A stretch of DNA of 64,000 nucleotides, taken from the IMG/VR virus record IMGVR_UViG_3300042503_002645, positions 1-64,000 of that record, one strand, 5' to 3'. Below the pieces are notes generated by a model, which saw only the letters and a program-made list of their open reading frames with translations, was not told the origin of the DNA and made no database searches. Below, piece after piece: positions 1-64,000 of this stretch. Within the stretch, counting starts at the first letter, position 1. Each line of letters starts with the position of its first letter. The position numbers and the translations under genes were made by a program. The DNA comes from a virus.

Positions 1-101
1 CCGCTGCAGCCGATTCCCTGGCCGAATACCAACCCGTGGACAGGCAAGCCGTGGACAAGCGTGCCCTCTAGTGAACTCACCGCTAACCCAAGGAACTAAA
101 C

Positions 102-533
102 ATGCCCGCACCGAACGCCCGTTTCATCATGAACGCCGAGCAGCGCGTCTACGTGGAGAAGTCCTGGGGCCACGAGGACTGGATCTACAACGGGCGCTAC
201 TGCGGCAAGAAGCTCCATGTCAAGAAGGGAAAATCCTGCTCTTTTCACCATCACCGGGTGAAGGACGAGGTGATGTACCTCGAGTCTGGTAAAATCGTCC
301 TGACCTACGGCTGGGACGAGGATCCCGCGCACGCGGCGCAGATCACCCTGACGCCCGACATGGCGTTTCACATCCCGCCCGGCATGTGGCACCAGTTCCA
401 GGGGCTCGAAGAATCGGTGATCACGGAGTTCAGCACGCACCACTCTGACAAGGACGTAGTGCGGGCGGGCAAGGACGGCACGGAGGTCGTCGGCGATGAA
501 GAGGAAGAAGAAGGCACAGACCAGCGCCGTTAG
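102..533 (+). CDS. Cupin-fold protein (mannose-6-phosphate/sugar isomerase-like)
   Basis: Motifs VEKSWGHE..YCGKKL..CSFHHHRVKDE and HIPPGMWHQF match the cupin metal-binding motifs; AAGGA RBS upstream. Confidence 0.8.
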   Translation: MPAPNARFIMNAEQRVYVEKSWGHEDWIYNGRYCGKKLHVKKGKSCSFHHHRVKDEVMYLESGKIVLTYGWDEDPAHAAQITLTPDMAFHIPPGMWHQFQGLEESVITEFSTHHSDKDVVRAGKDGTEVVGDEEEEEGTDQRR

Positions 534-2622
534 TCCGGCCCGCGCGTTTGCAATCAAGCTGGCTGTTTCGGACGAGACGCTGAGTTTCAAAGCGCCAAAG
601 CCTCCAGCCCCGGCAAAATTGCCCGCGTTGTCCAGTCCGGCTTCGGTTTCGGCGCCGAAGCCGCTCGCGGCTCCTCGGTCTTCAGTGCCGCCGCCCGCCG
701 ACTATCGCGGCAAGGGCGAGTTTGGCGCGCCGAAGTGGACGCCGACTCGCGCGCCGTTCATGAAGACCAAGGCGCAGCTCGATCAGGAGCAATCGCTCGA
801 TCCCAACAACACGACGCCGCGCTACGGACCCGTTAACAGTTTTTTCGCGGGGTTGAAAGGTGTGGGCGCTGCCGGAGGCGCGGCCGCGTTGAATCTTGGC
901 GGTACGGTTCTTGGCAAGCCGGTTGCCTGGGCCGTCGACAATGTTGGCGGGCTGGCTGGCAAGCAGCCTGGTTGGCAGGAGGGCCTCGACGACCATCTGG
1001 CCGTGCTGCAGGATTGGCGCGACCGCGGCGCTCACCAGTTCCTTCACAGCACGCGTTCACGCGCCCTGGATGATTCGCTGGCGGCGAACGCGTCACAGGT
1101 GGCGCAGCACGCCACGCCGAGCATGCAGAACGTCTACAACACGGCGAACACCGCGGGCGAGGTTCTTCCGCAGGCCGTGGGCTACGGTAAGGCGATGCGC
1201 CTGGCTGGACGCGGGGTGCAGGCGCTGAGCTCGCTGCCGATGATCGCCGAGAGCGCGCCGGTCGTAAGCATGGCCGCCCGCGTGCCGGAGCCGGTCAAGC
1301 AGCTCGCCTCGTACGGGCTGGGTGTGCCGTTGTCCAGCAACGTGAACCCGACAGCGCTCGCGGCGGCCAACTTTGCGCGGATGAACGGCCACGCATTTGC
1401 CCGCGGGTTCGACGGGGGCAACGCGCAACACAACAACCCGACCAATTTCCGCTATTTGTTCCCGACTGAGCAGGCCTACAGCGGGCTGTTCGATGCGGCG
1501 CGCAGCGTTGGTGACCCTGTGGCGGCGATGCAGGGCGCCACGGTCAGCGCGGACAACGGCCAGCTGGTTGTGACGACGCCGGGCGGGCAGGCGCGACCTT
1601 TCGACCAGCTTTCTCCCGACGCAGCTGACGCGGCGCTTCGCAATCCGCAGAACATCGACGCGTTGGCGCAGACAATCACTGAGCTGCCCAACAACCTGAA
1701 GACGCCCGAAGAGCGTGTGTTTTCAGGCACGCCGCAGGATCCGCTTGCCAAGACGGAAGCTCCGCAACCGGCGACGTTCAAGCTGCCTGACAGCGCGCCG
1801 CCGGAAGCGCACGCACAGGTCGAGGCGGGGACGAAGCAGGTCCAAGCGCTTCCCGACGAAGACAAAGCCACCGCGGTTGCGGCGGTGCAGAATCCAGCGG
1901 GGCCCGAGGCGGAAACGCTCAGGCAGCGAGGTGCACAGAACGCGTTGAACGAAGCCGCCAGTGACCCCCGTACTCCGCCGCCGAGTAATCCCGCGCAGTA
2001 CGGCGAGTGGGTCAACGGCGTCGTCGGGAACTTCCAGAAGATGGACGGCATGTCGCAGCTCGCCATGGGACTGGGACTGGGCGCAGGGCTGCTCGGCCTT
2101 CTCGGCGCGTTTGACGAAGAGGGCGGCGTTGGCGGCTTCTTGCTGGCCGCGCTCGGTCTGGGCGCCGCAGGCTTGGGCGCCGCGGGCTCCGGCATGCTCG
2201 GCAACGACGCGCAGCAAATGGTCGGCAGTGGCATGCGCAGCGTCGCGAACATGTTCGGCGCCAAGATGCCAGAACGCGCGAACCTGTCGCCGCTGCTGAG
2301 CAAAGACGTGATCGCTGACGTGAACAACCAGCTGGGCGGAGACGACTGGTTCAGCAAGATTCGCGCGGCGGCGGGCGCGGCCATGAACCCCGAAGAGGTC
2401 AAGGCGAAACTGAAACAGGTCGAGCAGGTCAAGCAGCTCACCAGCCTGCCGAGTTTTCTCGCCCTGCCGTTGCTGCGGTCGCTCGACCCTGAAAACATCA
2501 AGACGACAGAGCAGGCGCAGCAGGCTTACGACAACGCGATGCGCATCCGCCGTGCGCTCGACAACCCGAATTCGCCACTCGCCAAAGCGGTTGAAAGTGG
2601 ACAGGGTTGGTTTGGCGGGTGA
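496..2622 (+). CDS. Putative internal virion/ejection protein with glycine-zipper membrane segments
   Basis: 708 aa, Ala/Pro/Gly-rich, no Cys, N-terminal IKLA motif, hydrophobic GLGLGAGLLGLLG and LAALGLGAAGLG segments. Function is inferred. Confidence 0.5.
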   Translation: MKRKKKAQTSAVSPARAFAIKLAVSDETLSFKAPKPPAPAKLPALSSPASVSAPKPLAAPRSSVPPPADYRGKGEFGAPKWTPTRAPFMKTKAQLDQEQSLDPNNTTPRYGPVNSFFAGLKGVGAAGGAAALNLGGTVLGKPVAWAVDNVGGLAGKQPGWQEGLDDHLAVLQDWRDRGAHQFLHSTRSRALDDSLAANASQVAQHATPSMQNVYNTANTAGEVLPQAVGYGKAMRLAGRGVQALSSLPMIAESAPVVSMAARVPEPVKQLASYGLGVPLSSNVNPTALAAANFARMNGHAFARGFDGGNAQHNNPTNFRYLFPTEQAYSGLFDAARSVGDPVAAMQGATVSADNGQLVVTTPGGQARPFDQLSPDAADAALRNPQNIDALAQTITELPNNLKTPEERVFSGTPQDPLAKTEAPQPATFKLPDSAPPEAHAQVEAGTKQVQALPDEDKATAVAAVQNPAGPEAETLRQRGAQNALNEAASDPRTPPPSNPAQYGEWVNGVVGNFQKMDGMSQLAMGLGLGAGLLGLLGAFDEEGGVGGFLLAALGLGAAGLGAAGSGMLGNDAQQMVGSGMRSVANMFGAKMPERANLSPLLSKDVIADVNNQLGGDDWFSKIRAAAGAAMNPEEVKAKLKQVEQVKQLTSLPSFLALPLLRSLDPENIKTTEQAQQAYDNAMRIRRALDNPNSPLAKAVESGQGWFGG

Positions 2623-2657
2623 CTTGATAAACTGGACACATCAACGGAGGCTGACGC

Positions 2658-3227
2658 ATGAGCAACTTTTCTGAGTTTTACACCCGGCTAGCCGTCAAGC
2701 AGGCAAGCCTGGCGCAGATGATGAAGGCCGCGCGCTGCTGGTCGGGCTACGAGCCGGTCCCGGGCAAGGCGCCCTACAGCGAGGACTCCTGCCGCCCGGC
2801 TGGCAGCAAGAAGAAGAAAGACGCGGCCAAGGAGAAGAAGGCCGCGATGTCTTCTTTCACGGCAAGCAAGCGTCCGACCATGACTCAAATGGCGCCAAAG
2901 CCCGCCGAGCCGCCCGTGAAGCCGCGTGTGGCGCCCAAGGGCGCGCCGCCGTACGTCTCTCTCGGACAACGCGCTGCCGAAGAAGCCGCTGCCAAGCGGC
3001 CGCCCGATGTGGGCACGATGGTCAAAATGCAGTCGGCCGGGCTGTCGCCCGCGCAGGCGGCCAAGGCGGCAGCTAGCTCGGTCTACCGCTGCGCGACGAA
3101 GACTCCCGAGGCCGTTGTCGACAGCAAGAAGCCGACGAGCATCGGGCAAGAGCACAAAGTGACGCGCCCTGAACCAGCTCAGTCCGAAGATCTCCGACCC
3201 GAGGAAGTGCAGCCGAGCAAGTCGTAA
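2658..3227 (+). CDS. Basic putative head-core protein with CWxGY Cys motif
   Basis: ACGGAGG RBS; KQA/KAA motifs; RCWSGYEPVPGKAPYSEDSC resembles a small motif seen in large-phage virion proteins. Confidence 0.5.
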   Translation: MSNFSEFYTRLAVKQASLAQMMKAARCWSGYEPVPGKAPYSEDSCRPAGSKKKKDAAKEKKAAMSSFTASKRPTMTQMAPKPAEPPVKPRVAPKGAPPYVSLGQRAAEEAAAKRPPDVGTMVKMQSAGLSPAQAAKAAASSVYRCATKTPEAVVDSKKPTSIGQEHKVTRPEPAQSEDLRPEEVQPSKS

Positions 3228-3238
3228 TAGATATCTAT
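3227..3238. repeat. AT-rich palindrome copy ATAGATATCTAT (dispersed AAAGATATCTTT family)
   Basis: Perfect 12-bp palindrome in the intergenic gap before phoH. Confidence 0.75.
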
Positions 3239-3270
3239 CACGCCACGCCCTGAAAAGGACTCCCGGCGCT

Positions 3271-3987
3271 ATGCGGAAAAATACAGTGCGGGTCGCGGAG
3301 AAAAAAACCGCTGAAAAAGCCCGCCGACGGCAAGAGCGCCAGGAAGTCCGGGAACAAGTTGTCCGGCAGCCTCTGGAGCTCACCTGGAAGACCAAGGCGC
3401 AAGCCGACGCCTGGTCCACGCTCGATAAAAGCCTTATCACTTTTTTGCTCGGCTCTGCGGGCTCCGGCAAGACGTTTCTCGCGATGGCCTGCGCCATCAA
3501 TGCCGTGCTGACGGGGCAAGCTGAGAAGATTGTGCTGACCCGGCCGATCGTCGACGCGGGCGAGAAGCTGGGCTATTTGCCAGGCACCTTCAACGAGAAG
3601 GTCAACCCGTACATGCAGCCGCTGTACGACGCCATGGAGGTGCTGGTCGGCAAGCAGTCTGCCAAGCGCGAGATGATCAACAAGGCGGTGGTGTTGGCGC
3701 CGCTGTGCTACATGCGCGGACGGACGTTCACCAACTCGATCTGCGTGTTCGACGAAGCCCAGAACGCGACCTTTGCGCAGCTCAAGCTTTTCCTGACGCG
3801 TTTCGGCGAGAACAGCCGTTTTGTCATCACCGGCGATCCTGATCAGAGTGATCTGCCGTTCTCGCCGCCGCCGCTGCGCGAAGTCGTCAGCAAGCTTTCG
3901 GGCGCGAAGGGCATCGGCGTGGTGAAGTTCGGCGAGAACGACGTCGTGCGGCACCCGATTGTCAAGACCATTCTGGCGCGCCTCTGA
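3271..3987 (+). CDS. phoH: PhoH-family ATPase
   Basis: Walker A GSAGSGKT plus LTRP, LGYLPG, MRGRT, DEAQN and TGDPDQSDL, all PhoH signature motifs. Confidence 0.95.
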   Translation: MRKNTVRVAEKKTAEKARRRQERQEVREQVVRQPLELTWKTKAQADAWSTLDKSLITFLLGSAGSGKTFLAMACAINAVLTGQAEKIVLTRPIVDAGEKLGYLPGTFNEKVNPYMQPLYDAMEVLVGKQSAKREMINKAVVLAPLCYMRGRTFTNSICVFDEAQNATFAQLKLFLTRFGENSRFVITGDPDQSDLPFSPPPLREVVSKLSGAKGIGVVKFGENDVVRHPIVKTILARL

Positions 3988-3992
3988 CGAGC

Positions 3993-4020
3993 TTGACCAA
4001 CAACTGGAGCGCGCTAAACT
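3993..4020 (+). promoter_or_regulatory. Sigma70-like promoter candidate
   Basis: TTGACC (3993-3998), 16 nt spacer, TAAACT (4015-4020), directly upstream of the gene at 4066. Confidence 0.4.
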
Positions 4021-4065
4021 CTTCGGCACCGTGCTAGGGTTTTCACCCCCATTGCTGGAGAAGCC

Positions 4066-4587
4066 ATGTCGCTCGACATTGAACTCACGTTGGCAGAATT
4101 TGCGGTTGCTGTGCAGAGCACGATGACGCGCATGTTGGTGTCCGCCGGACAGCAACTCAATCACGCGTCGACCTACAAGCGCACCTATCTCGAGCGGCTG
4201 CACGAAGAGACGGTTGGCTGCTGCGCCGAAATGGCGATGGGCAAGCTCGTCAACCGGTATTTCATCCCGGAAGTCGGCACGTTTCACGAAAAGCCGGACT
4301 ACCTTCACGATATCGAGATCCGCGCCACCAGCCGCTTGGACGGGCGGTTGATTGTTCGTGACAACGACCACAACGATCGCCGCTATGTGTTCGCCACTGT
4401 AACGGGGCAGGTAGTTTCTTTTCACGGTTGGCTTTACGGCTACGAAGCCAAGAAGAACTCTTGGCTGACCAACCCCAACGACTACCGGCTTGCCTGGTTT
4501 GTGCCGCAAAGCGCTCTGCGTCCGATCGAGACGCTCGAGCTGCATGTTGATGCCGCGGCCGTTGCGCAGGTTGAACAGCCCGCGTAA
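4066..4587 (+). CDS. Hypothetical phage protein, possible PD-(D/E)XK-like nuclease fold
   Basis: GGAG RBS; G..AE.A helix followed by PD...DIEIRAT resembles a restriction-endonuclease-like core. Confidence 0.5.
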   Translation: MSLDIELTLAEFAVAVQSTMTRMLVSAGQQLNHASTYKRTYLERLHEETVGCCAEMAMGKLVNRYFIPEVGTFHEKPDYLHDIEIRATSRLDGRLIVRDNDHNDRRYVFATVTGQVVSFHGWLYGYEAKKNSWLTNPNDYRLAWFVPQSALRPIETLELHVDAAAVAQVEQPA

Positions 4588-4588
4588 A

Positions 4589-4885
4589 CTTCTTGGATCA
4601 CTCACCCCCTACGTAGGGTACATGCGGGAGTGTCGCAAGGGAGGCGGTTTGCTGCTGCGCGTTCGGCATGGCGGACGTAAGAGCGCAGACTTTTACCTGC
4701 GGAGTCAGCTGGGGCTGGCTTGCACCTTATCGGATAGCCGAGGTGCCGGGATGCGCGCAAAGATATCTTTGAGCGCTTAACGCTGGTTGCTGGGTTTTCA
4801 TGTAGTCCGAGCTTCCTTCGCCCTTACGCAACACGAGCACAAGCGGGACACGAGCGGTCCTGCTGCCAGCGCCCAGCCCGCGTTA
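4589..4885 (+). ncRNA. Possible structured non-coding element
   Basis: About 300 nt with no credible ORF and several stems (CACTC/GAGTG, CCCT/AGGG, CTGCGC/GCGCAG, GCACCTT/GAGGTGC, CGCTGG/CCAGCG). It contains the palindrome CAAAGATATCTTTG at 4758-4771. High GC makes chance stems possible. Confidence 0.3.
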
Positions 4886-4899
4886 TTCAGGAGTTCGCG

Positions 4900-5016
4900 A
4901 TGATCGAGTTCGCCCTTGCCGCGTTCGTCTTCAGCGCCGCGCTCTTTATCGCGGTCTGCGCGCTGGGCGCTGCCGCCTTCATCTACAAAGACGTGTGGCG
5001 CAACGACGAGAGGTGA
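4900..5016 (+). CDS. Small single-pass membrane protein (38 aa; not in ORF track)
   Basis: AGGAG RBS, then MIEFALAAFVFSAALFIAVCALGAAAFIYKDVWRNDER*. Confidence 0.6.
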   Translation: MIEFALAAFVFSAALFIAVCALGAAAFIYKDVWRNDER

Positions 5017-5025
5017 CTCTCGCGC

Positions 5026-5520
5026 ATGCGCCCGAGGGACTGGGCGCCGTCCCCGGGGCACGCGGTTATGGATCTTCCAGCGCGCACTTCTCAAATGGTG
5101 GGCCAGGCGGGTACGCACTACGCCGCCATGGAGCTTTTCAAGGTCGGAATCGCCACGGCGCACCCGACAGTCGACGTGGGCTACGACCTGATCACGGACG
5201 CCCACGGAATCTTGAAACGCTGCCAGGTGAAAGCCGAACTGGACGGCTCAGCCGAGCGGCAGCAGCTCCACCAACTGCGCTTCAACATGCGGCGCCGCAA
5301 GACTAAGCTTGTAGGCGATGGTGTGCGCGAGAACCGCGACCAGCAGTACACGACGTCGATGATTGACGTTATGATCTGCGTCACGATGAAGCACGACAAG
5401 ATCTTCATCGTTCCCGCCAGCGAGATCGACTTCTCCAAGGATTGGATCTACTACGCGCAGCTCGCGCCCTGGGAAAAAGCCTGGCACGTGCTTCTGACAC
5501 CCCACGAGGTTCCACGATGA
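5026..5520 (+). CDS. PD-(D/E)XK endonuclease-like protein
   Basis: G.AG...A..EL...G...YDLITD......RCQVKA pattern, with a QxK catalytic variant. Confidence 0.7.
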   Translation: MRPRDWAPSPGHAVMDLPARTSQMVGQAGTHYAAMELFKVGIATAHPTVDVGYDLITDAHGILKRCQVKAELDGSAERQQLHQLRFNMRRRKTKLVGDGVRENRDQQYTTSMIDVMICVTMKHDKIFIVPASEIDFSKDWIYYAQLAPWEKAWHVLLTPHEVPR

Positions 5521-5975
5521 CTCACGAAGAACTGGTGCGCGCGCTGAACGCCGACCTCCGCAACGAGCGGCAGCATCTGAACTTCTACCTGTACCACGCC
5601 AGCGCCGTTGCCGGTCTTCACGCTCACGAGTACCGCGAGTTTTTGCTGGAAGCGGCCAAAGGCGAGATGGAACACGTGCTGGCTTTCCAGGACCGCATTT
5701 TTGGGCTGCATCCGGAGCACCTGGCGGGCCACAACTCGCCTGGACTTAGCGCCAACGCGTTCAAATCCGAGCTCCTTACCGTCGCACCTGAAGCGATTCT
5801 CCGCGCCGCGCTCGAGATGGAAAACGAAGTCGTGCGCAACTACACCGAGCGGCTCGCGCAGCTCGAAAAGTCGGAGCACCCTGCCGCGGCCTACATGAAG
5901 ATCTTCTACGAGGACCAACTGCAGGACAGCTACGAGGACGCGGAGCGGCTGCGGCGGATTCTGGCGGGCGTTTGA
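5517..5975 (+). CDS. Ferritin-like diiron protein (bacterioferritin/Dps/rubrerythrin superfamily)
   Basis: LN.DL..E....FY..H, EMEH and LEME..V..Y four-helix pattern; ATGA overlap with the upstream gene. Confidence 0.8.
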   Translation: MTHEELVRALNADLRNERQHLNFYLYHASAVAGLHAHEYREFLLEAAKGEMEHVLAFQDRIFGLHPEHLAGHNSPGLSANAFKSELLTVAPEAILRAALEMENEVVRNYTERLAQLEKSEHPAAAYMKIFYEDQLQDSYEDAERLRRILAGV

Positions 5976-6006
5976 GCGCGACGGTTTACAGCCATTGGAG
6001 CGCGGC

Positions 6007-7107
6007 GTGTACGACTTCCTCATCGTCGGCAGTGGACTTTACGGCGCTGTGTTTGCGGAGCGTTGCCGGGCAGCGGGCAAACGCGCGCTCGTGATAGACC
6101 AACGCGCGCACATCGGCGGTAACTGCTACACAGAGAATCGAGACGGCATCGCGGTTCATGTCTATGGGCCGCACATCTTTCACACTAGCAACCGGCGGCT
6201 CTGGGACTACGTCCAGCGGTTCGGCCAGTTCAACAACTTCGTACTGCGCCCCAAAGTCCGTTACGGGGACGATCTCTATTCGTTCCCTATCAATCTTTTC
6301 ACGCTTTACCAGCTGTGGGGCGTTTCGACGCCCGGCGAGGCCCTGACTCGCCTGGAAGCCGAGCGCGTTCACGTTGCTGACCCGACGAACCTCGAGGACT
6401 GGGTCCTCAGCCAGGTGGGCCGCACCGTTTACGAGAAGTTCATTCAGGGCTATACCCAGAAGCAGTGGCAGCGTGATCCTCGGCAGCTGCCCGCCTCGAT
6501 CATCCGTCGCCTGCCGATTCGCACGACGTTCGACGACAACTACTTTATGGACGCCTATCAGGGCATCCCCGTCGACGGCTACACCGCCGTGATCGCCCGC
6601 ATGCTCGATGGGACTGAAGTCGTGCTGGGCGAGGACTATTTGGCGCGGCAGAGCTACTGGGACGCCAAGGCCGAGCGCGTCGTGTTCACCGGGTGCATCG
6701 ACGCCTTCTACCGATACTGCTACGGTGCACTGGAGTACCGGTCGCTGCGCTTCCGCCATCAGCGGCTGGAGGTCCCCGATTTCCAAGGCGTGGCCATGGT
6801 CAACTACACTTCAACGGCGGTCCCATTTACCCGCATCGTTGAACACAAGCACTTCACCGGCGTCCAGACGCCTTTCACCCACATCACGCGCGAGTACCCC
6901 GAGACTTGGAGCCGCGGTGATGTGCCATATTACCCCATCTGTGACGCGGAGAACCAGGCGCGCTACGAACAGTACGCGGCGCTGGGCCGCGCCTCGCCGC
7001 GCTACATTTTTGGCGGCCGACTGGCCGAGTACCGCTACTACGACATGCACCAGGTGATTGGCAGCGCGCTGCATCGGTGCGCAACACTTGGAATGGACTT
7101 AACATGA
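6007..7107 (+). CDS. glf: UDP-galactopyranose mutase
   Basis: YDFLIVGSGLYG FAD-binding start, HIGGNCY, HVYGPHIFHT, YQGIP, LEYRSL, PYYP, GRLAEYRYYDMHQ. GTG start at 6007 follows GGAG. Confidence 0.95.
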   Translation: MYDFLIVGSGLYGAVFAERCRAAGKRALVIDQRAHIGGNCYTENRDGIAVHVYGPHIFHTSNRRLWDYVQRFGQFNNFVLRPKVRYGDDLYSFPINLFTLYQLWGVSTPGEALTRLEAERVHVADPTNLEDWVLSQVGRTVYEKFIQGYTQKQWQRDPRQLPASIIRRLPIRTTFDDNYFMDAYQGIPVDGYTAVIARMLDGTEVVLGEDYLARQSYWDAKAERVVFTGCIDAFYRYCYGALEYRSLRFRHQRLEVPDFQGVAMVNYTSTAVPFTRIVEHKHFTGVQTPFTHITREYPETWSRGDVPYYPICDAENQARYEQYAALGRASPRYIFGGRLAEYRYYDMHQVIGSALHRCATLGMDLT

Positions 7108-7715
7108 AAACTCTTCAGCAGATCCTAGACTCCGTGTTGGTCGCCGGACTTTACGACGACGGCCGTGCAATCTACCCAGAACGTTTCCGGCCCTACTTTT
7201 CGAAAACCGGTAGCTGGCAGCAGCCTGAAGAGCTGGCCGCGTTGCTCCATTACTTGCAGGACTATCCAATCCAGTCGTTTCTGGAGATCGGCACGTTTCA
7301 GGGGCGCACGTTTAAGGTGATCGCCGACTTTCTTACGGAGCTAAATCCGCAGGTGCGTTGCTGCACAGTCGACCCCATCGTGCATTCTGACCGCCTCGAA
7401 GACCCGCGATACACTTACATCCTCGGCACGGCCGAAGCTGTCGCGCATGACTCGTTTGATTTGGTCCTCATTGACGGCGATCACGCGACTAACTCAGTCC
7501 GTTCCGATTTTGAGCGGGTGGGGCGGCAGGCAAAAATTTGCGTCTTTCACGACATTGAGGACCAGTTCATCGCGGCTGATTACCCAGGCGGCGGTGCGCC
7601 GCGCGTCTGGGCCGATTTACGCCGCGAGCTGGCGCAGACACACGCCGTAATCGAGTTCATTGCACCCGACAAGCCGACGCGTAACATGGGCATCGGTGTC
7701 CTGATCAAACTGTGA
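7104..7715 (+). CDS. Class I SAM-dependent methyltransferase (Methyltransf_24-like)
   Basis: FLEIGTFQG, FDLVLIDGDH and VFHDI motifs. Confidence 0.85.
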   Translation: MKTLQQILDSVLVAGLYDDGRAIYPERFRPYFSKTGSWQQPEELAALLHYLQDYPIQSFLEIGTFQGRTFKVIADFLTELNPQVRCCTVDPIVHSDRLEDPRYTYILGTAEAVAHDSFDLVLIDGDHATNSVRSDFERVGRQAKICVFHDIEDQFIAADYPGGGAPRVWADLRRELAQTHAVIEFIAPDKPTRNMGIGVLIKL

Positions 7716-8539
7716 GAAATGCTATGCGCAGAATCGTCGTCACTCCCGCGGGCCGATCGCGGTATTTGAGCCTGCTGGCGCGCCACCTCGCCGCGCAGCG
7801 CACGTCGTTCGATGAGTGGCACGTGTGGCTCAACACGGACGTACCTACCGATATCCAGCTGTGCCGCGACCTGGCGGCGCGCTACTCCTGGGTGAAGCTC
7901 ATCCCGCTGAACACCACGTTCAACCGCAACTTTTCAATCCACTCGTTCTTCAAGAATTGCGTCGACCCCTCCGCGATGTATTTGCGGTTGGATGACGACG
8001 TCGTGTGGCTCGAGCCTGAGTTCGCGGAGAAGATGTTCGCGTTCCGCGAGCGCCGCCCGGAGTTTTTCCTGGTCTACGGCAACATCATTAACAACGCCGT
8101 GATCTCCCACATTTACCAACGCTGCGGCCTGATCGACTACCGGTACGGCCGCTGCGGCTACGACTGTCTCGACGGCGTGGGCTGGGCCACGCCGAAGTTC
8201 ACACAGTATCTCCACGAGACGTTCCTGGTCGACCTGGCTGCGGGCGCGACCTCCCGTTGGCGTTGTTTTCCCGAATGGCAGCTGTATCTCTACGAGCGCG
8301 TGTCGATCAACGCCGTGGCGTTTCTGGGCTCGGACTTCGCGCGCTTCAAGGGGGCGGTCCCGCCCGATGAGGAGCCCTGGCTGGCGAGCATCTATCCGGC
8401 GGCCGAACAGAAGATGTGCGCCATCAACGGCTCGGCGCTGTGCGTCCATTTCGCGTTCGGCCCTCAGCGCGTCCTCCCCGCCTTCGACGAGGCGACGCTG
8501 CTGGCTCAGTACGAGAAGTTTGCGCCCGTTCTTGCATGA
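7712..8539 (+). CDS. Putative glycosyltransferase (GT-A fold)
   Basis: VVTPAGR start and YLRLDDDVVW DxD motif; lies in the glycan cluster. Confidence 0.65.
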   Translation: MRNAMRRIVVTPAGRSRYLSLLARHLAAQRTSFDEWHVWLNTDVPTDIQLCRDLAARYSWVKLIPLNTTFNRNFSIHSFFKNCVDPSAMYLRLDDDVVWLEPEFAEKMFAFRERRPEFFLVYGNIINNAVISHIYQRCGLIDYRYGRCGYDCLDGVGWATPKFTQYLHETFLVDLAAGATSRWRCFPEWQLYLYERVSINAVAFLGSDFARFKGAVPPDEEPWLASIYPAAEQKMCAINGSALCVHFAFGPQRVLPAFDEATLLAQYEKFAPVLA

Positions 8540-8548
8540 GGTCTGCGC

Positions 8549-9949
8549 ATGTCGTTGCCAGTGACTGCACATCAGCAGTTGGTCGTGATCCCTGACGCGG
8601 CGTTCTCGCCCTACATGGTGCCGGGTAATCCGCGGGCGCACACTTACCTGGAGTTTTATCCGGAGCGCCAGTACGCCCACACGATGGTGATCGCCCCGCA
8701 TCATCACGAAGCGTGGCTCAATACCCACCTGTTCAAGATCGCCCTGTTCTGCCGGGCCAACAACATCAAGTTGGTCTCGATCGGCCACGAGAACCAGCTG
8801 CCATTCTTCGGCATGTTCTCCGACGCGGTAATTCTCCAAAAAGGCAGCCTGCATGAGCTGTTCGGCTGGTTCTCCACCTTCTCGACCGACACGCGCAACT
8901 TTGACAAGATCCCGGGCTGGGTCGACGTCTACAAGCACGACGACTTGCCCTGGGACGCGCTGCCCGTGCCGGTCGAACAGACTGTCCCCGACGCGCGGGC
9001 GAAGTTCCGGTCGCCCTGGCGCGCTATCTACGGGCACTACCCGGCCGAACACGTAATCGCCGTCTTCAGCGATTGCCGGATTTTTATCCGCGAGGCCAGC
9101 AAGGCGACCTTCGACCGGCTTAACGACGAGAACAAGCTTCCACGTCAGGCGATCTGGTGCGAGGTCAAAGAAAAGTACGGCAAAATGAACGCGCGGCTCG
9201 AGAATCTTCGCGCTGCCGGGCTGCCGTTGGTGGGCGTCAACAAACAGCTGCAGCGGGATCTAGTCCGCGAGCACGGCGCGGACTTCATGACTCTGCAGAT
9301 CCTATGCTCGTTGCGCAACGAGTGCCGGATGCTGTTGGGGGCTGGGAGCGCGCACGTCTTCGCCGTTGCCCCGGCCAACCACGCGATGGCGTTGGCCCCC
9401 GCAGATCGGTTCTACGACGCCGAGACCGAATACATCGTGCGTAAGTTCAACCAGCACCGTTTCGGCGCCGTGCCCTACGTCGAGGAGGCCACGCTGACGT
9501 TTCTTTGCACGGAAGATCCACGGCAATACTCGCCGAAACGCGAGGATGAACATATCGCGCACTGGCAGCTAGATTACTTTCTGCCCGAGGAGGCACTGCG
9601 CGCCTATCTGGAGTGCGCGCTGGCGATCCCGCCGCGCACGAGCGTGGAGGAAGTGACCTGGGAGGCGTTTCGCGCCGAGCGCCGTTTTGATCCGTTCACC
9701 AGCGGCCGCCAAATTCGGTTTCAGCGCGGCAGCGGCGAACATTTGTCGGATGTAATTCTTGAGCCGGACGGTACACTGACCCCGCGCTCGACGAACGAGA
9801 CTTACTGGAGCCAGGTCGGCGACAGGCTAGCGTTCAAGATGCACCTCGGACAAACGGCTACAGTTTTTCGGCCTGAGAATGACTCGACGCTCAGCGGATG
9901 TTTTATTTACAACCAGCCCATCCTCCATCAACTGCTACTTATCCCGTGA
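8549..9949 (+). CDS. Hypothetical protein in glycan-modification cluster
   Basis: 466-aa ORF with native codon usage, coupled to its neighbours. No motif recognised. Confidence 0.6.
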   Translation: MSLPVTAHQQLVVIPDAAFSPYMVPGNPRAHTYLEFYPERQYAHTMVIAPHHHEAWLNTHLFKIALFCRANNIKLVSIGHENQLPFFGMFSDAVILQKGSLHELFGWFSTFSTDTRNFDKIPGWVDVYKHDDLPWDALPVPVEQTVPDARAKFRSPWRAIYGHYPAEHVIAVFSDCRIFIREASKATFDRLNDENKLPRQAIWCEVKEKYGKMNARLENLRAAGLPLVGVNKQLQRDLVREHGADFMTLQILCSLRNECRMLLGAGSAHVFAVAPANHAMALAPADRFYDAETEYIVRKFNQHRFGAVPYVEEATLTFLCTEDPRQYSPKREDEHIAHWQLDYFLPEEALRAYLECALAIPPRTSVEEVTWEAFRAERRFDPFTSGRQIRFQRGSGEHLSDVILEPDGTLTPRSTNETYWSQVGDRLAFKMHLGQTATVFRPENDSTLSGCFIYNQPILHQLLLIP

Positions 9950-10947
9950 GTAATTCATCGCCGACGACCGCGCCGCGCAAGATAATCTTTCGCAACTGGC
10001 AAAGCCCGGGCGACCTCGTGATGCTGCTGTTCGCCATCACGAGCCTGCACGAGTCGCATCCGGGCAAGTTCATCACGGACGTGGACTGCGGCGTCAAAGA
10101 TATCTTTGAGCACAATCCTCTGATTACGCCGCTGGACCGCGCGGATTCGGATGTCGAGGTGGTCCACGCCGAGTACCCGAGCATTCACCGCTCGAACACG
10201 CACTCGGTGCGGTTCGTCGAGGCTTTTGGCGAGTACCTGAGTGAGAAGCTGGGCGTGCCGATCAAGCCGACGCGCTTCCACAGCGTGCTGTACATCACGC
10301 CCGAGGAGCAGGGCTGGTTTTCGGGCGTCTACGAAAAACTCCAGAAAGACGTGCCGTACTGGGTCATCAACGCGGGGCACAAGTACGACTACACGGCCAA
10401 GGCCTGGAGCTTCGCGCGCTACCAGGAGCTGGTCGCCCGCTTCCCCGACGTCTGGTTCGTCCAGGTCGGCGCCAAGGAGCACAACCACCCCGAGCTGACC
10501 GGCCCCAACGTTCTGAACTTCATCGGGCAGACCACGATCCGGCAGATGATCCGTTTGGTCTACAACTCGTTCGGCGTGATCTCCGGCGTCAGCTTCCCCA
10601 TGCACCTGGCCTACGCTGTGCCGCCGCACCCGCGGTTCAATCGAAGTAGCCGCGCCAACATCACCATCGCAGGCGGTCGCGAGCCATCGCACTGGGAGGA
10701 GGGACCCAACCACCAGTTCCTCCATACGTGTGGTATGCTCCCCTGCTGCGACATGGGCGGCTGCTGGAAGAGCCGAGTGATCCCGCTGGGCGACAACGAC
10801 TACAAGGACAAGAACCTTTGCAGTCGCCCAGTGGTCATGGAAAACGGCCAGTGGATCGGCGAGTGCATGGCGATGATCAGCGTGGACGAAGTCGCCCGGC
10901 ACATTGAGCGGTACATGGCCTACTTGGATTACTCTCCTAAATTCTGA
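9946..10947 (+). CDS. Glycosyltransferase family 9-like (heptosyltransferase-like, GT-B)
   Basis: SPGDLVM, FEHNP, K.W....YQELV, FVQVG, GQTTIRQ, SFPMHLAYA and a C-terminal CM..I.V.EV pattern. Confidence 0.8.
   Translation: MSNSSPTTAPRKIIFRNWQSPGDLVMLLFAITSLHESHPGKFITDVDCGVKDIFEHNPLITPLDRADSDVEVVHAEYPSIHRSNTHSVRFVEAFGEYLSEKLGVPIKPTRFHSVLYITPEEQGWFSGVYEKLQKDVPYWVINAGHKYDYTAKAWSFARYQELVARFPDVWFVQVGAKEHNHPELTGPNVLNFIGQTTIRQMIRLVYNSFGVISGVSFPMHLAYAVPPHPRFNRSSRANITIAGGREPSHWEEGPNHQFLHTCGMLPCCDMGGCWKSRVIPLGDNDYKDKNLCSRPVVMENGQWIGECMAMISVDEVARHIERYMAYLDYSPKF
10094..10109. repeat. Perfect 16-bp palindrome TCAAAGATATCTTTGA
   Basis: Read directly; lies inside the GT9-like CDS. Confidence 0.8.
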
Positions 10948-10957
10948 AGGATCAGAG

Positions 10958-11482
10958 ATGCCCCACGAAGACGACATCGAGTGGCTGCGAACAGCGCTGG
11001 CACACGCGGCGGCCTATTCAGACGACCCGCGGACGCAGAACGGCGCGGTGATTGTGGCGCAGCCTGGCGGCTACCCCCTCGGCGAGCCGCATTTTGTCGT
11101 GGCCGCAAATTGTTTTCCTGTCGGCGGCATCGGCAGGATTCAGGTCACCGACGAGCGCCTGGACCCGGCCACGAAGCTAACGTACATGGAGCACGCTGAG
11201 CGTGGCGCGATCTACAGGGCCGCGGCGGACCGCGTCACGACCTGGGGCTCGACAATGTACTGCCCGTGGTTCGCCTGCGTGGATTGCGCCCGGGCGATTA
11301 TCTGTTCGGGCATCAAGCGTGTCGTCGGGCTCAAGAAGCCGCGGCTGCTTACTCCCGAGCGTTGGCGGGCGACGATCGAGCAGGCCGATGCGCTGCTGGC
11401 CGAGGCGCACGTTCGCGTCGACCTGCTCGAGGACGAGATCGGTGTCGAGATCCTGTTCAACGGCGAAAAGGTGGTGCTGTGA
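10958..11482 (+). CDS. dCMP deaminase
   Basis: S.DP.TQNGAVIV, HAE, and PWFACVDC Zn-binding motif followed by IICSGIKRVV. Confidence 0.9.
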   Translation: MPHEDDIEWLRTALAHAAAYSDDPRTQNGAVIVAQPGGYPLGEPHFVVAANCFPVGGIGRIQVTDERLDPATKLTYMEHAERGAIYRAAADRVTTWGSTMYCPWFACVDCARAIICSGIKRVVGLKKPRLLTPERWRATIEQADALLAEAHVRVDLLEDEIGVEILFNGEKVVL

Positions 11483-12012
11483 TGCTTTCTCGAGACGACC
11501 TTGGCCCGTGGATGACCGAGCGTGGCTACACCCGGGCCGCGGAGATCGGTGTCTGGAAGGGCGAGTTCTCGGCTCGGCTCCTGAGCACCTGGGACGGGAC
11601 GCTCCACATGATCGACGCCTGGCGGCACCTCGAGGGCTACCAGGACCAGTGCAACCTGCCGGACGAGGAGCACGAGCGTTGCCTCGAAAAAGCTCAGCTC
11701 GTTGCCAGCGCCTTTGCGCCGCGGGGGCTGATTCTGCGTGGATTGTCGCTGGACGTCGCGCCAATGCTTCCGGACGGCTACTTCGACTTGGTCTACCTGG
11801 ACGCCGACCACAGTTACGAAGCGGTCATGCAGGACCTGGCAGCCTGGCGGCCCAAGCTTCGCGCTGGCGGCACGCTCGGCGGGCATGATTACATCGACGG
11901 CGTCCGCGAAGAGGGCGTGTTCGGCGTCAAGACGGCCGTGCACGAGTTCTTTGGGCGCCCGCCTGAGATCATTACGAGCGACTACTACCCCAGCTGGTTC
12001 TACACCGTATGA
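11482..12012 (+). CDS. Class I SAM-dependent methyltransferase (Methyltransf_24-like)
   Basis: AEIGVWKG, FDLVYLDADHSYEAV..DL..W..KL..GG.L.GHDY. Confidence 0.9.
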   Translation: MLSRDDLGPWMTERGYTRAAEIGVWKGEFSARLLSTWDGTLHMIDAWRHLEGYQDQCNLPDEEHERCLEKAQLVASAFAPRGLILRGLSLDVAPMLPDGYFDLVYLDADHSYEAVMQDLAAWRPKLRAGGTLGGHDYIDGVREEGVFGVKTAVHEFFGRPPEIITSDYYPSWFYTV

Positions 12013-12419
12013 CCCCCTTTCGGCGTACGCACATCGCGCTGGACTTCGATCGCACGTTTACCAGCGACATTGAACTGTGGCGGCACCTGATTCGGCTGTT
12101 TGCGCAGCGCGGGCACCGGGTCTATCTGGTTACCGGTCGGCACGATCGTCCGGACAACCACGAGCTGGTGGAACGCGTCGTGGGTGCGCTGGCGTACAAG
12201 TTCCTGAGCGGCTGCGTCTTCTGCAACCACGCGCCCAAGCGCGACGTGATGGAGGCGCGCAGCATTATGATTGACATCTGGATTGACGATTTGCCAGAAA
12301 TGATCGGGCATAACGACCAAGCAGTGTTTCGCAAGCTTGAAGCGCAGCAGCACGTCACCGAGACGTTGCCGGTCTTCGAGCCGGGCGCCGTTGATCCGGC
12401 CGCTGTCTGGCCGTCTTAG
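12009..12419 (+). CDS. HAD-superfamily hydrolase-like protein
   Basis: IALDFDRT motif I, LVTGR, K, and WIDD motif IV. Confidence 0.75.
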   Translation: MTPFRRTHIALDFDRTFTSDIELWRHLIRLFAQRGHRVYLVTGRHDRPDNHELVERVVGALAYKFLSGCVFCNHAPKRDVMEARSIMIDIWIDDLPEMIGHNDQAVFRKLEAQQHVTETLPVFEPGAVDPAAVWPS

Positions 12420-12431
12420 TGAGAACACGTC

Positions 12432-13724
12432 ATGCGCTCGTGGGACTTTTTCGACACGCTTCTGGGGCGCGCTTGCGGCGAGCCATGGCGTGTGTTTGAA
12501 CTGATCGGCGGCGCGGAGTTCAAGCAGCTCCGGCAGCAAGCTGAGCAGAAGAGCGACAAGTCGTACGCGGGGATCTACGCGCAGCTCAAGACGATGACCG
12601 GCTGGTCGTCGGAGAAAGTCGCCGAGCTGGCCGAGCAAGAGCTGGACTGGGAGCGCCGCCTGGCATTTCCCATTCGTGAGAACGTGAGCCAGGTCGCACC
12701 CGGCGATTACGTGATCACCGACACGTATCTCGACGCGGCCCAGGTGCGCGAACTGGCCGACCGCGTCGGTGTGCCCGCCGTGCAGATCATCGCGACTTAC
12801 GGCGGCAAGCATCACGGGACTGTCTGGCGCGATCTGCAGAAACAGCGCGCGGCGATCGTGACCCACACCGGCGACAACCGGCACGCCGACTTCGACCAGG
12901 CGCGGCGGCATCAGTTTCAGTCCGTTCACTACCGGGGCGGCGAGCTAATTGGCATAGAGAAGACGTTTGTTGTCAGCGGGCACTGGGACGTTGCTGGGCT
13001 ATCCCGCTGCGTGCGGCTCCAGAATCCGTACGCGCGGCCCGATCCGCGCGCGGCCGCGTGGAATCAGCAGGCGAACTACAACATTCCGTTCTTGCTGTTT
13101 TGCGCGGCTGAGCTGCGCAATTACATCGGGCACCAGCGGCGGCGCAAAGTGTTCTTTCTGTCGCGCGACACCTGCCTGCTGCAGCGGGTGTTTCAGGCGC
13201 TCTATCCGGACATCCCCGCTGAGACGTTCTACGCCAGCCGTCAAACCTACACCCACCCAAGCGCGCACTTTATCGAGTACGCGAAGCGCGCCGCGGAAAC
13301 ACCGGGTGCGCTGTTCGTGGATCTGCAGGGCACCGGCAAGAGCGTCAACACGTTTTCGACTGCGCAGGGCGTGTCGTTGCCGTACTTGTACTGTGCCGCG
13401 CCCGCAAAGCTGCAACTGTACTGCCCGGCGCTCTACAGGCTTTCTTACGTCGGGACGGAGCTCGAGGTCTTCAACTACGACGTGCAGGGCCGCGTGATCG
13501 ACGTGGTGAACGGGCAGCCCGTCCGAGACAAGGTCGAGTACGATGTGACGTTGGTTGAGGCGGGGCACGCGGCGGTCGATTGCCTGTTGCGGTCTCTCTT
13601 CCGCGCGCCCCAGCAGGCTGACGAAAAGCTCACCAATATGCTGTTCGCCAAGATTCGGCACCACGCGCCGCGCGGGCTACTGCAGCAGCACCAGGTCTAT
13701 CACCCCATCGTCAAGCCGAAATAG
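12432..13724 (+). CDS. HAD-like hydrolase of glycan clusters
   Basis: SWDFFDTLL.R, ITDTYL, HTGDN.HAD, FLSRD, ASR and FVDL.GTG motifs. Confidence 0.75.
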   Translation: MRSWDFFDTLLGRACGEPWRVFELIGGAEFKQLRQQAEQKSDKSYAGIYAQLKTMTGWSSEKVAELAEQELDWERRLAFPIRENVSQVAPGDYVITDTYLDAAQVRELADRVGVPAVQIIATYGGKHHGTVWRDLQKQRAAIVTHTGDNRHADFDQARRHQFQSVHYRGGELIGIEKTFVVSGHWDVAGLSRCVRLQNPYARPDPRAAAWNQQANYNIPFLLFCAAELRNYIGHQRRRKVFFLSRDTCLLQRVFQALYPDIPAETFYASRQTYTHPSAHFIEYAKRAAETPGALFVDLQGTGKSVNTFSTAQGVSLPYLYCAAPAKLQLYCPALYRLSYVGTELEVFNYDVQGRVIDVVNGQPVRDKVEYDVTLVEAGHAAVDCLLRSLFRAPQQADEKLTNMLFAKIRHHAPRGLLQQHQVYHPIVKPK

Positions 13725-13726
13725 CC

Positions 13727-14353
13727 GTGTACGCCTCGATTCCGGCCTTCTGCATCAACCTTGATACCCGGCCGGATCGGTGGGCGCAGGCCGAGGCTGA
13801 GTTTCAGCGCGTGGCGTGGCCGGTCGAGCGCTGGCCCGCGATGCGCTACGCAACCTCGCCGGTTCCCGGACTTTCGGCAGGCGCGGCTGGCTGTCTGGAA
13901 AGCCATCGGCAGCTCTGGCGGCACTGCCTGGCTGCGGGTTTCTCCGTCATGGCTGTCTTCGAGGACGACGGCGTGCTGGCGCCGCGGTTCAAAGATATCT
14001 ATTCCAGCGTGGCGGCCCAGCTACCCGCGGACTGGGAAGTCTGGCACCTGCACAGCACCCACGCCCGGACAGCGCCCGTCAGCGAGGCCATCGTGGCGTA
14101 CCGGAGCAACGGCTGGGGCTCGCACGGCTACCTGATTCGACCCAGCGCCTGCGAGAAGCTCCTGCAGCTGGACAGCGCGCAGCCGGTCGACGCGCAGCTC
14201 ACCGGCGGCCTGCTCGCGTTGGGTGGACAACCCTATGGTACGGCGCTAGGCTGCGCCCTCTGTTTGCAACGCGGCGAAGATACGGACATCCCGGTGAACT
14301 CGCAGGTCGACTATTGGCGTCGGTTGCGCGGGCGCCTTTTTGAAGGACGTTAA
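13727..14353 (+). CDS. Glycosyltransferase family 25-like
   Basis: CINL..RPDRW, GCLESH..LW, VFEDD, HGYLI and PVD motifs. Confidence 0.85.
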   Translation: MYASIPAFCINLDTRPDRWAQAEAEFQRVAWPVERWPAMRYATSPVPGLSAGAAGCLESHRQLWRHCLAAGFSVMAVFEDDGVLAPRFKDIYSSVAAQLPADWEVWHLHSTHARTAPVSEAIVAYRSNGWGSHGYLIRPSACEKLLQLDSAQPVDAQLTGGLLALGGQPYGTALGCALCLQRGEDTDIPVNSQVDYWRRLRGRLFEGR

Positions 14354-14873
14354 CGTGGCCAGGCATGAAGAAGACAAGGCGCACCGCAAACTCGTCGACG
14401 ACTGGATCCGGGGGCCGCGAGAGAGCAGCGGCGACGCGTTGATCCTGATTGCGCACCTGGGCAACATCGATGGCCAGGACGTCGAGCTCCAGAACACCCC
14501 GGCGTATCTCCAGGCAGCGCTCGCGCAGGGCTGGCACGTCTGCTGCGATGTCGTCTCCCGGCACGGCGGCTTTGCGCTGCCGACCCAGCGCGGCCTGGCG
14601 CCGATGCCGTACTCAATGCTGTCTCACGCGCGGGTCTGGTGCCGCGCAGCCGACCCCGAAACGTTCGACGCCCTGGCACAGGTCGGCGCCCACATTGTCC
14701 TCCGCGACACGAACTCCTGGTCGCCCACCAATCACGGTTATCTCTGGACACACCCCGACGCGCCCCTGACGCCGCGCTCTATCGCGGCCTACCCCGAACT
14801 TGCGGCGCCAGATTGGTTGAAATCCCGCGAAATTGCGGGAATCTGCAGCAACGAAATCGCGCGCTATCTATAA
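14340..14873 (+). CDS. Degenerate glycerophosphodiester phosphodiesterase-like phage protein
   Basis: LIAHLGNIDG...NTP.Y...AL..G..V..DV and C-terminal GICS resemble a phage GDPD-like family. The true start may be TTG at 14439. Confidence 0.5.
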   Translation: MKDVNVARHEEDKAHRKLVDDWIRGPRESSGDALILIAHLGNIDGQDVELQNTPAYLQAALAQGWHVCCDVVSRHGGFALPTQRGLAPMPYSMLSHARVWCRAADPETFDALAQVGAHIVLRDTNSWSPTNHGYLWTHPDAPLTPRSIAAYPELAAPDWLKSREIAGICSNEIARYL

Positions 14874-14901
14874 TGCGGCAGTGCCGCTGTTCTTTGACAA
14901 C

Positions 14902-15206
14902 CTTTTTGCGCCCGTCTATTGAGACGTGATAAATTGGTGTTTGCGCGTGAAAACGTGCAAATGCTGCGAGTTAGTCGTGGTGGCCGACTGGTTAGGTGCT
15001 ATTTCGGCGGCATGGATGCTTTCGGGGTAGCGGGAACCGTGGTCAGATCATGACGTGAACACGGTCGGAGGCGCGGTGAATGCCACACGGGGCGAACATA
15101 TGCCTTTGTAAGTCACCGCATTACTTCAGCTTGCTGAAGTTGGACCTGGGGGTAGGGGATCCCAGGAGCTCGCGGCACAACAATCGATTTATTTACGCGC
15201 AGAGGG
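14902..15206 (+). ncRNA. Large multibranch structured RNA / 5' leader of the holin-like gene
   Basis: Nested long-range stems (14902-14911/15197-15206, 14925-14939/15183-15197, 14962-14972/15167-15177) enclose at least six hairpins, and a GAAA-capped hairpin lies at 14940-14961. TATAAT occurs at 14869-14874. Confidence 0.6.
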
Positions 15207-15214
15207 CTGATGGG

Positions 15215-15553
15215 ATGTTTTTAGACGCAACTCATCCGCTCTGGGTATTTCTCAGCGCGTTCGGGGTGTCGTCGTTTGCCGGGCTGGCCACGTATCTCCG
15301 TTTTTCGCGTAAAATGTCGCGGCTCGGCCTGCTTAGCGCTATGCTGAATGCGGGTTGTCTCGGGCTGGCGATTTCGCTGCTCTGGTACCGGCATTTCCGG
15401 GAATCGGAGAACATTTATGGCCTCATCGGAATCTGCGTGTTCGCAGGCATGAGCGGGTCGGCGGTCACCGACGTTGTGTGGTCGATTCTTTCTGGATCCG
15501 GAATCAAGGTAAACATTACCCACGAACACAACAGGAGCAACGAAGATGAGTGA
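15215..15553 (+). CDS. Putative holin (three TM segments)
   Basis: 112 aa with three hydrophobic helices, a G..G.SG motif in TM3 and a charged C-terminal tail, typical of class I (LydA-like) holins. Confidence 0.55.
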   Translation: MFLDATHPLWVFLSAFGVSSFAGLATYLRFSRKMSRLGLLSAMLNAGCLGLAISLLWYRHFRESENIYGLIGICVFAGMSGSAVTDVVWSILSGSGIKVNITHEHNRSNEDE

Positions 15554-15695
15554 CCGAAAACTTCGCGTGACTCTGAGCGCGGCGGCTTGGTGCGCCACGC
15601 TCTTGTGGGCCCTGGCGCTGCTTTCGTCCGCTTCAGCGGTCAGTAATAGCCGCGCGGTTATGGCGTCCGAAGCAACAAGAAGCGCGCGTCCATGA
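15546..15695 (+). CDS. Small signal-peptide/membrane protein (49 aa; not in ORF track)
   Basis: AGGAG RBS; MSDRKLRVTLSAAAWCATLLWALALLSSASAVSNSRAVMASEATRSARP*. Overlaps both neighbours. Confidence 0.55.
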   Translation: MSDRKLRVTLSAAAWCATLLWALALLSSASAVSNSRAVMASEATRSARP

Positions 15696-16252
15696 CTTTT
15701 CTCACAGCCATGATGCTTGAACAACCTGCTGGAAAACGGCGCAATTTCGCGACCTGGTGGGCGTTCGCCGCCTCGGTTGCGTGCGCACTGCTGCTTTGGC
15801 ACAACGTCGCGCAGATTAACGCGCGCCAAAGCGAGATCATGAAGATCATCAACTACTCGACGGACGGAATCGTCGTCTGCGACCGGAATGGCAAGGTGCT
15901 CTTTGCCAATGACGCGACGCAGACGATTACCGGATTCAGCGAGCGCGACCTGGTTGACTCTGGCCTGGCGCAAATCATCCCGAACTACCTGCACGACAAG
16001 CATCGCCAGGGCCTCGAGCGCGCCAAAGACAAGAGCGCGCGCGGCATCGAAGGCGTCTTCTATCGAAACATCTATCCGGTCACGCGCAAGGACGGCGAAA
16101 CGATTATTTGTCTGATCAGCGTCGGTAGCGTGCTTCACTTTGGCGGCCCGCAGTTCTTCGCTTACATCACACCCGTTGCCGAGCCGACGGAAAGAAAGTC
16201 TTCCGTCAAACCTGGCGCACTGTCCAGCGTTCCGTCCTCGAGCGCGAAGTGA
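15692..16252 (+). CDS. Membrane-anchored stand-alone PAS-domain protein
   Basis: N-terminal TM, then DGIVVCDRNGKVLFANDA...ITGFS..DL....L..IIP......H and RKDG PAS signature. No kinase or other output domain. Confidence 0.85.
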   Translation: MTFLTAMMLEQPAGKRRNFATWWAFAASVACALLLWHNVAQINARQSEIMKIINYSTDGIVVCDRNGKVLFANDATQTITGFSERDLVDSGLAQIIPNYLHDKHRQGLERAKDKSARGIEGVFYRNIYPVTRKDGETIICLISVGSVLHFGGPQFFAYITPVAEPTERKSSVKPGALSSVPSSSAK

Positions 16253-16262
16253 GGTGACGGCC

Positions 16263-17993
16263 ATGGACGGCTTTTCTGTGCTTGACCCGCTGGCGTGGGA
16301 TCCGTGCGCCATTAAGTTCCACCCGGCCTATCTTGCCGGTAATACGGCAGGTTGGCTGTCGAAGAGTGGCGCTGTTACTGGCACCGACCATTACCTATCC
16401 GGGCGGCTGTACGTCTCGAAGAGTGGCTACCTGCTCCTCTCGGTGCCCAATGCCCTGGTCCGCGGCGTGTTTGACGCCATGACGGCCCCGGGCGTCGAGC
16501 TGCCCACGATGAACGCCTTCAAGGGCGAGGCGGCTGACAAAGAACTGCTCAACGCTCACATCACAGTGATGACCGATGCCGAGGTCGATAAGATCGGCCC
16601 CGACAAGATCAACGAGCGCGGACATCACTTTCACTACGCCCTGGGCCCGGTCCGCGAGTTCTCGCCCAAGACCGAGAGCCTGAGCCGCGTGTGGGCGATC
16701 CAGGTCGCCAGCCCCGAGTTGGCTGCGCTGCGCAAGAGTTACGGCCTGTCGGCGCTGCCCAACGGCGACCACCAGTTTCACATCACGGTTGCCGTGCGCC
16801 GGAAGAACGTCCTGGGCGCTAACGAAGTCGCTAAGATCGACGGCAGCCGGGGCGAGCTCAAGGCGGCAGCCGATCACACGGTGACTTACGACTGCGGGTG
16901 CTCGGGGCCGTGTTCATGCCCTGATACCTGTATTTGCAAGCAAAGCGGCCGGTGTGGTGCGGCACACAAAGCAGCAGCGACTGAAAAGCTGCCCTGGCGC
17001 GAGCGCGCTGAGGTTTACGCGCGCGACCCGAACACTGGCAAGCTGTACGGCGGCAAGTGGGACAACGACGGCTCTTTTGCCCTTCCAGGTGGCGGCATCG
17101 ACCCTGGCGAGGATCCGGCAACGGCAGCGTTGCGCGAGCTGGAAGAAGAGACCGGTATCAAAGCCACCAACGCGCGCGTGTTGCCAATTCCGGCGGTGGA
17201 TTCGCCGTGGAGTGACGCCGTTCGCGCCGAAAAAGCTAAACAAGGGCGCGGTAACTTTGCCGGTTCGCGCACGCACTTTGTTGCTGCCGACATCGTGAAC
17301 CACCCCAAACGCGATGGTCTGGACTACTGGGCCGCGAAAGACAGGGGATACTACGACCCGGCCGACGCGCTAAAGATCATGCAGGGCGTAAAGAAGTTCA
17401 ACGTGCCTAGCATTGCCAACGCGCGGATGGCCGCCATCAACCATCTCATTGCTGAAGCGTCCAAAAAGCAAGCTGCCGCGGTCAAAGACGTCCTGTCCGG
17501 CGGCGAAGCGGATCACAAGCCCGATAGCGAGTTTCCCCAGGAGGCCTTGGCAGAAGGCAAAAAGCATGAGCGAGAACACACGGACAATGCAGAAGTCGCC
17601 GAAGAAATTGCCAAGGATCACCTGTCCGAAGACCCCGCGTACTACGAAAAAGCTAAAGCCCTAGAGAAGCTCTCGAACAGCGTTTACCTGAATCAGGCGT
17701 TTCAGGCGCTCAACCCGGCGACGATCGGCGGGCTCACCCCGTACGACCCGAGCAAACCGGTCTTCGAGAACATCCACCATCAGCTCGCCGAGGCCAAAAA
17801 CCGCGGCGACTTCATCCTGCAGTCGCAGCGCAACTACCAGATGTGGCGCGCGGCTCAGGACCCGCAGTATCGTTACCAGCTTGCCATGCAGGCCGTTCGC
17901 GGCGACATGCCTCAGCCCAGCGTGTTCGATCAGGCGATTGAGCGCTACGGCGACCAGGCGGCCGCGAGCCTTGGTTTTGGACCAGGGAGGTGA
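16263..17993 (+). CDS. Multidomain protein: 2H phosphoesterase + Cys-rich knot + Nudix hydrolase + DUF5661-like domain
   Basis: Two HITV motifs (~16557, ~16779); CGCSGPCSCPDTCICK; Nudix box GGGIDPGEDPATAALRELEEETG; EGKKHEREH...IAKDHLSEDPAYY. Confidence 0.8.
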   Translation: MDGFSVLDPLAWDPCAIKFHPAYLAGNTAGWLSKSGAVTGTDHYLSGRLYVSKSGYLLLSVPNALVRGVFDAMTAPGVELPTMNAFKGEAADKELLNAHITVMTDAEVDKIGPDKINERGHHFHYALGPVREFSPKTESLSRVWAIQVASPELAALRKSYGLSALPNGDHQFHITVAVRRKNVLGANEVAKIDGSRGELKAAADHTVTYDCGCSGPCSCPDTCICKQSGRCGAAHKAAATEKLPWRERAEVYARDPNTGKLYGGKWDNDGSFALPGGGIDPGEDPATAALRELEEETGIKATNARVLPIPAVDSPWSDAVRAEKAKQGRGNFAGSRTHFVAADIVNHPKRDGLDYWAAKDRGYYDPADALKIMQGVKKFNVPSIANARMAAINHLIAEASKKQAAAVKDVLSGGEADHKPDSEFPQEALAEGKKHEREHTDNAEVAEEIAKDHLSEDPAYYEKAKALEKLSNSVYLNQAFQALNPATIGGLTPYDPSKPVFENIHHQLAEAKNRGDFILQSQRNYQMWRAAQDPQYRYQLAMQAVRGDMPQPSVFDQAIERYGDQAAASLGFGPGR

Positions 17994-17995
17994 AC

Positions 17996-18265
17996 ATGCC
18001 GCTTTTCCCGTGGAGACCCAAGAACCCCGATACCCCTGCGCCGCTGCCCCCGGCGCCCTTGCCGACGCCCGACGACGTGGCCAACCCAGCCCGGGCGGCC
18101 TGGCTTAAGGCGCTGTATCTCCTGCGCCAAATCGACAAGCAGAAGCTGGGTGTGGCGGTATTTACGGTGCCGGTCATTGTGTTCCTGGCGCTGTCGGGTG
18201 TGGTACTTTGGGGTTATGTCCTGTGCCGCGGGGCCTGGAAGTTCGTCAAATCCGTTTTCGCGTGA
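17996..18265 (+). CDS. Small membrane protein
   Basis: GGGAGG RBS; one long hydrophobic segment. Confidence 0.6.
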   Translation: MPLFPWRPKNPDTPAPLPPAPLPTPDDVANPARAAWLKALYLLRQIDKQKLGVAVFTVPVIVFLALSGVVLWGYVLCRGAWKFVKSVFA

Positions 18266-18268
18266 ACC

Positions 18269-19297
18269 ATGTCCGCTGTCATTGATATCTTTGCCTGGCA
18301 GCAGGTCCCCGAGCGGGTCAGCCAGCTTCTTCCCGAAGCGGCCAAGGTTCGCGCTCTGCACGAAAAGGCCGCTCTGGCCGCGGACATCCTGCCGCTCACG
18401 ATGGCGACCTGGAATCCCGAGGTCAACGCGCTGCTGCTTTACAGCAAGACCGGGCTGGGCAAGCGCGCCTACGAGACCTACGAAAAGGCGATCTACGACG
18501 GATCGCGGAGTTTCGCAGCGCTGGTCGGCGCGGAGCCGAACTGGGACGAAGAGATTCTCGTCAAGCGTGGCAGCTCGGCGTTGATTCCGGGCTACGACAA
18601 GCTCTGGAACTACAGCAACGCAGCCCTGGGCGGCCCCAACCCGATGACCAACGGCATTGTCTCGGCGCTGGTGCTGGGCGGGCTGGGTTACGGCGGCGGC
18701 GCCCTGGCGGAGCGGTTGTTCCCCGAGCGCTATCTCGAGCGCGGCAAGCTCCGGAAGTCGCTCGCCACCGCTGGCGCTCTGGGCGGCCTGGGGTTTGGCG
18801 CCGCAAACGCCTACGCCAACTCCCGGGCGATGAACAAAAGTTATCTCGAGGGGTTGTTCACCAACAACCACACGATTCCGCCTTATCTTCAGGAAAAGGC
18901 CAGCGTCGACCTCGGCCCCAGCCCCCTGACGTCCATGGACAGCGGGCTGTATGCGCCGTCGATTCCCGTGCCGCAGTTCAACCGCGCGGCCTGGATGGAC
19001 GTCAACAAAGGCCTGTACAACCCGGGCGGTATGCACACCCCGCCCGCATACGCGGCTGTTACCACCGGCATGATGAGCGGCATCAGCGCCGGAACGGGCT
19101 CCCAGGTCATTCGGCCTGTGGACGTGGTCAAGGGCTTCATGTCAGCCGGTGTCGGCCTGGCGACGGCAAATATCGCCGGAAAGACGTTGTCGGCGCTGGC
19201 CGGGTTGACTCCCGAAGCCCAGAACAAACTCCAAGACATGGGCCTGTGGGCCGGTATGATGCACGCCGTCGTGCCGCCGTTGTTCGGGCGGCGCTAG
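18269..19297 (+). CDS. Putative internal virion protein with glycine zippers
   Basis: No Cys; KAA/KRA/KAS motifs; GGLGYGGGALA and GALGGLGFG segments. Confidence 0.5.
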   Translation: MSAVIDIFAWQQVPERVSQLLPEAAKVRALHEKAALAADILPLTMATWNPEVNALLLYSKTGLGKRAYETYEKAIYDGSRSFAALVGAEPNWDEEILVKRGSSALIPGYDKLWNYSNAALGGPNPMTNGIVSALVLGGLGYGGGALAERLFPERYLERGKLRKSLATAGALGGLGFGAANAYANSRAMNKSYLEGLFTNNHTIPPYLQEKASVDLGPSPLTSMDSGLYAPSIPVPQFNRAAWMDVNKGLYNPGGMHTPPAYAAVTTGMMSGISAGTGSQVIRPVDVVKGFMSAGVGLATANIAGKTLSALAGLTPEAQNKLQDMGLWAGMMHAVVPPLFGRR

Positions 19298-19363
19298 GAG
19301 TTGCGCAAAATGCAGTGTCTTGGCAGAATGGGCCGACCTCGTAGCACAGGGAGAAACACCGCT

Positions 19364-19735
19364 ATGGCGACAAAGAAGCCGATTTCGACGATGCGTGAAG
19401 AACTGCGCCAGCTGGGCGAGGCCGCCGACGAGGTGGCACCAGCTGGCTCGAATGACTGGTTCACCCCTGAGTTTTGGACGATGGTCGTGTCGGCCATCAC
19501 CAATCTCATCGCGGTGGGCGTGGTGCTAGGCTGGATCAGTTCCAGCGATGCCGAGACGATCAATCGGAGCCTGGCTGCGCTTCTCGGCGCCGCGCAGGTG
19601 ATCATCGTCAACGCGGCCATCGTATGGAAGTACATCTCGGCTCGCGTCGCTGTCAAGGAAGCGATGATCGACGCGCGCTATCGGTACATGGAAGCCATCG
19701 CTGTCGAGCGCATCCGCGCCGAGAGAACAACGTGA
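19364..19735 (+). CDS. Holin-like two-TM membrane protein
   Basis: WFTPEFW followed by two TM helices and YI..R...K, a pattern seen in small phage holin-like proteins. Lies near the peptidase gene. Confidence 0.5.
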   Translation: MATKKPISTMREELRQLGEAADEVAPAGSNDWFTPEFWTMVVSAITNLIAVGVVLGWISSSDAETINRSLAALLGAAQVIIVNAAIVWKYISARVAVKEAMIDARYRYMEAIAVERIRAERTT

Positions 19736-19736
19736 C

Positions 19737-20150
19737 ATGACACCAGAAGATCTCCAGGAACGGATCGAGGATTCCCCGGCGCTGGCGATTTTGCGAAACC
19801 GCCTTCAAGAAGAAATCGGTTTCCGCGCCGCACCGGGCTGCGAGTTCAGTCCGTTCCTGGTGATCTCGGTGATCTCGATCATTGTGCAGGTTGTAATTCA
19901 TTGTCGTGAGCAGCGCAGCGCCGAGGATTTGCGGCTCGACATGCGCGACCTGCGCAACCTCGGGCCAGTGAAGAACTACATGCTGCGCCGCCGCCTCAAC
20001 GCGCTCTGGCGAGACCATTGTCCGCCCGAGATGCTACAATCAGAGAATCCGCTGCTGGAGGCTGTTTACGATCTGAGCGACAGCGCCGATGACGAAATCA
20101 TCGACGAACTGTTGTGGCTAGGAGATCGATACAAACAGACCGGCGACTAA
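19737..20150 (+). CDS. Hypothetical protein with hydrophobic segment
   Basis: Coupled ORF containing FSPFLVISVISIIVQVVIHC. Confidence 0.6.
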   Translation: MTPEDLQERIEDSPALAILRNRLQEEIGFRAAPGCEFSPFLVISVISIIVQVVIHCREQRSAEDLRLDMRDLRNLGPVKNYMLRRRLNALWRDHCPPEMLQSENPLLEAVYDLSDSADDEIIDELLWLGDRYKQTGD

Positions 20151-20159
20151 CCGCATCTC

Positions 20160-20195
20160 TCGCAAGGACGCGAACTATCATGGCAAGGATGCCAT
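20160..20195 (+). promoter_or_regulatory. Tandem ANGGAN-hexaloop hairpins (CsrA/RsmA-like sites) flanking a start codon
   Basis: TCGC-AAGGAC-GCGA (20160-20173) and ATGGC-AAGGAT-GCCAT (20180-20195). Confidence 0.6.
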
Positions 20196-20989
20196 CAAAT
20201 CACGTTCTGCCGACCAACGAGATCTTGCGCAAGCTCTTCGTGTTCGGGTACTTCGGCACTAAGACTTGGGCGCAGGTTCGGCAGATCAAGGGCGCCGAGT
20301 TGGACCGCGCCGTCCGGGAATACCAGCGCTTTCACGGTCTGGACCCAGACGGCCGCGTTGACGAGCGCACGGCTCACGTGCTCGAGCGCCGCCGCTGCGG
20401 TCTGCCCGACTTTAACTTTTCGGCGAGTGACACGGAGTGCAAGTGGCCGCACAAGGCGATCACGTACCACCCCAAGCTGATCTTGCCTGGCGTGACAGCC
20501 GAGCAGGCCAAGCAGGCGTACGACATCGCTTTTGGCCAGTGGGCGCGCGTCTGCGACATTGAGCCGGAGCGCGTGGAAGACCCGACCAAGGCCAACATTT
20601 TGGCGCGCTCAGGCAAGGGAAAGAAGCACGGACTCGATGCCCGCGGCGGCACTCTTGCTTGGAGCGAGCTGCCTTGCGGCGTCCATGAAAAAATTCAACT
20701 CGATCAGATGTACGACGAGGCTGAGTCGTGGAGCTTCAACATGGCCGTCGCCGTGATCTGTCACGAGATCGGTCACGCTTTGGGCCTGCCGCACCTGGCC
20801 AACGGCAACCTGATGGCGCCCTACTACGACCCGAACGTCACCGAGCCCCAGGCAGGCGATGTGCGCGAAATTCAGGCTCTGTACGGCAAGCGGAAGCGCC
20901 CGTATTCGAAGTTGAAGGACGCGTCGGTTGAGCTCGGCGGGACGATCGTGATCAACGGCAAGCCGTACATCCTGGTCCCCAAAACTTGA
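20180..20989 (+). CDS. Matrixin/MMP-like M10 zinc metallopeptidase with PG-binding-like prodomain
   Basis: AVREYQRFHGL..DG (PG_binding_1-like), cysteine switch RRCGLPD, HEIGHALGLPH zinc motif, Met-turn LMAP. Confidence 0.9.
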   Translation: MARMPSNHVLPTNEILRKLFVFGYFGTKTWAQVRQIKGAELDRAVREYQRFHGLDPDGRVDERTAHVLERRRCGLPDFNFSASDTECKWPHKAITYHPKLILPGVTAEQAKQAYDIAFGQWARVCDIEPERVEDPTKANILARSGKGKKHGLDARGGTLAWSELPCGVHEKIQLDQMYDEAESWSFNMAVAVICHEIGHALGLPHLANGNLMAPYYDPNVTEPQAGDVREIQALYGKRKRPYSKLKDASVELGGTIVINGKPYILVPKT

Positions 20990-21017
20990 AAACTGCGATA
21001 GCCTGTAGGGAGGCGCT

Positions 21018-21302
21018 ATGACTACTTTTCAGCTGCTCTGTCTCGTGTTGTTCGCCGGGGTGGTCTTCGCCGCCTACGGCAAAGATATCTATGGCTGGCT
21101 CAAGGCTCGCCTGCCCAAGCCGCCCGAGCCGGTGGGCCCCGCTGCGCCGAACACACCGACCGGCGACATCCTCGTGGACGAGCTGCTCGACATCGCTGCG
21201 CTGCGCGAGTATTTCGAGCAGGCGGGCTGCGCTGAGGGCGTCGAGGCGTGCTCGCTCCTGCTCAGGATCCTGATCGACCACAAGCATCCGCACGCGGAGT
21301 GA
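21018..21302 (+). CDS. Small N-terminally anchored membrane protein
   Basis: GGGAGG RBS; N-terminal TM followed by a Pro-rich linker. Confidence 0.65.
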   Translation: MTTFQLLCLVLFAGVVFAAYGKDIYGWLKARLPKPPEPVGPAAPNTPTGDILVDELLDIAALREYFEQAGCAEGVEACSLLLRILIDHKHPHAE

Positions 21303-21307
21303 ACCCC

Positions 21308-21808
21308 ATGAAGAAGCTCGTCTGGCCCGCTGGGCTCCTGCTCGTTTTCGCGCTGCTGTTTCCCAACGGCCTGCACATCAAGCTCCCGACTGTTCCGCCG
21401 TCGCCTGTGGTGCCGGTGCCGCCTGCGCCCGTGGTCCCGGAACCTGTCGTCGTCAAGGATCCAAAGATCGCGGAACTGCTCGCGAACGCCTCTCCCGCGG
21501 ACAAGAGCCGCGTGCGCGGGATCTACTCGGGCATGGCCGTCATCATCAAGCGTGACAAGGGCCAGCTCATCAAGACGACCGAGCAGCTCGCGCTGTGGCA
21601 GGCCAACACGCTCAAGAACGCCGTCGACCCCGAGATGAAGGGAAAGTATCCCGGACTCGACGTGGCGATCGAGGCGGTGTTCGACCGGAAGATTCTCGAG
21701 CTGTACCCCGATGGCGATCACAACCCGAAGGAAGTGATCCCCGCGGACGAAGCGGTGCAAAAGAAGCTCATCGAGGCGTGCACGCTCATTGCAGACTCCG
21801 CGCTCTAA
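21308..21808 (+). CDS. Exported/anchored protein with Pro-rich linker
   Basis: Signal-like MKKLVWPAGLLLVFALLF, then PTVPPSPVVPVPP. Confidence 0.65.
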   Translation: MKKLVWPAGLLLVFALLFPNGLHIKLPTVPPSPVVPVPPAPVVPEPVVVKDPKIAELLANASPADKSRVRGIYSGMAVIIKRDKGQLIKTTEQLALWQANTLKNAVDPEMKGKYPGLDVAIEAVFDRKILELYPDGDHNPKEVIPADEAVQKKLIEACTLIADSAL

Positions 21809-21817
21809 GGAGACGCA

Positions 21818-22333
21818 ATGCTTGTCGCGCTGGTCATTACAATCGCACTGATTGTGGTAGTGTTAACCATCGTGTGGTGGTTGACGGGCGGTGTCGCGCC
21901 GCCCGAGGCGTTGGAAGTTCAGCAAACTGGGAGAGACCTTATGGCAGACGTGCTTGTGTACAAGGTGTCCGTGGGCCCCGTGGTCGACGCGGACGTGGTT
22001 GAGCGCCAGCTGGCGGTTGTTGTCGACGGCCTCGAGCAGCCGGAATCCCGCAAGGTGTTTCCGGCCTCGGCCACGGATCTCGGCGAGATTCGCGTGCCGC
22101 AGGACGCATCGGTCGAGCTGTCGCTGGTCGACGTGGACGATGCGGGCAACCGCTCGGAGCCCGCGGTGTTCGAGTTCGTGGCGGTTGACACGCTTCCCCC
22201 GGCCGCGCCCGGCGCGTTCGGCGTGACGCTGGTCGCCGAAGAGGAACAGGTTGTGGAGCCCGCCGCTCCGGAAGCCCCGGTCGAGCCGGAAGCCCCGGTC
22301 GTCGAGCCGGAAGCCCCGTCGGACGAGATCTGA
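21818..22333 (+). CDS. Acidic beta-sandwich (FN3-like) protein
   Basis: VDVDDAGNRSEP...DTLPPAAP resembles FN3/Ig-like ends; EPEAPV repeats at the C-terminus. An alternative start exists at 21941. Confidence 0.5.
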   Translation: MLVALVITIALIVVVLTIVWWLTGGVAPPEALEVQQTGRDLMADVLVYKVSVGPVVDADVVERQLAVVVDGLEQPESRKVFPASATDLGEIRVPQDASVELSLVDVDDAGNRSEPAVFEFVAVDTLPPAAPGAFGVTLVAEEEQVVEPAAPEAPVEPEAPVVEPEAPSDEI

Positions 22334-22352
22334 ATCAGATAGCGAGGTTGCC

Positions 22353-23378
22353 ATGGACGGCGAAGTTTTCTTTGAATCGGTTTTCGACGTACAGAAGGCC
22401 TACGAAGAGGGTTTCGTCGGCGCGATGTGTGACCCTGAGCGCACCGATGCGCTCAAGGCCGCCATTGCGGAGGCAGGTGGCATTCCCGAGGGCGCCGCGG
22501 CTTGTTCCGCGTACGGCCTCGAGGAAACTGGCAAGGGAAAGCTCAGCATCCCGTTCCTGGACGTTTTTTCGCTCTACCCGGACTGCCTCCCGGGTGGAGC
22601 CCAGGGGCGGGGTGACTGTGTTTCGTGGTCGACCCGTAACGCCGGGCTGATCACGATGTGCACTGACATCACCAGCGGACTGGCCGACGAGGAGACTGGT
22701 GTTGTCGAGGGCGCGCCGGAGATCTCCGACAAGGCCCGACTCGGCGGCGTGCTCAGCACTGAAGCGATTTACAATTGGCGCCGTCATGGCGGCGACGGGT
22801 GGTTTTGCAGCGACGCCGCCCAGGTCGTCATGAAGGAATCGGGGCTCTGGCTCCGCAAGGCGTATCCCGAGATCAAGGTCGATTTCGAGACTTACAGCTC
22901 GCGGAACGCCGGGATCTACGGCTCCTCGACGCCGCCCAAGTCCTGGCTCGATATCGGCCGCCAGCACCTGATCCGCACGACCACGGTGCTCAGCAGTTAC
23001 GAAGAGCTTCGTGACATGCTGGCCAACGGCTACGGCGTCAGCTCCTGCGGCGGCGAGTCGTTCTCCGAGCAGCGCGACGCAAACGGCGTGTCGGTCCGCA
23101 CCGCCAAGGGCTGGGCGCATGCCATGGCTTATATCGCGGCCGATGAGCGTCCCGAGGTTATCGCGCTCTACAAGGAGCCGCTAATCCTGGTCCAGAACAG
23201 CTGGGGAAACTGGAACGACGGTGGTCGCCGAATCCTGAACACGAACTTCCAGATTCCCATCGGGTCCTTCTGGGCACGCTGGAGCGCGCTGCGGAATCGC
23301 GACATGATCGCCTTCTCGAGCTTCAATGGCTGGCGGCGCAAGGCGCTGAAGAGCTGGGGCGCGATCGGCAACATCTGA
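22353..23378 (+). CDS. Papain-like (C1-family) cysteine peptidase
   Basis: QGRGDCVSW (oxyanion Gln and catalytic Cys), HAMAYI (His), VQNSWG (Asn). Confidence 0.85.
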   Translation: MDGEVFFESVFDVQKAYEEGFVGAMCDPERTDALKAAIAEAGGIPEGAAACSAYGLEETGKGKLSIPFLDVFSLYPDCLPGGAQGRGDCVSWSTRNAGLITMCTDITSGLADEETGVVEGAPEISDKARLGGVLSTEAIYNWRRHGGDGWFCSDAAQVVMKESGLWLRKAYPEIKVDFETYSSRNAGIYGSSTPPKSWLDIGRQHLIRTTTVLSSYEELRDMLANGYGVSSCGGESFSEQRDANGVSVRTAKGWAHAMAYIAADERPEVIALYKEPLILVQNSWGNWNDGGRRILNTNFQIPIGSFWARWSALRNRDMIAFSSFNGWRRKALKSWGAIGNI

Positions 23379-23395
23379 TACGAAAGGACCCGCAC

Positions 23396-23908
23396 ATGTT
23401 CGAATGGATCTTTCTGCTTTTCGCCCCGCCGGTGCCTTATGAAGCCCCGCCCGCCCCGCCTGCGCAGGACTATATCGGAATGGTCGCTGCAGAGGCTGCT
23501 TACACTACTCTGCTTCCTCGCGCGCCCGAGCCCGACAAGCCCAAGCCCCCGCCCGTCGACCCCGCCAACTGCCCGACCTGCAAGAACTCCGGCCGACCGG
23601 GCTGGGTGCGCACCGGCGACGGTCACGAATGGACGAAGTGCCCGACGTGTCAGCCGATCACGGCCCCCGCACCGGCGCCGGAAAAGCCAGCGCTGCCCAA
23701 GGCCAAGTCGACGCTTCCGCCTGGGCCGTTTCCCAAACCGCAGGTGAAAGCCCAGACTTCCGCGCTTCCGCCGCTAACGCCTGCTGTTACAGGCCCTTGC
23801 GCCACCGGAGTTTGTCCAGTAGAAAAAGCGGCGCCTGCGGCGCCGCTTTCTGGCTTTCCGATATTTCCGGTGCCGGTGTCGCCGCGGCGTCTCTTTCGTA
23901 GACGGTGA
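23396..23908 (+). CDS. Pro-rich protein with CxxC..CxxC zinc ribbon
   Basis: CPTCKNSG...GDGH..TKCPTC; short hydrophobic N-terminus. Confidence 0.6.
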   Translation: MFEWIFLLFAPPVPYEAPPAPPAQDYIGMVAAEAAYTTLLPRAPEPDKPKPPPVDPANCPTCKNSGRPGWVRTGDGHEWTKCPTCQPITAPAPAPEKPALPKAKSTLPPGPFPKPQVKAQTSALPPLTPAVTGPCATGVCPVEKAAPAAPLSGFPIFPVPVSPRRLFRRR

Positions 23909-23911
23909 GCC

Positions 23912-24400
23912 ATGCCTGTCGAAAACACGGTCGGTAAGTGCTACTCCTGGCGCGATCTGAAGTTTTACGCGAAGAACGGCTACATTTGCCTTCACGACGA
24001 GGAAGACGGCTCGTTTATCGTGCTCACCCGCAGGGAGTTTCTCGAGCGCGCCCAGGCGCTCTCTGACGAGGCCAAACGGCTCCGCCAGCAGGCTGTCGAT
24101 AATCCCGGCCGGGCCTGGATCGCGGCAGACCGTTTGGAGTTACAGCAGGCAATTGAGAACATGGTGGAGTGCTGCAAGGACGCGAAGGAACAGGGCGACC
24201 GGAACGATCCGGAAGTTGCCGAATGGTTCGCGCGACACCGGCCGCACGCGCGTGGTCGGGTGTCGATGGCAGGCACGGCGAATTTCTCCATGCCTACGCC
24301 CGGTGTGTTGCCCCGGGGTAAGAACACCGGAAAGCTCGTGACGCCGGACTTCGCGGTCAGCCCCAACCCGAAGAAGCTGATTCTGCCAGGAGAATTCTGA
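23912..24400 (+). CDS. Hypothetical protein
   Basis: Coupled ORF with native codon usage. Confidence 0.65.
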   Translation: MPVENTVGKCYSWRDLKFYAKNGYICLHDEEDGSFIVLTRREFLERAQALSDEAKRLRQQAVDNPGRAWIAADRLELQQAIENMVECCKDAKEQGDRNDPEVAEWFARHRPHARGRVSMAGTANFSMPTPGVLPRGKNTGKLVTPDFAVSPNPKKLILPGEF

Positions 24401-24732
24401 TGTCTGACGAAAACAGGGACGCGTTCAAGCTCGGTTTCCTCACCCGGTGCGCCGAAGAGGGGCTGACGGGCGAGGCGCTCGAGGCGCGGCTACGGCTGAC
24501 AGAAAAAGACGCCGTTGTGGGTGTTGCGGACGCTCTGGGCGCGACGGCGCTGTTGCCTGTTGGCGCGTCTCTGTTGGGCGGCGGCGCGCTGGGCTGGGGC
24601 GCCGCAAAGCTCATGGAACCAAAGCTCACCGAAGACGAAATCAAGGCCCAGGAACTCGCCAACACCTACAGGGTGTATGCTGACCGTCTGCGAGCCAAAC
24701 GGAAACTGAAGTCCTACCGTCCGGGTATGTAA
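24400..24732 (+). CDS. Putative internal virion protein (FKxGFL..CAE.G leader plus glycine zipper)
   Basis: AFKLGFLTRCAEEGL, EKDA, LLGGGALGWGAAKL. Confidence 0.5.
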   Translation: MSDENRDAFKLGFLTRCAEEGLTGEALEARLRLTEKDAVVGVADALGATALLPVGASLLGGGALGWGAAKLMEPKLTEDEIKAQELANTYRVYADRLRAKRKLKSYRPGM

Positions 24733-24744
24733 GGAGCGCTCCGC

Positions 24745-25095
24745 GTGAGCATGCGCAAGTTCCACAGCGAGATGGCCGGATCCCAGCACGGCGACGGGCT
24801 GCTCCACTGGCCAGGCACGCTTGACGGTTTTCCTGTTCTTGGCAGTCGGGGCCAGATGACCGACCTCAAGAAAGAGGAAATGGAGAACCTGGACCTCCGC
24901 TTCGACTTCAAGTCGAAGATGTTCGAGCTGTGGGAGCCGGACCAAAAAGCCGATTTCGACGACGTAAATGATAAGATAGTGAACGGTTGGTATCGGCTCG
25001 TGAAGCGGGCCGACAACTGGGACGAAGAGAAGAAACATTACCGCGTATGGATGGAATGGTTCCAGGTCTACGGAATGATTCCGCCGAGGCAGTAA
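24745..25095 (+). CDS. Hypothetical protein upstream of RNAP
   Basis: AAGGAG RBS; 116-aa globular-looking ORF. Confidence 0.65.
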   Translation: MSMRKFHSEMAGSQHGDGLLHWPGTLDGFPVLGSRGQMTDLKKEEMENLDLRFDFKSKMFELWEPDQKADFDDVNDKIVNGWYRLVKRADNWDEEKKHYRVWMEWFQVYGMIPPRQ

Positions 25096-25097
25096 AC

Positions 25098-25982
25098 ATG
25101 CAAAACGTCGAAAAGCGGGCCCTCACCGGCACGGAAATGTACAACCAGGCCGTGGCAGCGGGACAGCCAGCCGTCAATCAAATGCACGGCGAGAACATCC
25201 TCTCCGCGCTGGGAATGGGCGCCGGAGTCGGCGCGGGCGGCATGGCGTTGTATCACCTGCTCCGGGGCTTGAAGTCGCGCGGCGCGAAGGAAAAGCGCTA
25301 TCAAAACTACGGCTCTGATACGCCGATCGTGGCGCAGCAAAAGGTCGGCAACGACATTCTCGGCACGATTGTGAATGAAGTCGGCGCCATTCCGGGCAAG
25401 ATCACAAATTCGCTCCCCGAATCGCTGAAGAGCGTCTTCCAGAGCGTGGCGCCTCCCGCCAAAGCCGACCCCAACATGCTTAGTGGTGCGCTGGCCACGG
25501 CACTCACCGCGGGTGCGGGATTGGGCGGCCTGTACGGCGGCGGCAAGCTCGTCAATTCGCTCATGGAAGCCAAGCAAAAGCGCGACGCCAAAGACGACGT
25601 TGAAGAAGCCCGGCAGCGATACTACGCGATTCTCTCGGGCGCCGACAAGGCTGCCGAGTCACTGAACGCCGCGTACGATCGCTTGCAGAACAAGCAAGCC
25701 GACGCGCTCGATTCGATTCAGTCCGGCTTGAGCACCGTCGGTACCGCGGTCTTCGACACGCTTCCGCGCGGTTTGACCACGACGGGCTTGCTGGCGTCGC
25801 TCGCGGCGGGCGGGCTGGGCGCCAAGTTCATGTACGACCGCACGGCCGAGCGCACGCGCGGCGAGAACGCGGCCAGGGCGCAGGCGTCCCGTGCGCGGAT
25901 GAAGCCGCTACCGACCATGTGGATCGACCCCGAACAGCTTGCGCGGGCCAAGCAGCTCGCGGAACAGGGCAACAATGAGTAA
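25098..25982 (+). CDS. Putative internal virion/ejection protein with three glycine zippers
   Basis: No Cys; EKRA, DKAA, NKQA motifs; GMGAGVGAGG, GAGLGGLYGGG and LAAGGLGA segments. Immediately precedes RNAP. Confidence 0.55.
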   Translation: MQNVEKRALTGTEMYNQAVAAGQPAVNQMHGENILSALGMGAGVGAGGMALYHLLRGLKSRGAKEKRYQNYGSDTPIVAQQKVGNDILGTIVNEVGAIPGKITNSLPESLKSVFQSVAPPAKADPNMLSGALATALTAGAGLGGLYGGGKLVNSLMEAKQKRDAKDDVEEARQRYYAILSGADKAAESLNAAYDRLQNKQADALDSIQSGLSTVGTAVFDTLPRGLTTTGLLASLAAGGLGAKFMYDRTAERTRGENAARAQASRARMKPLPTMWIDPEQLARAKQLAEQGNNE

Positions 25983-25987
25983 CCGCG

Positions 25988-28900
25988 ATGCCAGACTCGA
26001 TTCTCTCTGGACCGCCGGTACAGCCGCCGACGCCGCGCGCGTTTGGTGACATTGGCGCACTGCGCACTGGCATCTTCGATCGCGCGCTGCAAAGCGCCTC
26101 GGCGTTGGAGCCCGTCAAGAACGACCTCCACACGCTGCAGCTTCACGACGTGAAGTACGCGGGGCCGGAGAAGTTCACAAAGGCGGACCAGAAACGCGCC
26201 ATTCTTACGGGCAACTCGCTGCACCGGCGGTTGACGGGGACCTGGTCCCTGCTCGACAACACCACGGGGCAGCCGATCGCGACTCGCCAGACCACGATCG
26301 CGCACGTGCCGTATCTCACGGATTCGGGCACGTTCGTGAATCGCGGCGTGGAGTACACCCTCGCGCACCAGATGCGGCTCAAGCCCGGCGTCTACACTCG
26401 CGAGAAGGACAACGGCGAGCTCGAGGCGCACGTGAACGTGCTCCCCGGCAAGGGCCGCATGCACCGGTACTTTCTGGATCCCAAAACCGGTGTGATGAAC
26501 ATCAACATCGGCCAGGCCAAGATCCCGCTGATGCCGCTGTTGAAGGCGATGGGCGCGAAGGATTCCGACATTCGCGCTGCGTGGGGCAACGAGATCACCG
26601 CCGTCAACATGGAGAAGGGCGACGCGGGCACACTCGACAAGCTGTACCAGCGGCTGGTCTACAAACAAGTTCCTGGTCTTGATGCGCCCGGCAAGCAACA
26701 GGCCATCGCCGCTGAGTTTGCGCGCATGGAGCTTGACCCGGACGTCACGCGGCGCACGCTGGGCAAAGACTACAAAAACCTCACGCCCGAGGCCATTCTC
26801 GACATCACCAAGAAACTGATCGCGCTGAACCGCAAAGAGGCCGACCCTGACGATCGCGACGCCATGGCGTACCAAAACGTCGTGGGCCCCGAGGACCTGA
26901 TCTCCGAGCGTTTCACGAAAGACCGCCAGTCGTTGCGCAAGCTGCTGTGGCGGGCAACGGCCAAGAAAAACCTCGACCACGTGCCGACGGGGGTGTTCAA
27001 CAAGGCAATCTCTGCGGCGCTGATCGGCTCGGGACTCGGCAGCTCGCTCGAGGAAATTAACCCGGCGGAAATCTTCGATCACCAGGCGCGCGTCACACGC
27101 ATGGGCGAGGGCGGCATCGGCTCGCTGGACGCTGTGCCCCAGGAATCGCGCTCCGTCCAGCCCAGTCACCTCGGCTTCGTCGATTTCTTGCGCACGCCGG
27201 AGTCGGGAAAAGTGGGCGTCGACATGCGCTTCGCTCGCGGCGCCATGAAAGGTGCTGACGGCAAAATCTACACGCCCGTCGTGAACATGAAGACCGGGCA
27301 GTCGGAGCTCAAGACGCCAGGCGAACTGGCCGACATGCCGCTGGCCTTCCCGGGCGAAGACAAGAGCGACATGCCGATGGTCGCGGCGCTCGTGGGCGGC
27401 AAGATGAAGTATGTCCCGCGCGAGGAAGTCCAGTTCTCGCTGCCGCACATGGACAACACGTTCTCGGGCCTGTCGAACATGGTTCCGATGAAGTCTTACA
27501 TGAAGGGCCACCGCGTGATCATGGCCAGCCGCATGTTCACGCAGGCGCTGCCACTGGTGGGCGCAGAGGCGCCGCTGGTGCAGTCGGCCATCGCCGACAA
27601 GGACGGTTCGAGCTACGAAGACGAGATGGGCGAGAAGCTCGGCGCCGTGCGCGCGCAGTTTCACGGTCAGGTGGTCTCGGCGGAGCCCGGAATGATCGTG
27701 GTACGCGATCGCGAGGGCAAGAAGCACGAGATTGACCTGTACAACGACATGCCCTTCAACCGGAAGACCTTTTGGCACCAGACGCCCGCCGTGCAGCCCG
27801 GCGACGTGTTCAAGCCCGGGCAACTCCTGGCGCACTCAAACTTCACGGACAAGCAGGGCACCGCGGCGCTGGGCAAGAATCTCCGCGTGGCCTATTTGCC
27901 GTTCCAGGGCAAGAACTACGAAGACGCCGTGGTGATTTCCGCGAGCGCTGCGAAGAAGCTCTCCAGTGAGCACATGTACCAGCACGAGGCCGAGTGGGAC
28001 GACAACTCCCGCATCGGCAAGAAGACGTTCGTCTCGCTCTTCCCGACCGAGTACGACAAGAAGACGCTCGAGAACTTTGATGACAAGGGCGCCATCCAGA
28101 AGGGCACCGTCGTCAACTACGGCGACCCGCTCATCCTGCAGGCCAAGACCAAAGAGACGACCTACGGCAAGGTCCACCGCGGCCGCGCAGGCAGCTTCTC
28201 CAATGAGACGGTCACTTGGGAGCACCACTCGCCGGGCGTTGTGACGGACGTCGAGCACACCGACAAGGGCGTGCAGGTCGTCGTGAAGACGCAGGCCGAG
28301 ATGCAGGTCGGCGACAAGCTGACCGGGCGTTACGGCGACAAGGGCGTGATTGCCGATGTCATTCCCGACCACCAGATGCCAAATGACAAGGACGGCAACC
28401 CGTTCGAGATCCTTGTCTCGCCGCTGGGCCTGATCTCCCGCGTCAATCCGGCGCAGATCGTGGAGGCGGCGCTTGGCAAGATCGCAGCGAAGACGGGAAA
28501 GCCCTTCAAAATGAAGGACTTCGACAGCACCGCGGATTACGTGGACTTCGCGCAGCAAGAGCTTGGGAAGCACGGCCTCTCCGATACTGAGGACGTTCTG
28601 GATCCTGAAACCGGTCGTAAGATCAAAGGCGTGCTGACCGGTAACAGGTTCTTCATGAAGCTCCATCACACGGCCGAGGCCAAGGGGCAGGGGCGCGCGA
28701 TGGGCAGCTACACGGCCGAGGGCACGCCCGCAAAGGGCGGCTCCGAGGGGGCCAAGCGCGTCGGCATGCTCGACCTGGGCGCGCTGCTCTCTCACGGCGC
28801 CGGAAAGGTCATCCGGGACGCGAAGATGGTGCGGGGCCAAGCCAACCCCGAATACTGGTCGCAGTTCATGGCCGGGTACACTCCGCCGCTGCCCAAGGTT

Positions 28901-30367
28901 CCCCACGTCTACGAGAAGTTCGTCAGCCAGCTCCGCGGCGCCGGGATCAACACCGTGCGCACCGGCACCAAGACGAACATCATGGCTATGACCGACAAGG
29001 ACGTCGATCAGCTGGCCGGTGACCGCGAGCTGCAGAACAGCGAGACGGTCGACTGGAAGGGCAAGCTGAAGCCGGTCAAAGGCGGCCTGTTCGACGAGCA
29101 GCTCACGGGCGGGCACAGCGGCAACCGCTGGAGCAAAATCACGCTCCACGAGCCGATGCCCAACCCGGTCATGGAAGAGCCGATTCGGCGCGTTCTCGGC
29201 CTGACCGAGAAGCAGTTCCGCGGCGTGCTGGCAGGCGAGGTCCATCTTTTCGATAAGACTGGCCCCGAGGCGCTCAAGGCGGCGCTGGGGCGGATCAACA
29301 TGCCCAAGGCCATCGAGCAGGCCCGGTTAGATATCAAATCGGGCCGCAAGGTGCTGCGCGACGCTGCCGTCCGGCGGCTGGGCTACCTGAAGGCCGCTGA
29401 GGCGCAGGGCGTGCATCCCGAGGACTGGATGCTCACGAAGATGCCGGTGCTTCCGCCGATGTTCCGGCCGGTGTCGCAGATGGGCGCCAGCAAGATGACG
29501 TTGGTTTCTGACGCGAACTACCTGTACAAGGAGCTGCTGGACAGCAACAACGCGCTCAAGGAAACGTCTGGCGCCTTCACCGAGTTCGGCGAAGAGCGGC
29601 TGGGTTTGTATGACGCCATGCGCGCCGTGACTGGGCTGGGTGACCCGACCCAGCCCAAGAACCAGGAACGCCGCGTCAAGGGGTTCCTCCAGCACATCTT
29701 CGGCAGCTCTCCCAAGTACGGCACGGTGCAGCGCAAGCTGCTCAGCACGACCGTTGACCTGGTTGGCCGCGCTGTAATTACGCCCAACCCCGACCTGAAC
29801 ATGGACGAGGTGGCGCTCCCCGAGGACAAGGCCTGGGACGTTTACAAGCCGTTCGTTGTGCGGGGCCTGGTGCGCCGCGGGATGCCGCGCATGAACGCAC
29901 TTGATGCCGTTGAAGGGCGCAACAAAGCGGCCATGGACGAGCTGCAGACGCAAATGTCGTCTCGGCCGATCGTTATCAACCGTGCGCCGGTGCTTCACCG
30001 ATACGGTATGATGGCCTTCTACCCGAAGCTCACCAAGAACAAGGTCATGGAGGTCAACCCGGTCATTACCAAGGGCTTTGGCGCCGATTTCGACGGTGAC
30101 GCGATGCAATATCACGTCCCCAGCACGGAAGAAGCCGCCAGGGAAGCCGCCGAAAAGATGTTGCCCAGCAAGAACCTCTTTTCGACGGCGAGCTTCAAGG
30201 CGCACTACGTTCCAAACAAGGACTATCAGGCTGGTGTGTATCTGGCCTCGAGTCGAGTCGACAAGCGGCAGAAGCCGCGGGTGTTCAAGTCCAGACAGGA
30301 CGCCATCAACGCGTATCACCGCGGCGACATTGACGTCGACACCCCGGTGCATATTGTCGATAGCTAA
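25988..30367 (+). CDS. DNA-directed RNA polymerase: beta subunit fused to the N-terminal half of beta'
   Basis: beta motifs RSVQPSHLG..TPE, LGKNLRVAY..NYEDAVVIS, GDKLTGRYGDKGVI and MKLHH. beta' motifs ETV...KP..GGLF, PVLPPMFRP, NRAPVLHR and catalytic GADFDGD (30080-30100). Confidence 0.95.
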   Translation: MPDSILSGPPVQPPTPRAFGDIGALRTGIFDRALQSASALEPVKNDLHTLQLHDVKYAGPEKFTKADQKRAILTGNSLHRRLTGTWSLLDNTTGQPIATRQTTIAHVPYLTDSGTFVNRGVEYTLAHQMRLKPGVYTREKDNGELEAHVNVLPGKGRMHRYFLDPKTGVMNINIGQAKIPLMPLLKAMGAKDSDIRAAWGNEITAVNMEKGDAGTLDKLYQRLVYKQVPGLDAPGKQQAIAAEFARMELDPDVTRRTLGKDYKNLTPEAILDITKKLIALNRKEADPDDRDAMAYQNVVGPEDLISERFTKDRQSLRKLLWRATAKKNLDHVPTGVFNKAISAALIGSGLGSSLEEINPAEIFDHQARVTRMGEGGIGSLDAVPQESRSVQPSHLGFVDFLRTPESGKVGVDMRFARGAMKGADGKIYTPVVNMKTGQSELKTPGELADMPLAFPGEDKSDMPMVAALVGGKMKYVPREEVQFSLPHMDNTFSGLSNMVPMKSYMKGHRVIMASRMFTQALPLVGAEAPLVQSAIADKDGSSYEDEMGEKLGAVRAQFHGQVVSAEPGMIVVRDREGKKHEIDLYNDMPFNRKTFWHQTPAVQPGDVFKPGQLLAHSNFTDKQGTAALGKNLRVAYLPFQGKNYEDAVVISASAAKKLSSEHMYQHEAEWDDNSRIGKKTFVSLFPTEYDKKTLENFDDKGAIQKGTVVNYGDPLILQAKTKETTYGKVHRGRAGSFSNETVTWEHHSPGVVTDVEHTDKGVQVVVKTQAEMQVGDKLTGRYGDKGVIADVIPDHQMPNDKDGNPFEILVSPLGLISRVNPAQIVEAALGKIAAKTGKPFKMKDFDSTADYVDFAQQELGKHGLSDTEDVLDPETGRKIKGVLTGNRFFMKLHHTAEAKGQGRAMGSYTAEGTPAKGGSEGAKRVGMLDLGALLSHGAGKVIRDAKMVRGQANPEYWSQFMAGYTPPLPKVPHVYEKFVSQLRGAGINTVRTGTKTNIMAMTDKDVDQLAGDRELQNSETVDWKGKLKPVKGGLFDEQLTGGHSGNRWSKITLHEPMPNPVMEEPIRRVLGLTEKQFRGVLAGEVHLFDKTGPEALKAALGRINMPKAIEQARLDIKSGRKVLRDAAVRRLGYLKAAEAQGVHPEDWMLTKMPVLPPMFRPVSQMGASKMTLVSDANYLYKELLDSNNALKETSGAFTEFGEERLGLYDAMRAVTGLGDPTQPKNQERRVKGFLQHIFGSSPKYGTVQRKLLSTTVDLVGRAVITPNPDLNMDEVALPEDKAWDVYKPFVVRGLVRRGMPRMNALDAVEGRNKAAMDELQTQMSSRPIVINRAPVLHRYGMMAFYPKLTKNKVMEVNPVITKGFGADFDGDAMQYHVPSTEEAAREAAEKMLPSKNLFSTASFKAHYVPNKDYQAGVYLASSRVDKRQKPRVFKSRQDAINAYHRGDIDVDTPVHIVDS

Positions 30368-30380
30368 ACACGGAGGTTTA
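30365..30380 (+). promoter_or_regulatory. ANGGAN-hexaloop hairpin over RBS
   Basis: TAAAC-ACGGAG-GTTTA immediately before ATG 30382. Confidence 0.6.
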
Positions 30381-30381
30381 C

Positions 30382-31110
30382 ATGTTCACGGTCAATCCCG
30401 AACTGATCGCGCTCGCCCGGCAGGCTTTTGAGAAGTCCGCCGTCGTGCCGTCGGATATGGCAATGATGGCAGCAGGCGGCGCGCCTCCGATGGGCGGCGA
30501 AGCCCCCGATCCGTCGATGCTGGGCGTCCAGGGCGCCGCGCAACCCGTGGACCCGGCCACCGCCGCGATGGGCGCTGCGCCGCCTCCCGGCAGTGATCCG
30601 ACCGGCGCGGCTACGGTCGCTGCGCCTCCGGCCCCAGCTCCGGCGCCGATGCCCCCGGCCACGCCGACCGGCGGCGCCCCAGGCCAGCAGAAGCTCAAGC
30701 CCGAGCAGATGATGCAGATGCTGGATTATCGGCTGTACAACATGCAACAGCAGCTCACCGCGATCATGAACGCGATGGGCGTCCAGGTCGCTCCCGAGTC
30801 GCTCGTCCTGCCTCCCGGCACGACCGGCGCGCCTCCGGCCGAAACGGCGCTGCCTGGCGGCCCGATGGCGCCGCCGCCCCAGGATCCAAACGCCCAGGCG
30901 GGTCCTGCAGCTCCCGGCGGTCCGCTTCCGCCGGGCGGGCCGATGGACCCCAGTCAGCCGCCCATGGATCCCAATGCCGCCAAGCAGGCGAATTGGTGGG
31001 ACCGCGTAGCCACGAAGTTCGACGAGCAGAATGGCGACGAGCCGACGGAGACGCAGATCAAGGCCGCAGCGATCGCCGCGTTGCTCCGGAGGCAAAACGG
31101 TGCGCGTTAG
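30382..31110 (+). CDS. Pro/Ala/Gly/Met-rich low-complexity virion protein inserted between the RNAP halves
   Basis: EKSA, AKQA and IKAA motifs; central helical segment QMMQMLDYRLYNMQQQL. Confidence 0.6.
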   Translation: MFTVNPELIALARQAFEKSAVVPSDMAMMAAGGAPPMGGEAPDPSMLGVQGAAQPVDPATAAMGAAPPPGSDPTGAATVAAPPAPAPAPMPPATPTGGAPGQQKLKPEQMMQMLDYRLYNMQQQLTAIMNAMGVQVAPESLVLPPGTTGAPPAETALPGGPMAPPPQDPNAQAGPAAPGGPLPPGGPMDPSQPPMDPNAAKQANWWDRVATKFDEQNGDEPTETQIKAAAIAALLRRQNGAR

Positions 31111-31339
31111 ACTTCAGCACAAACTTCAACCGCTTGAAACTGAAGCGGATAGCCTGGTGATTGAAGATCAGCAGGGAAATCCGATCTTTGTAGCGCTGCA
31201 GCTGCCAGAGGCGGTGATCTACGCCGACGCTGGCGAGCCTGATTTCCATTCGCTGCTGCAGCAGCTGGGGATCAAGAAGACCGTGGCGGTTACGGAAATC
31301 CGCCCGAAGCCTGTGCAGAACGTGATCTGGAAGCCCTAG
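31100..31339 (+). CDS. Small hypothetical protein
   Basis: GGAGG RBS, GTG start, 79 aa. Confidence 0.6.
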   Translation: MRVRLQHKLQPLETEADSLVIEDQQGNPIFVALQLPEAVIYADAGEPDFHSLLQQLGIKKTVAVTEIRPKPVQNVIWKP

Positions 31340-31341
31340 CC

Positions 31342-33222
31342 ATGCTCAAGACGACGGCGGGACAAATCCTGCTGAACGAGGCGCTCCCGGAAGACCTCCG
31401 GGACTACGAACGCGTCTTGACCAAAAAGGAAATGGGGAAGCTCGCCACTACGCTCGCGGAAAAGCACCCGGACAAGTACCGGGACGTGATGAAGCGGATT
31501 CACGACGTGGGCCGGTCCGCGGGGTTCACCACGAACGGCATGTCGTTCGGGCTGAAAGATATCAAACCCACGCTGGCCGCCCGAGACGCTCAGCTGCGCG
31601 TCCAGCGAGAGCTGCGCAGCATTCTTTCGGATCGCCAACTGAGCGAGCAGGAGCGGTCGCTGAAGATCCTCCGACTGGCCAGCCAGACGCAACGGGAGCT
31701 GGTCGAGAAGGTCTACGAAGAAGCCAAGGGCGCAGATAACCCGCTGGCGCATCAGGTGGCAGGCGCAGCCGTCGGCAACAAGTTTTCGCTGAACTCACTG
31801 ATCGGCGCCGACATGCAGTACGTCGATCACAAGAACGACCCGATCCCGATCCCGGTGCTGCGCGGCTACAGCCAGGGTTTGCGACCGGTGGAGTACTTTG
31901 CGGGCGCATTCGGCACCCGGAAGGGCGTGATGGACCTCAAGGCCGCCACGGCTGACGCGGGATTTTTCGCGAAGCAGCTCACCCAGATGACGCACAGGCT
32001 GCTCGTCACCGACGACGACGAGCGCGATCAGGACCGCCTTGCCGTCGCGCACGACCGCGGTTTCCCCACCGACGTCGACGACGTTGACAACGAAGGCGCA
32101 CTTCTCGCCCGGCCGGTGGGGCCGTACAAGCGCAACACGATTCTGACGCCGAAAATCTTGAAAGATATCAAAGAGCTCGGAATCAAAGACATTCTCGTGC
32201 GCAGCCCGATGGTCGGCGGCCCTGATGACGGCGGCGTCTATGCTAAGGACGTCGGCTACCGCGAAAAGGGCAGCTTGCCGCCAATTGGCGACTATGTCGG
32301 CATTGCCGCGGCCCAGGCGCTTTCTGAGCCGGTCACGCAGGCGCAGATCTCTTCGAAGCACTCGGGTGGCGTGGGCGGCGCCAGCGCCATCGGCGGCTTC
32401 AAGGCGATCAACGCGCTTGTTCAGGTGCCCAAGAAGTATCCGGACGGCGCGGCGCACGCACAGGTAGATGGGCGTGTCCAGGACATTCGCCCGGCACCCC
32501 AGGGCGGCCATTACGTTCAGATCAACGGCCAGGATCACTACGTGCCTGTTGATCGCGAGCTGTCGGTGACGCGCGGCCAGGAAATCGAGGCGGGTGACGT
32601 AATTTCCGATGGCATGCCCAATCCGGCCGAGGTCGTCAGGCACAAGGGCATCGGCGAGGGGCGGCGCTACTTTGTGCAGGCCATGCAGACTGTGTTCAAG
32701 AATTCAGGCGTGTCTGGCCACCGTCGCAACATCGAGTTGCTGTCCCGCGGACTTGTAAACCACGTGCGCATGACGGACGAGCATGGCGATTACAGCCCAG
32801 ACGACATTGTTCCTTATTCGATGCTCGAGCGCGCCTGGGAGCCCCGCACGGGCAGCGTGACGGGAGAGCCCAAAACCCTGATGGGGCACTATCTGGAGCG
32901 CCCGATCCTGCACTACTCGATCGGGACAAAGATCGGGAAAAACGTGGTTGGTACGCTGGGTAAGTACGGCATAAACAACATTGAGGCGCACCGCGAGCCG
33001 CCGCCATTCCAGCCCGAGATGATTCGAGGCATGTCCAATATCTCGAACGACCCAGACTGGATGACCCGTATGCTTGGCTCGTACCAGCAAAAGGGGCTGC
33101 TCAGCAGCGTGCATCGCGGCGGCACCAGTGACACGGCAGGTAGCAGCTTTGTGCCCGCTTTGTCGCGCGGCGAGACGTTCGGTGCGTCGGGCGCAACGAG
33201 CGGATGGCGCCCGCAAACGTGA
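31342..33222 (+). CDS. DNA-directed RNA polymerase beta' C-terminal half
   Basis: TTAGQILLNE; bridge helix GLRPVEYF...GTRKG..D....TADAG; trigger loop VGIAAAQALSEPVTQ....KHSGG; RRNIELLSR. Confidence 0.92.
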   Translation: MLKTTAGQILLNEALPEDLRDYERVLTKKEMGKLATTLAEKHPDKYRDVMKRIHDVGRSAGFTTNGMSFGLKDIKPTLAARDAQLRVQRELRSILSDRQLSEQERSLKILRLASQTQRELVEKVYEEAKGADNPLAHQVAGAAVGNKFSLNSLIGADMQYVDHKNDPIPIPVLRGYSQGLRPVEYFAGAFGTRKGVMDLKAATADAGFFAKQLTQMTHRLLVTDDDERDQDRLAVAHDRGFPTDVDDVDNEGALLARPVGPYKRNTILTPKILKDIKELGIKDILVRSPMVGGPDDGGVYAKDVGYREKGSLPPIGDYVGIAAAQALSEPVTQAQISSKHSGGVGGASAIGGFKAINALVQVPKKYPDGAAHAQVDGRVQDIRPAPQGGHYVQINGQDHYVPVDRELSVTRGQEIEAGDVISDGMPNPAEVVRHKGIGEGRRYFVQAMQTVFKNSGVSGHRRNIELLSRGLVNHVRMTDEHGDYSPDDIVPYSMLERAWEPRTGSVTGEPKTLMGHYLERPILHYSIGTKIGKNVVGTLGKYGINNIEAHREPPPFQPEMIRGMSNISNDPDWMTRMLGSYQQKGLLSSVHRGGTSDTAGSSFVPALSRGETFGASGATSGWRPQT

Positions 33223-33302
33223 TTCTGTAGGATGTAAGAGCTACGACACGGTAAATTGTTGCTTACGCGTGTCTTATGTCGTGCCGCACGGAGGTGGCTG
33301 CT

Positions 33303-35681
33303 GTGTACAACCGTAAGAAGACTGCGTCCTCGACGGCGCACTGGCTCAACGTGGTCCGCTCGCACAGTCGAGCCCAGACAAAGGCTGCCGCTGATTTCGG
33401 CGGCAAGGGCGACTCAACGTCCTTTGAGCAGGCTTTCAGCAACCTCGCCCACGCCTACCTCCGCGATTCCGCGCCCAAGCTTCTCGACCACGAGATTGGC
33501 TTCCAGCTTCTCGACCGTGACCGCGAGAACACCAAGGCGGTCGGCGTTTTCGCCTTCAAGGTCGGGTCGAACTGGCTTTACGCGCCAGTGTTCTTCCTGA
33601 ATGGCGATCTCAAAGGTCACGAGCTCCTGTACATCAAGAACCAGGACGTGTTCGTGCCGCTCAAGGAGAACTGGATCAACTATCTGGTCAACCGGAAGCC
33701 CAACATCCTGGGCAGCTCGGTTGAGCGGAATCTCAGCCAGCTCGGGCAGCGGCAGCCCGACTTCACCCAGCTTTCGCGATCCCCGGCCAAGTTCGGCTCG
33801 GCTAAGCCGACGCTCAGGGAGATGATGGCAGCGGTTTACGGTCCGTTCGCCAAGACCGCCACGATGAACACGGCGCTGGCGTTCCAGGAGGTCGGCCGCG
33901 CGCTGGACTTGCCGAAGTTCCTCAAGGAAGCGCGCCTCACCACGATCGACATGCTCGTGAAGACTTTCCAGGACGCTCCGGCCATGGCCAAGGCGTTCGA
34001 CGAGTTTCACGGCCTGGGCGTAATCAAGGAAGCCATCGCGCTGGCCAAGGAGCGGGAGAGCCGCCCGAAGATCGCCAGCGTGCTGTCGGAAGCCCCGGAA
34101 AAGAGCCCGGCTGCCGCCGGGCTCAAGATCATCAGCTACTCGGTGACGATGCAGACGAAGCTGCCGCCAGAGACGACCGAGGAAGACCAGGAGAAGCTTC
34201 TCCGCGACGGCGTGCTCATCCTCGACCAGCGCGACCGTGACAACGTCTCGATTCCTTACAACATTCAAGTCGACAAGAAGCTCTGGAACCCGACCGAGTC
34301 GGGCCTCTACGACATTCTCGTCAAGCCCGGCAACATCGAGCGGGTCTACATCGCCATGTTCCCGATGGGCGCGGCAAAGCGCTCCGATTTCGTGACCGTG
34401 GTTCGCACTGAGGGCAAGCCCGAGTGGATCAACACCCGGGCCGACCAGGTGTTCGTGGTGGCCTGCCCTACGGATGAAGAAAAGAAAGAGTGGTTCAACG
34501 GTCTGCCCGAGGCAAACAGCCTCCCCAGCAGCGGCCGATACATGCTGATCAGCGAACGCGGTGACGCCACCGTGCCGGTCCGCGTGATTCGCGAGTACGG
34601 CGAGAGCGAGTTCGGCGTGACGAGTTACGAAGTCCACATGGAGGACCACTCGAAGTTCCCGCCGAAGGGACACATCGGCCCGTGCTGCTACACAGACCCG
34701 CTGAACTACGACAAGTGGCGAGACGGCGTGCGCATCCATCTCAACGGCAAAAAGGGCTCCAGCCTGCGCAGCTCGATGGGCGACATCTTCGTTCCCGAGG
34801 GTTTCAAGCTCCTCAAGTGCGCCCCCGGCGAAGACGACGCCGAGACGGCCGAGGACCAGGGCGCATGCGGTTGCGGCTCGAGCGATATGCCGCCGCTGAT
34901 GCCTGGCAACCTGGCGGACGCCCAGCTCGAGCTGATGGGCAAGACGGCCAGCCTCGAGGTTTACCACAACGGCACCGAGGTGGTGATCAACAAGGAGGCA
35001 GCCCGCTCGCCCGTGGTGGCGCTGGTCACCCTCGTCGAGCACCATGGCCTGCGCGAGGACGCGGCACGCGAGATCCTCAAGCAGGCTGCGGCCAAGAGGA
35101 AGTTCGGCTGCCACGTGAAATACGCCGCGCCGTACGGCCCGCCGATGATGGTCAATCAAGGCCCAACGGCTCCGACTGACCCGGGTCCGGTGATGGGCGG
35201 CGAGACGATCATGGGCGCCGATGTTCCCACCCAGATGGGAATCGACATCGGCATGCCGGTGGCGGACATGTCAGCCAGCCTCACCGACCGGCAGATCTAC
35301 AACCCGAACACGCGCCTGGACAAGAAGGACATCAACAACGTCATGCAGGCGGCGCAGTCCGGGCAGAAGGAAGTGTTCGACACGGCGATGATCGGCAGCA
35401 TGCTCCGGGCTGTCCGGGACGACTCGATGGTCGACCGGTACATGGGCGAGCTGACCAACGGGCTCGACAAGCTTGGCCGCATTCTGTTCATGTTCTACTG
35501 GCACGGCGACAAGTTCGCGGACCGTTACGGTAAGTCGGACATGCCCGAGCTCGAGGACTCGCTGCGTAACGCCTTCGAAATGCTTGGGGACGTTATCCTG
35601 TTCCTCAAGCAGAAGACCATCGAGCCGTACCCGGAAGAGGCGGGGGCTGACGCCGACCTCTCCAGTGTGGCCAACGCATAA
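33303..35681 (+). CDS. Large putative head-core/structural protein
   Basis: GTG start after the GCCGC-ACGGAG-GTGGC hairpin; many KTA/KAA/KIA/KEA motifs; lies between RNAP and the prohead protease. Confidence 0.55.
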   Translation: MYNRKKTASSTAHWLNVVRSHSRAQTKAAADFGGKGDSTSFEQAFSNLAHAYLRDSAPKLLDHEIGFQLLDRDRENTKAVGVFAFKVGSNWLYAPVFFLNGDLKGHELLYIKNQDVFVPLKENWINYLVNRKPNILGSSVERNLSQLGQRQPDFTQLSRSPAKFGSAKPTLREMMAAVYGPFAKTATMNTALAFQEVGRALDLPKFLKEARLTTIDMLVKTFQDAPAMAKAFDEFHGLGVIKEAIALAKERESRPKIASVLSEAPEKSPAAAGLKIISYSVTMQTKLPPETTEEDQEKLLRDGVLILDQRDRDNVSIPYNIQVDKKLWNPTESGLYDILVKPGNIERVYIAMFPMGAAKRSDFVTVVRTEGKPEWINTRADQVFVVACPTDEEKKEWFNGLPEANSLPSSGRYMLISERGDATVPVRVIREYGESEFGVTSYEVHMEDHSKFPPKGHIGPCCYTDPLNYDKWRDGVRIHLNGKKGSSLRSSMGDIFVPEGFKLLKCAPGEDDAETAEDQGACGCGSSDMPPLMPGNLADAQLELMGKTASLEVYHNGTEVVINKEAARSPVVALVTLVEHHGLREDAAREILKQAAAKRKFGCHVKYAAPYGPPMMVNQGPTAPTDPGPVMGGETIMGADVPTQMGIDIGMPVADMSASLTDRQIYNPNTRLDKKDINNVMQAAQSGQKEVFDTAMIGSMLRAVRDDSMVDRYMGELTNGLDKLGRILFMFYWHGDKFADRYGKSDMPELEDSLRNAFEMLGDVILFLKQKTIEPYPEEAGADADLSSVANA

Positions 35682-35690
35682 AGGTGAAAC

Positions 35691-36089
35691 ATGGGACACA
35701 GCACGATTTGGTCCGGCGAGACGGTGTTCGAGGCGACCAGCGGCGCAGAGGCCGTCGTGGCGCTCAAGGTGCCGCATCGCGGCGTGATCCGCGGTTTCAG
35801 CCTGTCGCAAACCAGCGGCGCCAACGCGGGCGCGGCTGCGGCGATCTACACCAGCAAGCAAGACACCACGCCCAACAGCACGCTCCCTGCCGAGGCGTTT
35901 CACATCCTCGACATTACGCTCACGGCGGCGGCCAAGGTTGATAATCACAACCTGAACGTCGCGTACGTGAACCGAGACGGCACGCCGACGAATCCGCAAA
36001 GATATCTTTACTTGAAGATCACCCCTGCAGGTTCGGGCGCCAAGAACTTCGTGTTCTCGATCACCATTGAGACGCCATCGCTGCGCTAA
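35691..36089 (+). CDS. Hypothetical beta-rich protein
   Basis: AAGGTG RBS; coupled to the downstream gene. Confidence 0.65.
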   Translation: MGHSTIWSGETVFEATSGAEAVVALKVPHRGVIRGFSLSQTSGANAGAAAAIYTSKQDTTPNSTLPAEAFHILDITLTAAAKVDNHNLNVAYVNRDGTPTNPQRYLYLKITPAGSGAKNFVFSITIETPSLR

Positions 36090-37018
36090 TGCTCCAAGCA
36101 CTTCGAGATAACCCGCGGCGCGCCCCGAACTGGCGCTGGCTGCGGGCTGTGCATATTGACGGCGGCGGCCCCAAGGCCTCCCGCGCCATGGACGGCGAGG
36201 AGGGCTTTAGCTGGATCCGCCGCGCGTCTCGCATGAAGCGGCGGTACGAACGTGCAGGCGGCCGCCCGGACGTACTTTACCGGCTGATCCAGTACGACCG
36301 CGAAATGTTCTGGGCGCACTCGATTTGGCTTGATGACAAGGCGCCGACGCGTTGGGCGATTGAGGCCCGCATTTTGGCGGGCGAATCCAACGAGGGTATC
36401 GCGGAGCGCCTCGGCACGGCCCCCGAAATCATCGCCGCCTACGAGAGCGTCTTTTTCAATGTGCGCGACATGCTCGACCGCCGCGATTACATCGTCAACG
36501 TAGTTATGGGCGACGCCGTGACCCGCGGGCTTTCCGAGCGGCAATACGACTTGCTCTGGAAGCTTTTTGGCTACCACGGCGGCAGCCACGTCCTGGACGC
36601 GGTGATCTCGAAGTTCTCGCCGATTGCCAAGCCCGAGAAGTCGGACGACGTCGGCCAGTTCTTCCAGGACTTTGCGGTGAACACCGTGAAGCACAAGGCC
36701 GCGATTGCCACGCTGACGGTCCCAATCAACACGCACACCCAGCTGGCGATTATCGACTCGTTCGTTCAGTACGTGCAGATCGAGAAAAACAGCGAAAACT
36801 CCGGAAAAGCCCAGTCGACCATCGTCGAGAACATCGGGGCCATGCTTGGGGCGCTGCCTTTCCGAATCGGCACGAAACTGGAATCCAGAGCCGACAAAAT
36901 GTTACCTTACGATGACGGCGCGGCAGAGCTGCGCAACGATGAGTTGATGGTTGTCGCGACCGGCGGCACGATCATTGACCACAAAGAAATCCAGGACCTG
37001 CGGTTCCCGGGAGAATAA
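36089..37018 (+). CDS. Hypothetical protein with possible HTH
   Basis: IEARILAGESNEGIAERLGTAPEIIAAYESVFF resembles a helix-turn-helix. Confidence 0.55.
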   Translation: MLQALRDNPRRAPNWRWLRAVHIDGGGPKASRAMDGEEGFSWIRRASRMKRRYERAGGRPDVLYRLIQYDREMFWAHSIWLDDKAPTRWAIEARILAGESNEGIAERLGTAPEIIAAYESVFFNVRDMLDRRDYIVNVVMGDAVTRGLSERQYDLLWKLFGYHGGSHVLDAVISKFSPIAKPEKSDDVGQFFQDFAVNTVKHKAAIATLTVPINTHTQLAIIDSFVQYVQIEKNSENSGKAQSTIVENIGAMLGALPFRIGTKLESRADKMLPYDDGAAELRNDELMVVATGGTIIDHKEIQDLRFPGE

Positions 37019-37020
37019 AC

Positions 37021-38949
37021 ATGCAGCCTCTTTCGAAACAGGCCGAGGCCAAGCTGATCGCGGCTATCGAGCGCGCGGCTTCGTACGTGAACGACGGCCT
37101 TGCGCCGAACGACGCCATCATCAAGAGCGCCTCGGAGTCGAGCATTCCGTCAGGACACATCAACCTGATGGTTCACGCCTACAACACCGGGCGTACGACC
37201 AAGCAGCGCGAGCAGGGCAACGACACGCTCGAAAAGGCGGCCGATTTCCCGCTGGCTGACGGCACGACCGTCATGGACGCGCTGTTCCCCAAGGCTGTGA
37301 AGACCTCCGCAGAGATTTCACGCGCTCAAGTGGTTTCCGCTGAATACGCCGTCGACCCAGCTGGCATGCTGGCACGCCGTAAGGCCGCTCAGGCCAAGGA
37401 AGCCGCCGCAAAGATATCTTTGCCCGCGCCGACGTGGGTCCCTCCGCCGCGTGACGAGGAGGCGGCCGCCCGGCGCGCTGCCTCCGAGAAGCGCGCCGCA
37501 GAGTTGGCCCAGGAAGAGCTTCGACGCCAGGCTACGGTCGCCTACGCAAAGGCAGCCGCGGCCATGGAAGAGCTTGGCGATTATTTCCGTCGTCCGGGCA
37601 ACATGAGCTTTCAGGACGCCGTGCGCGAGACCGATCTGCGCTTCGGCGACGAGGGCGTGAGCGTGCTCAACAAGCTCGCGCAGGTCTACCCACACCTCAC
37701 CAAGCAGGCCGCCACAAAGGGGGTCGTTATTGGCGAGTGCCAGCCCTGCAAGCTGGCCGCGGCCGTGCTGACGGCGCTCGAGGCGTACAACGAGGCGCAG
37801 GCCAAGGTGCCGGTGAAGGAGGCTGCGTGTAAGAAAGACACGCCAGTCTTTCTTACAGGTTCCATTCTCTACAACCCCGCCGACGAGCCACTGACGCTGA
37901 AGAGCGCCATGGCCGTAGGTGACCGCTATGGGCTGCTCGACCAGCCGCGTACAGGGCAGGAAGGAGCGCCGCGACTCGGCAACAAAGGGGTCGAGGTCGA
38001 TCCTGCCGCGCATGCGGACTTCGTAGCGCGCCGTCCGGCGCCGGGCCCCAATTTTCGTCTGGTGATGCCAGACCGCAAGCTCGGCAATCCGATCTGGGCA
38101 GCTGACGAAGAGCTGATGGACGAGGCTGCCTTCGACGAGCAGAAGGCGCAGCAGCTGGCGCTTGAGGCAGCGCGGCGTGATGCGCGGCGGTCAACGAGCA
38201 GCAGCCCGCTGGTCAACGCGGTCGACAACATTCTTGGCGGGGCAGACGACGAGGCCGCAGATTTCATTCCCGACGATGAGCCGACCGATGCCGGTGGTGC
38301 CAGCGCCGCTGGCGGTGGCGGAAGTTCGGGTGGTGGCGGGGGTGGTATTCGCGGCAGTGGCGGCGGCGCTCCAGGTGGCCCCAGTGGTCGCGGCAACCGC
38401 GGCCCCCGAGGCGGCGGGGGCGGTCCGCCGCCACCACCTCCGGGCGGTCCTCCGGGTGGTCCTCCGGGAGGCGGCGGCCGACGCCAGGGCGGAAGCGGTT
38501 CCGGCAAAGACACGGAGCCGCAGTCGTCCTTCCCGCTCACGAAAGGCGTGCTCAACGTTGCCAAGCGGCTGGTCCAGGGCGGGCTGGCGATGCAAAAGGA
38601 TCCGCGTGATTTGACCCGCGGCGCTTACAACACGCTGACCGATCCAGAACACGAATCCGAGCTGCGCAACATTCGCGCAAACGGCGTGCTGCATGACCTG
38701 GTGCTTAATGACCCGGTCATCTCCGGACACGACCCGCACGAAGTCGCGTTGGCGTTCAATGATCTTGCGGAGGTTGCGCCCAATTTCGTCGACTCGCCTG
38801 CTACAATGCAGGCTCTGTTGCGAAAGCGCCTCGAGGCTGGCCATCTGGCTGATTTCGACATCAAGCAGCTCATCGACATGGAAAAGACCCGCGCCGATAC
38901 GGAGAAGGCGCGTGTCGATACGATGGCCGCGGAACGCCAGCTTATCTAA
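37021..38949 (+). CDS. Putative head-core protein with Gly/Pro-rich insertion
   Basis: About 10 K-x-A motifs; Gly/Pro low-complexity tract at ~38290-38505. Confidence 0.55.
   Translation: MQPLSKQAEAKLIAAIERAASYVNDGLAPNDAIIKSASESSIPSGHINLMVHAYNTGRTTKQREQGNDTLEKAADFPLADGTTVMDALFPKAVKTSAEISRAQVVSAEYAVDPAGMLARRKAAQAKEAAAKISLPAPTWVPPPRDEEAAARRAASEKRAAELAQEELRRQATVAYAKAAAAMEELGDYFRRPGNMSFQDAVRETDLRFGDEGVSVLNKLAQVYPHLTKQAATKGVVIGECQPCKLAAAVLTALEAYNEAQAKVPVKEAACKKDTPVFLTGSILYNPADEPLTLKSAMAVGDRYGLLDQPRTGQEGAPRLGNKGVEVDPAAHADFVARRPAPGPNFRLVMPDRKLGNPIWAADEELMDEAAFDEQKAQQLALEAARRDARRSTSSSPLVNAVDNILGGADDEAADFIPDDEPTDAGGASAAGGGGSSGGGGGGIRGSGGGAPGGPSGRGNRGPRGGGGGPPPPPPGGPPGGPPGGGGRRQGGSGSGKDTEPQSSFPLTKGVLNVAKRLVQGGLAMQKDPRDLTRGAYNTLTDPEHESELRNIRANGVLHDLVLNDPVISGHDPHEVALAFNDLAEVAPNFVDSPATMQALLRKRLEAGHLADFDIKQLIDMEKTRADTEKARVDTMAAERQLI
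37408..37423. repeat. Perfect 16-bp palindrome GCAAAGATATCTTTGC
   Basis: Read directly; forces AT-rich codons AAG ATA TCT TTG in a GC-rich gene. Confidence 0.8.
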
Positions 38950-38959
38950 GGGTCTAGGC

Positions 38960-39811
38960 ATGGATGCCAACACACTGAACGACCTTGCTAGCTCGTTGGC
39001 CGTGCTCTCGGTGACCGGCGATCGGGCGCCGCTGGAAAAGGCCGCCGCGGATTATCTCAAACAGGCCGACCTGATGCAGCAGCTGCAGGGTTACGGCAAC
39101 CAAGCAGCCGATTACGCCAAGGGGCTGTACGCACAGGCTCAGCCGCACTTGGCTGACCCTTACGTGCGGAATTCGCTCATCGGCCTCGGCGCCGGTGGAC
39201 TTGTCGGCATGATGCAGCCGAAGCGCAAGCTTCGTAGCGCGCTGACTTACGGCCTGGTAGGCGGCCTGGGCGGCCTGGGCCTGGCGCATGCGCTCAACGG
39301 CGGCCAGCTTCCCGCGGGCGGCGGCGGAAACGCTGCTGCGTCCGCCGATCGAGCCGCACGAGTGCAGGCGGCGAATACAGCAATCGTGGCCGAGGGCAAA
39401 AATCCAGGCGCGCGGCAACTTGCCGGGCAGGTCGCAGGCTTCGCGACAGCTGTACCCGCTTATGGTGTGATTCGTGATCGGCTCATTGCCCGAAACGGCA
39501 TGCGCAACCTGTACAACGTGCCGGAGACGGCCAGCCGCGCGACGCGCGAGATTGCGCAGCGCGTCCAGCCGCAGGGCGACAAGTTTGTGTTCACCGCCAA
39601 TGAGCCGTCCGAGCTTAAGCGACTGTCGGCAGCCAAGCTTGAAGCAAACAGGCTGGCAAAACCCACGCTTAGCCAGCGCACGCTCGCGGGCACGGGCGCG
39701 GGCGTTGTCGGTATTCTGTCTTCGCTCGGCATGGGGCGGCTCGGTGAGTGGGCGGCTAACTATTACAATAAGCCGCTGTACGACGCCAAAACTAGGGCGC
39801 AAGCACAATGA
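38960..39811 (+). CDS. Putative internal virion protein with glycine zippers
   Basis: EKAAADYLKQA; no Cys; GLGAGGLVG and GLVGGLGGLGLA. The start ATG sits in a GGC-ATGGAT-GCC hairpin. Confidence 0.55.
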   Translation: MDANTLNDLASSLAVLSVTGDRAPLEKAAADYLKQADLMQQLQGYGNQAADYAKGLYAQAQPHLADPYVRNSLIGLGAGGLVGMMQPKRKLRSALTYGLVGGLGGLGLAHALNGGQLPAGGGGNAAASADRAARVQAANTAIVAEGKNPGARQLAGQVAGFATAVPAYGVIRDRLIARNGMRNLYNVPETASRATREIAQRVQPQGDKFVFTANEPSELKRLSAAKLEANRLAKPTLSQRTLAGTGAGVVGILSSLGMGRLGEWAANYYNKPLYDAKTRAQAQ

Positions 39812-41283
39812 GCATGATCAAGGTCATCCAGCCGAACTCGCAGGACTTTAGCGAACCGGTTGCCGCGCTGGTGAAGCTGTCCAGCCGCGGACTGCTCGGC
39901 GCCGACCGGGTCGCGTTCATCAAGCGCGCGGGCGCCGACTTCGCCGAGAAGCTTAATCAGGTGAAGTTCGCGTCGGACGAGATTCCCGTTCACATGATCG
40001 CAATCGGCGCCACCGAGGATTACGGGCCGAACCGTAATGCCGACGGTTTCACGCGCGCCGCATGCCAGCAGCATCACAACACATTCGAGAAGTTCGCGAA
40101 GTTCTACCGTGATCATCTCAACAAGGATCCGGCCAAGAGTTACGGCGTCGTGAAGGTTGCAGCCTGGAACGAGCCGATGAAGCGCATCGAGCTGATCTGT
40201 GCGCTGAACGGCTCCAAGGAAGCAGCCGCGCGCAACGGAGGCCTGCTCGCCGACCGCGAGATGGAGAAGCTGGCTCGCGGCGAAGACATCGGCGTCTCGA
40301 TGGCCTGCAAGATTCCTTTCGACGTCTGCTCGAGCTGCGGAAACCATGCGCGCACCCGCGCCGAGTACTGCGACTCGGTTGAGAACGGCGGCATGTGCAA
40401 GGCGGGCGGCCTGAAACACAATCTCGGCCGCGTCCTGGAAAACGGCCACATCCTTCACGCTGACAACCCCGATCCCACGTTCTTCGACATCTCGCACGTC
40501 TTTCGCCCTGCCGATCGTATTGCATACATCTTCGGCAAGGTTGCGCACGACCTCGAGAAAGCTGCCAGCGCTGGCGTGCTGAGCGGCTCCGAACTGGCCG
40601 AACAGCTCGGTGTTTCTGCGCCCGCGGGTTTCGATCGCGATCTGCGCGGATCGTTGCTGTTGGCGCGGCAGCTCGACGCGCTCGAGAAGCTGGCTGCAGC
40701 GGAGATCGCTGCAGCCGCGGCCCCGCAGTCCTGGACGCAAGTAGCGTTATCGTCGGCAATCAGTGTGCAGCCGCCCATCAGTCTTGCCGACGCCGACAAC
40801 GTCAAACTAGCCGAGGCGCTGCGCGCGCTGGGCGACGCCGGTGTTGTGTTGCCTGTGCGCGACTTCTTGTCGCTGGTCGGCATCAAGCACGCTAGCGCAG
40901 ACCTCGTGCGCGCTGTGTCAGTCGAACTCGATGGCGTGTTCAGCAAACTTGCAAGCGACCCGGATATCACGCAGGCCCTTGAAAACAACGCGTTTTCTCC
41001 GGCAGGCACCGCGTCCGCCAAAGTTCGAATGTGGGCCGAAAAGGTGGCGCTCACACACAGTGTTCGTCCGCAGGCAGTCGAAAAGCGCGCGTATCAAGCC
41101 GTGCTTCGTGACGCGCGTGCGCCCGAACTTGTGCGCGAGAAGGGTGCAAGTTCGAGAGCGGCCGGGGCCCTTGCGCGGCAGTACGCTCTGTATAAGATTG
41201 CCGCCTGCGCGACCTTGAGTGAAAAAACTGAAGTTTGCTGGTTGACAGCAAACCATTGTGTTCTGCAGAATTACATTACGTGA
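39808..41283 (+). CDS. Prohead (capsid maturation) protease, HK97/herpes-like fold with Zn-ribbon insert
   Basis: N.N.DGF, YRDH (His), GVSMAC (Ser), CSSCG...YC, FFDISHVFRPAD; upstream of scaffold and capsid genes. Confidence 0.8.
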   Translation: MSMIKVIQPNSQDFSEPVAALVKLSSRGLLGADRVAFIKRAGADFAEKLNQVKFASDEIPVHMIAIGATEDYGPNRNADGFTRAACQQHHNTFEKFAKFYRDHLNKDPAKSYGVVKVAAWNEPMKRIELICALNGSKEAAARNGGLLADREMEKLARGEDIGVSMACKIPFDVCSSCGNHARTRAEYCDSVENGGMCKAGGLKHNLGRVLENGHILHADNPDPTFFDISHVFRPADRIAYIFGKVAHDLEKAASAGVLSGSELAEQLGVSAPAGFDRDLRGSLLLARQLDALEKLAAAEIAAAAAPQSWTQVALSSAISVQPPISLADADNVKLAEALRALGDAGVVLPVRDFLSLVGIKHASADLVRAVSVELDGVFSKLASDPDITQALENNAFSPAGTASAKVRMWAEKVALTHSVRPQAVEKRAYQAVLRDARAPELVREKGASSRAAGALARQYALYKIAACATLSEKTEVCWLTANHCVLQNYIT

Positions 41284-41328
41284 ACGGAATCCGCGCGCTA
41301 AAGCGTGTGGGGCCACAAGGAGATGACC

Positions 41329-42669
41329 ATGGCACGGATGCAACGATCGCTTTTTGCGCAGCTCAACGCTTTGGCCGAAGAGATTTCACAGGGCGCTGTG
41401 AAATCTGCCGCCGACAAGAAGGCGGAAGGCCCCACCCCTGCTGATCCCGGTACCTACACTGGCACTTCTTCGCACCCGACCGCCAACGTTGACAACAACG
41501 TGCAAAAGGCGGAGACCGGCGCGCGTGCTTCGGAGTACGAAGCCGACATCAAGAAGCAGCAAGGCGCGCTTGCTGTCGACAACACTCCCGAGATGTCGTA
41601 CGAGGGGCGCCAGGACGAGGTCCAGCAGAACATCGGCACCAACGTCGCCGCCACTGGCGAAGACCCGGCTGCCGAGCGCGACTTCAAGGGCGACAAGGAC
41701 GACCCGGGCACCACGCATCCCGCCAAGACCAACGACGGCGAGAAGTACAGCTCGGTGACGTTCAAGGAAGCCCGCGACCGCGCGGCTGCTCTCGGCAACG
41801 GTATCCTCGCCGAGCTTCTCAACGCCAGCACCAAGCAGGCCGAGATGCCCGCCTTCTTGAAGGACAAGAAGAAGGAAGCTCCGGCCAAGGGTGGGCTCAA
41901 GGGCGACCAGCACAAGCTGGACGTCGATAACGACGGCAAGATCGAGGGCTCCGACCTCAAATCGCTCCGCGCTGGTAAGGAAGCATCCTTCAAGGCTGGG
42001 TATGAGCTCGCTGCGCAGCTCGGTCTGTCGAAGGAAGCCGCCGAGGCGTCTGTCCGCGAGATCTGCGCGAACACGCTCCGCGAGACTGACGAAATGGCCG
42101 ACCTTTTCATCGGTTTTGTCAGCGGCAAGTCAGCAGCGGCTGATCCGGCCGACGAGGCCGAGGAAGGCGAAGACCACTCGGCACCCGGCGATGATGCGTC
42201 CGGCGCGAGCCAGGCGGACGGCGCCGGTGGCGCTCCGGCTGACCTCGCTGGCATGATGGGCGGCGAAAGCGCACCGCCCATGGACGCCGGTGCTGAAGGC
42301 GGCGCGCCTGGCGGCGCATCGGAAGACGAAGCCATGCAAGAACTCGCCATGGCGCTTGAAGAGCTCGGCATTCCGCCCGAAGCGCTTCTCCAGGCTGTGG
42401 CTGGCGGCGCCGGTGGCGCTCCGGCTGATGCTGGCATGGGCGGCATGGGTGGCATGGGTGGCATGGGTGGCGCCCCCGCGGGTCCCGAGATGGCGCCCGA
42501 GATGGCTCCCAAGATGGCCGCGGCAAACGACCTGCGCACGATCGGCACGGCAGTCGTGAATTTCAAGCGCTCCGGCAAGTTCCAGGTCAAGGAAGCTCGC
42601 ACGAAGCGGTCGCGTCAGTTGCGCGACTTCATGAAGCAGCATGTTCTGGAACTCACTCGTTCCCGTTAA
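41329..42669 (+). CDS. Putative capsid scaffolding/core protein
   Basis: Acidic and low complexity, between protease and MCP; many K-x-A motifs; EF-hand-like LDVDNDGKIEGSDL; GGM repeats. Confidence 0.6.
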   Translation: MARMQRSLFAQLNALAEEISQGAVKSAADKKAEGPTPADPGTYTGTSSHPTANVDNNVQKAETGARASEYEADIKKQQGALAVDNTPEMSYEGRQDEVQQNIGTNVAATGEDPAAERDFKGDKDDPGTTHPAKTNDGEKYSSVTFKEARDRAAALGNGILAELLNASTKQAEMPAFLKDKKKEAPAKGGLKGDQHKLDVDNDGKIEGSDLKSLRAGKEASFKAGYELAAQLGLSKEAAEASVREICANTLRETDEMADLFIGFVSGKSAAADPADEAEEGEDHSAPGDDASGASQADGAGGAPADLAGMMGGESAPPMDAGAEGGAPGGASEDEAMQELAMALEELGIPPEALLQAVAGGAGGAPADAGMGGMGGMGGMGGAPAGPEMAPEMAPKMAAANDLRTIGTAVVNFKRSGKFQVKEARTKRSRQLRDFMKQHVLELTRSR

Positions 42670-42690
42670 TTCACACGGAGGTTTGAAATC

Positions 42691-43116
42691 ATGCCCGATA
42701 CCAGCAATTCGCTCGTCAAGAACATGATCGACTACATCGGTTATTCCGATGCAGCGATGACCAAGGCAGCGTCGGTTCTCAAGGAACGGGAAGAGCAAGC
42801 TGAGAAGCTGGCTCACCTAATTCCCGAGGCCGTCAAGGTCTGTCTCGAAAACGAGCGAATCGAGCCGCAGCAAAAGGAGGCCCTTGCGAAGGCCCTCGAA
42901 AACCCGGTGCGCGCGGTGGAACTCGTGATCAAGCTCGCGGCGCATCGCAACGCCGCTGAGATGGCACGCCTGGGTACGCCGGTGGCTTCCAAGTCCGCCA
43001 GCTACGACCCGTCGAACAGCCTGACGAGCGGGTATGTGGGCGCTCGTGACGGCAAGCTCAAGGCCTCGGACGCAGCGTTGTTCCGCGGCCTTGGGCTGAA
43101 TGTGCCCACTACCTGA
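42691..43116 (+). CDS. Helical head-assembly protein
   Basis: ACGGAGG RBS; KAA/KLA/KSA motifs; precedes the decoration and MCP genes. Confidence 0.55.
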   Translation: MPDTSNSLVKNMIDYIGYSDAAMTKAASVLKEREEQAEKLAHLIPEAVKVCLENERIEPQQKEALAKALENPVRAVELVIKLAAHRNAAEMARLGTPVASKSASYDPSNSLTSGYVGARDGKLKASDAALFRGLGLNVPTT

Positions 43117-43145
43117 TTTCACTCGGTCCTGTGATTCCAACGAAA

Positions 43146-43161
43146 AAGACATGGAGGTCTT
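43146..43161 (+). promoter_or_regulatory. ANGGAN-hexaloop hairpin over RBS
   Basis: AAGAC-ATGGAG-GTCTT before ATG 43165. Confidence 0.6.
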
Positions 43162-43164
43162 AAC

Positions 43165-43713
43165 ATGGCAACTGCTCCCAATCTGATCACCGAGAAGGGG
43201 CTCGACGTCAAGAAGGGCTGGTTCCAGATGGCCGCCCTCGACTATGACGCCAAGCTCAGCTCGGCTGTCACTTTCGACGTGCCGCGCGGTCGCGTGGTCC
43301 ACGTCGATTCTTCGGGTGATTTCCGGCCCGGTGCACACAACACCGGCGTGGCGATCTTCTTGCTCAACGGCTCCGCCGAAGCGGACGTCAGCAACCCCGG
43401 CACCACGGCTTCTGGCAACTTCATGCACCGGGCCATCGCCCCGACCGGCAAGATGAGCGGCCTCGTGGCGACTGGCGGTTACGAGATTGCGTCGACCGAG
43501 TTCGACTCGGCGCGCAGCTACACCCCGGGTGATCTTCTCACCGCCGTGGCTTCGAATTCGAACGCCACGACCGGTGGTCGACTCACGAACGAGTCGGTCG
43601 AGCAGTTTGTGACGCCGGTGGTCGGTGTCGTGTCGTCCGGTAAGGCCAAGAACCACAACGGGGTCTACGCGCTGTCCTTCTGGACGGCGTGGCTCCCGGG
43701 CGCGGCCGCCTGA
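43165..43713 (+). CDS. Capsid decoration/cement protein
   Basis: Gly-rich beta protein with Y.PGD.LT....G.LT....VVGVV, directly upstream of the MCP. Confidence 0.65.
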   Translation: MATAPNLITEKGLDVKKGWFQMAALDYDAKLSSAVTFDVPRGRVVHVDSSGDFRPGAHNTGVAIFLLNGSAEADVSNPGTTASGNFMHRAIAPTGKMSGLVATGGYEIASTEFDSARSYTPGDLLTAVASNSNATTGGRLTNESVEQFVTPVVGVVSSGKAKNHNGVYALSFWTAWLPGAAA

Positions 43714-43733
43714 GTCATTTTCTAGTCACACCC

Positions 43734-43749
43734 GGAACATGGAGGTTCC
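43734..43749 (+). promoter_or_regulatory. ANGGAN-hexaloop hairpin over MCP RBS
   Basis: GGAAC-ATGGAG-GTTCC before ATG 43754. Confidence 0.6.
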
Positions 43750-43753
43750 ATAA

Positions 43754-44680
43754 ATGCCCACTCAGCAAGAAATCCAGCTGCTCAACGAGACTCTCTTCGA
43801 GCAGCTCGATACCCCCGGCATGCAGAAGCAGGCCGTTGATGCAGTGAACGACTTCACGCGCACCAAGATGCGTGAAGACGGGTTCTACCGGCGGATCATG
43901 CCGCCGCTCACCATCACCAATGACGAGCTCGACCGCCAGGTCGATACCGACAAGCCGGTGAAGGTGGTCGACAAGGAACCCGATTCTCCGGCGGCCGTGT
44001 CGCTTCCGTTTGCGACGCTCCCGATCAACTTCTACATCCGTGGCCCGCGCTACCGCGTCATGTTTGACCGGATCGTGTCGCCCCGCGCTGTGAAGGACGT
44101 CGACGAGCTCCGCACCTACGTGATCGACATCCGGCAGGTCCTTTCCGACAACATGATCAAGGACATGTTGGCGGAAGAGGACTCCAAGTTCATCGCCGCA
44201 TTCAACGCCGTCCTCCCGACTCCGGGTGTGGCGAACGTTGCGTCGGGCGAAGTTCAGTACGAGGAGATCCACGGCGGCATCACGCGTGAGACGATCGTCG
44301 ACGCGCTGAAGGTCATGCCGCGGACGCCCTCGCACTTCGAGGTCGAGACCTGCCTGGTGAACAACATCACCATCAAGGAGCTGCTGAAGTTCGGCCGCGA
44401 CGAGATGGGCGGTGACTTCTCCCAGGACATCATCAAGAACGGCTGGGCGGAGACCAACTTCCTCAACTGCCGCTGGATTGTCACGATCAAGCGGAACTTG
44501 GTCCCCGACGATTCGATGTTCATGTTCGCGTCGCCGAAGTTCATCGGCAAGAACTACGAGCTCGAACCGACCACGATGTACATCCGTCGTGAGGCGTTCA
44601 TGCTCGAGTACTTCGCGTACAACACGCAGGGTGGCTCGTTCGGTCACACGAACGGTCTCGCCCGCGTCGATTTCAAGTGA
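43754..44680 (+). CDS. Major capsid protein (HK97 fold)
   Basis: 308 aa with strongly biased codon usage; R.K.RE.GF.RRI, backbone helix ending AEEDSKFI; position after protease, scaffold and decoration genes, followed by a strong hairpin. Confidence 0.75.
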   Translation: MPTQQEIQLLNETLFEQLDTPGMQKQAVDAVNDFTRTKMREDGFYRRIMPPLTITNDELDRQVDTDKPVKVVDKEPDSPAAVSLPFATLPINFYIRGPRYRVMFDRIVSPRAVKDVDELRTYVIDIRQVLSDNMIKDMLAEEDSKFIAAFNAVLPTPGVANVASGEVQYEEIHGGITRETIVDALKVMPRTPSHFEVETCLVNNITIKELLKFGRDEMGGDFSQDIIKNGWAETNFLNCRWIVTIKRNLVPDDSMFMFASPKFIGKNYELEPTTMYIRREAFMLEYFAYNTQGGSFGHTNGLARVDFK

Positions 44681-44698
44681 TGATGTGAAACTTGGGAC

Positions 44699-44731
44699 GG
44701 GAGGCGGGCGCGTTGTAAACGCCCGCCTCCC
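44699..44731 (+). terminator. Strong stem-loop after MCP (terminator or mRNA stabiliser)
   Basis: GGGAGGCGGGCG/CGCCCGCCTCCC 12-bp stem; no U-tract. Confidence 0.55.
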
Positions 44732-44754
44732 AACCCATCAAGAGGAGAGCACTC

Positions 44755-45150
44755 ATGGATCAGGTTAAGGTTGCGGCGGATCAGGCTTACGGGACGATCG
44801 TTTCGGAGCTTGCCGCGCCGTATTTCTTCGAGAAGCTCGCTGCCCACGGCATTCAGCCGCGGTCCGAGAAGGAAGCCGCTGACATGTGGGCTGCTGCCAC
44901 GAAGCTCCACGTGCTCTTTGCAGCGGAACAGGAAAAGGTCGCGGCTGCAAGCGCTACGAACATGGCGGCTGTTAACAGCCGTCTGGACGAGATGCTCGCT
45001 GCCGCTGGTTACGGCGAAGCTCCCGGAGCCGAAAAGTCGGCATCCGCGTTCGTCCACGCCGGAAACATCGCTGCCGAACAGCCCGAAATCGCCAAGGCCG
45101 TTCTGACGCTGCAGGCTGCTGCGGCGGCGGCGATGCAGAACGCCGAGTGA
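44755..45150 (+). CDS. Ala-rich head protein
   Basis: GAGGAG RBS; five K-x-A motifs (KVA, KLA, KEA, KVA, KSA). Confidence 0.6.
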   Translation: MDQVKVAADQAYGTIVSELAAPYFFEKLAAHGIQPRSEKEAADMWAAATKLHVLFAAEQEKVAAASATNMAAVNSRLDEMLAAAGYGEAPGAEKSASAFVHAGNIAAEQPEIAKAVLTLQAAAAAAMQNAE

Positions 45151-45168
45151 ACAGAAAGAGAGTGAAAC

Positions 45169-45534
45169 ATGCCATACGCCCCTGTGACCACCGGCCTCTA
45201 TACGACGGTTGAAAACACCTCCGGCTCTGACAAGGTGTTCGGCTTTCTCGGCACGCACGGCAAGCGACTCGAGGCCAATGAGACCTACACGGTCCCTGGC
45301 GACCTCGTTTCGAAGCTCGGCGCGCAGCGGAGCCAGCGAAAGTTCAAGGCGTTGGAGTCGGCGCTGCAGACTGGCGATCTCAAGATCGTCAGCTCGCCCG
45401 CCGTCTACCTCTACGACGCAACGGACGAAGTGACCCGCGAACTCAGCATCGACAACGGCGTGATCGGCACGGTCGACCCCCAGTGGGATCCGACCGGCAC
45501 CGGCACGAGCGACTTCGTCGACAACGACGGCTGA
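45169..45534 (+). CDS. Hypothetical virion protein
   Basis: Native codon usage; lies between the head and neck modules. Confidence 0.6.
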   Translation: MPYAPVTTGLYTTVENTSGSDKVFGFLGTHGKRLEANETYTVPGDLVSKLGAQRSQRKFKALESALQTGDLKIVSSPAVYLYDATDEVTRELSIDNGVIGTVDPQWDPTGTGTSDFVDNDG

Positions 45535-45563
45535 TCGCGCGTTTCAACCATCGGGACGTTCCA

Positions 45564-45599
45564 GAGGAAGGCTGGCTGCGCAAGCGGCCAGCCTTCTTC
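45564..45599 (+). terminator. Stem-loop with GCAA tetraloop
   Basis: GAGGAAGGCTGGCTGC-GCAA-GCGGCCAGCCTTCTTC. Confidence 0.55.
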
Positions 45600-45615
45600 G
45601 CTATGAGGACCGAAA

Positions 45616-45672
45616 ATGCGCACGCTCATCACCCTTGTCGTTTTCCTGTACGCCGCCTTCTACGCGAGGTGA
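45616..45672 (+). CDS. Possible 18-aa hydrophobic micropeptide
   Basis: GAGGA RBS; MRTLITLVVFLYAAFYAR*. Confidence 0.3.
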   Translation: MRTLITLVVFLYAAFYAR

Positions 45673-45675
45673 GTC

Positions 45676-46692
45676 ATGGTCGTCATCGCCACGCCGAGCC
45701 CGTATCCGCAGGTACCGGTCCCGGACCCGCAGATCTCCAACGGGCAGCTTAACCCGGTTCCTTGCGCCACGCAGAACGTCATCAGCGCGCCCGTGTCGAC
45801 AGTGAACGGCGCCCCAGTCTACGGCCGGATGCGCGCCGTCACGTTCACGCAAGGCCAGTGCGGCGTCGTCGAGTGGCAGCTACACGACAAGGACGGGCAT
45901 CCGGTCAACCTGGAAAGCTGCGGGCTCACTGACGGCTCGCTGAGCGTGCCGGACGCGGAGTTTAGGGTCGTGCTGCGCCTCAAAGAGCAGCTCAGCATCG
46001 GAAACGCCAGGCGACCCATTGAAGTCGAGGCGCAGGTCATAGACGCGTCCGAGGGGCGTGTACAGGCCGAGATCACCAAGGGAATGACCGACCTGCCGGG
46101 TGTCTATTACGGCGAAATGGCCCTGGTGAGCGCCCAGGCCGAGGCAGCCGGACAGCCCTGTGTGATCTTCGGCAACACCTTTTCGGTGATCGTCAACCGC
46201 GGCACCTTCGGCCCGCTGGGGCAGGAAGGTGGTCCGCCGTCGATCGCCGAGATCCGCCTCCATCTTCGCGACAGCGCGCCCGGGGAGAGCTTCCTGCTCG
46301 ACAACCTGATGTTCGACGACGCGGAGATCGCGCTGGCCATCGCGCGGCCGATCATGTACTGGAACGAAACCCCGCCGCCGCTCGACGAGGTGTACAACAC
46401 CCAGAACTTCCCCTTCCGGTACCACTGGCTTGAGGGAATCTGCGCAAACTTGTTCCTGATGGTCGCCGAGCAGTTCCGCCGCAACGATTTCCAGTATTCG
46501 GCTGCGGGCCTGCAGATCAATGACCAGAACAAGGCCCAGGCCTACGAGCAGGCCGGGCAGACGCGTTGGCAGGCTTACCGGGAGTGGGTTCGGGCCACCA
46601 AGGCCACGATCAACCTCGAGAGTTGCTACGGCGAGGTCACGAGTACCTACAAGTACTCGGCCTACACCAGCGGCGCCCGGATGCGCTACTAA
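45676..46692 (+). CDS. Putative head-tail adaptor (neck) with N-terminal BppU/Ig-like domain
   Basis: D.DGHPVNL...DASEGRV....T...T.LPGVYYGE Ig-like domain, then a helical part with EIRLHLRD...FDDAEI..AI. Confidence 0.55.
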   Translation: MVVIATPSPYPQVPVPDPQISNGQLNPVPCATQNVISAPVSTVNGAPVYGRMRAVTFTQGQCGVVEWQLHDKDGHPVNLESCGLTDGSLSVPDAEFRVVLRLKEQLSIGNARRPIEVEAQVIDASEGRVQAEITKGMTDLPGVYYGEMALVSAQAEAAGQPCVIFGNTFSVIVNRGTFGPLGQEGGPPSIAEIRLHLRDSAPGESFLLDNLMFDDAEIALAIARPIMYWNETPPPLDEVYNTQNFPFRYHWLEGICANLFLMVAEQFRRNDFQYSAAGLQINDQNKAQAYEQAGQTRWQAYREWVRATKATINLESCYGEVTSTYKYSAYTSGARMRY

Positions 46693-46872
46693 AAAGTGCC
46701 AGAAACGCGGGCATATTAAGTGCCCACTGTTTTACCGTCAGGGGCCTTCCGCTTCGCATTTTGGCGCGTTAGATTCACGCCATTCTGTGAAATCGGAGGT
46801 TAGATATCTTTGACGCTCCGTGGTAGGCGTCGCGCGCTGGGCGCTCCCCAGCCCCCTGTGAAGGAGGCATCC

Positions 46873-47157
46873 GTGCCTGCGGTGCTCATAAACAAGGAGA
46901 CTGCGCTGGCCGTCAAGGCGGCGCGGCGCATCAACGAGTCGACAAAAGGCGAACTCGTGACGATAGCTCGACAAAAGGCCGCGACCGACACGCTCGAGGA
47001 GGTAGGCGCGGGTCTGGCGGGCGCCATTCGCCTCGTTTACGCGCCAGCGGTCGTGCTCGCCCCGCCGCCGATCGTGACGATGCTGAATGCGTTCATGGCA
47101 AAAGTCGATTGGGAGATTGTCGCCGAGAAGCTCGTCATTCGCCCGGAGGACAACTGA
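46873..47157 (+). CDS. Small hypothetical protein (C-terminal VDW motif)
   Basis: AAGGAGG RBS, GTG start; ends KVDWEIVAEKL. Confidence 0.6.
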   Translation: MPAVLINKETALAVKAARRINESTKGELVTIARQKAATDTLEEVGAGLAGAIRLVYAPAVVLAPPPIVTMLNAFMAKVDWEIVAEKLVIRPEDN

Positions 47158-47435
47158 TGGCCGCAGCTAAGCTAAACGAGATGTCGATGATTGTCCTGAA
47201 CTGGATCCGCGAGATGGACGAGGAGCCGGGCGGCACACTCCGCGAGATCGCTGAAAGCGCGGGCGTGACCGAAGACCCCGAACGGCTGGGGCAAAGAATG
47301 AAAGAAGCCCTCATGCTGTTCAATTTGCCGTTTCAGGCGATTGCCCCGGCGTTTCTCAAAGACGCCACCGCGTACTGCCTTGAGCAGGTCGATTGGACGG
47401 GCGTGGCGCGCCAGCGCATGGCGGAGACCGCCTGA
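47157..47435 (+). CDS. Small hypothetical protein (C-terminal VDW motif)
   Basis: GGAGG RBS, TGATG overlap; ends QVDWTGVARQRM. Confidence 0.6.
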   Translation: MAAAKLNEMSMIVLNWIREMDEEPGGTLREIAESAGVTEDPERLGQRMKEALMLFNLPFQAIAPAFLKDATAYCLEQVDWTGVARQRMAETA

Positions 47436-47457
47436 TTGCTCGCCCTATCACGGAAAG

Positions 47458-47497
47458 CGCTGGCGCCGCCCTTCGGGGCGGTGTCAGCGTCTTTCTT
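47458..47497 (+). terminator. Intrinsic terminator
   Basis: CGCTGGCGCCGCCC-TTCG-GGGCGGTGTCAGCG followed by TCTTTCTT. Confidence 0.75.
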
Positions 47498-47529
47498 AGA
47501 TATCAGCGCTCCCCGGATACAATAATGCT

Positions 47530-48786
47530 ATGTCGAGCTTCAAGCGCCTATTCCCGTTCCGCCAGGTTTCCGTGGACCACATGGTTCGCGGCGTGACCCG
47601 CGTCTGGTGGCAGCTCGAGCCCGCTTTCAATGACCCGGGGCCGCACGTCTTTCAGCTCCAGTACGGCAACACCCCGCTGAACGACACGACTGATTGGCGC
47701 AATGTCGGCAGCCCGATCACCGACGGCTATGTGGCCTACGACGACGTCTGGCGCGCCGCAGGGGGCGATCTGGTAACGCATTACCGGCTGACCCTGACAA
47801 CCCCCAAGGACGTCTACATCAGCGCGCCGGTGAACTGCTTTGGCGAGCTGGCCGAGCGCGACTGGAACATTGCCCGGGAGATCATCCGCAAGGAACAGCT
47901 CCGTCACCGGTACGTCTCAGTTTCGGGCTACCTGATCAAGCCGTATCGTTTCGGCCGCCCCTGTACGCGCTGCCGCGATCAGCTGACCGGCGAAGTTCTG
48001 GATTCGAACTGCCCGGTCTGCTCGGGCACCGGCTTCGAAGTGGGTTATCACCCGGCGCTGCCACTCCAGTGCTGGGACGTCGAGCCGTACACCATCGAGG
48101 AAGACCAGGACGTTAACGCCCTGGGCACAACCCGGTCGAAGCACATGACCAAGGCCCGGGTGGTCGGCTTTCCGACGCTCAACACCAACGACATCTGGGT
48201 CAACGGCACAAGCGACGAGCGCTGGATTATTCACTCGATCAAGGTGGCTGCGGCGATCCGGGGCGTGCCGCTGATTTATGAAGTCGAGATGGGCTTGGTG
48301 CCGCTGACCAACGCTATCTACGCCCTCGAGGTCGGCGGCGAGCCCCCGGAACGACCGGGCCCCACGCTGCCAATCGTCGGCTGCGGCTCGGTGACCATCG
48401 ACCACAATTACGGCGGCGTTGATAACCTGGCCTACCTCGACGCTACCGGGTATCCCGTGGTGGGCGCCGCGGTGTACCTGTTTCCCAAAGATATCTTTGA
48501 GGCCGCCACGCCTGCGCTGCCTAACCGCGAGCTTGCCGTTGCCGGAACGTTTACACGCACCAATGGGCGCTGGCAGGACGCCGTGCGTGTGCCGCCTGGC
48601 GAATATGTTGTGCTGTACGAATACCCCGGCGCATGGGGCCCGGACCACGAGCACATTACAGCCGTCGAATCTGATGAGGGCAGTTCACAAGCCTGGCTGC
48701 CGATGATGGCCCCGCCGCCGGTGTCGCGGTGCAAACCCCGTAACACCGCCTCCCAGCGCTCCGACAATGATTTTTGGAACTTCTAG
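47530..48786 (+). CDS. Putative head-closure/neck protein with zinc finger
   Basis: CTRC......NCPVCSGTGF.VGY motif and beta-rich core; position between adaptor and tail terminator. Confidence 0.55.
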   Translation: MSSFKRLFPFRQVSVDHMVRGVTRVWWQLEPAFNDPGPHVFQLQYGNTPLNDTTDWRNVGSPITDGYVAYDDVWRAAGGDLVTHYRLTLTTPKDVYISAPVNCFGELAERDWNIAREIIRKEQLRHRYVSVSGYLIKPYRFGRPCTRCRDQLTGEVLDSNCPVCSGTGFEVGYHPALPLQCWDVEPYTIEEDQDVNALGTTRSKHMTKARVVGFPTLNTNDIWVNGTSDERWIIHSIKVAAAIRGVPLIYEVEMGLVPLTNAIYALEVGGEPPERPGPTLPIVGCGSVTIDHNYGGVDNLAYLDATGYPVVGAAVYLFPKDIFEAATPALPNRELAVAGTFTRTNGRWQDAVRVPPGEYVVLYEYPGAWGPDHEHITAVESDEGSSQAWLPMMAPPPVSRCKPRNTASQRSDNDFWNF

Positions 48787-48940
48787 CGCCGCCCGATAGC
48801 GCCTGCCGAGTTAACCGGGTATCGTATGGATAAAGACAAAGCGAAAAAGCTCCGCCTGCAGCCGCCACGGATGGCGATGCACCATAAGCCGATACGCATG
48901 CTTCCGGTCATGAAGTTGCCGGAACCCGACGCAGCAAAGG

Positions 48941-49663
48941 ATGGCTTGCGTGAGTACTTGCGACGACACGCCAAACCCGCCGGAAATTGAGGCGCTGTAC
49001 CCTGAAGGGAGCACGCCGGAGCCGCGCCTGGACAAGGTGAGCGCGCTGTGCTCCTACGGCATGCGGCCGCACGTTATGACCGGCCTGCTGCGGCAGCTGT
49101 TGCTGGCGCATTTCTCCGACCCGGAGAACATCGAGGAACCGCGTGTGCGCCGCCAGCTCGAGCAGATCGGCATGTGGCGCCCCAGCGATAACGGTTTGAA
49201 CGCCGGTGGTATTTTGATAGAAAGTATCACACGCTGGCAGCCCGCAACTGCCGATAAGCGCCCGGCCATTCTGCTCCGCAGAAACGGCTGGCGCTGGCAG
49301 CGGCAAGGTATCGGCGACAAGGCACAAACGAACGCGTACGAGGGGTCGACGCACTACGCCGGGTTGTGGGAAGGCAGCCATACGCTGTTCTGCCTGTGCC
49401 CCAGCGGCGCCGAAACTGAGTTGCTGGCCACGGAGGTCGTTAAGTTTTTACACTCCTTCGCGCCCTGGATTCGCGAGCAAATGAACCTTTTCCGGTTCTT
49501 TGTCAGCGAAGTTGGCGGGGTCAGCGAAGTTCAAGAAGCGTTGCAGGGCTACGCCGTACCTGTAACCGTTGCATACATGGCCGAGGAAGCCTGGCAGCTC
49601 CAGCCGTATGCGCCGCGCCTCAAGCGGATTGTCTTTAAGGCGACTGACCTGTTGTCGTACTAA
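48941..49663 (+). CDS. Putative tail terminator/tail completion protein
   Basis: RPAILLRR and C....AETE.LA.EV; directly precedes the sheath. Start may be GTG 48950. Confidence 0.55.
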   Translation: MACVSTCDDTPNPPEIEALYPEGSTPEPRLDKVSALCSYGMRPHVMTGLLRQLLLAHFSDPENIEEPRVRRQLEQIGMWRPSDNGLNAGGILIESITRWQPATADKRPAILLRRNGWRWQRQGIGDKAQTNAYEGSTHYAGLWEGSHTLFCLCPSGAETELLATEVVKFLHSFAPWIREQMNLFRFFVSEVGGVSEVQEALQGYAVPVTVAYMAEEAWQLQPYAPRLKRIVFKATDLLSY

Positions 49664-49753
49664 GGAAAATTCACACACCGTGTCGTGACAACTGATTTTT
49701 TTTGATCACGTTGCGTGGGTTATACTGAGCCCGTCGCACCGTTCACGACATTT

Positions 49754-49767
49754 AGGCATGGAGGCCT
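49754..49767 (+). promoter_or_regulatory. ANGGAN-hexaloop hairpin over sheath RBS
   Basis: AGGC-ATGGAG-GCCT before ATG 49773; AT-rich upstream region with TATACT at 49721-49726. Confidence 0.55.
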
Positions 49768-49772
49768 GACGC

Positions 49773-52595
49773 ATGTCGAGCTACGTCAAACCACAAGTTC
49801 TCGTTTTCCAGGAATTCACGATCGTCCCGACGGAGATCACTGAGCCGCTGCGCGCTCACATCTCCGGCCCGCACGCGGTCCTCCATCGCTACAGCGATGC
49901 TGACGAGAAGCCGCTGTGCCGTCTCGGTGCCTACGACTACCTGAGCGATACCTGCTATCCGTGGCCCGGGCGCCTGGCAGGTTCTCGTATCGACCAGAGC
50001 TACACGAAGCTCTACGTCGACAACGCGCTGCTTCGCTACTACGAGCACACGATCGGCCAGGTCGCCACCACGGTTACGGCCGTCGAGGGCCGCTCGAACT
50101 GGATCTACGCCGACGGCCTCGCGTTCAAGAGCAACGGCTCGGCTTACTCGCGCAGCGCCGTCTTCAACGACCGCGACGTTCAGCTGGGCGACGTGGTCCA
50201 CCTCCGCACGGTGAGCCAGGACGACGACTGCGCCGAGGTCACCCTCGAAACGATCGTGACGGGTTTTGCGAGCGAGACGGTCGCCGCCACGGTTGGCACC
50301 GCTCGTGTTGACGACAGCAACGAAGCAACCAATGCGTCGACGACGGCCACGATCAACAAGATCGCCGGGCCCGACAACTGCATCGTCGCTTCGGTCGACG
50401 CGTCGGGTTACGACGGTCTCGCCGACGGCGACATCGAAGAAGAGTACACGATCGAGGTCATCAAGAGCTCGGTGCCCGGCTGCCCCGGCGCGCGCCTGCG
50501 CGTCACTTCGGCCAGCGGCAACGACGACGTGGCCGAGGTTACGCCCGGCGATTGGGAAGAGCCCACCGCGATCGGCACCCGCGGCCTCGAGGTGACGTTC
50601 GAGTACGACCCCGATCTCACCTGCTCGACTGATGCCAGCACCGACGGCGTGGAGCCCGACGTGCTTGCAGTCGGCCAGAAGTGGGTGGTCACGGTGAGCC
50701 AGCAGTTCACCGCGGTCAAGGCGACCTCGGGCGGCACTTACGCGGGTGACAAGAACGACGTTTACGTCGTGGAATGCACCAAGGGCGGCCTGTGGGCTGA
50801 TCTCCCCGAGATCACTGTTCGCACCGTCAAGGGCCTCGACTTCTCCGGCCCGACCGAGGTGACCAACCACAACGTGTTCATCGACGTCGGTTCGAACAAC
50901 GTGGAGATCAAGTTCCACGGCAACACGGTCGGTTCGTCGGTCGGCGGTCTGCGCAAGGGCGACAAGTGGTACATCACGGTCACGTCGAGCCAGGCAGGCG
51001 CTGTCCGCAAGCTCATCCTCCGCGATGACCTTCCGGCCGAGATGCAGTCTGCGTCCGACATGGATCTGCGGCTCTACATCAAGGACAACATCCAGGTGTC
51101 GCTGAATCGGGTTGGGTACGCTCCGGCGACCAACTACGCGCAGGAAGCCACCCAGATCTGCGTCCACGAGGGCATCGTCGCCTACCACCCCGAGTGGACC
51201 GACGGCGGCGCCGAGCAGCCCCTCGAAGTGCGAGCTGGTGATTTGTACGTCGAGTATCGCGAATGGCTCAGCGAGCTGGCCGACGAGGTCAACTCGATCA
51301 GCGACGTGGCGGACCTCGACCAGATCAAGGGCCAGATTCACCCCGACAACCCGCTGAAGTACGGCGTCTTCAAGGCGCTGGCCAACAGCAACGGCACCGT
51401 GGTGAAGTACACCGCTGTGGCAAACCCCGATGACCTCAACAGCTGGGTCCAGGTGCTCGAGCGGATCAAGGGTCGCGACGACATGTACAACCTTGTCCCG
51501 CTGACCTTCGACCGTCGCGTTCACAACCTGTACGCGGCACACATCGGCGCCGAGAGCAACGAGATCTCCAACAACTGGAAGAGCGGATTCTTCTCTCTCC
51601 AGGCTGTGTCGCGAAAGAAGGTCGTCGGCGAGGGCGCGGCGATCGCGGGCGTTTCGGGTAGCACGATCACCGACCCGGTGCTCGCGACGCTCGCAGACGA
51701 CCCGAACGCCACGGGTGACAACCAGTTCACGCTTCTGCAGGTGTCCGACGGATCGGGTTACTTCGTCACCAACGGCGTTCAGCCCGGCGACGTGGTCCGG
51801 TACCTCTACACCGTGGACGGTTTCGGCGAAGAGCAGTACCAGGAGTTCGTGGTCGACTCGGTGATTTCCGAGAACTCGCTCCTGCTCTACTCCGGCGCCG
51901 ACGCCGCAGTCACCGAGCCGCAGCGGGTCGAGATCTACCACAACCTCAACCGCAACGAGATCGCGGATGACATCGCCACGCAGGCCGGTTCGCTTTCGAA
52001 CCGCCGGGTGTGCGCGGTGTGGCCGGATCAGGTGGGCGAGGCGGGCACGCTCGTGGCGGGTTATTACCTGGCTTCGGCGCTCGCGGGCCTGGCCTCGGGC
52101 GTGGTCCCGCAGCAGGGGCTCACGAACGTGGAAGTGGCGGGCTTCGACGACTTCACTCGCAGCTACAAGTTCTTCAACGAGACCCAGCTGAACCGCATGG
52201 CGGAAGCAGGAGTGTGGATCGTGACGGAGGATCGGGACGGCACGCCGCACTCGCGGCACGCGTTGACGACGGACAACCTCGACCTGAACCGTCGGGAAGA
52301 GATGATTCGTCGCAACGTGGACTCGATCTCGTACCTCTTCCTGCGGCGTCTGCGCCCGTACATCGGTCGCACCAACGCCACGCCAGCGATGGTCAGCCTG
52401 CTCGAGGATGAGGTCACGGCACTGATCGACTTCTTCAAGACCAACGGAGCGACGGCCGAACTCGGCGCGCAGCTCATCGACGGTTCGATTCGCATCCTGC
52501 GCATCCACCCGTTGCTCAGCGATCGGATCGAGATCGTGCTCGATCTGACGGTCCCGGCACCGCTCAACAACATCGAACTCCACCTTGTTGTCTGA
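49773..52595 (+). CDS. Contractile tail sheath protein
   Basis: N-terminal YVKPQVLVFQE; C-terminal sheath core with GLTN..V.GF, REE...RNVD.I, YIGR.N and V..PLNNIELHLVV. Confidence 0.85.
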   Translation: MSSYVKPQVLVFQEFTIVPTEITEPLRAHISGPHAVLHRYSDADEKPLCRLGAYDYLSDTCYPWPGRLAGSRIDQSYTKLYVDNALLRYYEHTIGQVATTVTAVEGRSNWIYADGLAFKSNGSAYSRSAVFNDRDVQLGDVVHLRTVSQDDDCAEVTLETIVTGFASETVAATVGTARVDDSNEATNASTTATINKIAGPDNCIVASVDASGYDGLADGDIEEEYTIEVIKSSVPGCPGARLRVTSASGNDDVAEVTPGDWEEPTAIGTRGLEVTFEYDPDLTCSTDASTDGVEPDVLAVGQKWVVTVSQQFTAVKATSGGTYAGDKNDVYVVECTKGGLWADLPEITVRTVKGLDFSGPTEVTNHNVFIDVGSNNVEIKFHGNTVGSSVGGLRKGDKWYITVTSSQAGAVRKLILRDDLPAEMQSASDMDLRLYIKDNIQVSLNRVGYAPATNYAQEATQICVHEGIVAYHPEWTDGGAEQPLEVRAGDLYVEYREWLSELADEVNSISDVADLDQIKGQIHPDNPLKYGVFKALANSNGTVVKYTAVANPDDLNSWVQVLERIKGRDDMYNLVPLTFDRRVHNLYAAHIGAESNEISNNWKSGFFSLQAVSRKKVVGEGAAIAGVSGSTITDPVLATLADDPNATGDNQFTLLQVSDGSGYFVTNGVQPGDVVRYLYTVDGFGEEQYQEFVVDSVISENSLLLYSGADAAVTEPQRVEIYHNLNRNEIADDIATQAGSLSNRRVCAVWPDQVGEAGTLVAGYYLASALAGLASGVVPQQGLTNVEVAGFDDFTRSYKFFNETQLNRMAEAGVWIVTEDRDGTPHSRHALTTDNLDLNRREEMIRRNVDSISYLFLRRLRPYIGRTNATPAMVSLLEDEVTALIDFFKTNGATAELGAQLIDGSIRILRIHPLLSDRIEIVLDLTVPAPLNNIELHLVV

Positions 52596-52616
52596 GAATT
52601 TTAGGAGAACACACAC

Positions 52617-53090
52617 ATGGCTTTGAGTGCATTCGCGGCAGGCAACGGCAAGGACCAGTTCTTCAACGGGGCCTTCCGCGCCGACGATGTCCGGCTGAAC
52701 TGGCTGGGCAGCGGGGCCAAGGAAGGGGCGCTGGTGCAGAGCGCGCAGTGGCAGTGCCAGCGGACCGTGAACTTCCTTTACGAGATCGGTTCGACGGCGG
52801 TCTATTACGTCGGCAATCGTCGCCAGGGCAACGCGAATTTCACGCGCGTTGTGGCTGGCAGCGCGACGTTCAAGAACATGGTCAAGAAGTTTGGCAACCT
52901 CTGCGCGCCGGACAACTTGATCCTCGACGCGAAGCAGGCGGCCTGCAAGGGCGGCGCTGTTTCGGGCGGCGGCGTGAAGTACACGCTCGTCAGCGCCACG
53001 CTGACGACTGTGGGCGGAAGCGTTACCGCGCAGGACATCGTGATCAACGAACAGCTCGGATTTATGTTCGTCGACCTCTACTACGTGTAA
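52617..53090 (+). CDS. Tail tube protein
   Basis: 157 aa directly after the sheath; LVQ......R.V..LYEIGS...YYV and INE...FMF pattern. Confidence 0.8.
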   Translation: MALSAFAAGNGKDQFFNGAFRADDVRLNWLGSGAKEGALVQSAQWQCQRTVNFLYEIGSTAVYYVGNRRQGNANFTRVVAGSATFKNMVKKFGNLCAPDNLILDAKQAACKGGAVSGGGVKYTLVSATLTTVGGSVTAQDIVINEQLGFMFVDLYYV

Positions 53091-53125
53091 GCGTAGCGGG
53101 CGGCGAGCTGGCAAGCTGAACCACG

Positions 53126-53157
53126 AACGGCGGTTGCGCTTTGCGCAGCCGCCGTTT
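53126..53157 (+). terminator. Stem-loop after tail tube
   Basis: AACGGCGGTTGCGC-TTT-GCGCAGCCGCCGTT with a short T tail. Confidence 0.55.
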
Positions 53158-53224
53158 ACGGTATTAGGCGTCGCTATGGCGCCTGGGGCCTTCGGGCCCG
53201 TAACCACACCATTTGGTGGACAAT

Positions 53225-56113
53225 ATGAGCGGATCATCGGCTCCCAAGCCCGTGGGGCAGACTCCACAAACTAGCCAGGCGACGGCCTACGACCCGACCC
53301 GGCAGGCCCGGCAAGTGCAGGCGGCAACGCAGTACGGCAGCCGCAACGCCACTTCTGCCCTCGGCGCCCAGCTCAGCGCCGTTGCCGACCCTAACTGCAA
53401 GCACGTCGGCTACAAGCTCGGGTTTCAGGACACCGGGCGCCTCTGCCTCGGCTGGATCGTCGACGGCACGGCGATCGCCAACTGTTACCGCGTCCAGGTC
53501 GAAAAGGGCCGGGCGCCCCTGATGGCCGCCACGCTGTCCGGCACCAGCCAGGCCTGTTTCGGGGCGTCGGAGATCAACACCTATACGCCGGGCACGCCCG
53601 TCGTGTTGATGATCCACGACAAGGTTGACCTGGCGTACATTCTCGGCGCCGCGCCCAGCGTCCTCGACGTGGCTTACCGGGGCTATCACGACTACATCTC
53701 GCAGATGTCGCGGAAGCGAGTCGACGACTGCCACAAGAAGTACCTCAAGATGCCGATGAGCGGCGAGGTGAGCGACCTGAGCGCCTGGCGTCCGGTCGAT
53801 GCCACGCTGGCCAGCGAGTGGGGCGCCGTCAGCACTACCGGCCTGCGCGTTACGCTCGACGACTTCATGGCGCAGCTGTCCGTGAACGAGTTTACGGGCG
53901 TGTTCGGCTTCTACCACGATTCGCTGCTGCGTGTGGCGGGCTACAACATGCAGACCTGGACCGGCGGCGCGGAGCGCGACGCTTTCGTGGACCAGGGCGA
54001 GTACAACGACTACCAGGGGTACTCGCCGTACCCGTGGGAGGCGATGGGGCTGCTCGAGACCGGCACCGAGAACATCCAGGAGTACGGACCGCTTTCGTAC
54101 CTCTGCCCGCAAGGCAGGCCGTACTACGCCCACTTCGAGAACAAGCACGAGTACCAGCAGCCGTTCCACCGGACGCAGGTGTTTCAGGGCTATCTGGGTC
54201 AGGGGCAGCGCACGCTCGTGCAGGCGCCGCCGCAGGGCGTGGACCGCTGGACGTACAAGCCCGGTGATCAGGGCCCGCAGGGCGGCGTTTACGACTCAAA
54301 CGTCGAGGCGGAAAACACAGAGCCGCCGCAGTGCGAACAGGGCCCGGCCAAACTGCGCGACTTCCCCAACGAAAACACGCCCGCCATCGGCCTGCATGAA
54401 GACAACATCGCGGCGGACGGTCGGCGTTTCATGGCCAGCGCCAAGGGCATTATCATCGCCAAGCGCATGATGATTCCGGCCCCGGCGCGCCTGAAGCGCC
54501 CGGAAGCGGGAGACGGCGACGACGCGGAGAAAGACTACAAGGCCGCGGGGAAGTTCGGCTCCGGGCCCGAGCATACGATCACCGGCGACATCCAGGCCGA
54601 GGGCGATTTTCCAAACCTGCAGCGCGCTAGCGGCGTTATGGACCTGCACGCCTACCTGTTCAACTACGCCGGGATCCACCCATTCTTCTGGCACACAAAA
54701 GACTTCAAAACCTGGGAACACAGCGAGCTCGAGTACGCCGACGCAAACCAGGTCGTGCCCGACTTTACGTCGCTCAAGGGTTCGATGTATCTCGAGGCGC
54801 CGCAGCCCAAGCAGCTGTACGTCGACCACCGCTACAAGCAGCAAGACTTCTACGAGACCACGTCGCACGTTTCACTGCTTGATGACGGCAGCGTGGTGAT
54901 CGGTGACGGTTACGGCGCCGAGATCCGAATGAGCGCGGGGACTGTTACCATTTCGGCGCCGGGCGACGTCTGGCTCAAGAGCGGCCGCCACGCGCAGGTC
55001 TGGTCCGGCGGCGACACGATCGTCCGCGCGGCTGGCAACGTCGACGTTTCGACCACCGAAAAGAGCATCCGGCTCAAGAGCGAGAAGGACGTCATGGTCC
55101 TCGCCGGAAACGAGGGCGGCGCGGGCGGCGTGCTCATCGAGAGCCGGTCCAAGCTTCAGACCTACGACTTTGAGAAGGGCGGCGAAGAAGTACAGTTTGG
55201 CGGCGTCGTGCTGCGTTCGCCACACTCCAGCGTTGTGAACCTCGCGCACCAGATCTACCTGCGCACGGGCGGCGGCGGGAGCGAGATTCAGCCCGGAAAC
55301 ATCACCATCGACGCGGGCAAGGGCGAAGCTGACCTGGTGACCAAGAGCAGCCAGCTCTTTCATTACGTCGGCCAGAGCGGGCAGATTTGCCACTTCTTCC
55401 GCGGCAGCGCAGACGACGCCACGCAGAAGGCCAACTACTTCAGCAGCAATTTCACGCTGCTCACCGGGCCGCTTGGTGTGGACGGACCGGCGATTGTTGC
55501 CGGGCCGGTGCTGGCCAACGGCAGTATCTACACGAACAGCGGCCATATCTACACACAGCAGGCGGCCTCCGGCAGCGTGTTCGTGCTCCCATGCGACGGC
55601 AACTGCGCGGGCCAGATTGAAGAAGCGATTCAGAAAGTTCGCGAGTACGTCGAGCAGATCTTGCCCGACACCGGCGACAACGTGGACGCGTCCTACCTCG
55701 AAGGCCTCTGGTACGAGGCCAAGCAGGCTGGCAACGCTGATGTCATGGACAGCATGGAGTTCAGCTTCCGCACCGACGACCAGTACAACATTCCCGATTT
55801 TGTGCTGTTCGAGGACCGGTGGCAGCAGATGGCGCGGCTGGCGAACAATGTGCCGGAGCGCTGGACGGAGCGCGCGGTCACATCCAAGAAAGCGGGCGAG
55901 ACGTACCCGTTCCCCGGCAAGAAGTGGCTGGCCGAGTCCGACGCGTTCCTGACGCAAGATTTCAGTCTGGTGGACTTCAACGGCGACGGCCTGGTCGACA
56001 AGCCGCGCGGCAGCGACGGCGATCTCGCCAGTGAGTACGCCGAGCCCCGCTTCTCGAGCGAGCAGAGAACGAAGATTAACGGGCAGTACCCGATTGTTGG
56101 CGTTGTCAAGTAA
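53225..56113 (+). CDS. Baseplate central spike (gp5/VgrG/gpV-like)
   Basis: N-terminal OB-fold-like region (GWIVD...YRVQV...YTPGTPVV) and beta-helix repeats SHVSLLDDGSVVIGDGYGAEIRMSAGTVTISAPGDVWL. Confidence 0.65.
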   Translation: MSGSSAPKPVGQTPQTSQATAYDPTRQARQVQAATQYGSRNATSALGAQLSAVADPNCKHVGYKLGFQDTGRLCLGWIVDGTAIANCYRVQVEKGRAPLMAATLSGTSQACFGASEINTYTPGTPVVLMIHDKVDLAYILGAAPSVLDVAYRGYHDYISQMSRKRVDDCHKKYLKMPMSGEVSDLSAWRPVDATLASEWGAVSTTGLRVTLDDFMAQLSVNEFTGVFGFYHDSLLRVAGYNMQTWTGGAERDAFVDQGEYNDYQGYSPYPWEAMGLLETGTENIQEYGPLSYLCPQGRPYYAHFENKHEYQQPFHRTQVFQGYLGQGQRTLVQAPPQGVDRWTYKPGDQGPQGGVYDSNVEAENTEPPQCEQGPAKLRDFPNENTPAIGLHEDNIAADGRRFMASAKGIIIAKRMMIPAPARLKRPEAGDGDDAEKDYKAAGKFGSGPEHTITGDIQAEGDFPNLQRASGVMDLHAYLFNYAGIHPFFWHTKDFKTWEHSELEYADANQVVPDFTSLKGSMYLEAPQPKQLYVDHRYKQQDFYETTSHVSLLDDGSVVIGDGYGAEIRMSAGTVTISAPGDVWLKSGRHAQVWSGGDTIVRAAGNVDVSTTEKSIRLKSEKDVMVLAGNEGGAGGVLIESRSKLQTYDFEKGGEEVQFGGVVLRSPHSSVVNLAHQIYLRTGGGGSEIQPGNITIDAGKGEADLVTKSSQLFHYVGQSGQICHFFRGSADDATQKANYFSSNFTLLTGPLGVDGPAIVAGPVLANGSIYTNSGHIYTQQAASGSVFVLPCDGNCAGQIEEAIQKVREYVEQILPDTGDNVDASYLEGLWYEAKQAGNADVMDSMEFSFRTDDQYNIPDFVLFEDRWQQMARLANNVPERWTERAVTSKKAGETYPFPGKKWLAESDAFLTQDFSLVDFNGDGLVDKPRGSDGDLASEYAEPRFSSEQRTKINGQYPIVGVVK

Positions 56114-56123
56114 GGAGGCACGT

Positions 56124-57110
56124 GTGGAACTGGTAGAGAACCCGTACGTTTCTGATTTCACCAAGGCGACGCTCGAGCAGTTTGGCTGGAAGGTCGGCGA
56201 CGCCTTTCCAGCAACGCTCGGCGCGCTGCTGCTGCAGTTCAAGGAAACGGCGGCGCCCTCGTCGCGCACCGACGTGCTGGTGGACAGCGCGGGCCTCAGT
56301 CCGGCGCAGATTGCGGAGGTGCGCGCACTGCTGGCCGAGGCCAAACGGGTGGCGGCCAACCGCGATAAGACGGAAGCGGTCGAAGCGGAAACGCAGAACA
56401 TGTCTCCGGAAGTCGCGGCGCTCTACAAGACGCTTGAGGATGCCGGGCCGGAGATCGTCGACGACCGGGAAGCCCCGCCGCCCCCGCCGCCTGCTGCGCC
56501 CCAGACTCCCGCGCCGCCTGCCCCTGAACCCGCGCCTGCGGATGCCCCGGCAACCTCGGCGCCCATGGTGATCCTGCCGTTCTGCCCGCGCTGCGGCTGG
56601 GACATGCGGCAGAAGTTCGAGGTCGAGGTCACCGACAACGACAAGCAGGAGTTTCTGGCGTCGACCCTCGGTGGCCGCCGGTTCCAGCGCCGGTTTGATA
56701 TCTTTGGCGGCAAGCTGGTGCTGGTCTTCCGGTCGATGCTGGCCGAAGAAAACCGTCTGATCATGCGGCAGCTCGTGCTCGACCAGGCCTCGCAGGACAT
56801 CGTCACCGAGGACGAGTGGTTTCTTCGTCTCATGGAGTACCGCCTGGCTTGCTCGCTGGAACTCATGCTTGACGGAAACGGCAAGCCGCTGCATACCGTT
56901 CCGGAGCTGTCGCAGTTCCCGCACTCGCCGCCGCCGGACAAGCCACTGCAAACAGCCCTGGTGGGCCTGCGCGAGTTCGTGAACAACACGATCTTGCCGC
57001 ACGAGGTGACCCGGCGCATGGTTGGGCAGCAGCTGCGGTATTTCCAGCGGCTCGTTGAAGCCATTGAGGCTATGGCGCTCGAACCAAGTTTTTGGCACGG
57101 GATCGGGTAG
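56124..57110 (+). CDS. Putative tail assembly chaperone (with CPRCG knuckle)
   Basis: AAGGAGG RBS, GTG start; upstream of the tape measure gene; ends ..EPSFW. Confidence 0.55.
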   Translation: MELVENPYVSDFTKATLEQFGWKVGDAFPATLGALLLQFKETAAPSSRTDVLVDSAGLSPAQIAEVRALLAEAKRVAANRDKTEAVEAETQNMSPEVAALYKTLEDAGPEIVDDREAPPPPPPAAPQTPAPPAPEPAPADAPATSAPMVILPFCPRCGWDMRQKFEVEVTDNDKQEFLASTLGGRRFQRRFDIFGGKLVLVFRSMLAEENRLIMRQLVLDQASQDIVTEDEWFLRLMEYRLACSLELMLDGNGKPLHTVPELSQFPHSPPPDKPLQTALVGLREFVNNTILPHEVTRRMVGQQLRYFQRLVEAIEAMALEPSFWHGIG

Positions 57111-57499
57111 CAGCACTGATGGTGCGGGCTGCTGCGGCGGGAGTGGTCGACTACTCCCGCGCCGATCCCCAAGACGGTAAGTGGAGAATCAAGCACCGGC
57201 TGCTGCTGCAAGAACTCGAGCGGCAGGAGAACTACAAGCTGCTCGACGCGGTCCACCGGCAGTGGCTCAGCCATGTGTCGCACGGGCACCTTGTCGACGA
57301 GAGCTACCAGAACGTTAAAACGCACGCAAACGAAACGCTAGAGGCCCTGGAAGCCAACCTTTTCCCGTGGGCCGTGATCCCAAAACCCCAGGGTGAAAAA
57401 GATACAATAAGTCCCGACGCACAAATCGCGATCGAGAAGTACAAGCAGTATCGAGCCAGCTTGCAAAACGGCGAAGACAGCGATGCCCAACCCACTTGA
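57092..57499 (+). CDS. Putative second tail chaperone ORF (-1 frame extension)
   Basis: Overlaps the upstream ORF in the -1 frame across GTTTTTG, lacks a good RBS, and abuts the tape measure gene. Confidence 0.5.
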   Translation: MARDRVAALMVRAAAAGVVDYSRADPQDGKWRIKHRLLLQELERQENYKLLDAVHRQWLSHVSHGHLVDESYQNVKTHANETLEALEANLFPWAVIPKPQGEKDTISPDAQIAIEKYKQYRASLQNGEDSDAQPT

Positions 57500-60400
57500 T
57501 CCATTTTCCGGGGGTATGTTTCGGGTGCCGCACTACGGCCCGGGCCAGTCTGCGTCGATGATGCAGGACCCCATGTCGACAATGATCATGTTGTTCGGCA
57601 TGCCGATTCTGCAGCAGCAGCTGGGCGGGCGCGACAAGTTCTTGCCGCACCTCACGCCTAACCAGGCGTTGATGGACCAGTTCATGGCCTCGCAGTACCA
57701 GCGAGCAAACATGAACGCCACTCTTGCCGCGTCCCAGGCCGGGCAGGCGGCGGTGAGCAACCGGGTCGCCGGGCTTATGTCCATGATGACCGGGCAGCCC
57801 GTAACGCCCCTCAACCGGGAGCAGTCGGACAACATCGCCGGGGTCATTAACAACCCTGTCGTAAAGATGGTCTTGGGTCAGATGATCGGCCCGGACAACC
57901 TCGAAGCGGTCATGTTCGGCCGCCACGGCGACCCGAGCGCGCTGGCCGGTGCTGTGGGCCGGACGGGCTTCTTCCGCCAGGACCCCATGGGCGGGCAGCG
58001 GATGACGGCGAAATCCCTGGAAGAGTTCACAAAGTCGATTCACGCCAACCTGTACGGCGAGGGCGCCGACGTCGATCAGATGCGCGGCTTTATGGCCGGG
58101 CAGGCCGGGCAGATGTTCGAGAATCTGTTCCAGCGCGGCATGCTCCCCCAGAGCATCGGCGCCCTGACGCCTGCGGAGCGAGTGCGCGCCATCGGCGACG
58201 AGGCCCGGCGAGATGACGCCACGATGAACCGGCTGGCCGAGGAAATGGCGCGCACCGAGCTGATGCAAAGCACGGAACTGTTTGACGGCCGTCGCTTCGA
58301 CGAAGTCACCGAGCAAGAGCGCAAAACTATCCTCGAAGGGCGGCTGCCGACGTACCGCGGCCGCGTCGATGACACGATGCGGAAGATTGACGAATTCCGC
58401 AACAACGACCCACGCGCGTCGTCCGTCGAGGACATCGAGAAAAGCGCCGGGTTTGACTCCCTGGCGCGGAACGTTGACGGCGTGAAGGCCGCGAACAAGG
58501 TGAAAGAGTTCGCGGGCGCCGTGTCCGCCGTGCGCGAGATCTTCGGCGACAACGGCAATCCGAACGCCCCAATGCCTGCGCTGTTGGCAGCCCTGGACCA
58601 GCTCACGCAGGGCACGATGGCGCAGATGAGCACCGGCAAGGTTGAGAACACGCTGCGCCAGATGCGGCTGGCTGCTAAGGATGCCGGAATCGGCATGGAG
58701 CAGCTCATGGGCATGTCGGGCGAGATTAGCGCCTACGGCGACACGCTTGGCATTGCGCGCCCGATCTCGCTGCAGAACACGGTGAACGCCGCGTTGATGA
58801 CGCAGGCGATGCGGCAGGCCGGAAGCTTTGACAAGCCCGTCTTCGGCCGCATGGACCAGGCCACGGCGTCGCGCGAAGCGGCCATGCGTATCCAGCAGGG
58901 AGACGCGTCGGGCGTGGGCAAGACGCTGGCATCCATGGCCCGTGCCGTCGCAGAGAACCCGACGCAGTACGCGGGCACCGAGGTCGAGGCGCTTGTAAGC
59001 GCGTACAACAACGGTCAGGAAACGTACAACTTCGACGGCAAGACCGTGAACCTGGCGCAGCTGGCGGGCGTGGGCGGCGCTCCGGCGCTGGCCGAGTTGT
59101 TCACGCGGCCTGAGAACAAGGGCAACATGGCCACGCTGGAGATGTTCTCCTACGACCAGACGACGCAGCGCTACATGAAGCCAGGGTATGCGGTGCTGGC
59201 GCAGCGTTTTCAGCTCCAGCGCGACATGGCCAATTCGAATTTGGGCGGCGCGATCATGGACCTGGTCGACGCCAAGGGTTTCGAGAACGTGGCGGCCGGA
59301 CTGGGCATTCCGCTAACCGATCCGGACGCCGAGCGCTTCGGTTTCGGCAAGATGTTCGCAAGCGGCCTGGCCGACGTGATCCTCAGCGAAACGGGAAACA
59401 TGAACCCGGAGGAGCGCGTCGACTACCTGATGAAGGACAACCGGGTCGGGCGCATGCTCGAGCAGCAGTTCGTCGCGGCGGGGTACACCCCAGACGAAGC
59501 CAAGCGGCGGGCAGAGGCGTCAATGCCGCTGGTGATCGGAAACACGCCCGAGGAGCAGCGGGACCGGCTGGGGCGGTTCCTGTCGGCTGCAGACGTGGAC
59601 GCCCAAGCTATTACCGGTCGTTCGCTGGCGGCCAACGCTCAAATGCAAAGTCCAGCTGTCCAGGCGAATTACGTGCGAAACCAGCAGCGCTCAGAAGCGC
59701 GGTCGGAGCGTTACCGGGCCATGGCCATGGGCAACGAATCCAGTCTGCTCCAGCGCGTTTTCGAGGAGGTCGACAAAGTCTCCCAGGGCGAGACGTTTAG
59801 CCTGGAGCGCGTGGCCAACGTGCTCAGCGTTGCGGGCATGGAGCAAAAGTACGCCGCGGGCATTGCCGCGGGGCTCGAGTCGGCCTACGGCGAACGGGCC
59901 AAATTGTTTGTCTCTAAGCCTGAAGTGGATGACCTCAAGGCGCGCGCCGAGAAGGGCGACCAGGCGGCGATCAAGCAGCTCAAGTTCATGACCGGCGTTA
60001 AGGACGGCACCGAGGTCGTCTCGGCGGACGACATCAGCACCAAGCTCGGCCTTAAGTCGAACGAAGAAATCAACGACATCTACAAACGGCTCGTTGACGC
60101 GGGCGAAACAGACACGGCCAAGCAAATCACGGCGCTCTCCACCGCGGCGGGCATCGAGAACGTGGCGGGCGTGCTCGACCCGGACAAGGATCAGATCACG
60201 CAGGCGCAGCTTTCCAATCTGGCCGAAGGTACAGTTGGCCGGGTGTTCAAGGGGAGCACCGTCGAAGAGCAACGAGCCAGCCGAGACCGCGCCCGCGAAA
60301 TCGAAACTTACACGAACGCGGTCTACAACGCGGCCGGGCTCGAGACCGCCGCTGGCAGCCTGGCGACGGAGGCCGCGTCTGCGCGCAAGCTATCCGAGCC

Positions 60401-61001
60401 GCAAACAAAGGAGCTCCGCGAGCAGTACGCCAAGGCGCTGCAAGGGGACGCAGCGGCGTTGACCGCGCTCGAGAAAACCGAGTCCACAGATTCGATCACG
60501 CGGCTCAAGTCGCTGATCTCGGCGAAGACGGAAGCGGTCAAGGGCAACATCATGGCCGACGCGGGATTCCAGACCCGCTTCAGCACCGCCGACGACGCGC
60601 TCCAGCAACAGGAAGTCCAGAAGCGCGCCGAAGAGGTCACCAAGCAGAACAACGAGATCAAAGCGCGGGCCGCTGGCCGGGACCCCGCCGACGCAGCGCA
60701 GAAAGACACACCCGTTCCCGACGCCACGCAGCAGCTCGCCTCAGCGACACTGCAGGCCAGCACGGTGCAGCTCACGGCCCAGGCGGTCAACATGAACGCC
60801 GCCCCCGCCGTCGACGATGTCGCGTCTGGAACGCGGTCGCTCACGCCGTTGTCCGCCGTGGGTTCAGACGGGAACCAGCTCGTTGTGAACGGCACACTGA
60901 CCCTGGACAACATGCACCGAGCCGTGCTCGAGGTGGTGGGCGACAAGCCGCTGGAGACGCCGGACGGTCCGCCGATCATGAACGCACACGTTTACGGTTG
61001 A
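57483..61001 (+). CDS. Tape measure protein
   Basis: 1172 aa, helical, Ala/Met/Gln-rich, no Cys or Trp seen; canonical position after the chaperones. Confidence 0.75.
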   Translation: MPNPLDPFSGGMFRVPHYGPGQSASMMQDPMSTMIMLFGMPILQQQLGGRDKFLPHLTPNQALMDQFMASQYQRANMNATLAASQAGQAAVSNRVAGLMSMMTGQPVTPLNREQSDNIAGVINNPVVKMVLGQMIGPDNLEAVMFGRHGDPSALAGAVGRTGFFRQDPMGGQRMTAKSLEEFTKSIHANLYGEGADVDQMRGFMAGQAGQMFENLFQRGMLPQSIGALTPAERVRAIGDEARRDDATMNRLAEEMARTELMQSTELFDGRRFDEVTEQERKTILEGRLPTYRGRVDDTMRKIDEFRNNDPRASSVEDIEKSAGFDSLARNVDGVKAANKVKEFAGAVSAVREIFGDNGNPNAPMPALLAALDQLTQGTMAQMSTGKVENTLRQMRLAAKDAGIGMEQLMGMSGEISAYGDTLGIARPISLQNTVNAALMTQAMRQAGSFDKPVFGRMDQATASREAAMRIQQGDASGVGKTLASMARAVAENPTQYAGTEVEALVSAYNNGQETYNFDGKTVNLAQLAGVGGAPALAELFTRPENKGNMATLEMFSYDQTTQRYMKPGYAVLAQRFQLQRDMANSNLGGAIMDLVDAKGFENVAAGLGIPLTDPDAERFGFGKMFASGLADVILSETGNMNPEERVDYLMKDNRVGRMLEQQFVAAGYTPDEAKRRAEASMPLVIGNTPEEQRDRLGRFLSAADVDAQAITGRSLAANAQMQSPAVQANYVRNQQRSEARSERYRAMAMGNESSLLQRVFEEVDKVSQGETFSLERVANVLSVAGMEQKYAAGIAAGLESAYGERAKLFVSKPEVDDLKARAEKGDQAAIKQLKFMTGVKDGTEVVSADDISTKLGLKSNEEINDIYKRLVDAGETDTAKQITALSTAAGIENVAGVLDPDKDQITQAQLSNLAEGTVGRVFKGSTVEEQRASRDRAREIETYTNAVYNAAGLETAAGSLATEAASARKLSEPQTKELREQYAKALQGDAAALTALEKTESTDSITRLKSLISAKTEAVKGNIMADAGFQTRFSTADDALQQQEVQKRAEEVTKQNNEIKARAAGRDPADAAQKDTPVPDATQQLASATLQASTVQLTAQAVNMNAAPAVDDVASGTRSLTPLSAVGSDGNQLVVNGTLTLDNMHRAVLEVVGDKPLETPDGPPIMNAHVYG

Positions 61002-61018
61002 CCGGGGAGTAAATCTAC

Positions 61019-61570
61019 ATGGCTACTAGCGTATTCTCTCCGCGCACCGGCGCCGTCGTGAAGGTGAAGCCGGACGCGTCGACCACGGGGGTCTTCACGA
61101 TCACCGTGAACGGCGCCCCGCTCACGCTGCCGGTTACGGGCTTCGCGCTCGACATGAACACCAACCACCAGTTCCTGCACACGCTCAACGACTTCATTTA
61201 CGTTCATGTGTTCGGCGAGCGAATCGGGGAGCTGACCGTGTCGGGCATGTGCTTCATGGGCGACACCTGCAACAACCCCGAGCTGTCGGTGAAGAGCGCG
61301 CTGACGCAGTACAACCAGTACCGGCTCTCGAAGACCAAGCGCGGCTATCCGATCGCGCTCTCTGACGCGGGCACGTTTTGGGGCTTTCTGACCGGCATGC
61401 GCATCGACTCGGCTCGGCCCGACCTGATGATGGCGCAGTGGTCCATGCGGTTCCACGTCATCCAGAACAACAGCGGACCTATTTCCAGCCTCAACATGTG
61501 GCGCCCGCCGTCTTCAAACTACATGAACACGTTCCCGGGCGGCTTCCTGGACGGCCCCGTGCTTACCTAG
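61019..61570 (+). CDS. Tail tube initiator/baseplate protein (tube-like fold)
   Basis: N.QF..TL...IYV..FGERIG.L.VSG pattern; follows the tape measure gene. Confidence 0.6.
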   Translation: MATSVFSPRTGAVVKVKPDASTTGVFTITVNGAPLTLPVTGFALDMNTNHQFLHTLNDFIYVHVFGERIGELTVSGMCFMGDTCNNPELSVKSALTQYNQYRLSKTKRGYPIALSDAGTFWGFLTGMRIDSARPDLMMAQWSMRFHVIQNNSGPISSLNMWRPPSSNYMNTFPGGFLDGPVLT

Positions 61571-61583
61571 TCGGATTGCTGCC

Positions 61584-62387
61584 ATGATCAACCACGCACG
61601 CACCCTGTTGCTGAACGTACCCGGCGCGACGAGCAGCCACGCTGCCGTCGGCGAGGAGTACATTCCGCCGACGTACGCGCCGCTCCAGGAGCCGTCCTAC
61701 ACCCAGGCCGTGCGCCGCACGCTGCTTGGGACGTCGCCGGACCGGTACTTCCTGAACTTCCGTGCGCGGGAGCTGATGCATAACATTCACCAGACGGAGC
61801 TGGCCGAGTACGTCTACGCGCTGGACCCACGGGTGACGTACTGGCCGGAGGTGGACACGCCTTTCCTGGGCGCCGGGTCAAAGATATCTATTGCACGCGT
61901 CGCCGGGGCAGGCAACAGCCGCTTGGTCGTCGTGGGCCAGCCAGTTGCCGACAACGGCCGCGGTCGGGCGCTGCGCGAGTACGATGTCGAGGTAGACGCG
62001 ACCAACCTGACTGTCTCGGCGGTGCTCCTCCGCGGCGAGCCACGCGCGGCTGAAACCGCGCCGCTGGCCACGGTCGACGGTATGTCGGCGCCGGTGCGCG
62101 CACCGCGCAGCCAGCTTTCCGTTAAAGTGGCATTGCCCGAGACTGGCGACCGCTGGCGGTTGACTGCGCTGGCCCGGCCCGAGCCCGCGATCACCACGCT
62201 ACTACCGATCCTGGAAATTCTGGGCGAATCGGTGTTTCTTGGGTTGTTCGGCGTCGGTAACGCTGAGCCGTACAACACCTTCAAAAACCTGTGGCTCGAC
62301 CACCCCGATCCAGCGTACCGGTTGGGCGGTCTGACCATGGCGTTGATTTACCGCACGAACGACATCAGGAACGGTATCAATGTCTAG
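61584..62387 (+). CDS. Hypothetical baseplate-region protein
   Basis: Coupled ORF with native codon usage. Confidence 0.6.
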   Translation: MINHARTLLLNVPGATSSHAAVGEEYIPPTYAPLQEPSYTQAVRRTLLGTSPDRYFLNFRARELMHNIHQTELAEYVYALDPRVTYWPEVDTPFLGAGSKISIARVAGAGNSRLVVVGQPVADNGRGRALREYDVEVDATNLTVSAVLLRGEPRAAETAPLATVDGMSAPVRAPRSQLSVKVALPETGDRWRLTALARPEPAITTLLPILEILGESVFLGLFGVGNAEPYNTFKNLWLDHPDPAYRLGGLTMALIYRTNDIRNGINV

Positions 62388-64000
62388 CCCGCCGTATGTC
62401 ACCAGTAGCTTCGCGATCAAGGCCGAGTTCACCACCGAAAGCGGCGTGGTTGAGTTTCGGGACATCCTCTCGTTCTCGGGCTCGTATGGCTTGAACACCG
62501 TGCCCGTCGCCACCCTGGTTGTCGCGACCGGCCGCGAGGCCAAGCAGAGCGGCAAGCTGGCCACGATTCACACGGCGCGCGACCAGCTGCGCCCGGGCGA
62601 CGAGGTCAAGGTCACGCTGACGATCACCGAGCACGACGGCCAGACTGGGCGCATGGACCAGGGCACGTACGTGATCTTCGAGGGCAAGTACGCCGGGATA
62701 GGCTACCAGCGGAGCTACAACCACGCGAACTACGTGCTGCACCTGGTTCACTGGCTCGACAACCTCAACCAGGGGTCGATGATCAACGGCAACTGGTTTC
62801 CCGGCGCGCCGTATGACATGGCTCAGAACGGCCTGTACATCGGCCTGGGACCGGTGCGCGAAGGCGCGGCGGGAGCTGAAAAGGGGCACCCGGTTCCGAA
62901 GATCGACACTGAGGGCAAGCTGATCAACCTCACAACGGTGCAGGAAGACCTGTGGGGCCAGGCTCTGCGGCCTGTGTTTGAGAAAATCGCCAAATGGCCG
63001 ACGCCGCGCTATCAGGATTCCGAACGCACGCAGAACGAGGAAGACAACAAGTATGTGCTGGCCGCGTTGAGCCGGATGCCGGGCAAGGGAGCGCAGTACT
63101 ACACGCCGTTGAAGCTCGATCTGTCGGGCATCCGATCCAAGAACACCGTAGAGGCCATCAAGTCCGCGCTGACCAAAGACGCGCTGGACTCGTTCGCCTA
63201 CACCACGTTTTGGAACAAGCTCGTCGGTGACTACGCGCCGCAGTTCTACTTTGCCATTTCACCGGCGGCCGAGTTCGCGCTCCCCGTGCCGTTCTTCGCT
63301 GGCCTTAAGACGCCCTACAAGACCATCAAGGCAAGCGAGTACAGTTACTCGAATTTTAATGCCAGCCAGGTCAGCGTGCTGGAGTCAGTGGATATCTTCT
63401 ACTCCGTTAACGGTGACACAGGACTCTTCGCAGGTGCCCCGCTGCCCGGCGCCCAGCAGCCGTCGTACAAACTCGTTCCGGGCTTTTATCCGCCGCGCGA
63501 TTTGCAGAAGAAGAACAAGCGCCGCGGCCTTAAGCTCATCAAAGAGCCGCCCACGTGGATGACAAACCTTTTGGCGGGCCCGGCCTTCGCCGGGCGCGCG
63601 AGCGGTGTTGGCGCGCCGGGCAAGTGCGTCTGCTCGCCAGCCGCGGGCAACACACAAATGCCCGCAGGGTTTGTCGGCGCAGGCGCGGTGCAGGTCGAAG
63701 TGCAGCAAAGCCAGGCCCTCACCCGGTTTGCCGAGCACTGGTACAAGACCGAGGTCCTATACCAGCGCCAGGGTGAGATGTCCGGCAAGCTGCGGTTCGA
63801 CATCGCGCCAGGCAGCGTCGTCGGCATCGAAACCGCCGACTACGACCTCGGCATGTACGACACGCTTTTCGCCACCGTGACGCAGGTTTCATACGCGATC
63901 AACGCCGAGCAAGCGACAGCGGGTACGAGCTTTTCTCTGGCGCACATCCGCTCGAGCAAAGAAAACGAAGAAGAGACGCTTGTTTCAGACCGCCCGCCCA
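62380..64000 (+). CDS. Baseplate hub protein (gp27/gpD-like), truncated by window end; absent from ORF track
   Basis: Open from ATG 62380 (MSSPPYVTSS...) to the end of the window. IFEG..AG and G.LRFDIAPGSVV.I...FATVTQVSYAI....T.F.L are typical of hub proteins. Confidence 0.65.
   Translation, partial: MSSPPYVTSSFAIKAEFTTESGVVEFRDILSFSGSYGLNTVPVATLVVATGREAKQSGKLATIHTARDQLRPGDEVKVTLTITEHDGQTGRMDQGTYVIFEGKYAGIGYQRSYNHANYVLHLVHWLDNLNQGSMINGNWFPGAPYDMAQNGLYIGLGPVREGAAGAEKGHPVPKIDTEGKLINLTTVQEDLWGQALRPVFEKIAKWPTPRYQDSERTQNEEDNKYVLAALSRMPGKGAQYYTPLKLDLSGIRSKNTVEAIKSALTKDALDSFAYTTFWNKLVGDYAPQFYFAISPAAEFALPVPFFAGLKTPYKTIKASEYSYSNFNASQVSVLESVDIFYSVNGDTGLFAGAPLPGAQQPSYKLVPGFYPPRDLQKKNKRRGLKLIKEPPTWMTNLLAGPAFAGRASGVGAPGKCVCSPAAGNTQMPAGFVGAGAVQVEVQQSQALTRFAEHWYKTEVLYQRQGEMSGKLRFDIAPGSVVGIETADYDLGMYDTLFATVTQVSYAINAEQATAGTSFSLAHIRSSKENEEETLVSDRPP

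Follow-up and report, generated by a model that had tools for sequence, protein, structure and literature searches.

A short GATATC-centred palindrome recurs roughly every 4-7 kb, genes included, in an uncultured lake phage

Plasmid RK2 has 12 OB sites, and the operators of phage P22 cluster next to its repressor gene. Among phages, Cluster O mycobacteriophages carry 17-bp dyad repeats, TGTTCGGNNNCCGAACA, a short palindrome present tens of times per genome (34 in Corndog) between genes, near gene starts and within genes, with most copies at positions common to relatives (Cresawn et al. 2015, PMC4351075). The authors linked these repeats to indels and took them to be bound by a dimeric protein whose function is unclear, with most copies away from promoters (PMC4351075). 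In RK2, the palindromic operator of KorB is scattered over the replicon, with some OB copies 4-10 bp 5' of promoters and others 45 to >1,000 bp off (McLean et al. 2025, PMC11790492). Cluster A phages have 20-30 repressor sites genome-wide, the stoperators, most of them off promoters, where bound repressor stops transcription elongation (Mavrich and Hatfull 2019, PMC6550527; PMC9283540). Finally, the c2 repressor of P22 binds its operator consensus, ATTTAAGATATCTTAAAT, as a homodimer that reads two short half-sites one helical turn apart, with a non-contacted ATAT between them (PMC5175364).

Here, we analyse a window of 64,000 nucleotides from the 119-kb record (G000) of an uncultured lake phage of about 200 kb, together with its relatives. 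We refer to the set of GATATC-centred palindromes as the lattice, of which we found no published description. The lattice resembles the Cluster O repeats in its tens of copies genome-wide, its mixed placement and its positions shared between relatives, but phage and host are unrelated, sequence and length are different (7-bp arms and a 3-bp spacer in Cluster O), and the 70-kb Cluster O genomes have about one site per 2 kb (PMC4351075); re-spelling between lineages, a test of even spacing, and codon-aware or amino-acid effects do not appear in section 8 of that paper. As with KorB (PMC11790492), some sites here abut the upstream box of promoter-like motifs (4 of 20) and the remainder are distant; in contrast, no ParB/KorB-family protein was detected among the proteins scanned here, and most sites are intragenic. 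The stoperator consensus also varies by sub-lineage, following repressor divergence (PMC6550527). However, stoperators are asymmetric, monomer-bound and oriented with transcription, whereas lattice sites are symmetric, and they belong to temperate phages with an identified repressor (PMC6550527; PMC9283540); no repressor was found here. The central 10-mer of the P22 c2 operator, AAGATATCTT, is identical to the lattice centre, so such a sequence is workable as a Cro/CI-type dimer site, although the outer half-site is TTAAG in P22 and AAAG, ATAG or ATTG here, P22 has six natural operators, and a Cro/CI-type gene was not detected here (PMC5175364).

Sites in the window and their enrichment

A preliminary description of this DNA had located AGATATCT at ten starts, which are exact (3229, 4761, 10098, 13993, 21083, 36000, 37412, 46802, 48489 and 61882), and had put the chance expectation below one copy; 100 dinucleotide-preserving shuffles of the window give 0.12, with a maximum of 2. 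It had also noted a reading in all three frames, which is borne out. Three cores are non-coding (3229, 4761 and 46802), four encode K-D-I-F/Y, one Q-R-Y-L (36000) and two K-I-S (37412 and 61882), with gene coordinates from a simple in-house caller and frames derived by hand from them. The perfect 14-16-bp palindromes reported at 4758, 10094, 37408 and 48486 are legible in the flanking letters. The partial copies have GATATC cores at 18284, 29330, 31558, 32164, 47499 and 56697, five of them with W3 on both sides; the copy at 47499 is a half site only. The sites, for which no strand is assigned, and one promoter-like element are as follows.

3227..3238: lattice site ATAGATATCTAT, non-coding, sharing the last stop base of 2658-3227 and lying 32 nt 5' of the PhoH-like gene 3271-3987; in G004 a site is likewise 31 nt ahead of the phoH orthologue
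4758..4771: lattice site CAAAGATATCTTTG, non-coding, in a conserved structured non-coding element, where it lies within an optional hairpin; place kept in G004 and G001, spelled GTTTGATATCAAAT in G001
10094..10109: lattice site TCAAAGATATCTTTGA, a 16-bp palindrome in gene 9946-10947, K-D-I-F; kept in G004
13991..14002: lattice site AAAGATATCTAT in glycosyltransferase-like gene 13727-14353, K-D-I-Y; not kept in G004
18281..18292: hybrid lattice site ATTGATATCTTT, 12 nt into ORF 18269-19297, I-D-I-F; CAAAGATATCTATG in G004
21081..21092: lattice site AAAGATATCTAT in gene 21018-21302, K-D-I-Y; identical in G004
29327..29338: weaker site TTAGATATCAAA in RNAP beta/beta'-N gene 25988-30367, L-D-I-K; core present in G003, absent at that place in G004 and G001
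31555..31566: weaker site AAAGATATCAAA in RNAP beta'-C gene 31342-33222, K-D-I-K; G004 retains K-D-I-K through GC-rich synonymous codons, GAAGGACATCAAGC
32161..32172: weaker site AAAGATATCAAA in the same RNAP beta'-C gene 31342-33222, K-D-I-K; identical in G004
35998..36009: lattice site AAAGATATCTTT in gene 35691-36089, Q-R-Y-L; identical in G004
37408..37423: lattice site GCAAAGATATCTTTGC, a 16-bp palindrome in gene 37021-38949, K-I-S-L; 14-mer identical in G004
46676..46716, + strand: promoter-like element with an ACTAAAA box, a spacer and GGGCATAT, of the family-wide class GCTRAA-N13-18-GGCATAT; a signal distinct from the lattice
46800..46811: lattice site TTAGATATCTTT, non-coding, 96 nt 3' of the promoter-like motif GGCATAT (46710) and 61 nt 5' of gene 46873-47157; G004 repeats the arrangement, spelled ATAGATATCTAT
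48486..48499: lattice site CAAAGATATCTTTG in gene 47530-48786, K-D-I-F; lost in G004 (GAAAGATGTTTTTG)
56694..56705: weaker site TTTGATATCTTT in gene 56124-57110, F-D-I-F
61880..61891: lattice site AAAGATATCTAT in gene 61584-62387, K-I-S-I

WWWGATATCWWW, a wider form, has 15 copies in the window and 0 in 100 shuffles, and the 119-kb record holds 18 copies of AGATATCT and 30 of WWWGATATCWWW. An order-3 Markov model of the whole record gave expectations far below the counts seen: 18 copies of AGATATCT per strand against 1.2 (36 against 2.31 with strands pooled), and 9 copies of AAAGATATCTTT per strand against about 0.005 (18 against 0.01 pooled). The backwards-read pattern, used as a control, has 0 copies in the record. 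GATATC lacking W3 flanks occurs 18 times in the 119 kb, where base composition predicts about 15 by an arithmetic estimate; the core by itself is therefore neither enriched nor avoided. The genomes compared have 30-49 sites each. In the logos, information spans only about 14-16 bp and neither flank is directional, and the non-coding optimum, free of coding constraint, is the symmetric ATAGATATCTAT.

DNA-level selection, half-sites and conservation

Selection of the motif at the DNA level, as first proposed, is supported by a codon-aware test. KDI[F/Y] peptides in G000 are spelled AAAGATATCTWT in 6 of 6 cases (0.05 expected), and x-D-I-y peptides are spelled W3GATATCW3 in 12 of 19 (0.13 expected); the same test gave 14/14 in G004 (0.35 expected), and in G001 IDIN peptides are spelled ATTGATATCAAT in 4/4 (0.05 expected). 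The peptides themselves are in excess, with KDIF and KDIY each present three times where amino-acid frequencies predict 0.1. Coding-DNA sites in G000, compared with relatives, arise through point changes and no insertion.

Within a site, each arm varies without regard to the other: over five flank positions in three genomes, complementarity between the arms exceeded the level predicted for independent half-sites in none of 15 tests (minimum P 0.13). This speaks against a hairpin or cruciform and in favour of two identical protein subunits. Between G000 and G004, the core is retained at 14 of 22 alignable sites (control 6-mer rate 0.18, P = 3e-6) and the 12-mer at 9 of 22 (control 0.045, P = 2e-7), while positional conservation is no higher than control from G000 to G001 (4/15) or to G003 (1/8). 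Sister lineages keep the GATATC core constant and re-spell the flanks, the lineage forms being CAAAGATATCTTTG in G000, ATAGATATCTAT in G004, TCATTGATATCAATGA in G001 and TTTAGATATCTAAA in G003. Because of the codon-aware result, the above-control positional conservation, the independent half-sites and this re-spelling of the arms, both DNA-level selection and the symmetric-site anatomy proposed in the preliminary description stand; that a protein binds, and does so as a dimer, is what we infer from them.

Sites are also more evenly spaced than random placement predicts. Intervals between sites have coefficients of variation of 0.58 in G000 (P = 0.0012), 0.59 in G004 (P <0.0002) and 0.66 in G001 (P = 0.005), where random placement would give about 0.95. 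Site density varies among sub-clades. Arash, a cultured distant relative with an enteric host, has one WWWGATATCWWW, no enriched palindrome of this type and no lattice. When 185,579 species genomes were scanned, relatives turned up only on two short contigs from a single metagenome-assembled genome, and none within a host chromosome.

Positional biases and rival explanations

Three biases are, to our knowledge, new: intergenic sites abut upstream stop codons, they gather at convergent junctions and synteny breaks, and some promoter-like motifs have a site just 5' of them. In 21 of 37 intergenic sites the upstream stop codon is overlapped or at most 9 nt away. A site lies within 450 nt of 7/10 convergent and 1/10 divergent gene junctions, counts that are non-independent because orthologous junctions of several genomes are included. 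Sites are centred 30-51 nt 5' of 4 of 20 promoter-like motifs. Intergenic sites are enriched at synteny breaks between G004 and G001 (14/76 against 1/32, P = 0.037; 15/60 against 1/32, P = 0.0085), and the closer pair G000/G004 has no such enrichment (5/10 junction sites). About two thirds of sites are intragenic.

These positions could suggest that the motif is a promoter or promoter core for phage RNAP and a sigma factor, serving one temporal class in the manner of the T4 short late promoter, with copies inside upstream genes driving downstream ones. The fully non-coding share (20-33%, compared with 6-7% of random points and 9-13% of AT-rich control 12-mers), the location of intergenic copies 10-130 nt ahead of the next start (median 60) and at the edges of variable gene cassettes, a G004 copy that follows an intrinsic terminator, and a number of sites that fits the needs of a promoter class are all in keeping with it. 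We nevertheless give this reading little probability. Over all sites, the next start is at a median of 330-390 nt, with only 27-39% of sites within 200 nt against 22-25% of random points; the logos have no directional flank or second element; symmetric re-spelling of both arms is not accounted for by a sigma factor that reads a single strand; and sites in G004 and G001 sit exactly within 12-35-nt gaps of converging genes, with no downstream gene. Moreover, GCTRAA-N13-18-GGCATAT is a separate rigid motif whose 20 copies are all on the gene strand, 19 of them non-coding. The preliminary description had also suggested a cruciform, and a palindrome might indeed fold as an RNA hairpin (terminator, processing or stability) or as a DNA cruciform read by a polymerase or nuclease, especially as many intergenic copies are directly 3' of stop codons and the copy at 4759 forms the tip of the optional hairpin, where G001 alters three pairs on both sides. 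Given the lack of excess arm complementarity, however, along with frequent hybrid sites (AAAG...CTAT, ATTG...CTTT), weak predicted RNA hairpins (-0.8 to -5.3 kcal/mol), control-like folding of the 50 nt 3' of sites and no T-run after them, we consider it very unlikely. A packaging or injection signal, likewise put forward at first, does not fit copies scattered genome-wide, also in a 204-kb relative that is 100% complete (CheckV) and has direct terminal repeats (IMG/VR class), its ends sharing 73 bp.

It is also improbable, in our view, that the sites serve DNA processing, whether as cut or nick targets that start recombination-dependent replication, as Chi-like signals holding a host nuclease in check, or as short stretches of homology at which co-infecting relatives swap cassettes. 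Even coverage would suit protection or initiation signals, G004, a complete relative, has genes for an exonuclease and for RecA-like and SbcC-like proteins, intergenic sites fall at synteny breaks, and the Cluster O repeats were tied to indels by their authors (PMC4351075). A PD-(D/E)XK endonuclease gene (5095-5520) adjoins site 4759, but it is missing from G001 and G003, which both have the lattice; sites in coding DNA come from point changes rather than insertion, and double-strand cutting at palindromes would break the genome into fragments. Known Chi sites are asymmetric and G-rich, which counts against the Chi-like version. A further possibility, to which we assign a similarly low probability, is recruitment of a host nucleoid-associated protein or global regulator, so that spellings mirror differing hosts. 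This would agree with the varying density among sub-clades, with the missing lattice in Arash and with our failure to find a phage-encoded binder. The gene at 36089-37018, initially suggested to be HTH/ParB-like, has no match in PHROG, Pfam or NCBIfam, and its AlphaFold model (pLDDT 66) gave a best Foldseek E-value of 0.8 and VIA-align Z <5 against the PDB. No HTH, RHH or ParB family matched any of 138 G000 proteins at E <= 0.001, and lenient re-scans of 79 proteins (E <= 0.5), 93 (NCBIfam) and 103 plus 77 G004 proteins yielded no binder. The sole weak HTH matches are confined to certain lineages: 47157-47435 (Sigma70_r4, E = 0.035; gene missing from G001) and a 270-aa G004 protein (HTH_36, E = 0.036; missing from G001 and G003). 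Since most proteins of this phage lack a recognisable family, such a failure is weak evidence. Against a host protein, phages whose RNAP is 82-89% identical differ in spelling at the same genome positions, and these differences resemble co-evolution within a phage lineage, as with stoperators and their repressors (PMC6550527).

A proposed docking role

Judging from the sequence, it is reasonably probable that a sequence-specific DNA-binding protein docks on the copies as a symmetric pair. Each subunit would contact a half-site of 4-5 bp, which in this genome reads (C)AAAG or ATAG, and the two half-sites would bracket a conserved AT-rich ATAT centre closed by G and C, in the geometry of a Cro/CI-type operator. 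Because sister lineages retain GATATC yet re-spell both arms, the binder is probably phage-encoded and co-evolved with its sites. Selection would maintain one site per about 4-7 kb genome-wide and, where there is no intergenic gap, would push the site into coding DNA through rare AT-rich codons, even fixing K-D-I-F/Y peptides. Loading of a KorB-like clamp at the sites, followed by sliding, would explain the importance of even coverage. The intergenic positions suggest that the bound protein may act at transcription-unit boundaries, where the sites could work as road-blocks or insulators, or else as global operators in the manner of KorB. Of the roles put forward at first, a road-block and a parS-like site are thus still candidates; the mostly intragenic location makes a strong road-block awkward, and intragenic copies would fill the remaining gaps.

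A dispersed GATATC-centered palindrome family and its relatives

We found that all ten window positions assigned to the core AGATATCT in the preliminary description are exact, with dinucleotide-preserving shuffles giving 0.12 copies, and that the core belongs to a wider family of palindromes centered on GATATC, here called lattice sites: 30 of the 48 GATATC copies in the record have three A/T bases on both sides (the W3 form). The window holds 15 W3 sites, with none in 100 shuffles. Since the 18 copies without AT-rich flanks come close to the base-composition prediction, the hexamer by itself is neither avoided nor enriched. The W3 pattern written backwards has 0 copies in the record, in ten relatives' records, and in 28 loci around the polymerase gene. 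The palindromes span 12-16 bp, with non-coding DNA favoring the fully symmetric ATAGATATCTAT, and they are dispersed, the smallest gap between sites being 449 nt. Intervals are more even than random in 4 of 4 genomes (CV 0.52-0.73 vs ~0.95), with P values for the W3 set of 0.0012 in the record under study (G000) and of <0.0002 and 0.005 in the relatives G004 and G001, and very short and very long gaps are both absent.

The record is 119,044 bp long, the window being its first 64 kb, with a GC content of 62.3%; as CheckV rates it 58% complete, the genome is estimated at about 200 kb. By our own gene calls, the + strand carries 136 of 141 genes and 92% of the DNA is coding. The following genes serve as landmarks (L065 and L067 are stretches of the same record beyond the window):

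25988-30367: RNA polymerase beta subunit fused to the front of beta' (family matches)
31342-33222: rear half of RNA polymerase beta', as a separate gene (family matches)
43754-44680: HK97-type capsid protein (weak match)
49773-52595: tail sheath protein (weak match)
64052-64864 (L065:2052-2864): sigma-70-like gene, just past the window end
L067:1451-3304, minus strand: terminase large subunit, outside the window
L067:5550-6461, minus strand: tyrosine recombinase, outside the window

The terminase and recombinase genes are among the few minus-strand genes of the record, and the split of the multisubunit polymerase, with the whole of beta joined to the first part of beta' and the remainder encoded by its own gene, is unusual. 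Among named phages, Salmonella phage Arash and Vibrio phage D69 come closest, with a polymerase identity of only ~33%. IMG/VR holds 28 related loci at 72-89% identity, several on contigs of 194-205 kb, while a polymerase search of genome contigs returned only two short contigs (one metagenome-assembled genome) and a megablast of window 30000-40000 against a phage collection gave zero matches. Four sequencing runs contain window 3001-13000, all labelled lake-water or algae metagenomes, and no RNA run is among those listed. The 73-bp end repeat of G004 is uninformative on the true genome ends. A second over-represented k-mer set (AGCTCTAG and similar) was set aside as nothing other than a tandem array of AGCTCC-like hexamers outside the window (L065:17700-18300, record 79.7-80.3 kb), which sits in a 2.5-kb gene-poor stretch.

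Scans of the window for tRNAs and Rfam families found nothing. Between genes 4066-4587 and 5095-5520 lies a conserved and structured non-coding element of ~280 nt (window 4640-4935, + strand), with 52 predicted pairs, 13 of them showing compensatory changes in an alignment of 10 distinct relatives, and with zero Rfam, tRNA, or tmRNA matches. Its lattice palindrome occupies a ~36-nt hairpin, which 4 of these 10 relatives lack.

Whether the sites are conserved in related genomes has a divided answer. Between G000 and G004, whose flanking DNA is ~70-80% identical, the GATATC core is retained at 14 of 22 alignable sites (control 6-mer rate 0.18; P = 3e-6) and the 12-mer at 9 of 22 (control 0.045), but conservation is not above control from G000 to the more distant G001 (4/15) and G003 (1/8), and therefore site positions turn over while their number is kept. 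Complete relatives carry 40-49 copies, and our 58%-complete record has 30 in 119 kb. Each relative examined has its own arms around the same GATATC core, with dominant spellings of CAAAGATATCTTTG in G000, ATAGATATCTAT in G004, and TCATTGATATCAATGA in G001, and a weaker TTTAGATATCTAAA in G003; G001 has 31 copies of TGATATCA and only 2 of AGATATCT. The place of site 4762 is retained in three close genomes, its spelling in G001 being GTTTGATATCAAAT. Density varies by sub-clade, from 40-49 W3 sites per genome at 82-89% polymerase identity (G010, G004, and G001) to 8-13 where that identity is 74-78%, and G003 nevertheless has 17 evenly spaced AGATATCT copies. In Arash we found a single W3 site and no palindrome of a comparable kind; since it lacks the lattice, it is unsuitable as a cultured model.

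Selection on DNA and the symmetry of the sites

The preliminary description proposed that the motif is selected at the DNA level and suggested a codon-aware check. We used each genome's own codon usage to derive the number of motif spellings expected per peptide, and the result bears the proposal out: in G000, K-D-I-F/Y peptides are spelled AAAGATATCTWT in 6 of 6 cases (0.05 expected) and x-D-I-y peptides are spelled W3GATATCW3 in 12 of 19 (0.13 expected). The same holds for K-D-I-F/Y peptides in G004, where 14 of 14 have the motif spelling (0.35 expected), and for I-D-I-N peptides in G001, where 4 of 4 are spelled ATTGATATCAAT (0.05 expected). Selection thus acts on DNA rather than on protein. 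These peptides also exceed the number predicted from amino-acid frequencies about thirtyfold, and therefore the DNA signal shapes protein sequence. The orthologous pair at position 31558 shows the mechanism, in that the same peptide, K-D-I-K, is written with different codons (AAA GAT ATC AAA in G000, AAG GAC ATC AAG in G004). Among coding copies, the D-I reading frame is preferred, a preference that fits the codons demanded by the other two frames: ATA and AGA, both rare, or TGA and TAG, which would end translation.

A palindrome may be read by a protein dimer, or it may fold back on itself, and the latter had been suggested in the form of a cruciform element. We compared the complementarity of left and right flanks within the same site with that of independent draws, at 5 positions in 3 genomes. 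In 15 of 15 tests the arms are no more complementary than independent draws (minimum P 0.13), which gives no sign of selection for arm pairing and leaves the cruciform candidate unsupported; hybrid sites, whose arms differ, are common. Predicted RNA hairpins at the sites are weak, no T-run follows them, and folding of the 50 nt downstream is no stronger than in controls. Intrinsic terminators, REP-like repeats, and other hairpin elements are likewise not supported by this evidence. The information is limited to 14-16 bp, the logos lack a directional flank, and a mild left/right asymmetry is confined to coding copies, where it fits codon constraints. Judged from these logos, such compact and flank-symmetric information is what two identical subunits, each reading a half-site, would produce.

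Gene junctions, promoter-like motifs and candidate binders

About two thirds of the sites are intragenic. Fully non-coding copies make up 20-33% of the total, vs 6-7% of random points and 9-13% of AT-rich control 12-mers. In three genomes, 37 intergenic copies lie between two + strand genes; 21 of these touch the stop codon upstream of them or come within 9 nt of it, and the next start follows at a median of 60 nt; a left/right sign test on these copies is not significant (22/37). A site occurs within 450 nt of 7 of 10 convergent junctions vs 1 of 10 divergent ones, counts that amount to about four independent cases because the junctions are partly orthologous. At the terminase gene of G004 and G001, a site fills the short gap between two converging stop codons. 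In our record, the terminase and tyrosine recombinase genes each take part in a convergent junction that has a lattice site lying 79-438 nt upstream. We also compared intergenic gaps of at least 20 nt at synteny breaks between G004 and G001 with those at colinear junctions. Gaps at breaks more often contain a site, both in G004 (14/76 vs 1/32; P = 0.037) and in G001 (15/60 vs 1/32; P = 0.0085), but the closer pair G000/G004 has no such enrichment.

Separate from the lattice, four genomes share a family-wide promoter-like motif, GCTRAA-N13-18-GGCATAT, with 20 strict copies in total, 20 of 20 on the gene strand and 19 of 20 non-coding; it is probably the promoter of the phage-encoded sigma factor and polymerase. 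The record has the following copies (L066 is a further stretch beyond the window):

46676-46716, + strand: loose copy of the promoter-like motif (GGCATAT at 46710; ACTAAAA replaces GCTAAA)
L066:6086 (record position 86086): promoter-like motif

In 4 of the 20 motifs, a palindrome has its center 30-51 nt upstream of GGCATAT, in three cases at 30-31 nt and abutting the upstream box, where ~0.75 palindromes within 100 nt would be expected by chance. The other 16 have no lattice site within 100 nt. The window's single loose copy (46710) is followed 96 nt downstream by site 46802, an arrangement that is the same in G004. Behind this motif and site sit two paralogous neighbors (46873-47157 and 47157-47435) of 92-94 codons with ~30% mutual identity; they are 48-50% identical in G004, and unrelated genes take their place in G001.

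We scanned 138 G000 proteins and 103 from the second G004 half, a part that the G000 record lacks; ten boundary-straddling G004 genes and most of the first G004 half, largely orthologous to G000, were left out. Family scans found no HTH, RHH, or ParB family in these 138 and 103 proteins, DNA-binding families did not turn up with PHROGs, Pfam, or NCBIfam, and lenient re-scans added nothing. Neither HTH repressors of the immunity-repressor type nor an HTH_3-type gene were matched among the G000 and G004 proteins, and most of the phage proteins match no recognizable family. ORFs in non-coding gaps offered nothing obvious.

Individual candidates fared as follows. The paralogous pair, with a weak Sigma70_r4 match (E = 0.035), was considered as an auto-regulated binder because a site separates its promoter-like motif from the first of the two genes, and was rejected as absent from G001. 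A 270-aa G004 protein with a weak HTH_36 match was likewise rejected as absent from G001 and G003, the PD-(D/E)XK gene 5095-5520 is missing from these two genomes as well, and 33 genes common to G004 and G001 but not G003 were dropped because G003 also has the lattice. The candidate binder named in the preliminary description, 36089-37018, encodes 309 highly conserved residues with 231 homologs, none of them with a Pfam domain; its length is constant and identity is 60-83% among the 120 best of these. Its AlphaFold model has a confident helical N-terminal half (pLDDT ~90 over residues 1-145), becomes poor after residue 175, and matches no PDB structure.

Precedents and possible roles

Chi sites are short, asymmetric, and orientation-biased sequences that are read by the host RecBCD/AddAB enzymes and enriched in the host genome. 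Lattice sites, in contrast, are symmetric. The stoperators of Cluster A mycobacteriophages share with the lattice a large number of dispersed sites, mostly away from promoters. Stoperators have a cognate immunity repressor encoded by the phage, which halts transcription elongation when bound. They are described as tens of non-promoter repressor sites per phage whose spelling co-diverges with the repressor, and as asymmetric and oriented with transcription (PMC6550527), whereas lattice sites are palindromic and lack a directional flank. In ParB-parS and KorB-OB systems, the loading site is a palindrome of the 13-16-bp type, from which a clamp loaded in a CTP-dependent manner slides or spreads, and KorB is described as having both promoter-proximal and distal sites (PMC11790492). 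The parS-like candidate of the preliminary description agrees with this in palindrome length (12-16 bp), but the 138 G000 and 103 G004 proteins include none of the ParB/KorB family (Pfam, NCBIfam), nor any with a ParB N-terminal domain.

Our searches found no published description of this palindrome lattice, but they turned up two related reports. In Cluster O phages, a 17-bp palindrome recurs in more than 30 copies genome-wide, between and inside genes, much as the lattice does with its 30 copies in our record and 40-49 in complete relatives; its authors concluded that a dimeric protein binds it, with unclear function (PMC4351075). Although the Cluster O repeat, TGTTCGGNNNCCGAACA, is not the same sequence and the phage is unrelated, it is the closest published pattern to the lattice. 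Operators of the Cro/CI type, such as that of P22 c2, resemble the lattice logos in having inverted 4-5-bp half-sites around a 4-bp AT-rich center. As given in PMC5175364, the P22 c2 consensus has ten central bases, AAGATATCTT, identical to the lattice center, and a homodimer reads two half-sites split by a non-contacted ATAT. This likeness concerns the site alone and is no evidence for a related protein; moreover, lattice sites are dispersed (minimum gap 449 nt) rather than clustered at divergent promoters next to a repressor gene with an HTH_3-type domain. Cluster O repeats, stoperators, and KorB operators together are precedents for this kind of element.

What a dimer would do at these sites can be approached from their positions. 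Three of them fit a putative symmetric protein complex acting where transcription units end: directly behind stop codons, in the space that separates converging genes, and immediately upstream of promoters. The complex could serve as a road-block or an insulator, or it could work as in a KorB-type operator. However, this reading leaves the tolerance of intragenic copies unexplained; these would have to be passable, temporally regulated, or present only for even coverage, and the last of these would match a protein that slides along or spreads over the DNA after loading at the sites. We can also envisage, as a speculation that we consider improbable, that the lattice provides loading or stopping points for a not-yet-recognizable protein acting on the whole phage chromosome. 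This might be a clamp or spreading protein without a visible ParB domain, loading about every 4-5 kb, which, in place of a phage nucleus, would cover, compact, or shield the genome as a whole. Alternatively, a row of road-blocks could pace RNA polymerase along a genome with >95% of its genes pointing one way, and would thereby set the order of gene expression. Under either version, the lineage-specific spelling would double as a self/non-self label between co-infecting relatives.

A signal that overrides codon choice, even fixing tetrapeptides in dozens of unrelated proteins, marks an indispensable function. The lattice is maintained at even spacing over a 200-kb genome and changes its spelling in concert in sister lineages, yet the annotated genes do not explain it. 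The association of intergenic copies with synteny breaks bears on the movement of gene cassettes between related phages. If the binder is found, it would represent a new global regulator or chromosome-organizing system for large phages, would offer natural orthogonal protein/site pairs (AGATATCT-type and TGATATCA-type), and would give a handle on the timing or insulation of transcription in phages that carry their own polymerase.

Follow-up and report, generated by a model that had tools for sequence, protein, structure and literature searches.

The closest described counterparts of the RNA elements reported here are the binding sites of the CsrA/RsmE proteins. The high-affinity optimum is an ANGGAX hexaloop seated directly on a stem that is closed by a C-G pair, and the CsrA SELEX consensus is RUACARGGAUGU, in which the AC and GU are paired, with stems mostly of four or fewer contiguous pairs (PMC4005645, PMC7652899). 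Furthermore, phage-encoded CsrA homologues have been published (Sobrero and Valverde 2020, PMC7366521; Campa et al. 2021, PMC8450108), and a knock-down of PTXU04 gp28 has a phenotype, which indicates that a csrA gene can be of consequence to its phage (Adler et al. 2025, PMC11879866).

Here we describe ANGGAN hairpins at the translation starts of a jumbo phage that also encodes a CsrA homologue. Like the RsmE sites of hcnA and RsmZ in Pseudomonas (2jpp, 2mfc-2mfh; Duss et al. 2014, PMC4005645), the phage elements combine an ANGGAN hexaloop, a short C-G-closed stem and an overlap with the RBS.

Materials and Methods

The sequence comes from an uncultured freshwater jumbo phage whose contig (G000; 119,044 bp) is rated 58% complete. 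The window, i.e., the whole stretch of DNA that was analysed, is 64,000 nt long, and hairpin counts were taken over the whole 119,044-bp contig. Gene starts (121 genes) came from a simple purpose-made caller and are hence approximate. Stem length was the run of consecutive Watson–Crick or G-U pairs flanking the hexamer; sites from −25 to +10 of called starts were considered near-start, and a hairpin required a stem of at least 4 bp. For flank shuffling, the 5′ flanks were permuted among the near-start ANGGAN sites (5000 shuffles). The pooled set consists of 96 hairpins from six csrA-carrying genomes, and the csrA/hairpin comparison covers 12 genomes: 8 csrA carriers (this contig and 7 relatives) and 4 relatives without csrA.

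Results

ANGGAN Hairpins Are Enriched at Translation Starts

An earlier, sequence-only reading had listed 13 ANGGAN hairpins at translation starts. All 13 strings are present, and 10 of them have stems of 4–6 bp (10943, 16260, 20160, 20180, 22348, 30365, 33283, 43146, 43734 and 49754), whereas the remaining three are trivial, with only 3 bp at 38957 and 2 bp each at 41332 and 42673. Three additional hairpins had escaped that list, at 474–491 (6 bp), 36184–36197 (4 bp) and 21004–21015 (3 bp).

Over the whole contig, stems of at least 4 bp flank 16 of the 57 ANGGAN sites near starts versus 7 of the 272 in sense-strand gene interiors (Fisher p 1.3e-7); the corresponding counts are 1/128 on the antisense strand and 3/91 elsewhere. 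Flank shuffling predicts 1.77 such hairpins near starts (SD 1.26), and none of the 5000 shuffles reached the observed 16. The hairpin observation is thereby confirmed as real. With a looser limit of at least 2 bp, stems occur at 29 of the 272 interior sites, or about one in nine.

The enrichment is confined to a single register, the hexaloop with GGA at loop positions 3–5, which accounts for 18 of the 121 near-start GGAs; all other combinations of loop size and offset account for at most 6, except an octaloop (10). The octaloop count corresponds to the hexaloop hairpin with one pair opened. Of the 18 hairpins in this register, 16 have A as the first loop base, compared with 56 of all 121 near-start GGAs. 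The total density of hexaloop hairpins near starts is not elevated (20.9 versus 20.8 per kb).

Hairpins at the Capsid, Sheath and Neighboring Genes

All of the window's hairpins described here and below lie on the plus strand. The major capsid gene (start 43754), assigned by its tblastn match (E 1e-22) to a protein annotated as major capsid, is preceded at 43734–43749 by a 5-bp stem whose ATGGAG hexaloop carries the Shine–Dalgarno (SD) sequence, and this hairpin is the exact MFE fold (−6.3 kcal/mol). Directly upstream, at 43146–43161, another 5-bp stem displays an ATGGAG hexaloop over the SD of a 182-aa gene (start 43165). Both hairpins covary among relatives. For the capsid hairpin, 94.1% of the cells are paired in 34 distinct relatives, both sides change in 4 of the 5 pairs, and the covariation score is 0.426 versus 0.153 when shuffled (0/500). 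For the 43146 hairpin, 89.2% of the cells are paired in 37 distinct sequences, and the score is 0.375 versus 0.139 when shuffled (0/500), with slid controls reaching at most 0.099.

The probable tail sheath gene (start 49773; PHROG tail sheath match, E 1.6e-6) has a 6-bp stem with an ATGGAG hexaloop over its SD at 49752–49769, where the extended fold reaches −14.2 kcal/mol (z −2.65), and its orthologues in other genomes have different but complementary stems. The same is seen at a 792-aa gene (GTG start 33303), which has a 5-bp stem (one G-U) and an ACGGAG hexaloop over its SD at 33283–33298; the orthologues in G025, G039, G033 and G041 carry other complementary stems. This gene is located upstream of the capsid gene. 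Its local fold is ambiguous, and the hairpin is not the MFE structure. Across the sites, the MFE or centroid fold is the hairpin at 43734, 43146, 49752, 30365, 474, 22348 and 16259, but not at 33283 or 20160.

Other Hairpins in the Window

Several further genes have hairpins over the SD. At 30365–30380, a 5-bp stem with an ACGGAG hexaloop covers the SD of the gene that starts at 30382 and encodes 242 aa; the G025 stem at this offset is a different one, of 7 bp. The gene sits between the two RNA polymerase genes, and the stem overlaps the upstream stop codon. A 6-bp stem with an ACGGAG hexaloop at 474–491, which is part of the MFE fold, covers the SD of the 708-aa gene starting at 496; no orthologue of this gene was found among the nine relatives compared. 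The dCMP deaminase gene (start 10958; Pfam dCMP_cyt_deam_1 match) has a 5-bp stem with an AAGGAT loop over its SD at 10942–10957; since the A and U of the loop can pair as well, the fold shows an AGGA tetraloop. The single orthologue found, in G025, has no hairpin.

Gene 20180 (Pfam Peptidase_M10 plus PG_binding_1; M10 peptidase/peptidoglycan-binding) alone carries two hairpins, 21 nt apart. The one over its SD region (20160–20173; 4-bp stem, AAGGAC hexaloop) is not the MFE in the local fold. The other (20180–20195) has a 5-bp palindromic stem that begins at the ATG, a loop of AAGGAT and the codons M-A-R-M; it is identical in G002, and G025 retains the stem, with the loop and the fourth codon differing. 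The sequence-only reading had pointed to two proteins that begin M-A-R-M and would thus encode a second hairpin just after the start. Both proteins exist (starts 20180 and 41329), but a real second hairpin (5 bp) is found only in 20180. At 41332–41341, just after start 41329, only 2 bp surround ACGGAT, and at 42673–42682, 2 bp flank the SD (ACGGAG) of gene 42691; neither is present in the local fold, and both were rejected as hairpins. The 41332 string is identical in G002 and G025, an identity for which coding conservation alone could account. The orthologue of gene 42691 in G033 has a 4-bp hairpin.

At other sites the start codon itself is in the loop. A 4-bp stem with an ATGGAC loop at 16259–16272 (2H phosphoesterase/NUDIX gene, start 16263) is the centroid fold, although it is weak in relatives, with just 2–3 bp and no covariation. 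Similarly, the 5-bp stem with an ATGGAC loop at 22348–22363 (341-aa gene, start 22353) is weak, as the G002 stem has 3 bp and G025 has no stem. A 4-bp stem with an ATGGAC loop at 36184–36197 lies within a longer stem of −17.9 kcal/mol. It is doubtful as a start site: the ATG may be internal, since the ORF 36089–37018 begins 33 codons upstream, and the orthologues align from farther upstream. These three start-in-loop sites share one 12-mer and show no covariation. Two sites are weak. One, at 38957–38968, has a 3-bp stem and an ATGGAT loop at the probable start (ATG 38960). The other, at 21004–21015, has a 3-bp stem (one G-U) whose AGGGAG loop covers the SD of the 94-aa gene that starts at 21018; relatives have other stems of 2–3 bp there.

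The Hairpins Match Known CsrA/RsmE Sites

In the pooled set, 91 of the 96 hairpins have stems of 4–6 bp. The closing pair is C-G in 71 and G-C in 8. High-affinity CsrA/RsmE operators are expected to have A-U or U-A next to the C-G closing pair, and 38 of the pooled hairpins have one of these as their second pair; only the C-G-closing half of the rule is therefore strong. When a G follows the hexamer, C precedes it in 168 of 247 cases among csrA carriers versus 44 of 188 in genomes without csrA.

The loops fall at offsets −17 to −10 in 74 of the 96 hairpins, −5/−4 in 11, 0 in 5, and +5 to +10 in 6. Eleven hairpins put GGAUG at the start codon and five put AUGGAN in the loop, and SD presentation therefore cannot explain some of the hairpins. 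CsrA proteins are interlocked homodimers with two RNA-binding faces, and one dimer usually bridges two sites on an mRNA. Sites in pairs, as the sequence-only reading had expected, are not a general feature here: a second GGA within 10–60 nt is no commoner at hairpin genes (83% of 93) than at other SD genes (75% of 759; p 0.30).

The Phage Encodes a CsrA Homologue

A csrA homologue is encoded on the same contig at 88,530–88,724, on the plus strand and outside the window. Its product matches PF02599 with 74 bits (cut-off 27; E 9e-21) over residues 2–50 of the 53-position model and, judging by this match, is a member of the CsrA/RsmA family, with RsmE as its best solved structural relative. Leu2, Leu4, Arg6 and Arg44 align with RsmE and are invariant in 32 homologues. 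We take Leu2, Leu4 and Arg6, in the N-terminal strand, to be RNA-contacting residues of the CsrA family. Arg44 contacts RNA in RsmE (PMC4005645).

No sponge RNA was detected, as no Rfam family reached its gathering score on all 119,044 bases of the 58%-complete contig, and the contig has no intergenic cluster of ANGGAN hairpins. A FliW homologue was likewise not found on these 119 kb (58% complete).

csrA and the Hairpins Occur Together in Related Phages

Clear enrichment of hairpins is seen in 7 of the 8 csrA-carrying genomes versus none of the 4 relatives without csrA, a comparison with no more than two contrasts that are phylogenetically independent (the outgroup trio and G043/G046). Among the carriers, hairpins of at least 4 bp per near-start ANGGAN (shuffled mean in brackets) number 16/57 (1.84) in G000, 15/94 (2.10) in G002, 20/85 (2.32) in G025, 8/115 (2.49) in G033, 12/71 (1.78) in G039, 25/154 (3.51) in G041 and 14/110 (2.11) in G044. 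G037, with two csrA matches, shows weak enrichment (2/17; reached by 54 of 2000 shuffles). The relatives without csrA show no clear enrichment: 0/143 (2.67) in G047, 2/96 (1.44) in G048, 3/105 (1.22) in G050 and 3/90 (1.59) in G043. In G050, G043 and G048, the GC content (66%, 66% and 57%) is similar to or higher than here, and near-start ANGGAN sites are as numerous, yet the hairpins are missing. It may simply be that csrA-less phages infect hosts that lack CsrA.

On the capsid tree, G043 is nested among csrA carriers, and its sister G044 carries csrA. The gene is absent from the G043 region that is syntenic to the csrA block of G041 (G043 is rated 84% complete). Of 17 G043 orthologues of G041 hairpin genes, just 2 have kept the hairpin. 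G043 does retain a 7-bp sheath-gene hairpin despite having no csrA. Furthermore, orthologues of genes 69771 and 95875 also carry different complementary stems. The comparison for gene 69771 comprised five csrA-carrying relatives (G002, G025, G039, G033 and G041), across which its GGAUG hairpin shows covariation.

Discussion

Could the phage CsrA act on the phage's own messages? We consider it probable that it binds these candidate operators on the phage's own mRNAs. The hairpins would then form a self-contained translational circuit of the CsrA type, in which the regulator is the phage's own CsrA homologue and the operators are stems of 4–6 bp, usually C-G-closed, with an ANGGAN loop that holds the GGA of the SD or, in a minority, the start codon. 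Such operators would be present on about a dozen phage mRNAs, including those of the major capsid protein, its upstream neighbor, the tail sheath and the 792-aa protein. By competing with the 30S subunit, bound CsrA would set the timing or amount of translation; we infer that the direction of the effect is repression, which some factor would relieve. The benefit of repressing the most abundant virion proteins is not obvious.

The CsrA-like regulon proposed from the sequence alone is strengthened in its link to CsrA by the phage csrA gene, the site match, the covariation and the co-occurrence, and loses its site pairs and its restriction to late genes, since the hairpin genes also include those for the dCMP deaminase, a GNAT acetyltransferase and the small protein encoded between two RNA polymerase genes. 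Its suggested tie to host carbon status is unsupported.

A more tentative possibility is that the virus has made the entire Csr logic its own, in a titration circuit that needs no sponge and in which the phage CsrA is counted against co-evolving, high-affinity operators on the most abundant mRNAs. The capsid, sheath and other messages would stay silent until transcripts outnumber CsrA, which would give a sharp, self-timed onset and balanced amounts of the virion proteins, and the operators would decay fast after csrA loss, as in G043.

On the other hand, the hairpins might be independent of CsrA, presenting the SD in an open loop or stabilizing mRNAs in a GC-rich genome, while the phage csrA acts on host mRNAs only, roles of the latter kind having been proposed (PMC8450108, PMC11879866). 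This would suit the 74 of 96 hairpins whose loop contains the SD (offsets −17 to −10), and also the GGAGG(T) of a strong SD, which provides the 3′ half of the stem. It is nevertheless unlikely, because csrA-less relatives of similar or higher GC lack the hairpins despite equal ANGGAN sites, the overall density of start-site hairpins is not elevated, and 16 of the 96 hold the start codon instead of the SD. Moreover, the A at loop position 1 (16/18) and the C-G closing pair (71/96) are CsrA requirements that anti-SD pairing does not need. The sheath hairpin of csrA-less G043 and the csrA of G037 with its little enrichment do fit a CsrA-independent role. The ligand could also be the host CsrA, a reading that the sequence-only analysis had allowed, with phage protein synthesis tied to the Csr state of the host and the phage copy topping up or competing with the host protein. 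In closely related phages, however, the enrichment tracks the phage gene, also at the nested loss in G043 beside its sister G044, which renders this rather improbable, even though the site is the generic CsrA/RsmE optimum and the presence of csrA in phage and host correlates (Campa et al., PMC8450108). Host and phage CsrA may both bind.

Another factor that recognizes GGAG at ribosome binding sites, such as a T4 RegB-like endoribonuclease, is very improbable. The RegB target resembles NNGGAG-type loops, and 61 of the 96 pooled loops read NNGGAG; however, the other 35 are GGAU, GGAC or GGAA, the contig has no match to the RegB family (PF10715) at E up to 1, and CsrA accords with the loop A1 and the C-G closing pair. 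The probability that the hairpins reflect chance, or arise from SD composition together with an eye for palindromes, is negligible. This reading is tenable just for sites with 2–3 bp, such as 3 of the 13 originally listed, given that pairing of at least 2 bp occurs at 29/272 interior sites; for the set as a whole it is ruled out by the shuffles (0/5000) and the Fisher test (p 1.3e-7), the covariation of two orthologous sets and the replication of the enrichment in six further genomes.

We found no literature description of a phage-internal CsrA regulon, while phage csrA genes are already in print. The targets of phage CsrAs have so far been assumed to be host genes in the available text of that literature, which includes one knock-down with a fitness effect. 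The window and its relatives provide named, conserved and covarying candidate operators on the capsid, sheath and other phage mRNAs, and the csrA-less relatives without operators are natural controls. Our reading suggests that large phages may time or balance virion protein synthesis by translational control in addition to transcriptional programmes.

Comparison with Known Systems

In the CsrA–FliW–flagellin partner switch of Bacillus subtilis, CsrA acts on an SD hairpin of the mRNA for an abundant, polymerizing structural protein. The phage could analogously match its synthesis of capsid and sheath to assembly, though, unlike in B. subtilis, no FliW homologue is encoded on its 119-kb contig, and nothing there points to any protein antagonist. 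The coat proteins of MS2 and PP7 and the RegA protein of T4 are phage proteins that repress phage translation through a small RNA element at the initiation site. Their folds are unrelated to that of CsrA, and here one type of operator would extend over a dozen or more genes under a regulator borrowed from bacteria.

Compared with the RsmE/hcnA system (PMC4005645), the virus encodes both the protein and the candidate operators, and the targets would be virion and other phage genes. The second upstream GGA site of hcnA is not general in the phage, and no RsmX/Y/Z-like sponge was found on its contig. The AC/GU pairing that encloses the six-base, GGA-centered loop of the E. coli SELEX site (Dubey 2005, via Pourciau et al. 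2020, PMC7652899) recurs literally in the leaders of the capsid, 43165 and 30382 genes, and the phage stems are short too. The phage loops differ from the SELEX site at position 6, which is mostly G (part of GGAGG) and not U, and some stems reach 6–7 bp. As in the published phage CsrAs (PMC7366521, PMC8450108, PMC11879866), csrA resides in the phage genome. For those proteins, host manipulation, e.g., CRISPR-Cas repression, has been proposed, and the available text of these reports names no phage mRNA targets, whereas the present hairpins amount to a conserved set of candidate cis-operators.

ANGGAN Hairpins at Gene Starts

The window covers 64 kb from the start of one viral contig of 119,044 bp with 62% G+C, which CheckV rates as 58% complete; the gene absences reported here apply to this partial contig. 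The sequence-only reading had listed 13 stem-flanked ANGGAN hexaloops at translation starts, and we located all 13 strings at their coordinates. Counting the stem as consecutive Watson–Crick or G–U pairs beside the hexamer, ten of the listed stems measured 4–6 bp, whereas that at 38957 has 3 bp, as against 2 bp for 41332 and 42673. Local folding returned the hairpin as the centroid or minimum-energy structure at 43734, 43146, 49752, 30365, 474, 22348, 16259, and 36184. It was neither at 33283 and 20160, and the two 2-bp sites formed no hairpin. At 10943 and 20180, the AAGGAT loop folded into an AGGA tetraloop because A and U can also pair. The sheath leader (49746–49778) showed an extended fold (−14.2 kcal/mol, z −2.65), in which a second helix beneath the hexaloop hairpin is formed between the start codon region and bases upstream of it.

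Are these hairpins concentrated at gene starts? With a crude, home-made caller based on codon usage and ribosome sites, we called 121 genes on the contig. A stem of at least 4 bp was found at 16/57 ANGGAN hexamers within −25 to +10 of the called starts, compared with 7/272 on the sense strand of gene interiors, 1/128 on the antisense strand, and 3/91 elsewhere, which bears out the proposed enrichment at starts over interiors. When 5′ flanks were permuted between near-start sites, the mean was 1.77 (SD 1.26), and 0/5000 shuffles reached 16. The choice of starts by a crude caller cannot create flank complementarity. Furthermore, the signal was register-specific. The hexaloop with GGA at positions 3–5 accounted for 18 hairpins among the 121 near-start GGA triplets, and every other loop size and offset gave at most 6, except for the octaloop (10), which is the same hairpin minus one pair. 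Loop position 1 was A in 16 of these 18 hairpins, compared with 56/121 near-start GGAs overall. A general excess of hexaloop hairpins at starts was not found (20.9 vs. 20.8 per kb).

In the window, the hairpin genes encode a 708-aa protein (start 496), dCMP deaminase (10958), an M10 peptidase with a peptidoglycan-binding domain (20180, with two hairpins 21 nt apart), a 242-aa protein (30382, SD hairpin), a 792-aa protein (33303), the 182-aa neighbor of the capsid protein (43165), the capsid protein (43754), and the probable sheath protein (49773). Beyond the window are genes 69771, 85216, 87840 (which adjoins csrA), and 95875 (GNAT). The description of these targets as late genes stands in part: the set is centered on abundant virion proteins, but it also takes in dCMP deaminase, the GNAT gene, and others. 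Sites were also expected often to come in pairs, but an overall enrichment of second sites was absent (p 0.30) and pairing is not a general feature; an upstream-only excess was seen (0.98 vs. 0.77 per gene, p 0.017, uncorrected). Gene 30382 lies between the two genes of a multisubunit RNA polymerase (25988–30367 and 31342–33222). In the 1459-aa polymerase protein, Rpb2 domains precede Rpb1 domains 1–2 (a fusion of beta with the N-terminal part of beta′), and the 626-aa protein has Rpb1 domain 5.

One exact 12-mer, GCCATGGACGGC, occurs three times in the window (16260, 22350, and 36185), far more often than chance would produce such a sequence in 119 kb. Each copy lies at an in-frame ATG-GAC-GGC (M-D-G), and the three genes have no obvious similarity around the copies. 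None of the three start-in-loop sites showed covariation in relatives. They are weak members of the hairpin set, and 36188 is probably an internal ATG. The gene at 16263–17993 encodes a 576-aa protein with a 2H phosphoesterase domain, a NUDIX domain, and DUF5661. Two other hairpins were observed. A 7-bp stem with an AGGGAC loop (5028–5047) begins two bases past the ATG of an open reading frame (5026–5520) that the caller did not pick, and it may be a further candidate operator on an uncalled gene. On the minus strand beyond the window (~105,790–105,815), a 10-bp stem with an AGGGAA hexaloop lies in a 775-bp stretch without a called gene; no other GGA-loop hairpin on the contig is as long.

Stem Covariation in Related Viruses

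A nucleotide search of deposited phages with the capsid region gave no match, and the capsid protein found relatives there at 27–28% identity only. In IMG/VR, the same protein matched 65 loci with 56–99% identity; their contigs measure up to ~235 kb. In the capsid gene leaders of these relatives, the flanks drift freely and the hairpin persists with different complementary stems. When 36 leaders (34 distinct) were aligned with MAFFT, 94.1% of the cells were paired and 4/5 pairs had changed on both sides. The covariation score was 0.426 compared with 0.153 after shuffling (0/500) and a maximum of 0.251 in slid controls. Similarly, the hairpin of gene 43165 was 89.2% paired across 37 sequences and scored 0.375, compared with 0.139 shuffled (0/500) and at most 0.099 in slid controls. 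Because the sequences are related, these shuffle counts are not probabilities. The stems covary in two orthologous leader sets, the kind of check that the sequence-only reading had called for. In whole genomes, the sheath gene and genes 33303, 30382, 69771, and 95875 likewise have orthologues with different complementary stems at the same offset. For gene 69771, the GGAUG hairpin showed covariation over the five csrA-carrying relatives compared; none of the four csrA-less genomes has it.

Contigs of relatives in sequencing runs cover the capsid gene at 85% likeness, and one of them has 52 further letters before 43734 that do not fit the window. The runs with matches are labelled lake-water and freshwater metagenomes, including three RNA-library runs with small shares; assembled contigs show neither transcript ends nor levels, and RNA libraries may contain DNA.

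Co-Occurrence of the Hairpins with a Phage csrA Gene

The rest of the contig was searched for csrA, and a single Pfam CsrA match was found at 88,533–88,679 on the plus strand (E 2.1e-21). It lies in a 64-aa gene with a GTG start at 88,530, 24 kb past the window end, whose product scores 74 bits vs. a cut-off of 27. The best solved relative of the protein is RsmE of Pseudomonas (2jpp, E 1.7e-8), and 32 homologues share L2, L4, R6, R44, and E46 without exception. A complex prediction of two copies with a 32-row alignment scored 0.33 (mark 0.42), which speaks neither for nor against a dimer. In the contig, the csrA leader has a 2-bp stem only. In three related records of the G041 clade (G042, G037, and G044; loci L068, L073, and L074), the SD of csrA itself sits in a 4–5 bp AAGGAG hairpin whose stem differs from genome to genome. 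This suggests that csrA may be autoregulated in that sub-clade; the phage of our contig gives no such suggestion.

CsrA matches were present in 25 of the 50 related records surveyed (out of 61) and in 16/19 of those rated at least 90% complete. Two CsrA-family matches each were seen in G032 (L071/L094), G037 (L073/L093), and G042 (L068/L092). Those of G037 lie ~200 bp apart within one 184-aa open frame, and despite them this genome has few ANGGAN ribosome sites.

Eleven relatives were taken whole and subjected to the same gene caller and shuffle test. Hairpins of at least 4 bp per near-start ANGGAN (in brackets, the mean after shuffling and how many of 2000 shuffles reached the observed count) numbered 16/57 in our contig (1.84; 0), 15/94 in G002 (2.10; 0), 20/85 in G025 (2.32; 0), 8/115 in G033 (2.49; 2), 12/71 in G039 (1.78; 0), whose CsrA match is weak (E 1.3e-4), 25/154 in G041 (3.51; 0), 14/110 in G044 (2.11; 0), and 2/17 in G037 (0.30; 54). 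Consequently, enrichment was clear in 7/8 csrA-carrying genomes and weak in G037. On the other hand, it was seen in none of the four csrA-less genomes (49–66% G+C), which have as many near-start ANGGAN sites: 0/143 in G047 (shuffled mean 2.67), 2/96 in G048 (1.44), 3/105 in G050 (1.22), and 3/90 in G043 (1.59).

In the capsid tree, G047, G048, and G050 form an outgroup (support 100/99), and G043 with its near-twin G046 is nested among the csrA carriers G037, G042, G041, and G044 (support 100/100). The csrA gene of G041 lies within a variable ~8 kb block between conserved genes, and the syntenic gap of G043, a record rated 84% complete, measures 2.6 kb and has no csrA. Seventeen of the 25 hairpin genes of G041 have G043 orthologues, and the hairpin is kept in only 2/17. 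The other orthologues have long, purine-rich, unstructured ribosome sites without flanking complementarity. These two independent contrasts, with G037 as one weak exception, are suggestive, and no more, of hairpin enrichment following phage csrA.

Possible Role of the Phage CsrA

Could the CsrA encoded by the phage be the ligand of its own hairpins? We consider it fairly probable that the protein docks on the loops, competes with the ribosome, and determines when or how much the phage's own messages are translated. Relief might come without an antagonist, under one model, if late in infection the messages outnumber CsrA and titrate it. A search for FliW on the contig gave no match. No Rfam family reached the gathering score on the whole contig, and no cluster of ANGGAN hairpins suggestive of a sponge RNA was found in its 38 uncalled gaps; the gap 14,874–16,262 holds one 3-bp and one 6-bp hairpin only. 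A looser scan for clusters of GGA-in-loop hairpins found as many in csrA-less genomes and is hence uninformative.

Alternatively, the hairpins might be ribosome sites that work by structure only, with the phage CsrA directed at the host. One survey proposes repression of host CRISPR-Cas by such proteins and reports many more phage csrA genes (PMC8450108) than the 30 phages described in another (PMC7366521). However, 16/96 hairpins pooled from six csrA-carrying genomes hold the start codon, not the SD (offsets −5/−4 and 0), and pure SD presentation explains neither these nor the covarying GGAUG hairpin of gene 69771; we give this alternative a modest chance. Host CsrA as the ligand has a small one. 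Homologues of the phage protein were mainly metagenome proteins, some on 180–208 kb contigs, and gave no clue to the host. Another factor reading GGAG is very improbable, as the contig has no RegB match, and chance is hardly credible when not one flank shuffle reproduced the observed count.

In phage PTXU04, plaques are reported to be smaller when a csrA homologue is knocked down, in a paper stating that the role in the phage life cycle "has not been previously tested" (PMC11879866). CsrA-type operators on a phage's own genes were not found in the full texts searched, which cover few subscription journals and no supplements. The new contribution may be the negative control, namely csrA-less relatives without the hairpins.

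Comparison with the Known CsrA Binding Site

According to Duss et al. (2014), the high-affinity site is an ANGGAX hexaloop directly on a stem, and the RsmZ loops are closed by C–G and then U–A pairs, with contacts of Arg44 described (PMC4005645). Pourciau et al. (2020) give the SELEX consensus RUACARGGAUGU, with six-base loops, AC/GU pairing, and stems of mostly at most 4 contiguous pairs (PMC7652899). In the pooled phage hairpins, ACGGAG was the commonest loop (21/96); at unpaired sites it came only fourth, and the SD-like AAGGAG was the most frequent. When the hexamer was followed by G, C preceded it in 168/247 cases in csrA-carrying genomes compared with 44/188 in csrA-less genomes. Set against the RsmE/CsrA site, the phage hairpins have C–G as the closing pair in 71/96 (G–C in 8), and their stems measure 4–6 bp in 91/96.

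What the first reader, a model, noticed from the sequence alone, without database searches (positions are those of the whole stretch)
14869..15215. Unrecognised ~305-nt multibranch RNA that sequesters the RBS region of the holin-like gene
Seen: nested stems CTTTTTGCGC/GCGCAGAGGG (14902-14911/15197-15206), CGTGATAAATTGGT/ATCGATTTATTTACG, and TGCTGCGAGTT/AGCTCGCGGCA (14962-14972/15167-15177). They enclose hairpins TTTGCGCGT-GAAA-ACGTGCAAA, AGTCG/CGACT, GCTATTTCG/CGGGGTAGC (tipped by GC-ATGGAT-GC, a CsrA-type loop), ACCGTG/CACGGT, GCGGTGA/TCACCGC, ACTTCAGC/GCTGAAGT and CCTGGG/CCCAGG. Many pairs are G-U on the + strand, which favours RNA over DNA structure. TATAAT lies at 14869. I see no tRNA, tmRNA, RNase P, SRP or group I intron signatures. 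The outer stem buries AGAGGG just upstream of ATG 15215. Inference: a new ncRNA class or a cis-acting lysis-timing leader.
Basis: partly seen in the sequence, partly recalled or inferred. Interest (0 to 1): 0.8.

Follow-up and report, generated by a model that had tools for sequence, protein, structure and literature searches.

The report
New folded leader RNA, jumbo phages
The gap in front of a holin-like gene of this uncultured 200-kb lake phage encodes a real, intricately folded RNA of about 220 bases from an undescribed family, and one of its fixed loops looks like a docking site for the CsrA regulator that these phages also encode.

Summary
The + strand folds far better than shuffles (z -4.43).

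The conserved unit is shorter than claimed. It is a ~217-nt core (14962-15177): a long closing helix P1, six hairpins and a pseudoknot. In the window's subclade an extra 5' hairpin (14940-14961) precedes it.

- On 53 family members, 97.7% of pair cells are paired. 45 of 62 pairs carry compensatory changes, against 14-17 in slid controls.
- There is no Rfam 15 match.
- The RNA is single-copy and sits directly 5' of the 3-TM holin-like gene in 80 of 80 loci. The same holds when searching by the RNA alone.
- A -10-like box lies just before it.

The two outer stems, the TATAAT at 14869 and RBS burial are not conserved.

Hairpin H2 is tipped by CA(G/U)GGAUG in 52 of 53 members, which matches the CsrA consensus. 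The phage encodes a CsrA, as do 10 of 10 near-complete relatives. CsrA-type hairpins also cover several ribosome sites in the window.

Best reading: a new CsrA-linked control leader. Binding and expression are untested. This scan has noted the same family before on other genomes.

The parts
14875..14887 (+). Terminator-like hairpin just after the stop codon (14871-14873) of the upstream gene. This is context and probably not part of the RNA.
   Evidence: Listed by the consensus scan. That scan found 3 sites against 3.1 expected, so the hit is not significant on its own.
14890..14900 (+). Box A (TTCTTTGACAA). It is conserved in most clades and its function is unknown.
   Evidence: Conserved in alignments A2 and A4. 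Its distance to the -10-like box varies, from adjacent to about 55 nt. It is not enriched elsewhere in the window (14 matches against 11.4 expected).
14927..14935 (+). Extended -10-like promoter box (TG-n-TAAATT). The predicted transcript start is near 14941-14943.
   Evidence: A TAnnnT hexamer was found in 47 of 48 members. It lies 6-9 nt before P1 in 36 of the 39 members outside the subclade, and 12 nt before it in the other 3. In 8 of 9 subclade members it lies 27-28 nt before P1, ahead of the extra hairpin. Only positions 3-5 of the hexamer vary, as in sigma-70 -10 elements. The promoter reading is inference; no transcript data exist.
14940..14961 (+). Subclade-specific 5' hairpin (TTTGCGCGT-GAAA-ACGTGCAAA).
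   Evidence: Present only in the window's subclade. Compensatory changes occur at 4 of its 8 predicted pairs among 8 sequences.
14962..14972 (+). P1, 5' strand of the closing helix.
   Evidence: Helix 1: 12 pairs, 10 with changes on both sides, 97.5% of cells paired.
14973..14989 (+). H1 hairpin. Its loop bases 14980-14984 (GTGGC) form the 5' half of the pseudoknot.
   Evidence: Helix 2 is 100% paired, with 4 of 5 pairs compensatory. The pseudoknot is helix 3: 100% paired in 50 distinct rows, with 3 of 5 pairs changed on both sides. The pseudoknot was not in the model used for the alignment.
14990..14996 (+). Junction GGTTAGG, nearly invariant.
   Evidence: Invariant columns in A4 and A5.
14997..15032 (+). 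H2, a long hairpin with variable sequence. Its apical loop at 15011-15018 (CATGGATG) is the CsrA-consensus site.
   Evidence: Every one of 53 members folds this segment as a 10-18 bp hairpin. The loop reads CAGGGATG in 38, CATGGATG in 11, CATGGAAG in 2, CATGGACG in 1 and CATGATG in 1.
15037..15064 (+). H3 hairpin (CCGTGGTCAG...CACGG), highly conserved.
   Evidence: Helix 5: 97.5% paired, 3 of 8 pairs compensatory, 4 never vary.
15073..15119 (+). H4, two stacked helices around an internal loop. Bases 15082-15086 (GCCAC) form the 3' half of the pseudoknot. The ATG of the spurious ORF (15080) lies in this loop.
   Evidence: Helices 6 and 7 are 100% and 98% paired, with 6 of 7 and 5 of 6 pairs compensatory.
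15123..15140 (+). H5, a variable hairpin (ACTTCAGC/GCTGAAGT).
   Evidence: Helix 8: all 8 pairs have changes on both sides.
15145..15166 (+). H6 hairpin. Its loop holds the invariant AGGGGATC (15154-15161), a possible second GGA site.
   Evidence: Helix 9: 4 of 7 pairs compensatory. GGGGAT(C/A) is present in 52 of 53 members.
15167..15177 (+). P1, 3' strand.
   Evidence: helix 1.
15178..15214 (+). Spacer to the start codon. It holds the Shine-Dalgarno-like AGAGGG (15201-15206).
   Evidence: The spacer is 21-61 nt (median 37) in 48 members. It contains no conserved hairpin or terminator.
15215..15553 (+). 3-TM holin-like gene (112 aa), always the next gene after the RNA.
   Evidence: It follows the RNA in 80 of 80 loci. 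In the RNA-only pattern scan it follows in 79 of 85 loci; 5 more are cut by a contig end and 1 has a partial match. PHROG 6384 'holin' is matched by 9 of 20 members, best E 6.6e-5. No Pfam family reaches its cut-off.

Best explanation
**What it is.** Positions 14962-15177 encode a compact, pseudoknotted RNA domain of about 217 nt, from a family not yet described. A long closing helix P1 encloses six hairpins. The H1 loop pairs with the H4 internal loop.

**How it is made.** It is most likely transcribed from its own extended -10-type promoter (14927-14935). It then forms the 5' part of the mRNA of the holin-like 3-TM gene and the genes behind it, since only 21-61 nt without a conserved terminator separate it from that gene.

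**Proposed mechanism (inferred).** The domain displays two invariant GGA-containing loops: the H2 tip CA(G/U)GGAUG and the H6 loop AGGGGAUC. These would act as a docking platform for a CsrA dimer. The dimer could be the phage's own CsrA or the host's. CsrA occupancy would then set how much holin-like protein is made, how long the transcript lives, or both.

**Shown:** the fold, its conservation, single copy, fixed position, the loop motifs, the presence of csrA, and CsrA-type hairpins on other ribosome sites.

**Inferred:** the promoter, co-transcription, CsrA binding, and any effect on lysis.
For: **Fold**
- z -4.43 on the + strand.
- 41 of 57 RNAalifold pairs are compensatory on 52 sequences.
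- 97.7% of 3094 pair cells are paired and 45 of 62 pairs have double changes. Slid controls give 33.6-42.8% and 14-17 pairs; 0 of 500 shuffles reach the observed values.
- The pseudoknot is 100% paired with three covarying positions, although it was not in the alignment model.

**Distribution**
- New family: no Rfam match in the window or in 12 diverse relatives.
- One full copy in each of 5 genomes searched.

**Link to the gene**
- 80 of 80 loci found through the protein carry the RNA.
- 79 of 85 loci found through the RNA alone have the gene next; the other 6 are 5 contig ends and 1 partial match.
- The upstream neighbour differs between clades.

**Promoter-like box**
- 47 of 48 members, at a fixed short distance from the RNA's first helix.

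**CsrA link**
- The loop matches CA.GGA.G in 52 of 53 members.
- The SELEX consensus is RUACARGGAUGU, with GGA in a hairpin loop (passages of PMC4347634 and PMC2896534).
- A CsrA gene lies in the window's own genome (73 bits). It aligns over residues 1-52 with RsmE, PDB 2jpp (E 6.9e-9).
- CsrA is present in 13 of 20 related records, including 10 of 10 that are at least 90% complete.
- The + strand of the window has 13 ANGGAN hexaloop hairpins with stems of at least 5 bp. The - strand has 0, and shuffles give 1.8 +/- 1.3. Five of the 13 sit on ribosome sites.

**Precedent**
- E. coli CsrA represses the ColE7 lysis gene cel through a stem-loop plus the SD (abstract and passages of PMC2896534).
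Against: - No binding or expression data exist.
- A GGA lies within 20 nt of the start codon in only 10 of 48 members. Only 24 of 48 have an SD-like motif. The textbook mode, CsrA occluding the SD, is therefore not available family-wide.
- Two GGA loops need no 217-nt pseudoknotted core with dozens of invariant junction bases. Something more is probably recognised.
- The H2 and H6 loops could instead make contacts within the RNA. The H2 arm length is fairly constant (13-17 nt), which fits either view.
- All carriers belong to one phage clade. The co-occurrence with csrA is shared ancestry, not independent association.
- P1 is 12-15 bp and very stable, unlike a switching helix.
- 15 of 48 members have a U4 run just after P1. 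This would fit release of a separate RNA.
Confidence: 0.45

Rival explanations
1. It is a stand-alone stable non-coding RNA. It would be made from its own promoter and released at or after P1. It would act in trans as a decoy that titrates the phage or host CsrA, relieving CsrA-type hairpins on virion-gene ribosome sites, as CsrB and RsmZ do in bacteria.
For: - There is a promoter-like box right before the RNA.
- P1 seals both ends, which suits a stable RNA.
- A U4 run follows P1 within 16 nt in 15 of 48 members.
- It has two invariant GGA loops.
- The phage has csrA and many CsrA-type SD hairpins that would need relief.
Against: - It has only two GGA loops, whereas known sponges carry many (recalled).
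- There is no conserved terminator. The spacer to the next start codon is as short as 21 nt.
- The link to one downstream gene is absolute. A trans-acting RNA does not need that.
Confidence: 0.2
2. It is a riboswitch-like leader. The conserved junctions and pseudoknot would form a pocket for a small molecule or ion, and ligand binding would control the membrane-protein gene downstream.
For: - It has a 5' UTR position before a small membrane protein.
- It has a complex multi-helix junction with many invariant unpaired bases and a pseudoknot.
- It has a size and conservation pattern like large aptamers (recalled comparison).
Against: - No conserved expression platform or alternative pairing was found in the 21-61 nt spacer.
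- P1 is 12-15 bp and would not readily open.
- There is a single gene context in a single phage clade.
- No resemblance to any Rfam riboswitch appears even at E up to 10.
Confidence: 0.12
3. It is a structural element with no sensing role. It could be a 5' stabiliser that protects the operon mRNA from 5'-end-dependent decay. It could be a ribosome-recruiting element for a gene that often lacks an SD. Or it could be an RNA partner of the 3-TM protein itself, in the way OLE RNA works with the membrane protein encoded next to it.
For: - The 5' end is predicted to be base-paired in P1.
- Only 24 of 48 members have an SD-like motif before the 3-TM start.
- The RNA and the membrane-protein gene are never separated.
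Against: - A simple stabiliser needs only a terminal hairpin, not an invariant core.
- Nothing here tests RNA-protein contact with the 3-TM protein.
- The OLE analogy rests on recall and on titles and abstracts seen.
Confidence: 0.15
4. Outer stems (14902-14911/15197-15206 and 14925-14938/15183-15197) close a ~305-nt RNA and bury the RBS of the holin-like gene.
For: - The stems exist and form in the minimum-free-energy fold of 14869-15215.
- In the window the predicted unpaired probability of the RBS/start region is low (0.13-0.19).
- Within 8 close relatives RNAalifold keeps an outer pairing with a few one-sided changes.
Against: - Outside the subclade the 3' partner sequences are unrelated. 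The RBS region there is about half open on average (0.49 over all 48 members).
- The 5' halves coincide with box A and the -10-like box, which vary like DNA signals. They would lie upstream of the predicted start.
- From that start the RBS is still predicted to be paired, but with the first codons instead.
Confidence: 0.08

Closest known systems
CsrA/RsmA/RsmE-regulated mRNA leaders, for example the ColE7 cel lysis-gene leader (PMC2896534); glgC and hcnA are recalled examples
   Same: - A hairpin presents GGA in its loop with the flanks of the SELEX consensus. The family has CA(G/U)GGAUG, and 13 of 50 distinct rows read ACAGGGAUGU-like with an A-U closing pair.
- The site lies in the leader of a lysis-type gene.
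- A cognate CsrA protein is encoded by the same genome.
   Different: - The site sits on top of a 217-nt pseudoknotted domain, not a short leader.
- It lies about 200 nt (204 nt in the window) before the start codon.
- Most members have no GGA at the SD (10 of 48).
- The protein is phage-encoded.
CsrB/CsrC and RsmX/Y/Z sponge RNAs, and the TwoAYGGAY motif (the names of these Rfam families are recalled)
   Same: - It has GGA or AYGGAY-type hairpin loops.
- It has its own promoter-like element.
- It has possible release as a discrete RNA.
   Different: - It has only two candidate sites and no repeated modules.
- It has a rigid covarying core with a pseudoknot and no conserved terminator.
- No Rfam model of these families matches.
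Large riboswitch aptamers and ornate bacterial or phage RNAs (raiA, ROOL, GOLLD, OLE)
   Same: - It has a multi-helix junction with invariant unpaired bases and long-range pairing.
- It has a phage and lake-metagenome origin, as for GOLLD.
- It has a membrane-protein gene next door, as for OLE (recalled, plus abstracts listed).
   Different: - It is much smaller than ROOL, GOLLD or OLE.
- There is no sequence or structure match to any of them in Rfam.
- It is strictly a leader of one gene in one phage clade.
Candidate structured RNAs of IMG/VR (DNAVirus_N set, PMC10690425)
   Same: It comes from the same data source, and that study also predicted upstream cis-regulatory candidates in phages (passages read).
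   Different: Those candidates are 29-151 bases long, so none can be this whole domain. Pieces of it could be among them.

Membership tests
Any Rfam 15 family | A covariance-model match at or above the family's gathering score. | tested here: not met
   There were 0 matches in the 64-kb window. In E-value mode on 14700-15400, the only three matches scored 11-16 bits against cut-offs of 45-70. In 12 diverse relatives, nothing lay on the RNA; there were only six tRNA hits further downstream and three sub-threshold matches elsewhere. ARAGORN found no tRNA or tmRNA.
CsrA/RsmA-binding RNA | GGA in the loop of a hairpin, with flanks matching the SELEX consensus RUACARGGAUGU. | tested here: met
   The H2 tip matches CA.GGA.G in 52 of 53 members and always sits on a 10-18 bp hairpin. 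The consensus is quoted from passages of PMC4347634 and PMC2896534.
CsrA/RsmA-binding RNA | At least two sites, so that a CsrA dimer can bridge them. | tested here: inconclusive
   A second invariant GGA-containing loop (H6, GGGGAT(C/A)) is present in 52 of 53 members. It departs from the consensus by an extra G. Its geometry relative to H2 is unknown.
CsrA/RsmA-regulated leader (translational repression) | [quoted passage not shown] | tested here: not met
   GGA lies within the last 20 nt plus start codon in 10 of 48 members. These include the window itself (GGGATG at the start).
CsrA/RsmA-binding RNA | A cognate CsrA protein is available in the same system. | tested here: met
   PF02599 scores 73.3 bits in the window's own genome. 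It is found in 13 of 20 related records and in 10 of 10 that are at least 90% complete. The protein aligns with RsmE, PDB 2jpp, at E 6.9e-9.
CsrA/RsmA-binding RNA | Physical binding and a regulatory effect. | not testable with these tools
   No RNA-protein docking tool or experiment was available. No RNA-seq run is on record for this DNA.
CsrB/RsmZ-type sponge | Many repeated GGA hairpins and a transcript of its own with a terminator. | tested here: not met
   There are two candidate loops only. There is no conserved terminator. A U4 run follows P1 in 15 of 48 members.
Riboswitch | A conserved aptamer plus an expression platform with mutually exclusive pairing. | tested here: inconclusive
   An aptamer-like conserved core is present. 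No conserved alternative pairing was found in the spacer. Ligand binding is not testable here.
Protein-coding extension of the 3-TM gene (ORF 15080-15553) | An open in-frame extension with a start codon, conserved among relatives. | tested here: not met
   Only 9 of 48 relatives have an in-frame upstream ATG at least 30 codons back. Substitutions in this stretch follow base-pairing, not codons.

The most novel reading that the evidence does not exclude
The RNA is the first viral RNA partner of a virus-encoded CsrA, and it is more than a docking site. Its invariant pseudoknotted core would sense a second input, such as a metabolite, an ion or another phage protein. That input would gate display of the two GGA loops. 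The phage would then combine cell state and CsrA level to decide when the holin-like protein and the 2H-phosphoesterase operon behind it are made. This would be a new fold and a new type of RNA-protein lysis clock.
Probability: 0.25. Interest if true: 0.88.

Novelty: new variant of a known kind. Interest (0 to 1): 0.72.

Why it matters
**Why phage CsrA matters.** Phage-encoded CsrA homologues are known, but their role is open. [quoted passage not shown] It found a plaque-size defect on knock-down of one homologue.

**What this RNA offers.**
- It is a conserved, single-copy, highly structured RNA carrying a consensus CsrA site.
- It lies in front of a lysis-type gene, in phages that all encode CsrA.
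- It is therefore a concrete, testable candidate target or antagonist.

**Value independent of CsrA.** A 217-nt pseudoknotted RNA is a new family for RNA structure and function work. It has 45 covarying pairs and dozens of invariant junction bases. It also marks a large clade of uncultured ~200-kb freshwater phages.

**If it times lysis.** It would then be an RNA-based layer of holin control, different from the antiholin and dual-start systems (recalled).

Tried and rejected
**Known RNA classes.**
- Rfam found nothing on the RNA, either at gathering score or in E-value mode.
- ARAGORN found nothing.

**GenBank phages.**
- blastn of the RNA found no match.
- blastn of 4 kb around it found no match.
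- tblastn of the 3-TM protein found no match.
- The RNA-polymerase piece finds only relatives at 24-25% identity among the ten listed; all 19 records are under 60%.

**Pattern scans.** A 19-base core pattern was scanned.
- Viral contigs gave 11 stretches.
- Of 13 metagenome stretches, 3 carry the whole RNA. Two of those are the same contigs as IMG/VR records, judged by length.
- Of 12 stretches in bacterial and archaeal genomes, 0 carry the RNA.
- That pattern fits only the window's subclade, so absence from cellular genomes is weakly tested.

**Expression.** No RNA holder is listed for this DNA. The five runs holding it or part of it are DNA, and I did not lay reads.

**Tests that proved uninformative.**
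- Counting CANGGANG in the window gave 62 matches against 39 expected. I reject this as evidence because the matches follow codon usage on the coding strand.
- Box A as a repeated promoter motif: not enriched.
- The two-hexamer sigma-70 scan found no promoter in 13500-17000. The -10-like box lacks a -35 partner at 16-18 nt.
- H2 arm length as a test between an outward-pointing loop and an internal contact: 13-17 nt, inconclusive.
- An alternative 10-bp pairing of the H2 tip with the P1 3' strand was noted earlier in the scan for one relative. By eye I could see it only in the L066/L011 type, not in the window. I made no count.

**Rejected readings.**
- The ORF from 15080 is rejected.
- TATAAT at 14869 is rejected as a promoter.

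**Literature.**
- Five searches listed no paper describing this RNA. I judged them from titles and abstracts.
- I read passages of PMC10690425, PMC11879866, PMC4347634 and PMC2896534.
- I searched PMC7824862 for CsrA and got 0 hits.
- Supplements of PMC10690425 were closed. They could hold fragments of this RNA.

Full report
**Setting.** The window is the first 64 kb of a 119-kb virus record rated 58% complete. GC content is about 62% and almost all long ORFs lie on the + strand.

The finding lies in the gap between two genes:
- a 177-aa gene ending at 14873 (it hits only a PHROG of unknown function);
- a 112-aa three-helix membrane protein starting at 15215.

Behind that gene come a 49-aa ORF, a membrane-anchored PAS protein and a 2H-phosphoesterase/NUDIX polyprotein.

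**Observation.**
- Region 14869-15215 folds on the + strand at -140.4 kcal/mol. 100 dinucleotide-preserving shuffles gave -119.2 +/- 4.8 (z -4.43, none as good).
- The - strand reaches only -107.5 kcal/mol (z -3.42).
- Rfam 15 gives no match at gathering score anywhere in the window.
- With permissive settings it gives only three chance-level matches in 14700-15400.
- ARAGORN finds no tRNA or tmRNA.

**Relatives.**
- GenBank phages hold nothing similar at the DNA level.
- They hold no relative of the membrane protein.
- The closest cultured phages share only 24-25% identity in an RNA-polymerase piece among the ten listed.
- In IMG/VR the membrane protein first brought 9 loci whose upstream gap is 74-87% identical to the window.
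- The protein has 188 homologues at E <= 0.001 in the large protein collection, many on contigs of about 200 kb.
I therefore aligned 20 homologues and scanned IMG/VR with the alignment. 91 stretches encode a relative, and the best 80 were kept.
- An HMM of the gap found the element directly upstream of the gene in 80 of 80 loci.
- These give 51 distinct sequences besides the window.
- A later scan used a degenerate pattern taken from the RNA alone. It found 96 stretches.
- In the 85 loci it added, the RNA is followed by the 3-TM gene in 79. It is cut by a contig end in 5. In 1 the protein match starts at residue 60.
- The upstream neighbour changes between clades. A homologue of the 177-aa gene was found in 49 of 80 loci.
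- A 2H/NUDIX homologue lies downstream in 78 of 80 loci, and a PAS homologue in only 9 of 80.

So the RNA travels with the genes behind it, not with the gene in front.

**Structure.** The conserved unit runs from 14962 to 15177. In the window its parts are:

| Element | Coordinates | Note |
|---|---|---|
| P1 | 14962-14972 with 15167-15177 | longer in many relatives, up to about 15 bp |
| H1 | 14973-14989 | |
| Junction GGTTAGG | 14990-14996 | invariant |
| H2 | 14997-15032 | long hairpin |
| H3 | 15037-15064 | |
| H4 | 15073-15119 | two-part helix |
| H5 | 15123-15140 | variable hairpin |
| H6 | 15145-15166 | |

- On 52 sequences RNAalifold predicts 57 pairs, 41 of them with compensatory changes.
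- I built a covariance model. It matches all 53 members at 160-235 bits.
- It finds one full-length copy in each of five genomes searched, plus one 16-bit chance-level hit.
- On the model-based alignment I counted my structure, including a pseudoknot the model did not contain.
- 97.7% of 3094 cells form standard pairs.
- 45 of 62 pairs have changes on both sides.
- 0 of 500 column shuffles reach the observed values.
- Sliding the partners by 1-3 columns gives 33.6-42.8% paired and 14-17 such pairs.
- The alignment is fitted to the nested helices, which favours them. This does not apply to the pseudoknot.
- The pseudoknot joins the H1 loop (14980-14984) to the H4 internal loop (15082-15086).
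- All five of its pairs are standard in all 53 members. Three covary: U-A/C-G/U-G, G-C/A-U/G-U and C-G/U-A/U-G.
- H2 was not alignable column by column, but every member folds it as a hairpin of 10-18 pairs with unrelated stem sequences.
- The hairpin at 14940-14961 exists only in the window's subclade and covaries there.

**Ends of the RNA.**
- A TAnnnT hexamer was found in 47 of 48 members with an aligned start codon.
- By my count, about 35 of the 48 have TG two bases before the hexamer.
- It lies 6-9 nt before the first P1 base in 36 of the 39 members outside the subclade, and 12 nt before it in the other 3.
- In 8 of 9 subclade members it lies 27-28 nt before P1, just ahead of the extra hairpin.
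- Only the middle positions vary (TAAAAT, TATAAT, TAAACT, TACAAT, TAGAAT). This is how sigma-70 -10 elements vary.
- I read it as an extended -10 promoter. In the window it is 14927-14935, which puts the start near 14941-14943.
- This is inference. The simple two-hexamer scan finds no promoter because there is no -35 partner at the right spacing.
- The conserved box A (14890-14900) contains TTGACA, but its distance to the -10 box varies from adjacent to about 55 nt. It is not repeated elsewhere in the window. It stays unexplained.
- After P1 there are 21-61 nt (median 37) to the start codon, with no conserved hairpin.
- With spacers this short, the 3-TM gene must be transcribed through the RNA, unless P1 itself terminates.
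- 15 of 48 members have a U4 run within 16 nt after P1.

- The two outer stems pair sequences around box A and the -10-like box with the region just before the start codon.
- Among eight close relatives RNAalifold keeps part of this pairing, but almost without compensatory change.
- In the other clades the 3' partner is unrelated.
- The predicted unpaired probability of positions -14 to +3 averages 0.49 from the inferred start and 0.42 for read-through transcripts, over 48 members.
- It is low in most of the window's GC-rich subclade: window 0.19 and 0.13.
- From the inferred start the window's RBS is predicted to pair with codons 7-10 instead.
- RBS burial may therefore be real in this subclade, but it is not what the family conserves.
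- TATAAT at 14869 is Leu-stop of the upstream gene. It reads TTGTAA in close relatives.
- The ORF from 15080 is not conserved. Only 9 of 48 relatives have an in-frame ATG at least 30 codons upstream.

**The CsrA lead.**
- The H2 tip reads CAGGGATG in 38, CATGGATG in 11, CATGGAAG in 2, CATGGACG in 1 and CATGATG in 1 of 53 members.
- The SELEX consensus for CsrA is RUACARGGAUGU, with GGA in a hairpin loop (passages of PMC4347634 and PMC2896534).
- The H6 loop keeps GGGGAT(C/A) in 52 of 53 members.
- Searching the window's own genome with Pfam CsrA gave a 73-bit match at 88533-88679 of the record, outside the window.
- That match is a 64-aa ORF. It aligns over residues 1-52 with RsmE of PDB 2jpp (E 6.9e-9).
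- Of 20 related records, 13 have a CsrA gene. These include 10 of 10 rated at least 90% complete. The 7 without are all fragments of 52-82%.
- Following a lead from earlier notes of this scan, I looked for CsrA-type hairpins elsewhere in the window.
- ANGGAN hexaloops on stems of at least 5 bp occur 13 times on the + strand and 0 times on the - strand.
- Dinucleotide shuffles give 1.8 +/- 1.3, with a maximum of 6.
- Five of the 13 lie exactly on the ribosome sites of the genes starting at 496, 30382, 43165, 43754 and 49773. Their loops are ACGGAG or ATGGAG, closed by C-G.
- So this phage seems to use CsrA-type recognition widely, and the H2 loop belongs to the same motif class.
- A precedent exists for CsrA controlling a lysis gene: cel of ColE7 (PMC2896534, abstract and passages).
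- Phage CsrA homologues are known, but their role was described in 2025 as previously untested (PMC11879866, passages).

**Limits of that reading.**
- GGA lies near the start codon in only 10 of 48 members, and an SD-like motif in only 24 of 48. Classical SD occlusion cannot be the general mode.
- Two loops do not explain a 217-nt pseudoknotted core with many invariant junction bases.
- All carriers are one clade, so co-occurrence with csrA is not independent evidence.
- No RNA run holds this DNA, so expression is unknown.
- The 3-TM protein is only weakly holin-like. PHROG 6384 'holin' is matched by 9 of 20 members, best E 6.6e-5.
- Its nearest Atlas clusters carry Phage_holin_3 families at scores of 0.90-0.91, which is a lead only.
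- No Pfam family reaches its cut-off.

**Comparison and novelty.**
- The RNA works most like a CsrA-bound leader or decoy, but it fails the SD-overlap and multi-site features of those classes. It matches no Rfam family.
- The closest published resource, the IMG/VR candidate set of PMC10690425, holds candidates of 29-151 bases. It cannot contain the whole domain, and I could not open its supplements.
- Five literature searches listed no description of this RNA.
- Earlier notes of this same scan describe what is clearly the same family on other genomes, with the same CsrA idea. They are AI notes, not independent evidence.
- I had reached the CsrA result before reading them. I took from them only the lead to test ribosome-site hairpins.

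**Verdict.**
- This is a real, new RNA family.
- The best current reading is a CsrA-linked control leader of the holin-like operon (confidence 0.45).
- The rivals are a stand-alone decoy RNA, a riboswitch-type sensor and a purely structural element.

Noticed in passing
window 480-497, 30365-30384, 43146-43167, 43734-43756, 49752-49775 (+ strand): Small hairpins with ACGGAG or ATGGAG hexaloops closed by C-G sit exactly on the ribosome sites of five genes. In all, 13 such ANGGAN hairpins lie on the + strand and 0 on the - strand, against 1.8 expected from shuffles. This suggests a phage-wide CsrA-type translational regulon.
   Followed up: partly
G000:C1:88533-88679 (+), outside the window; locus L127 1498-1692: The phage encodes a 64-aa CsrA homologue (Pfam 73 bits; aligns with RsmE of PDB 2jpp). 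It is also present in 10 of 10 near-complete related genomes.
   Followed up: partly
L061 2993-3066, L062 2996-3068, L114 2985-3058, L125 2922-2994, L109 3032-3103, L095 2990-3062: A tRNA-Asn(GTT) gene follows the 3-TM gene in 6 of 9 relatives checked. The window has the 49-aa ORF and the PAS gene there, and no tRNA.
   Followed up: no
window 14890-14900: Box A (TTCTTTGACAA) is conserved in most clades just after the upstream stop codon. Its distance from the -10-like box varies, and it is not repeated elsewhere in the window. Its function is unknown.
   Followed up: partly
window 15178-15214 and the equivalent spacers in relatives: A GUAA(A/G)U-like motif occurs in the spacer of 23 of 48 members, 11-32 nt before the start codon. 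It resembles the invariant G-AAGU of the H4 internal loop. Only 24 of 48 members have an SD-like motif.
   Followed up: no
window 16140-17993 and loci L047-L126 at about 3072: A homologue of the 2H-phosphoesterase/NUDIX polyprotein lies downstream of the RNA and 3-TM gene in 78 of 80 loci. The PAS protein is there in only 9 of 80. The conserved unit is therefore RNA, 3-TM gene, a variable insert, then the 2H/NUDIX gene.
   Followed up: partly
window 14869-14874: The TATAAT is made of the last sense codon and the stop codon of the upstream gene. It is not conserved in close relatives.
   Followed up: yes
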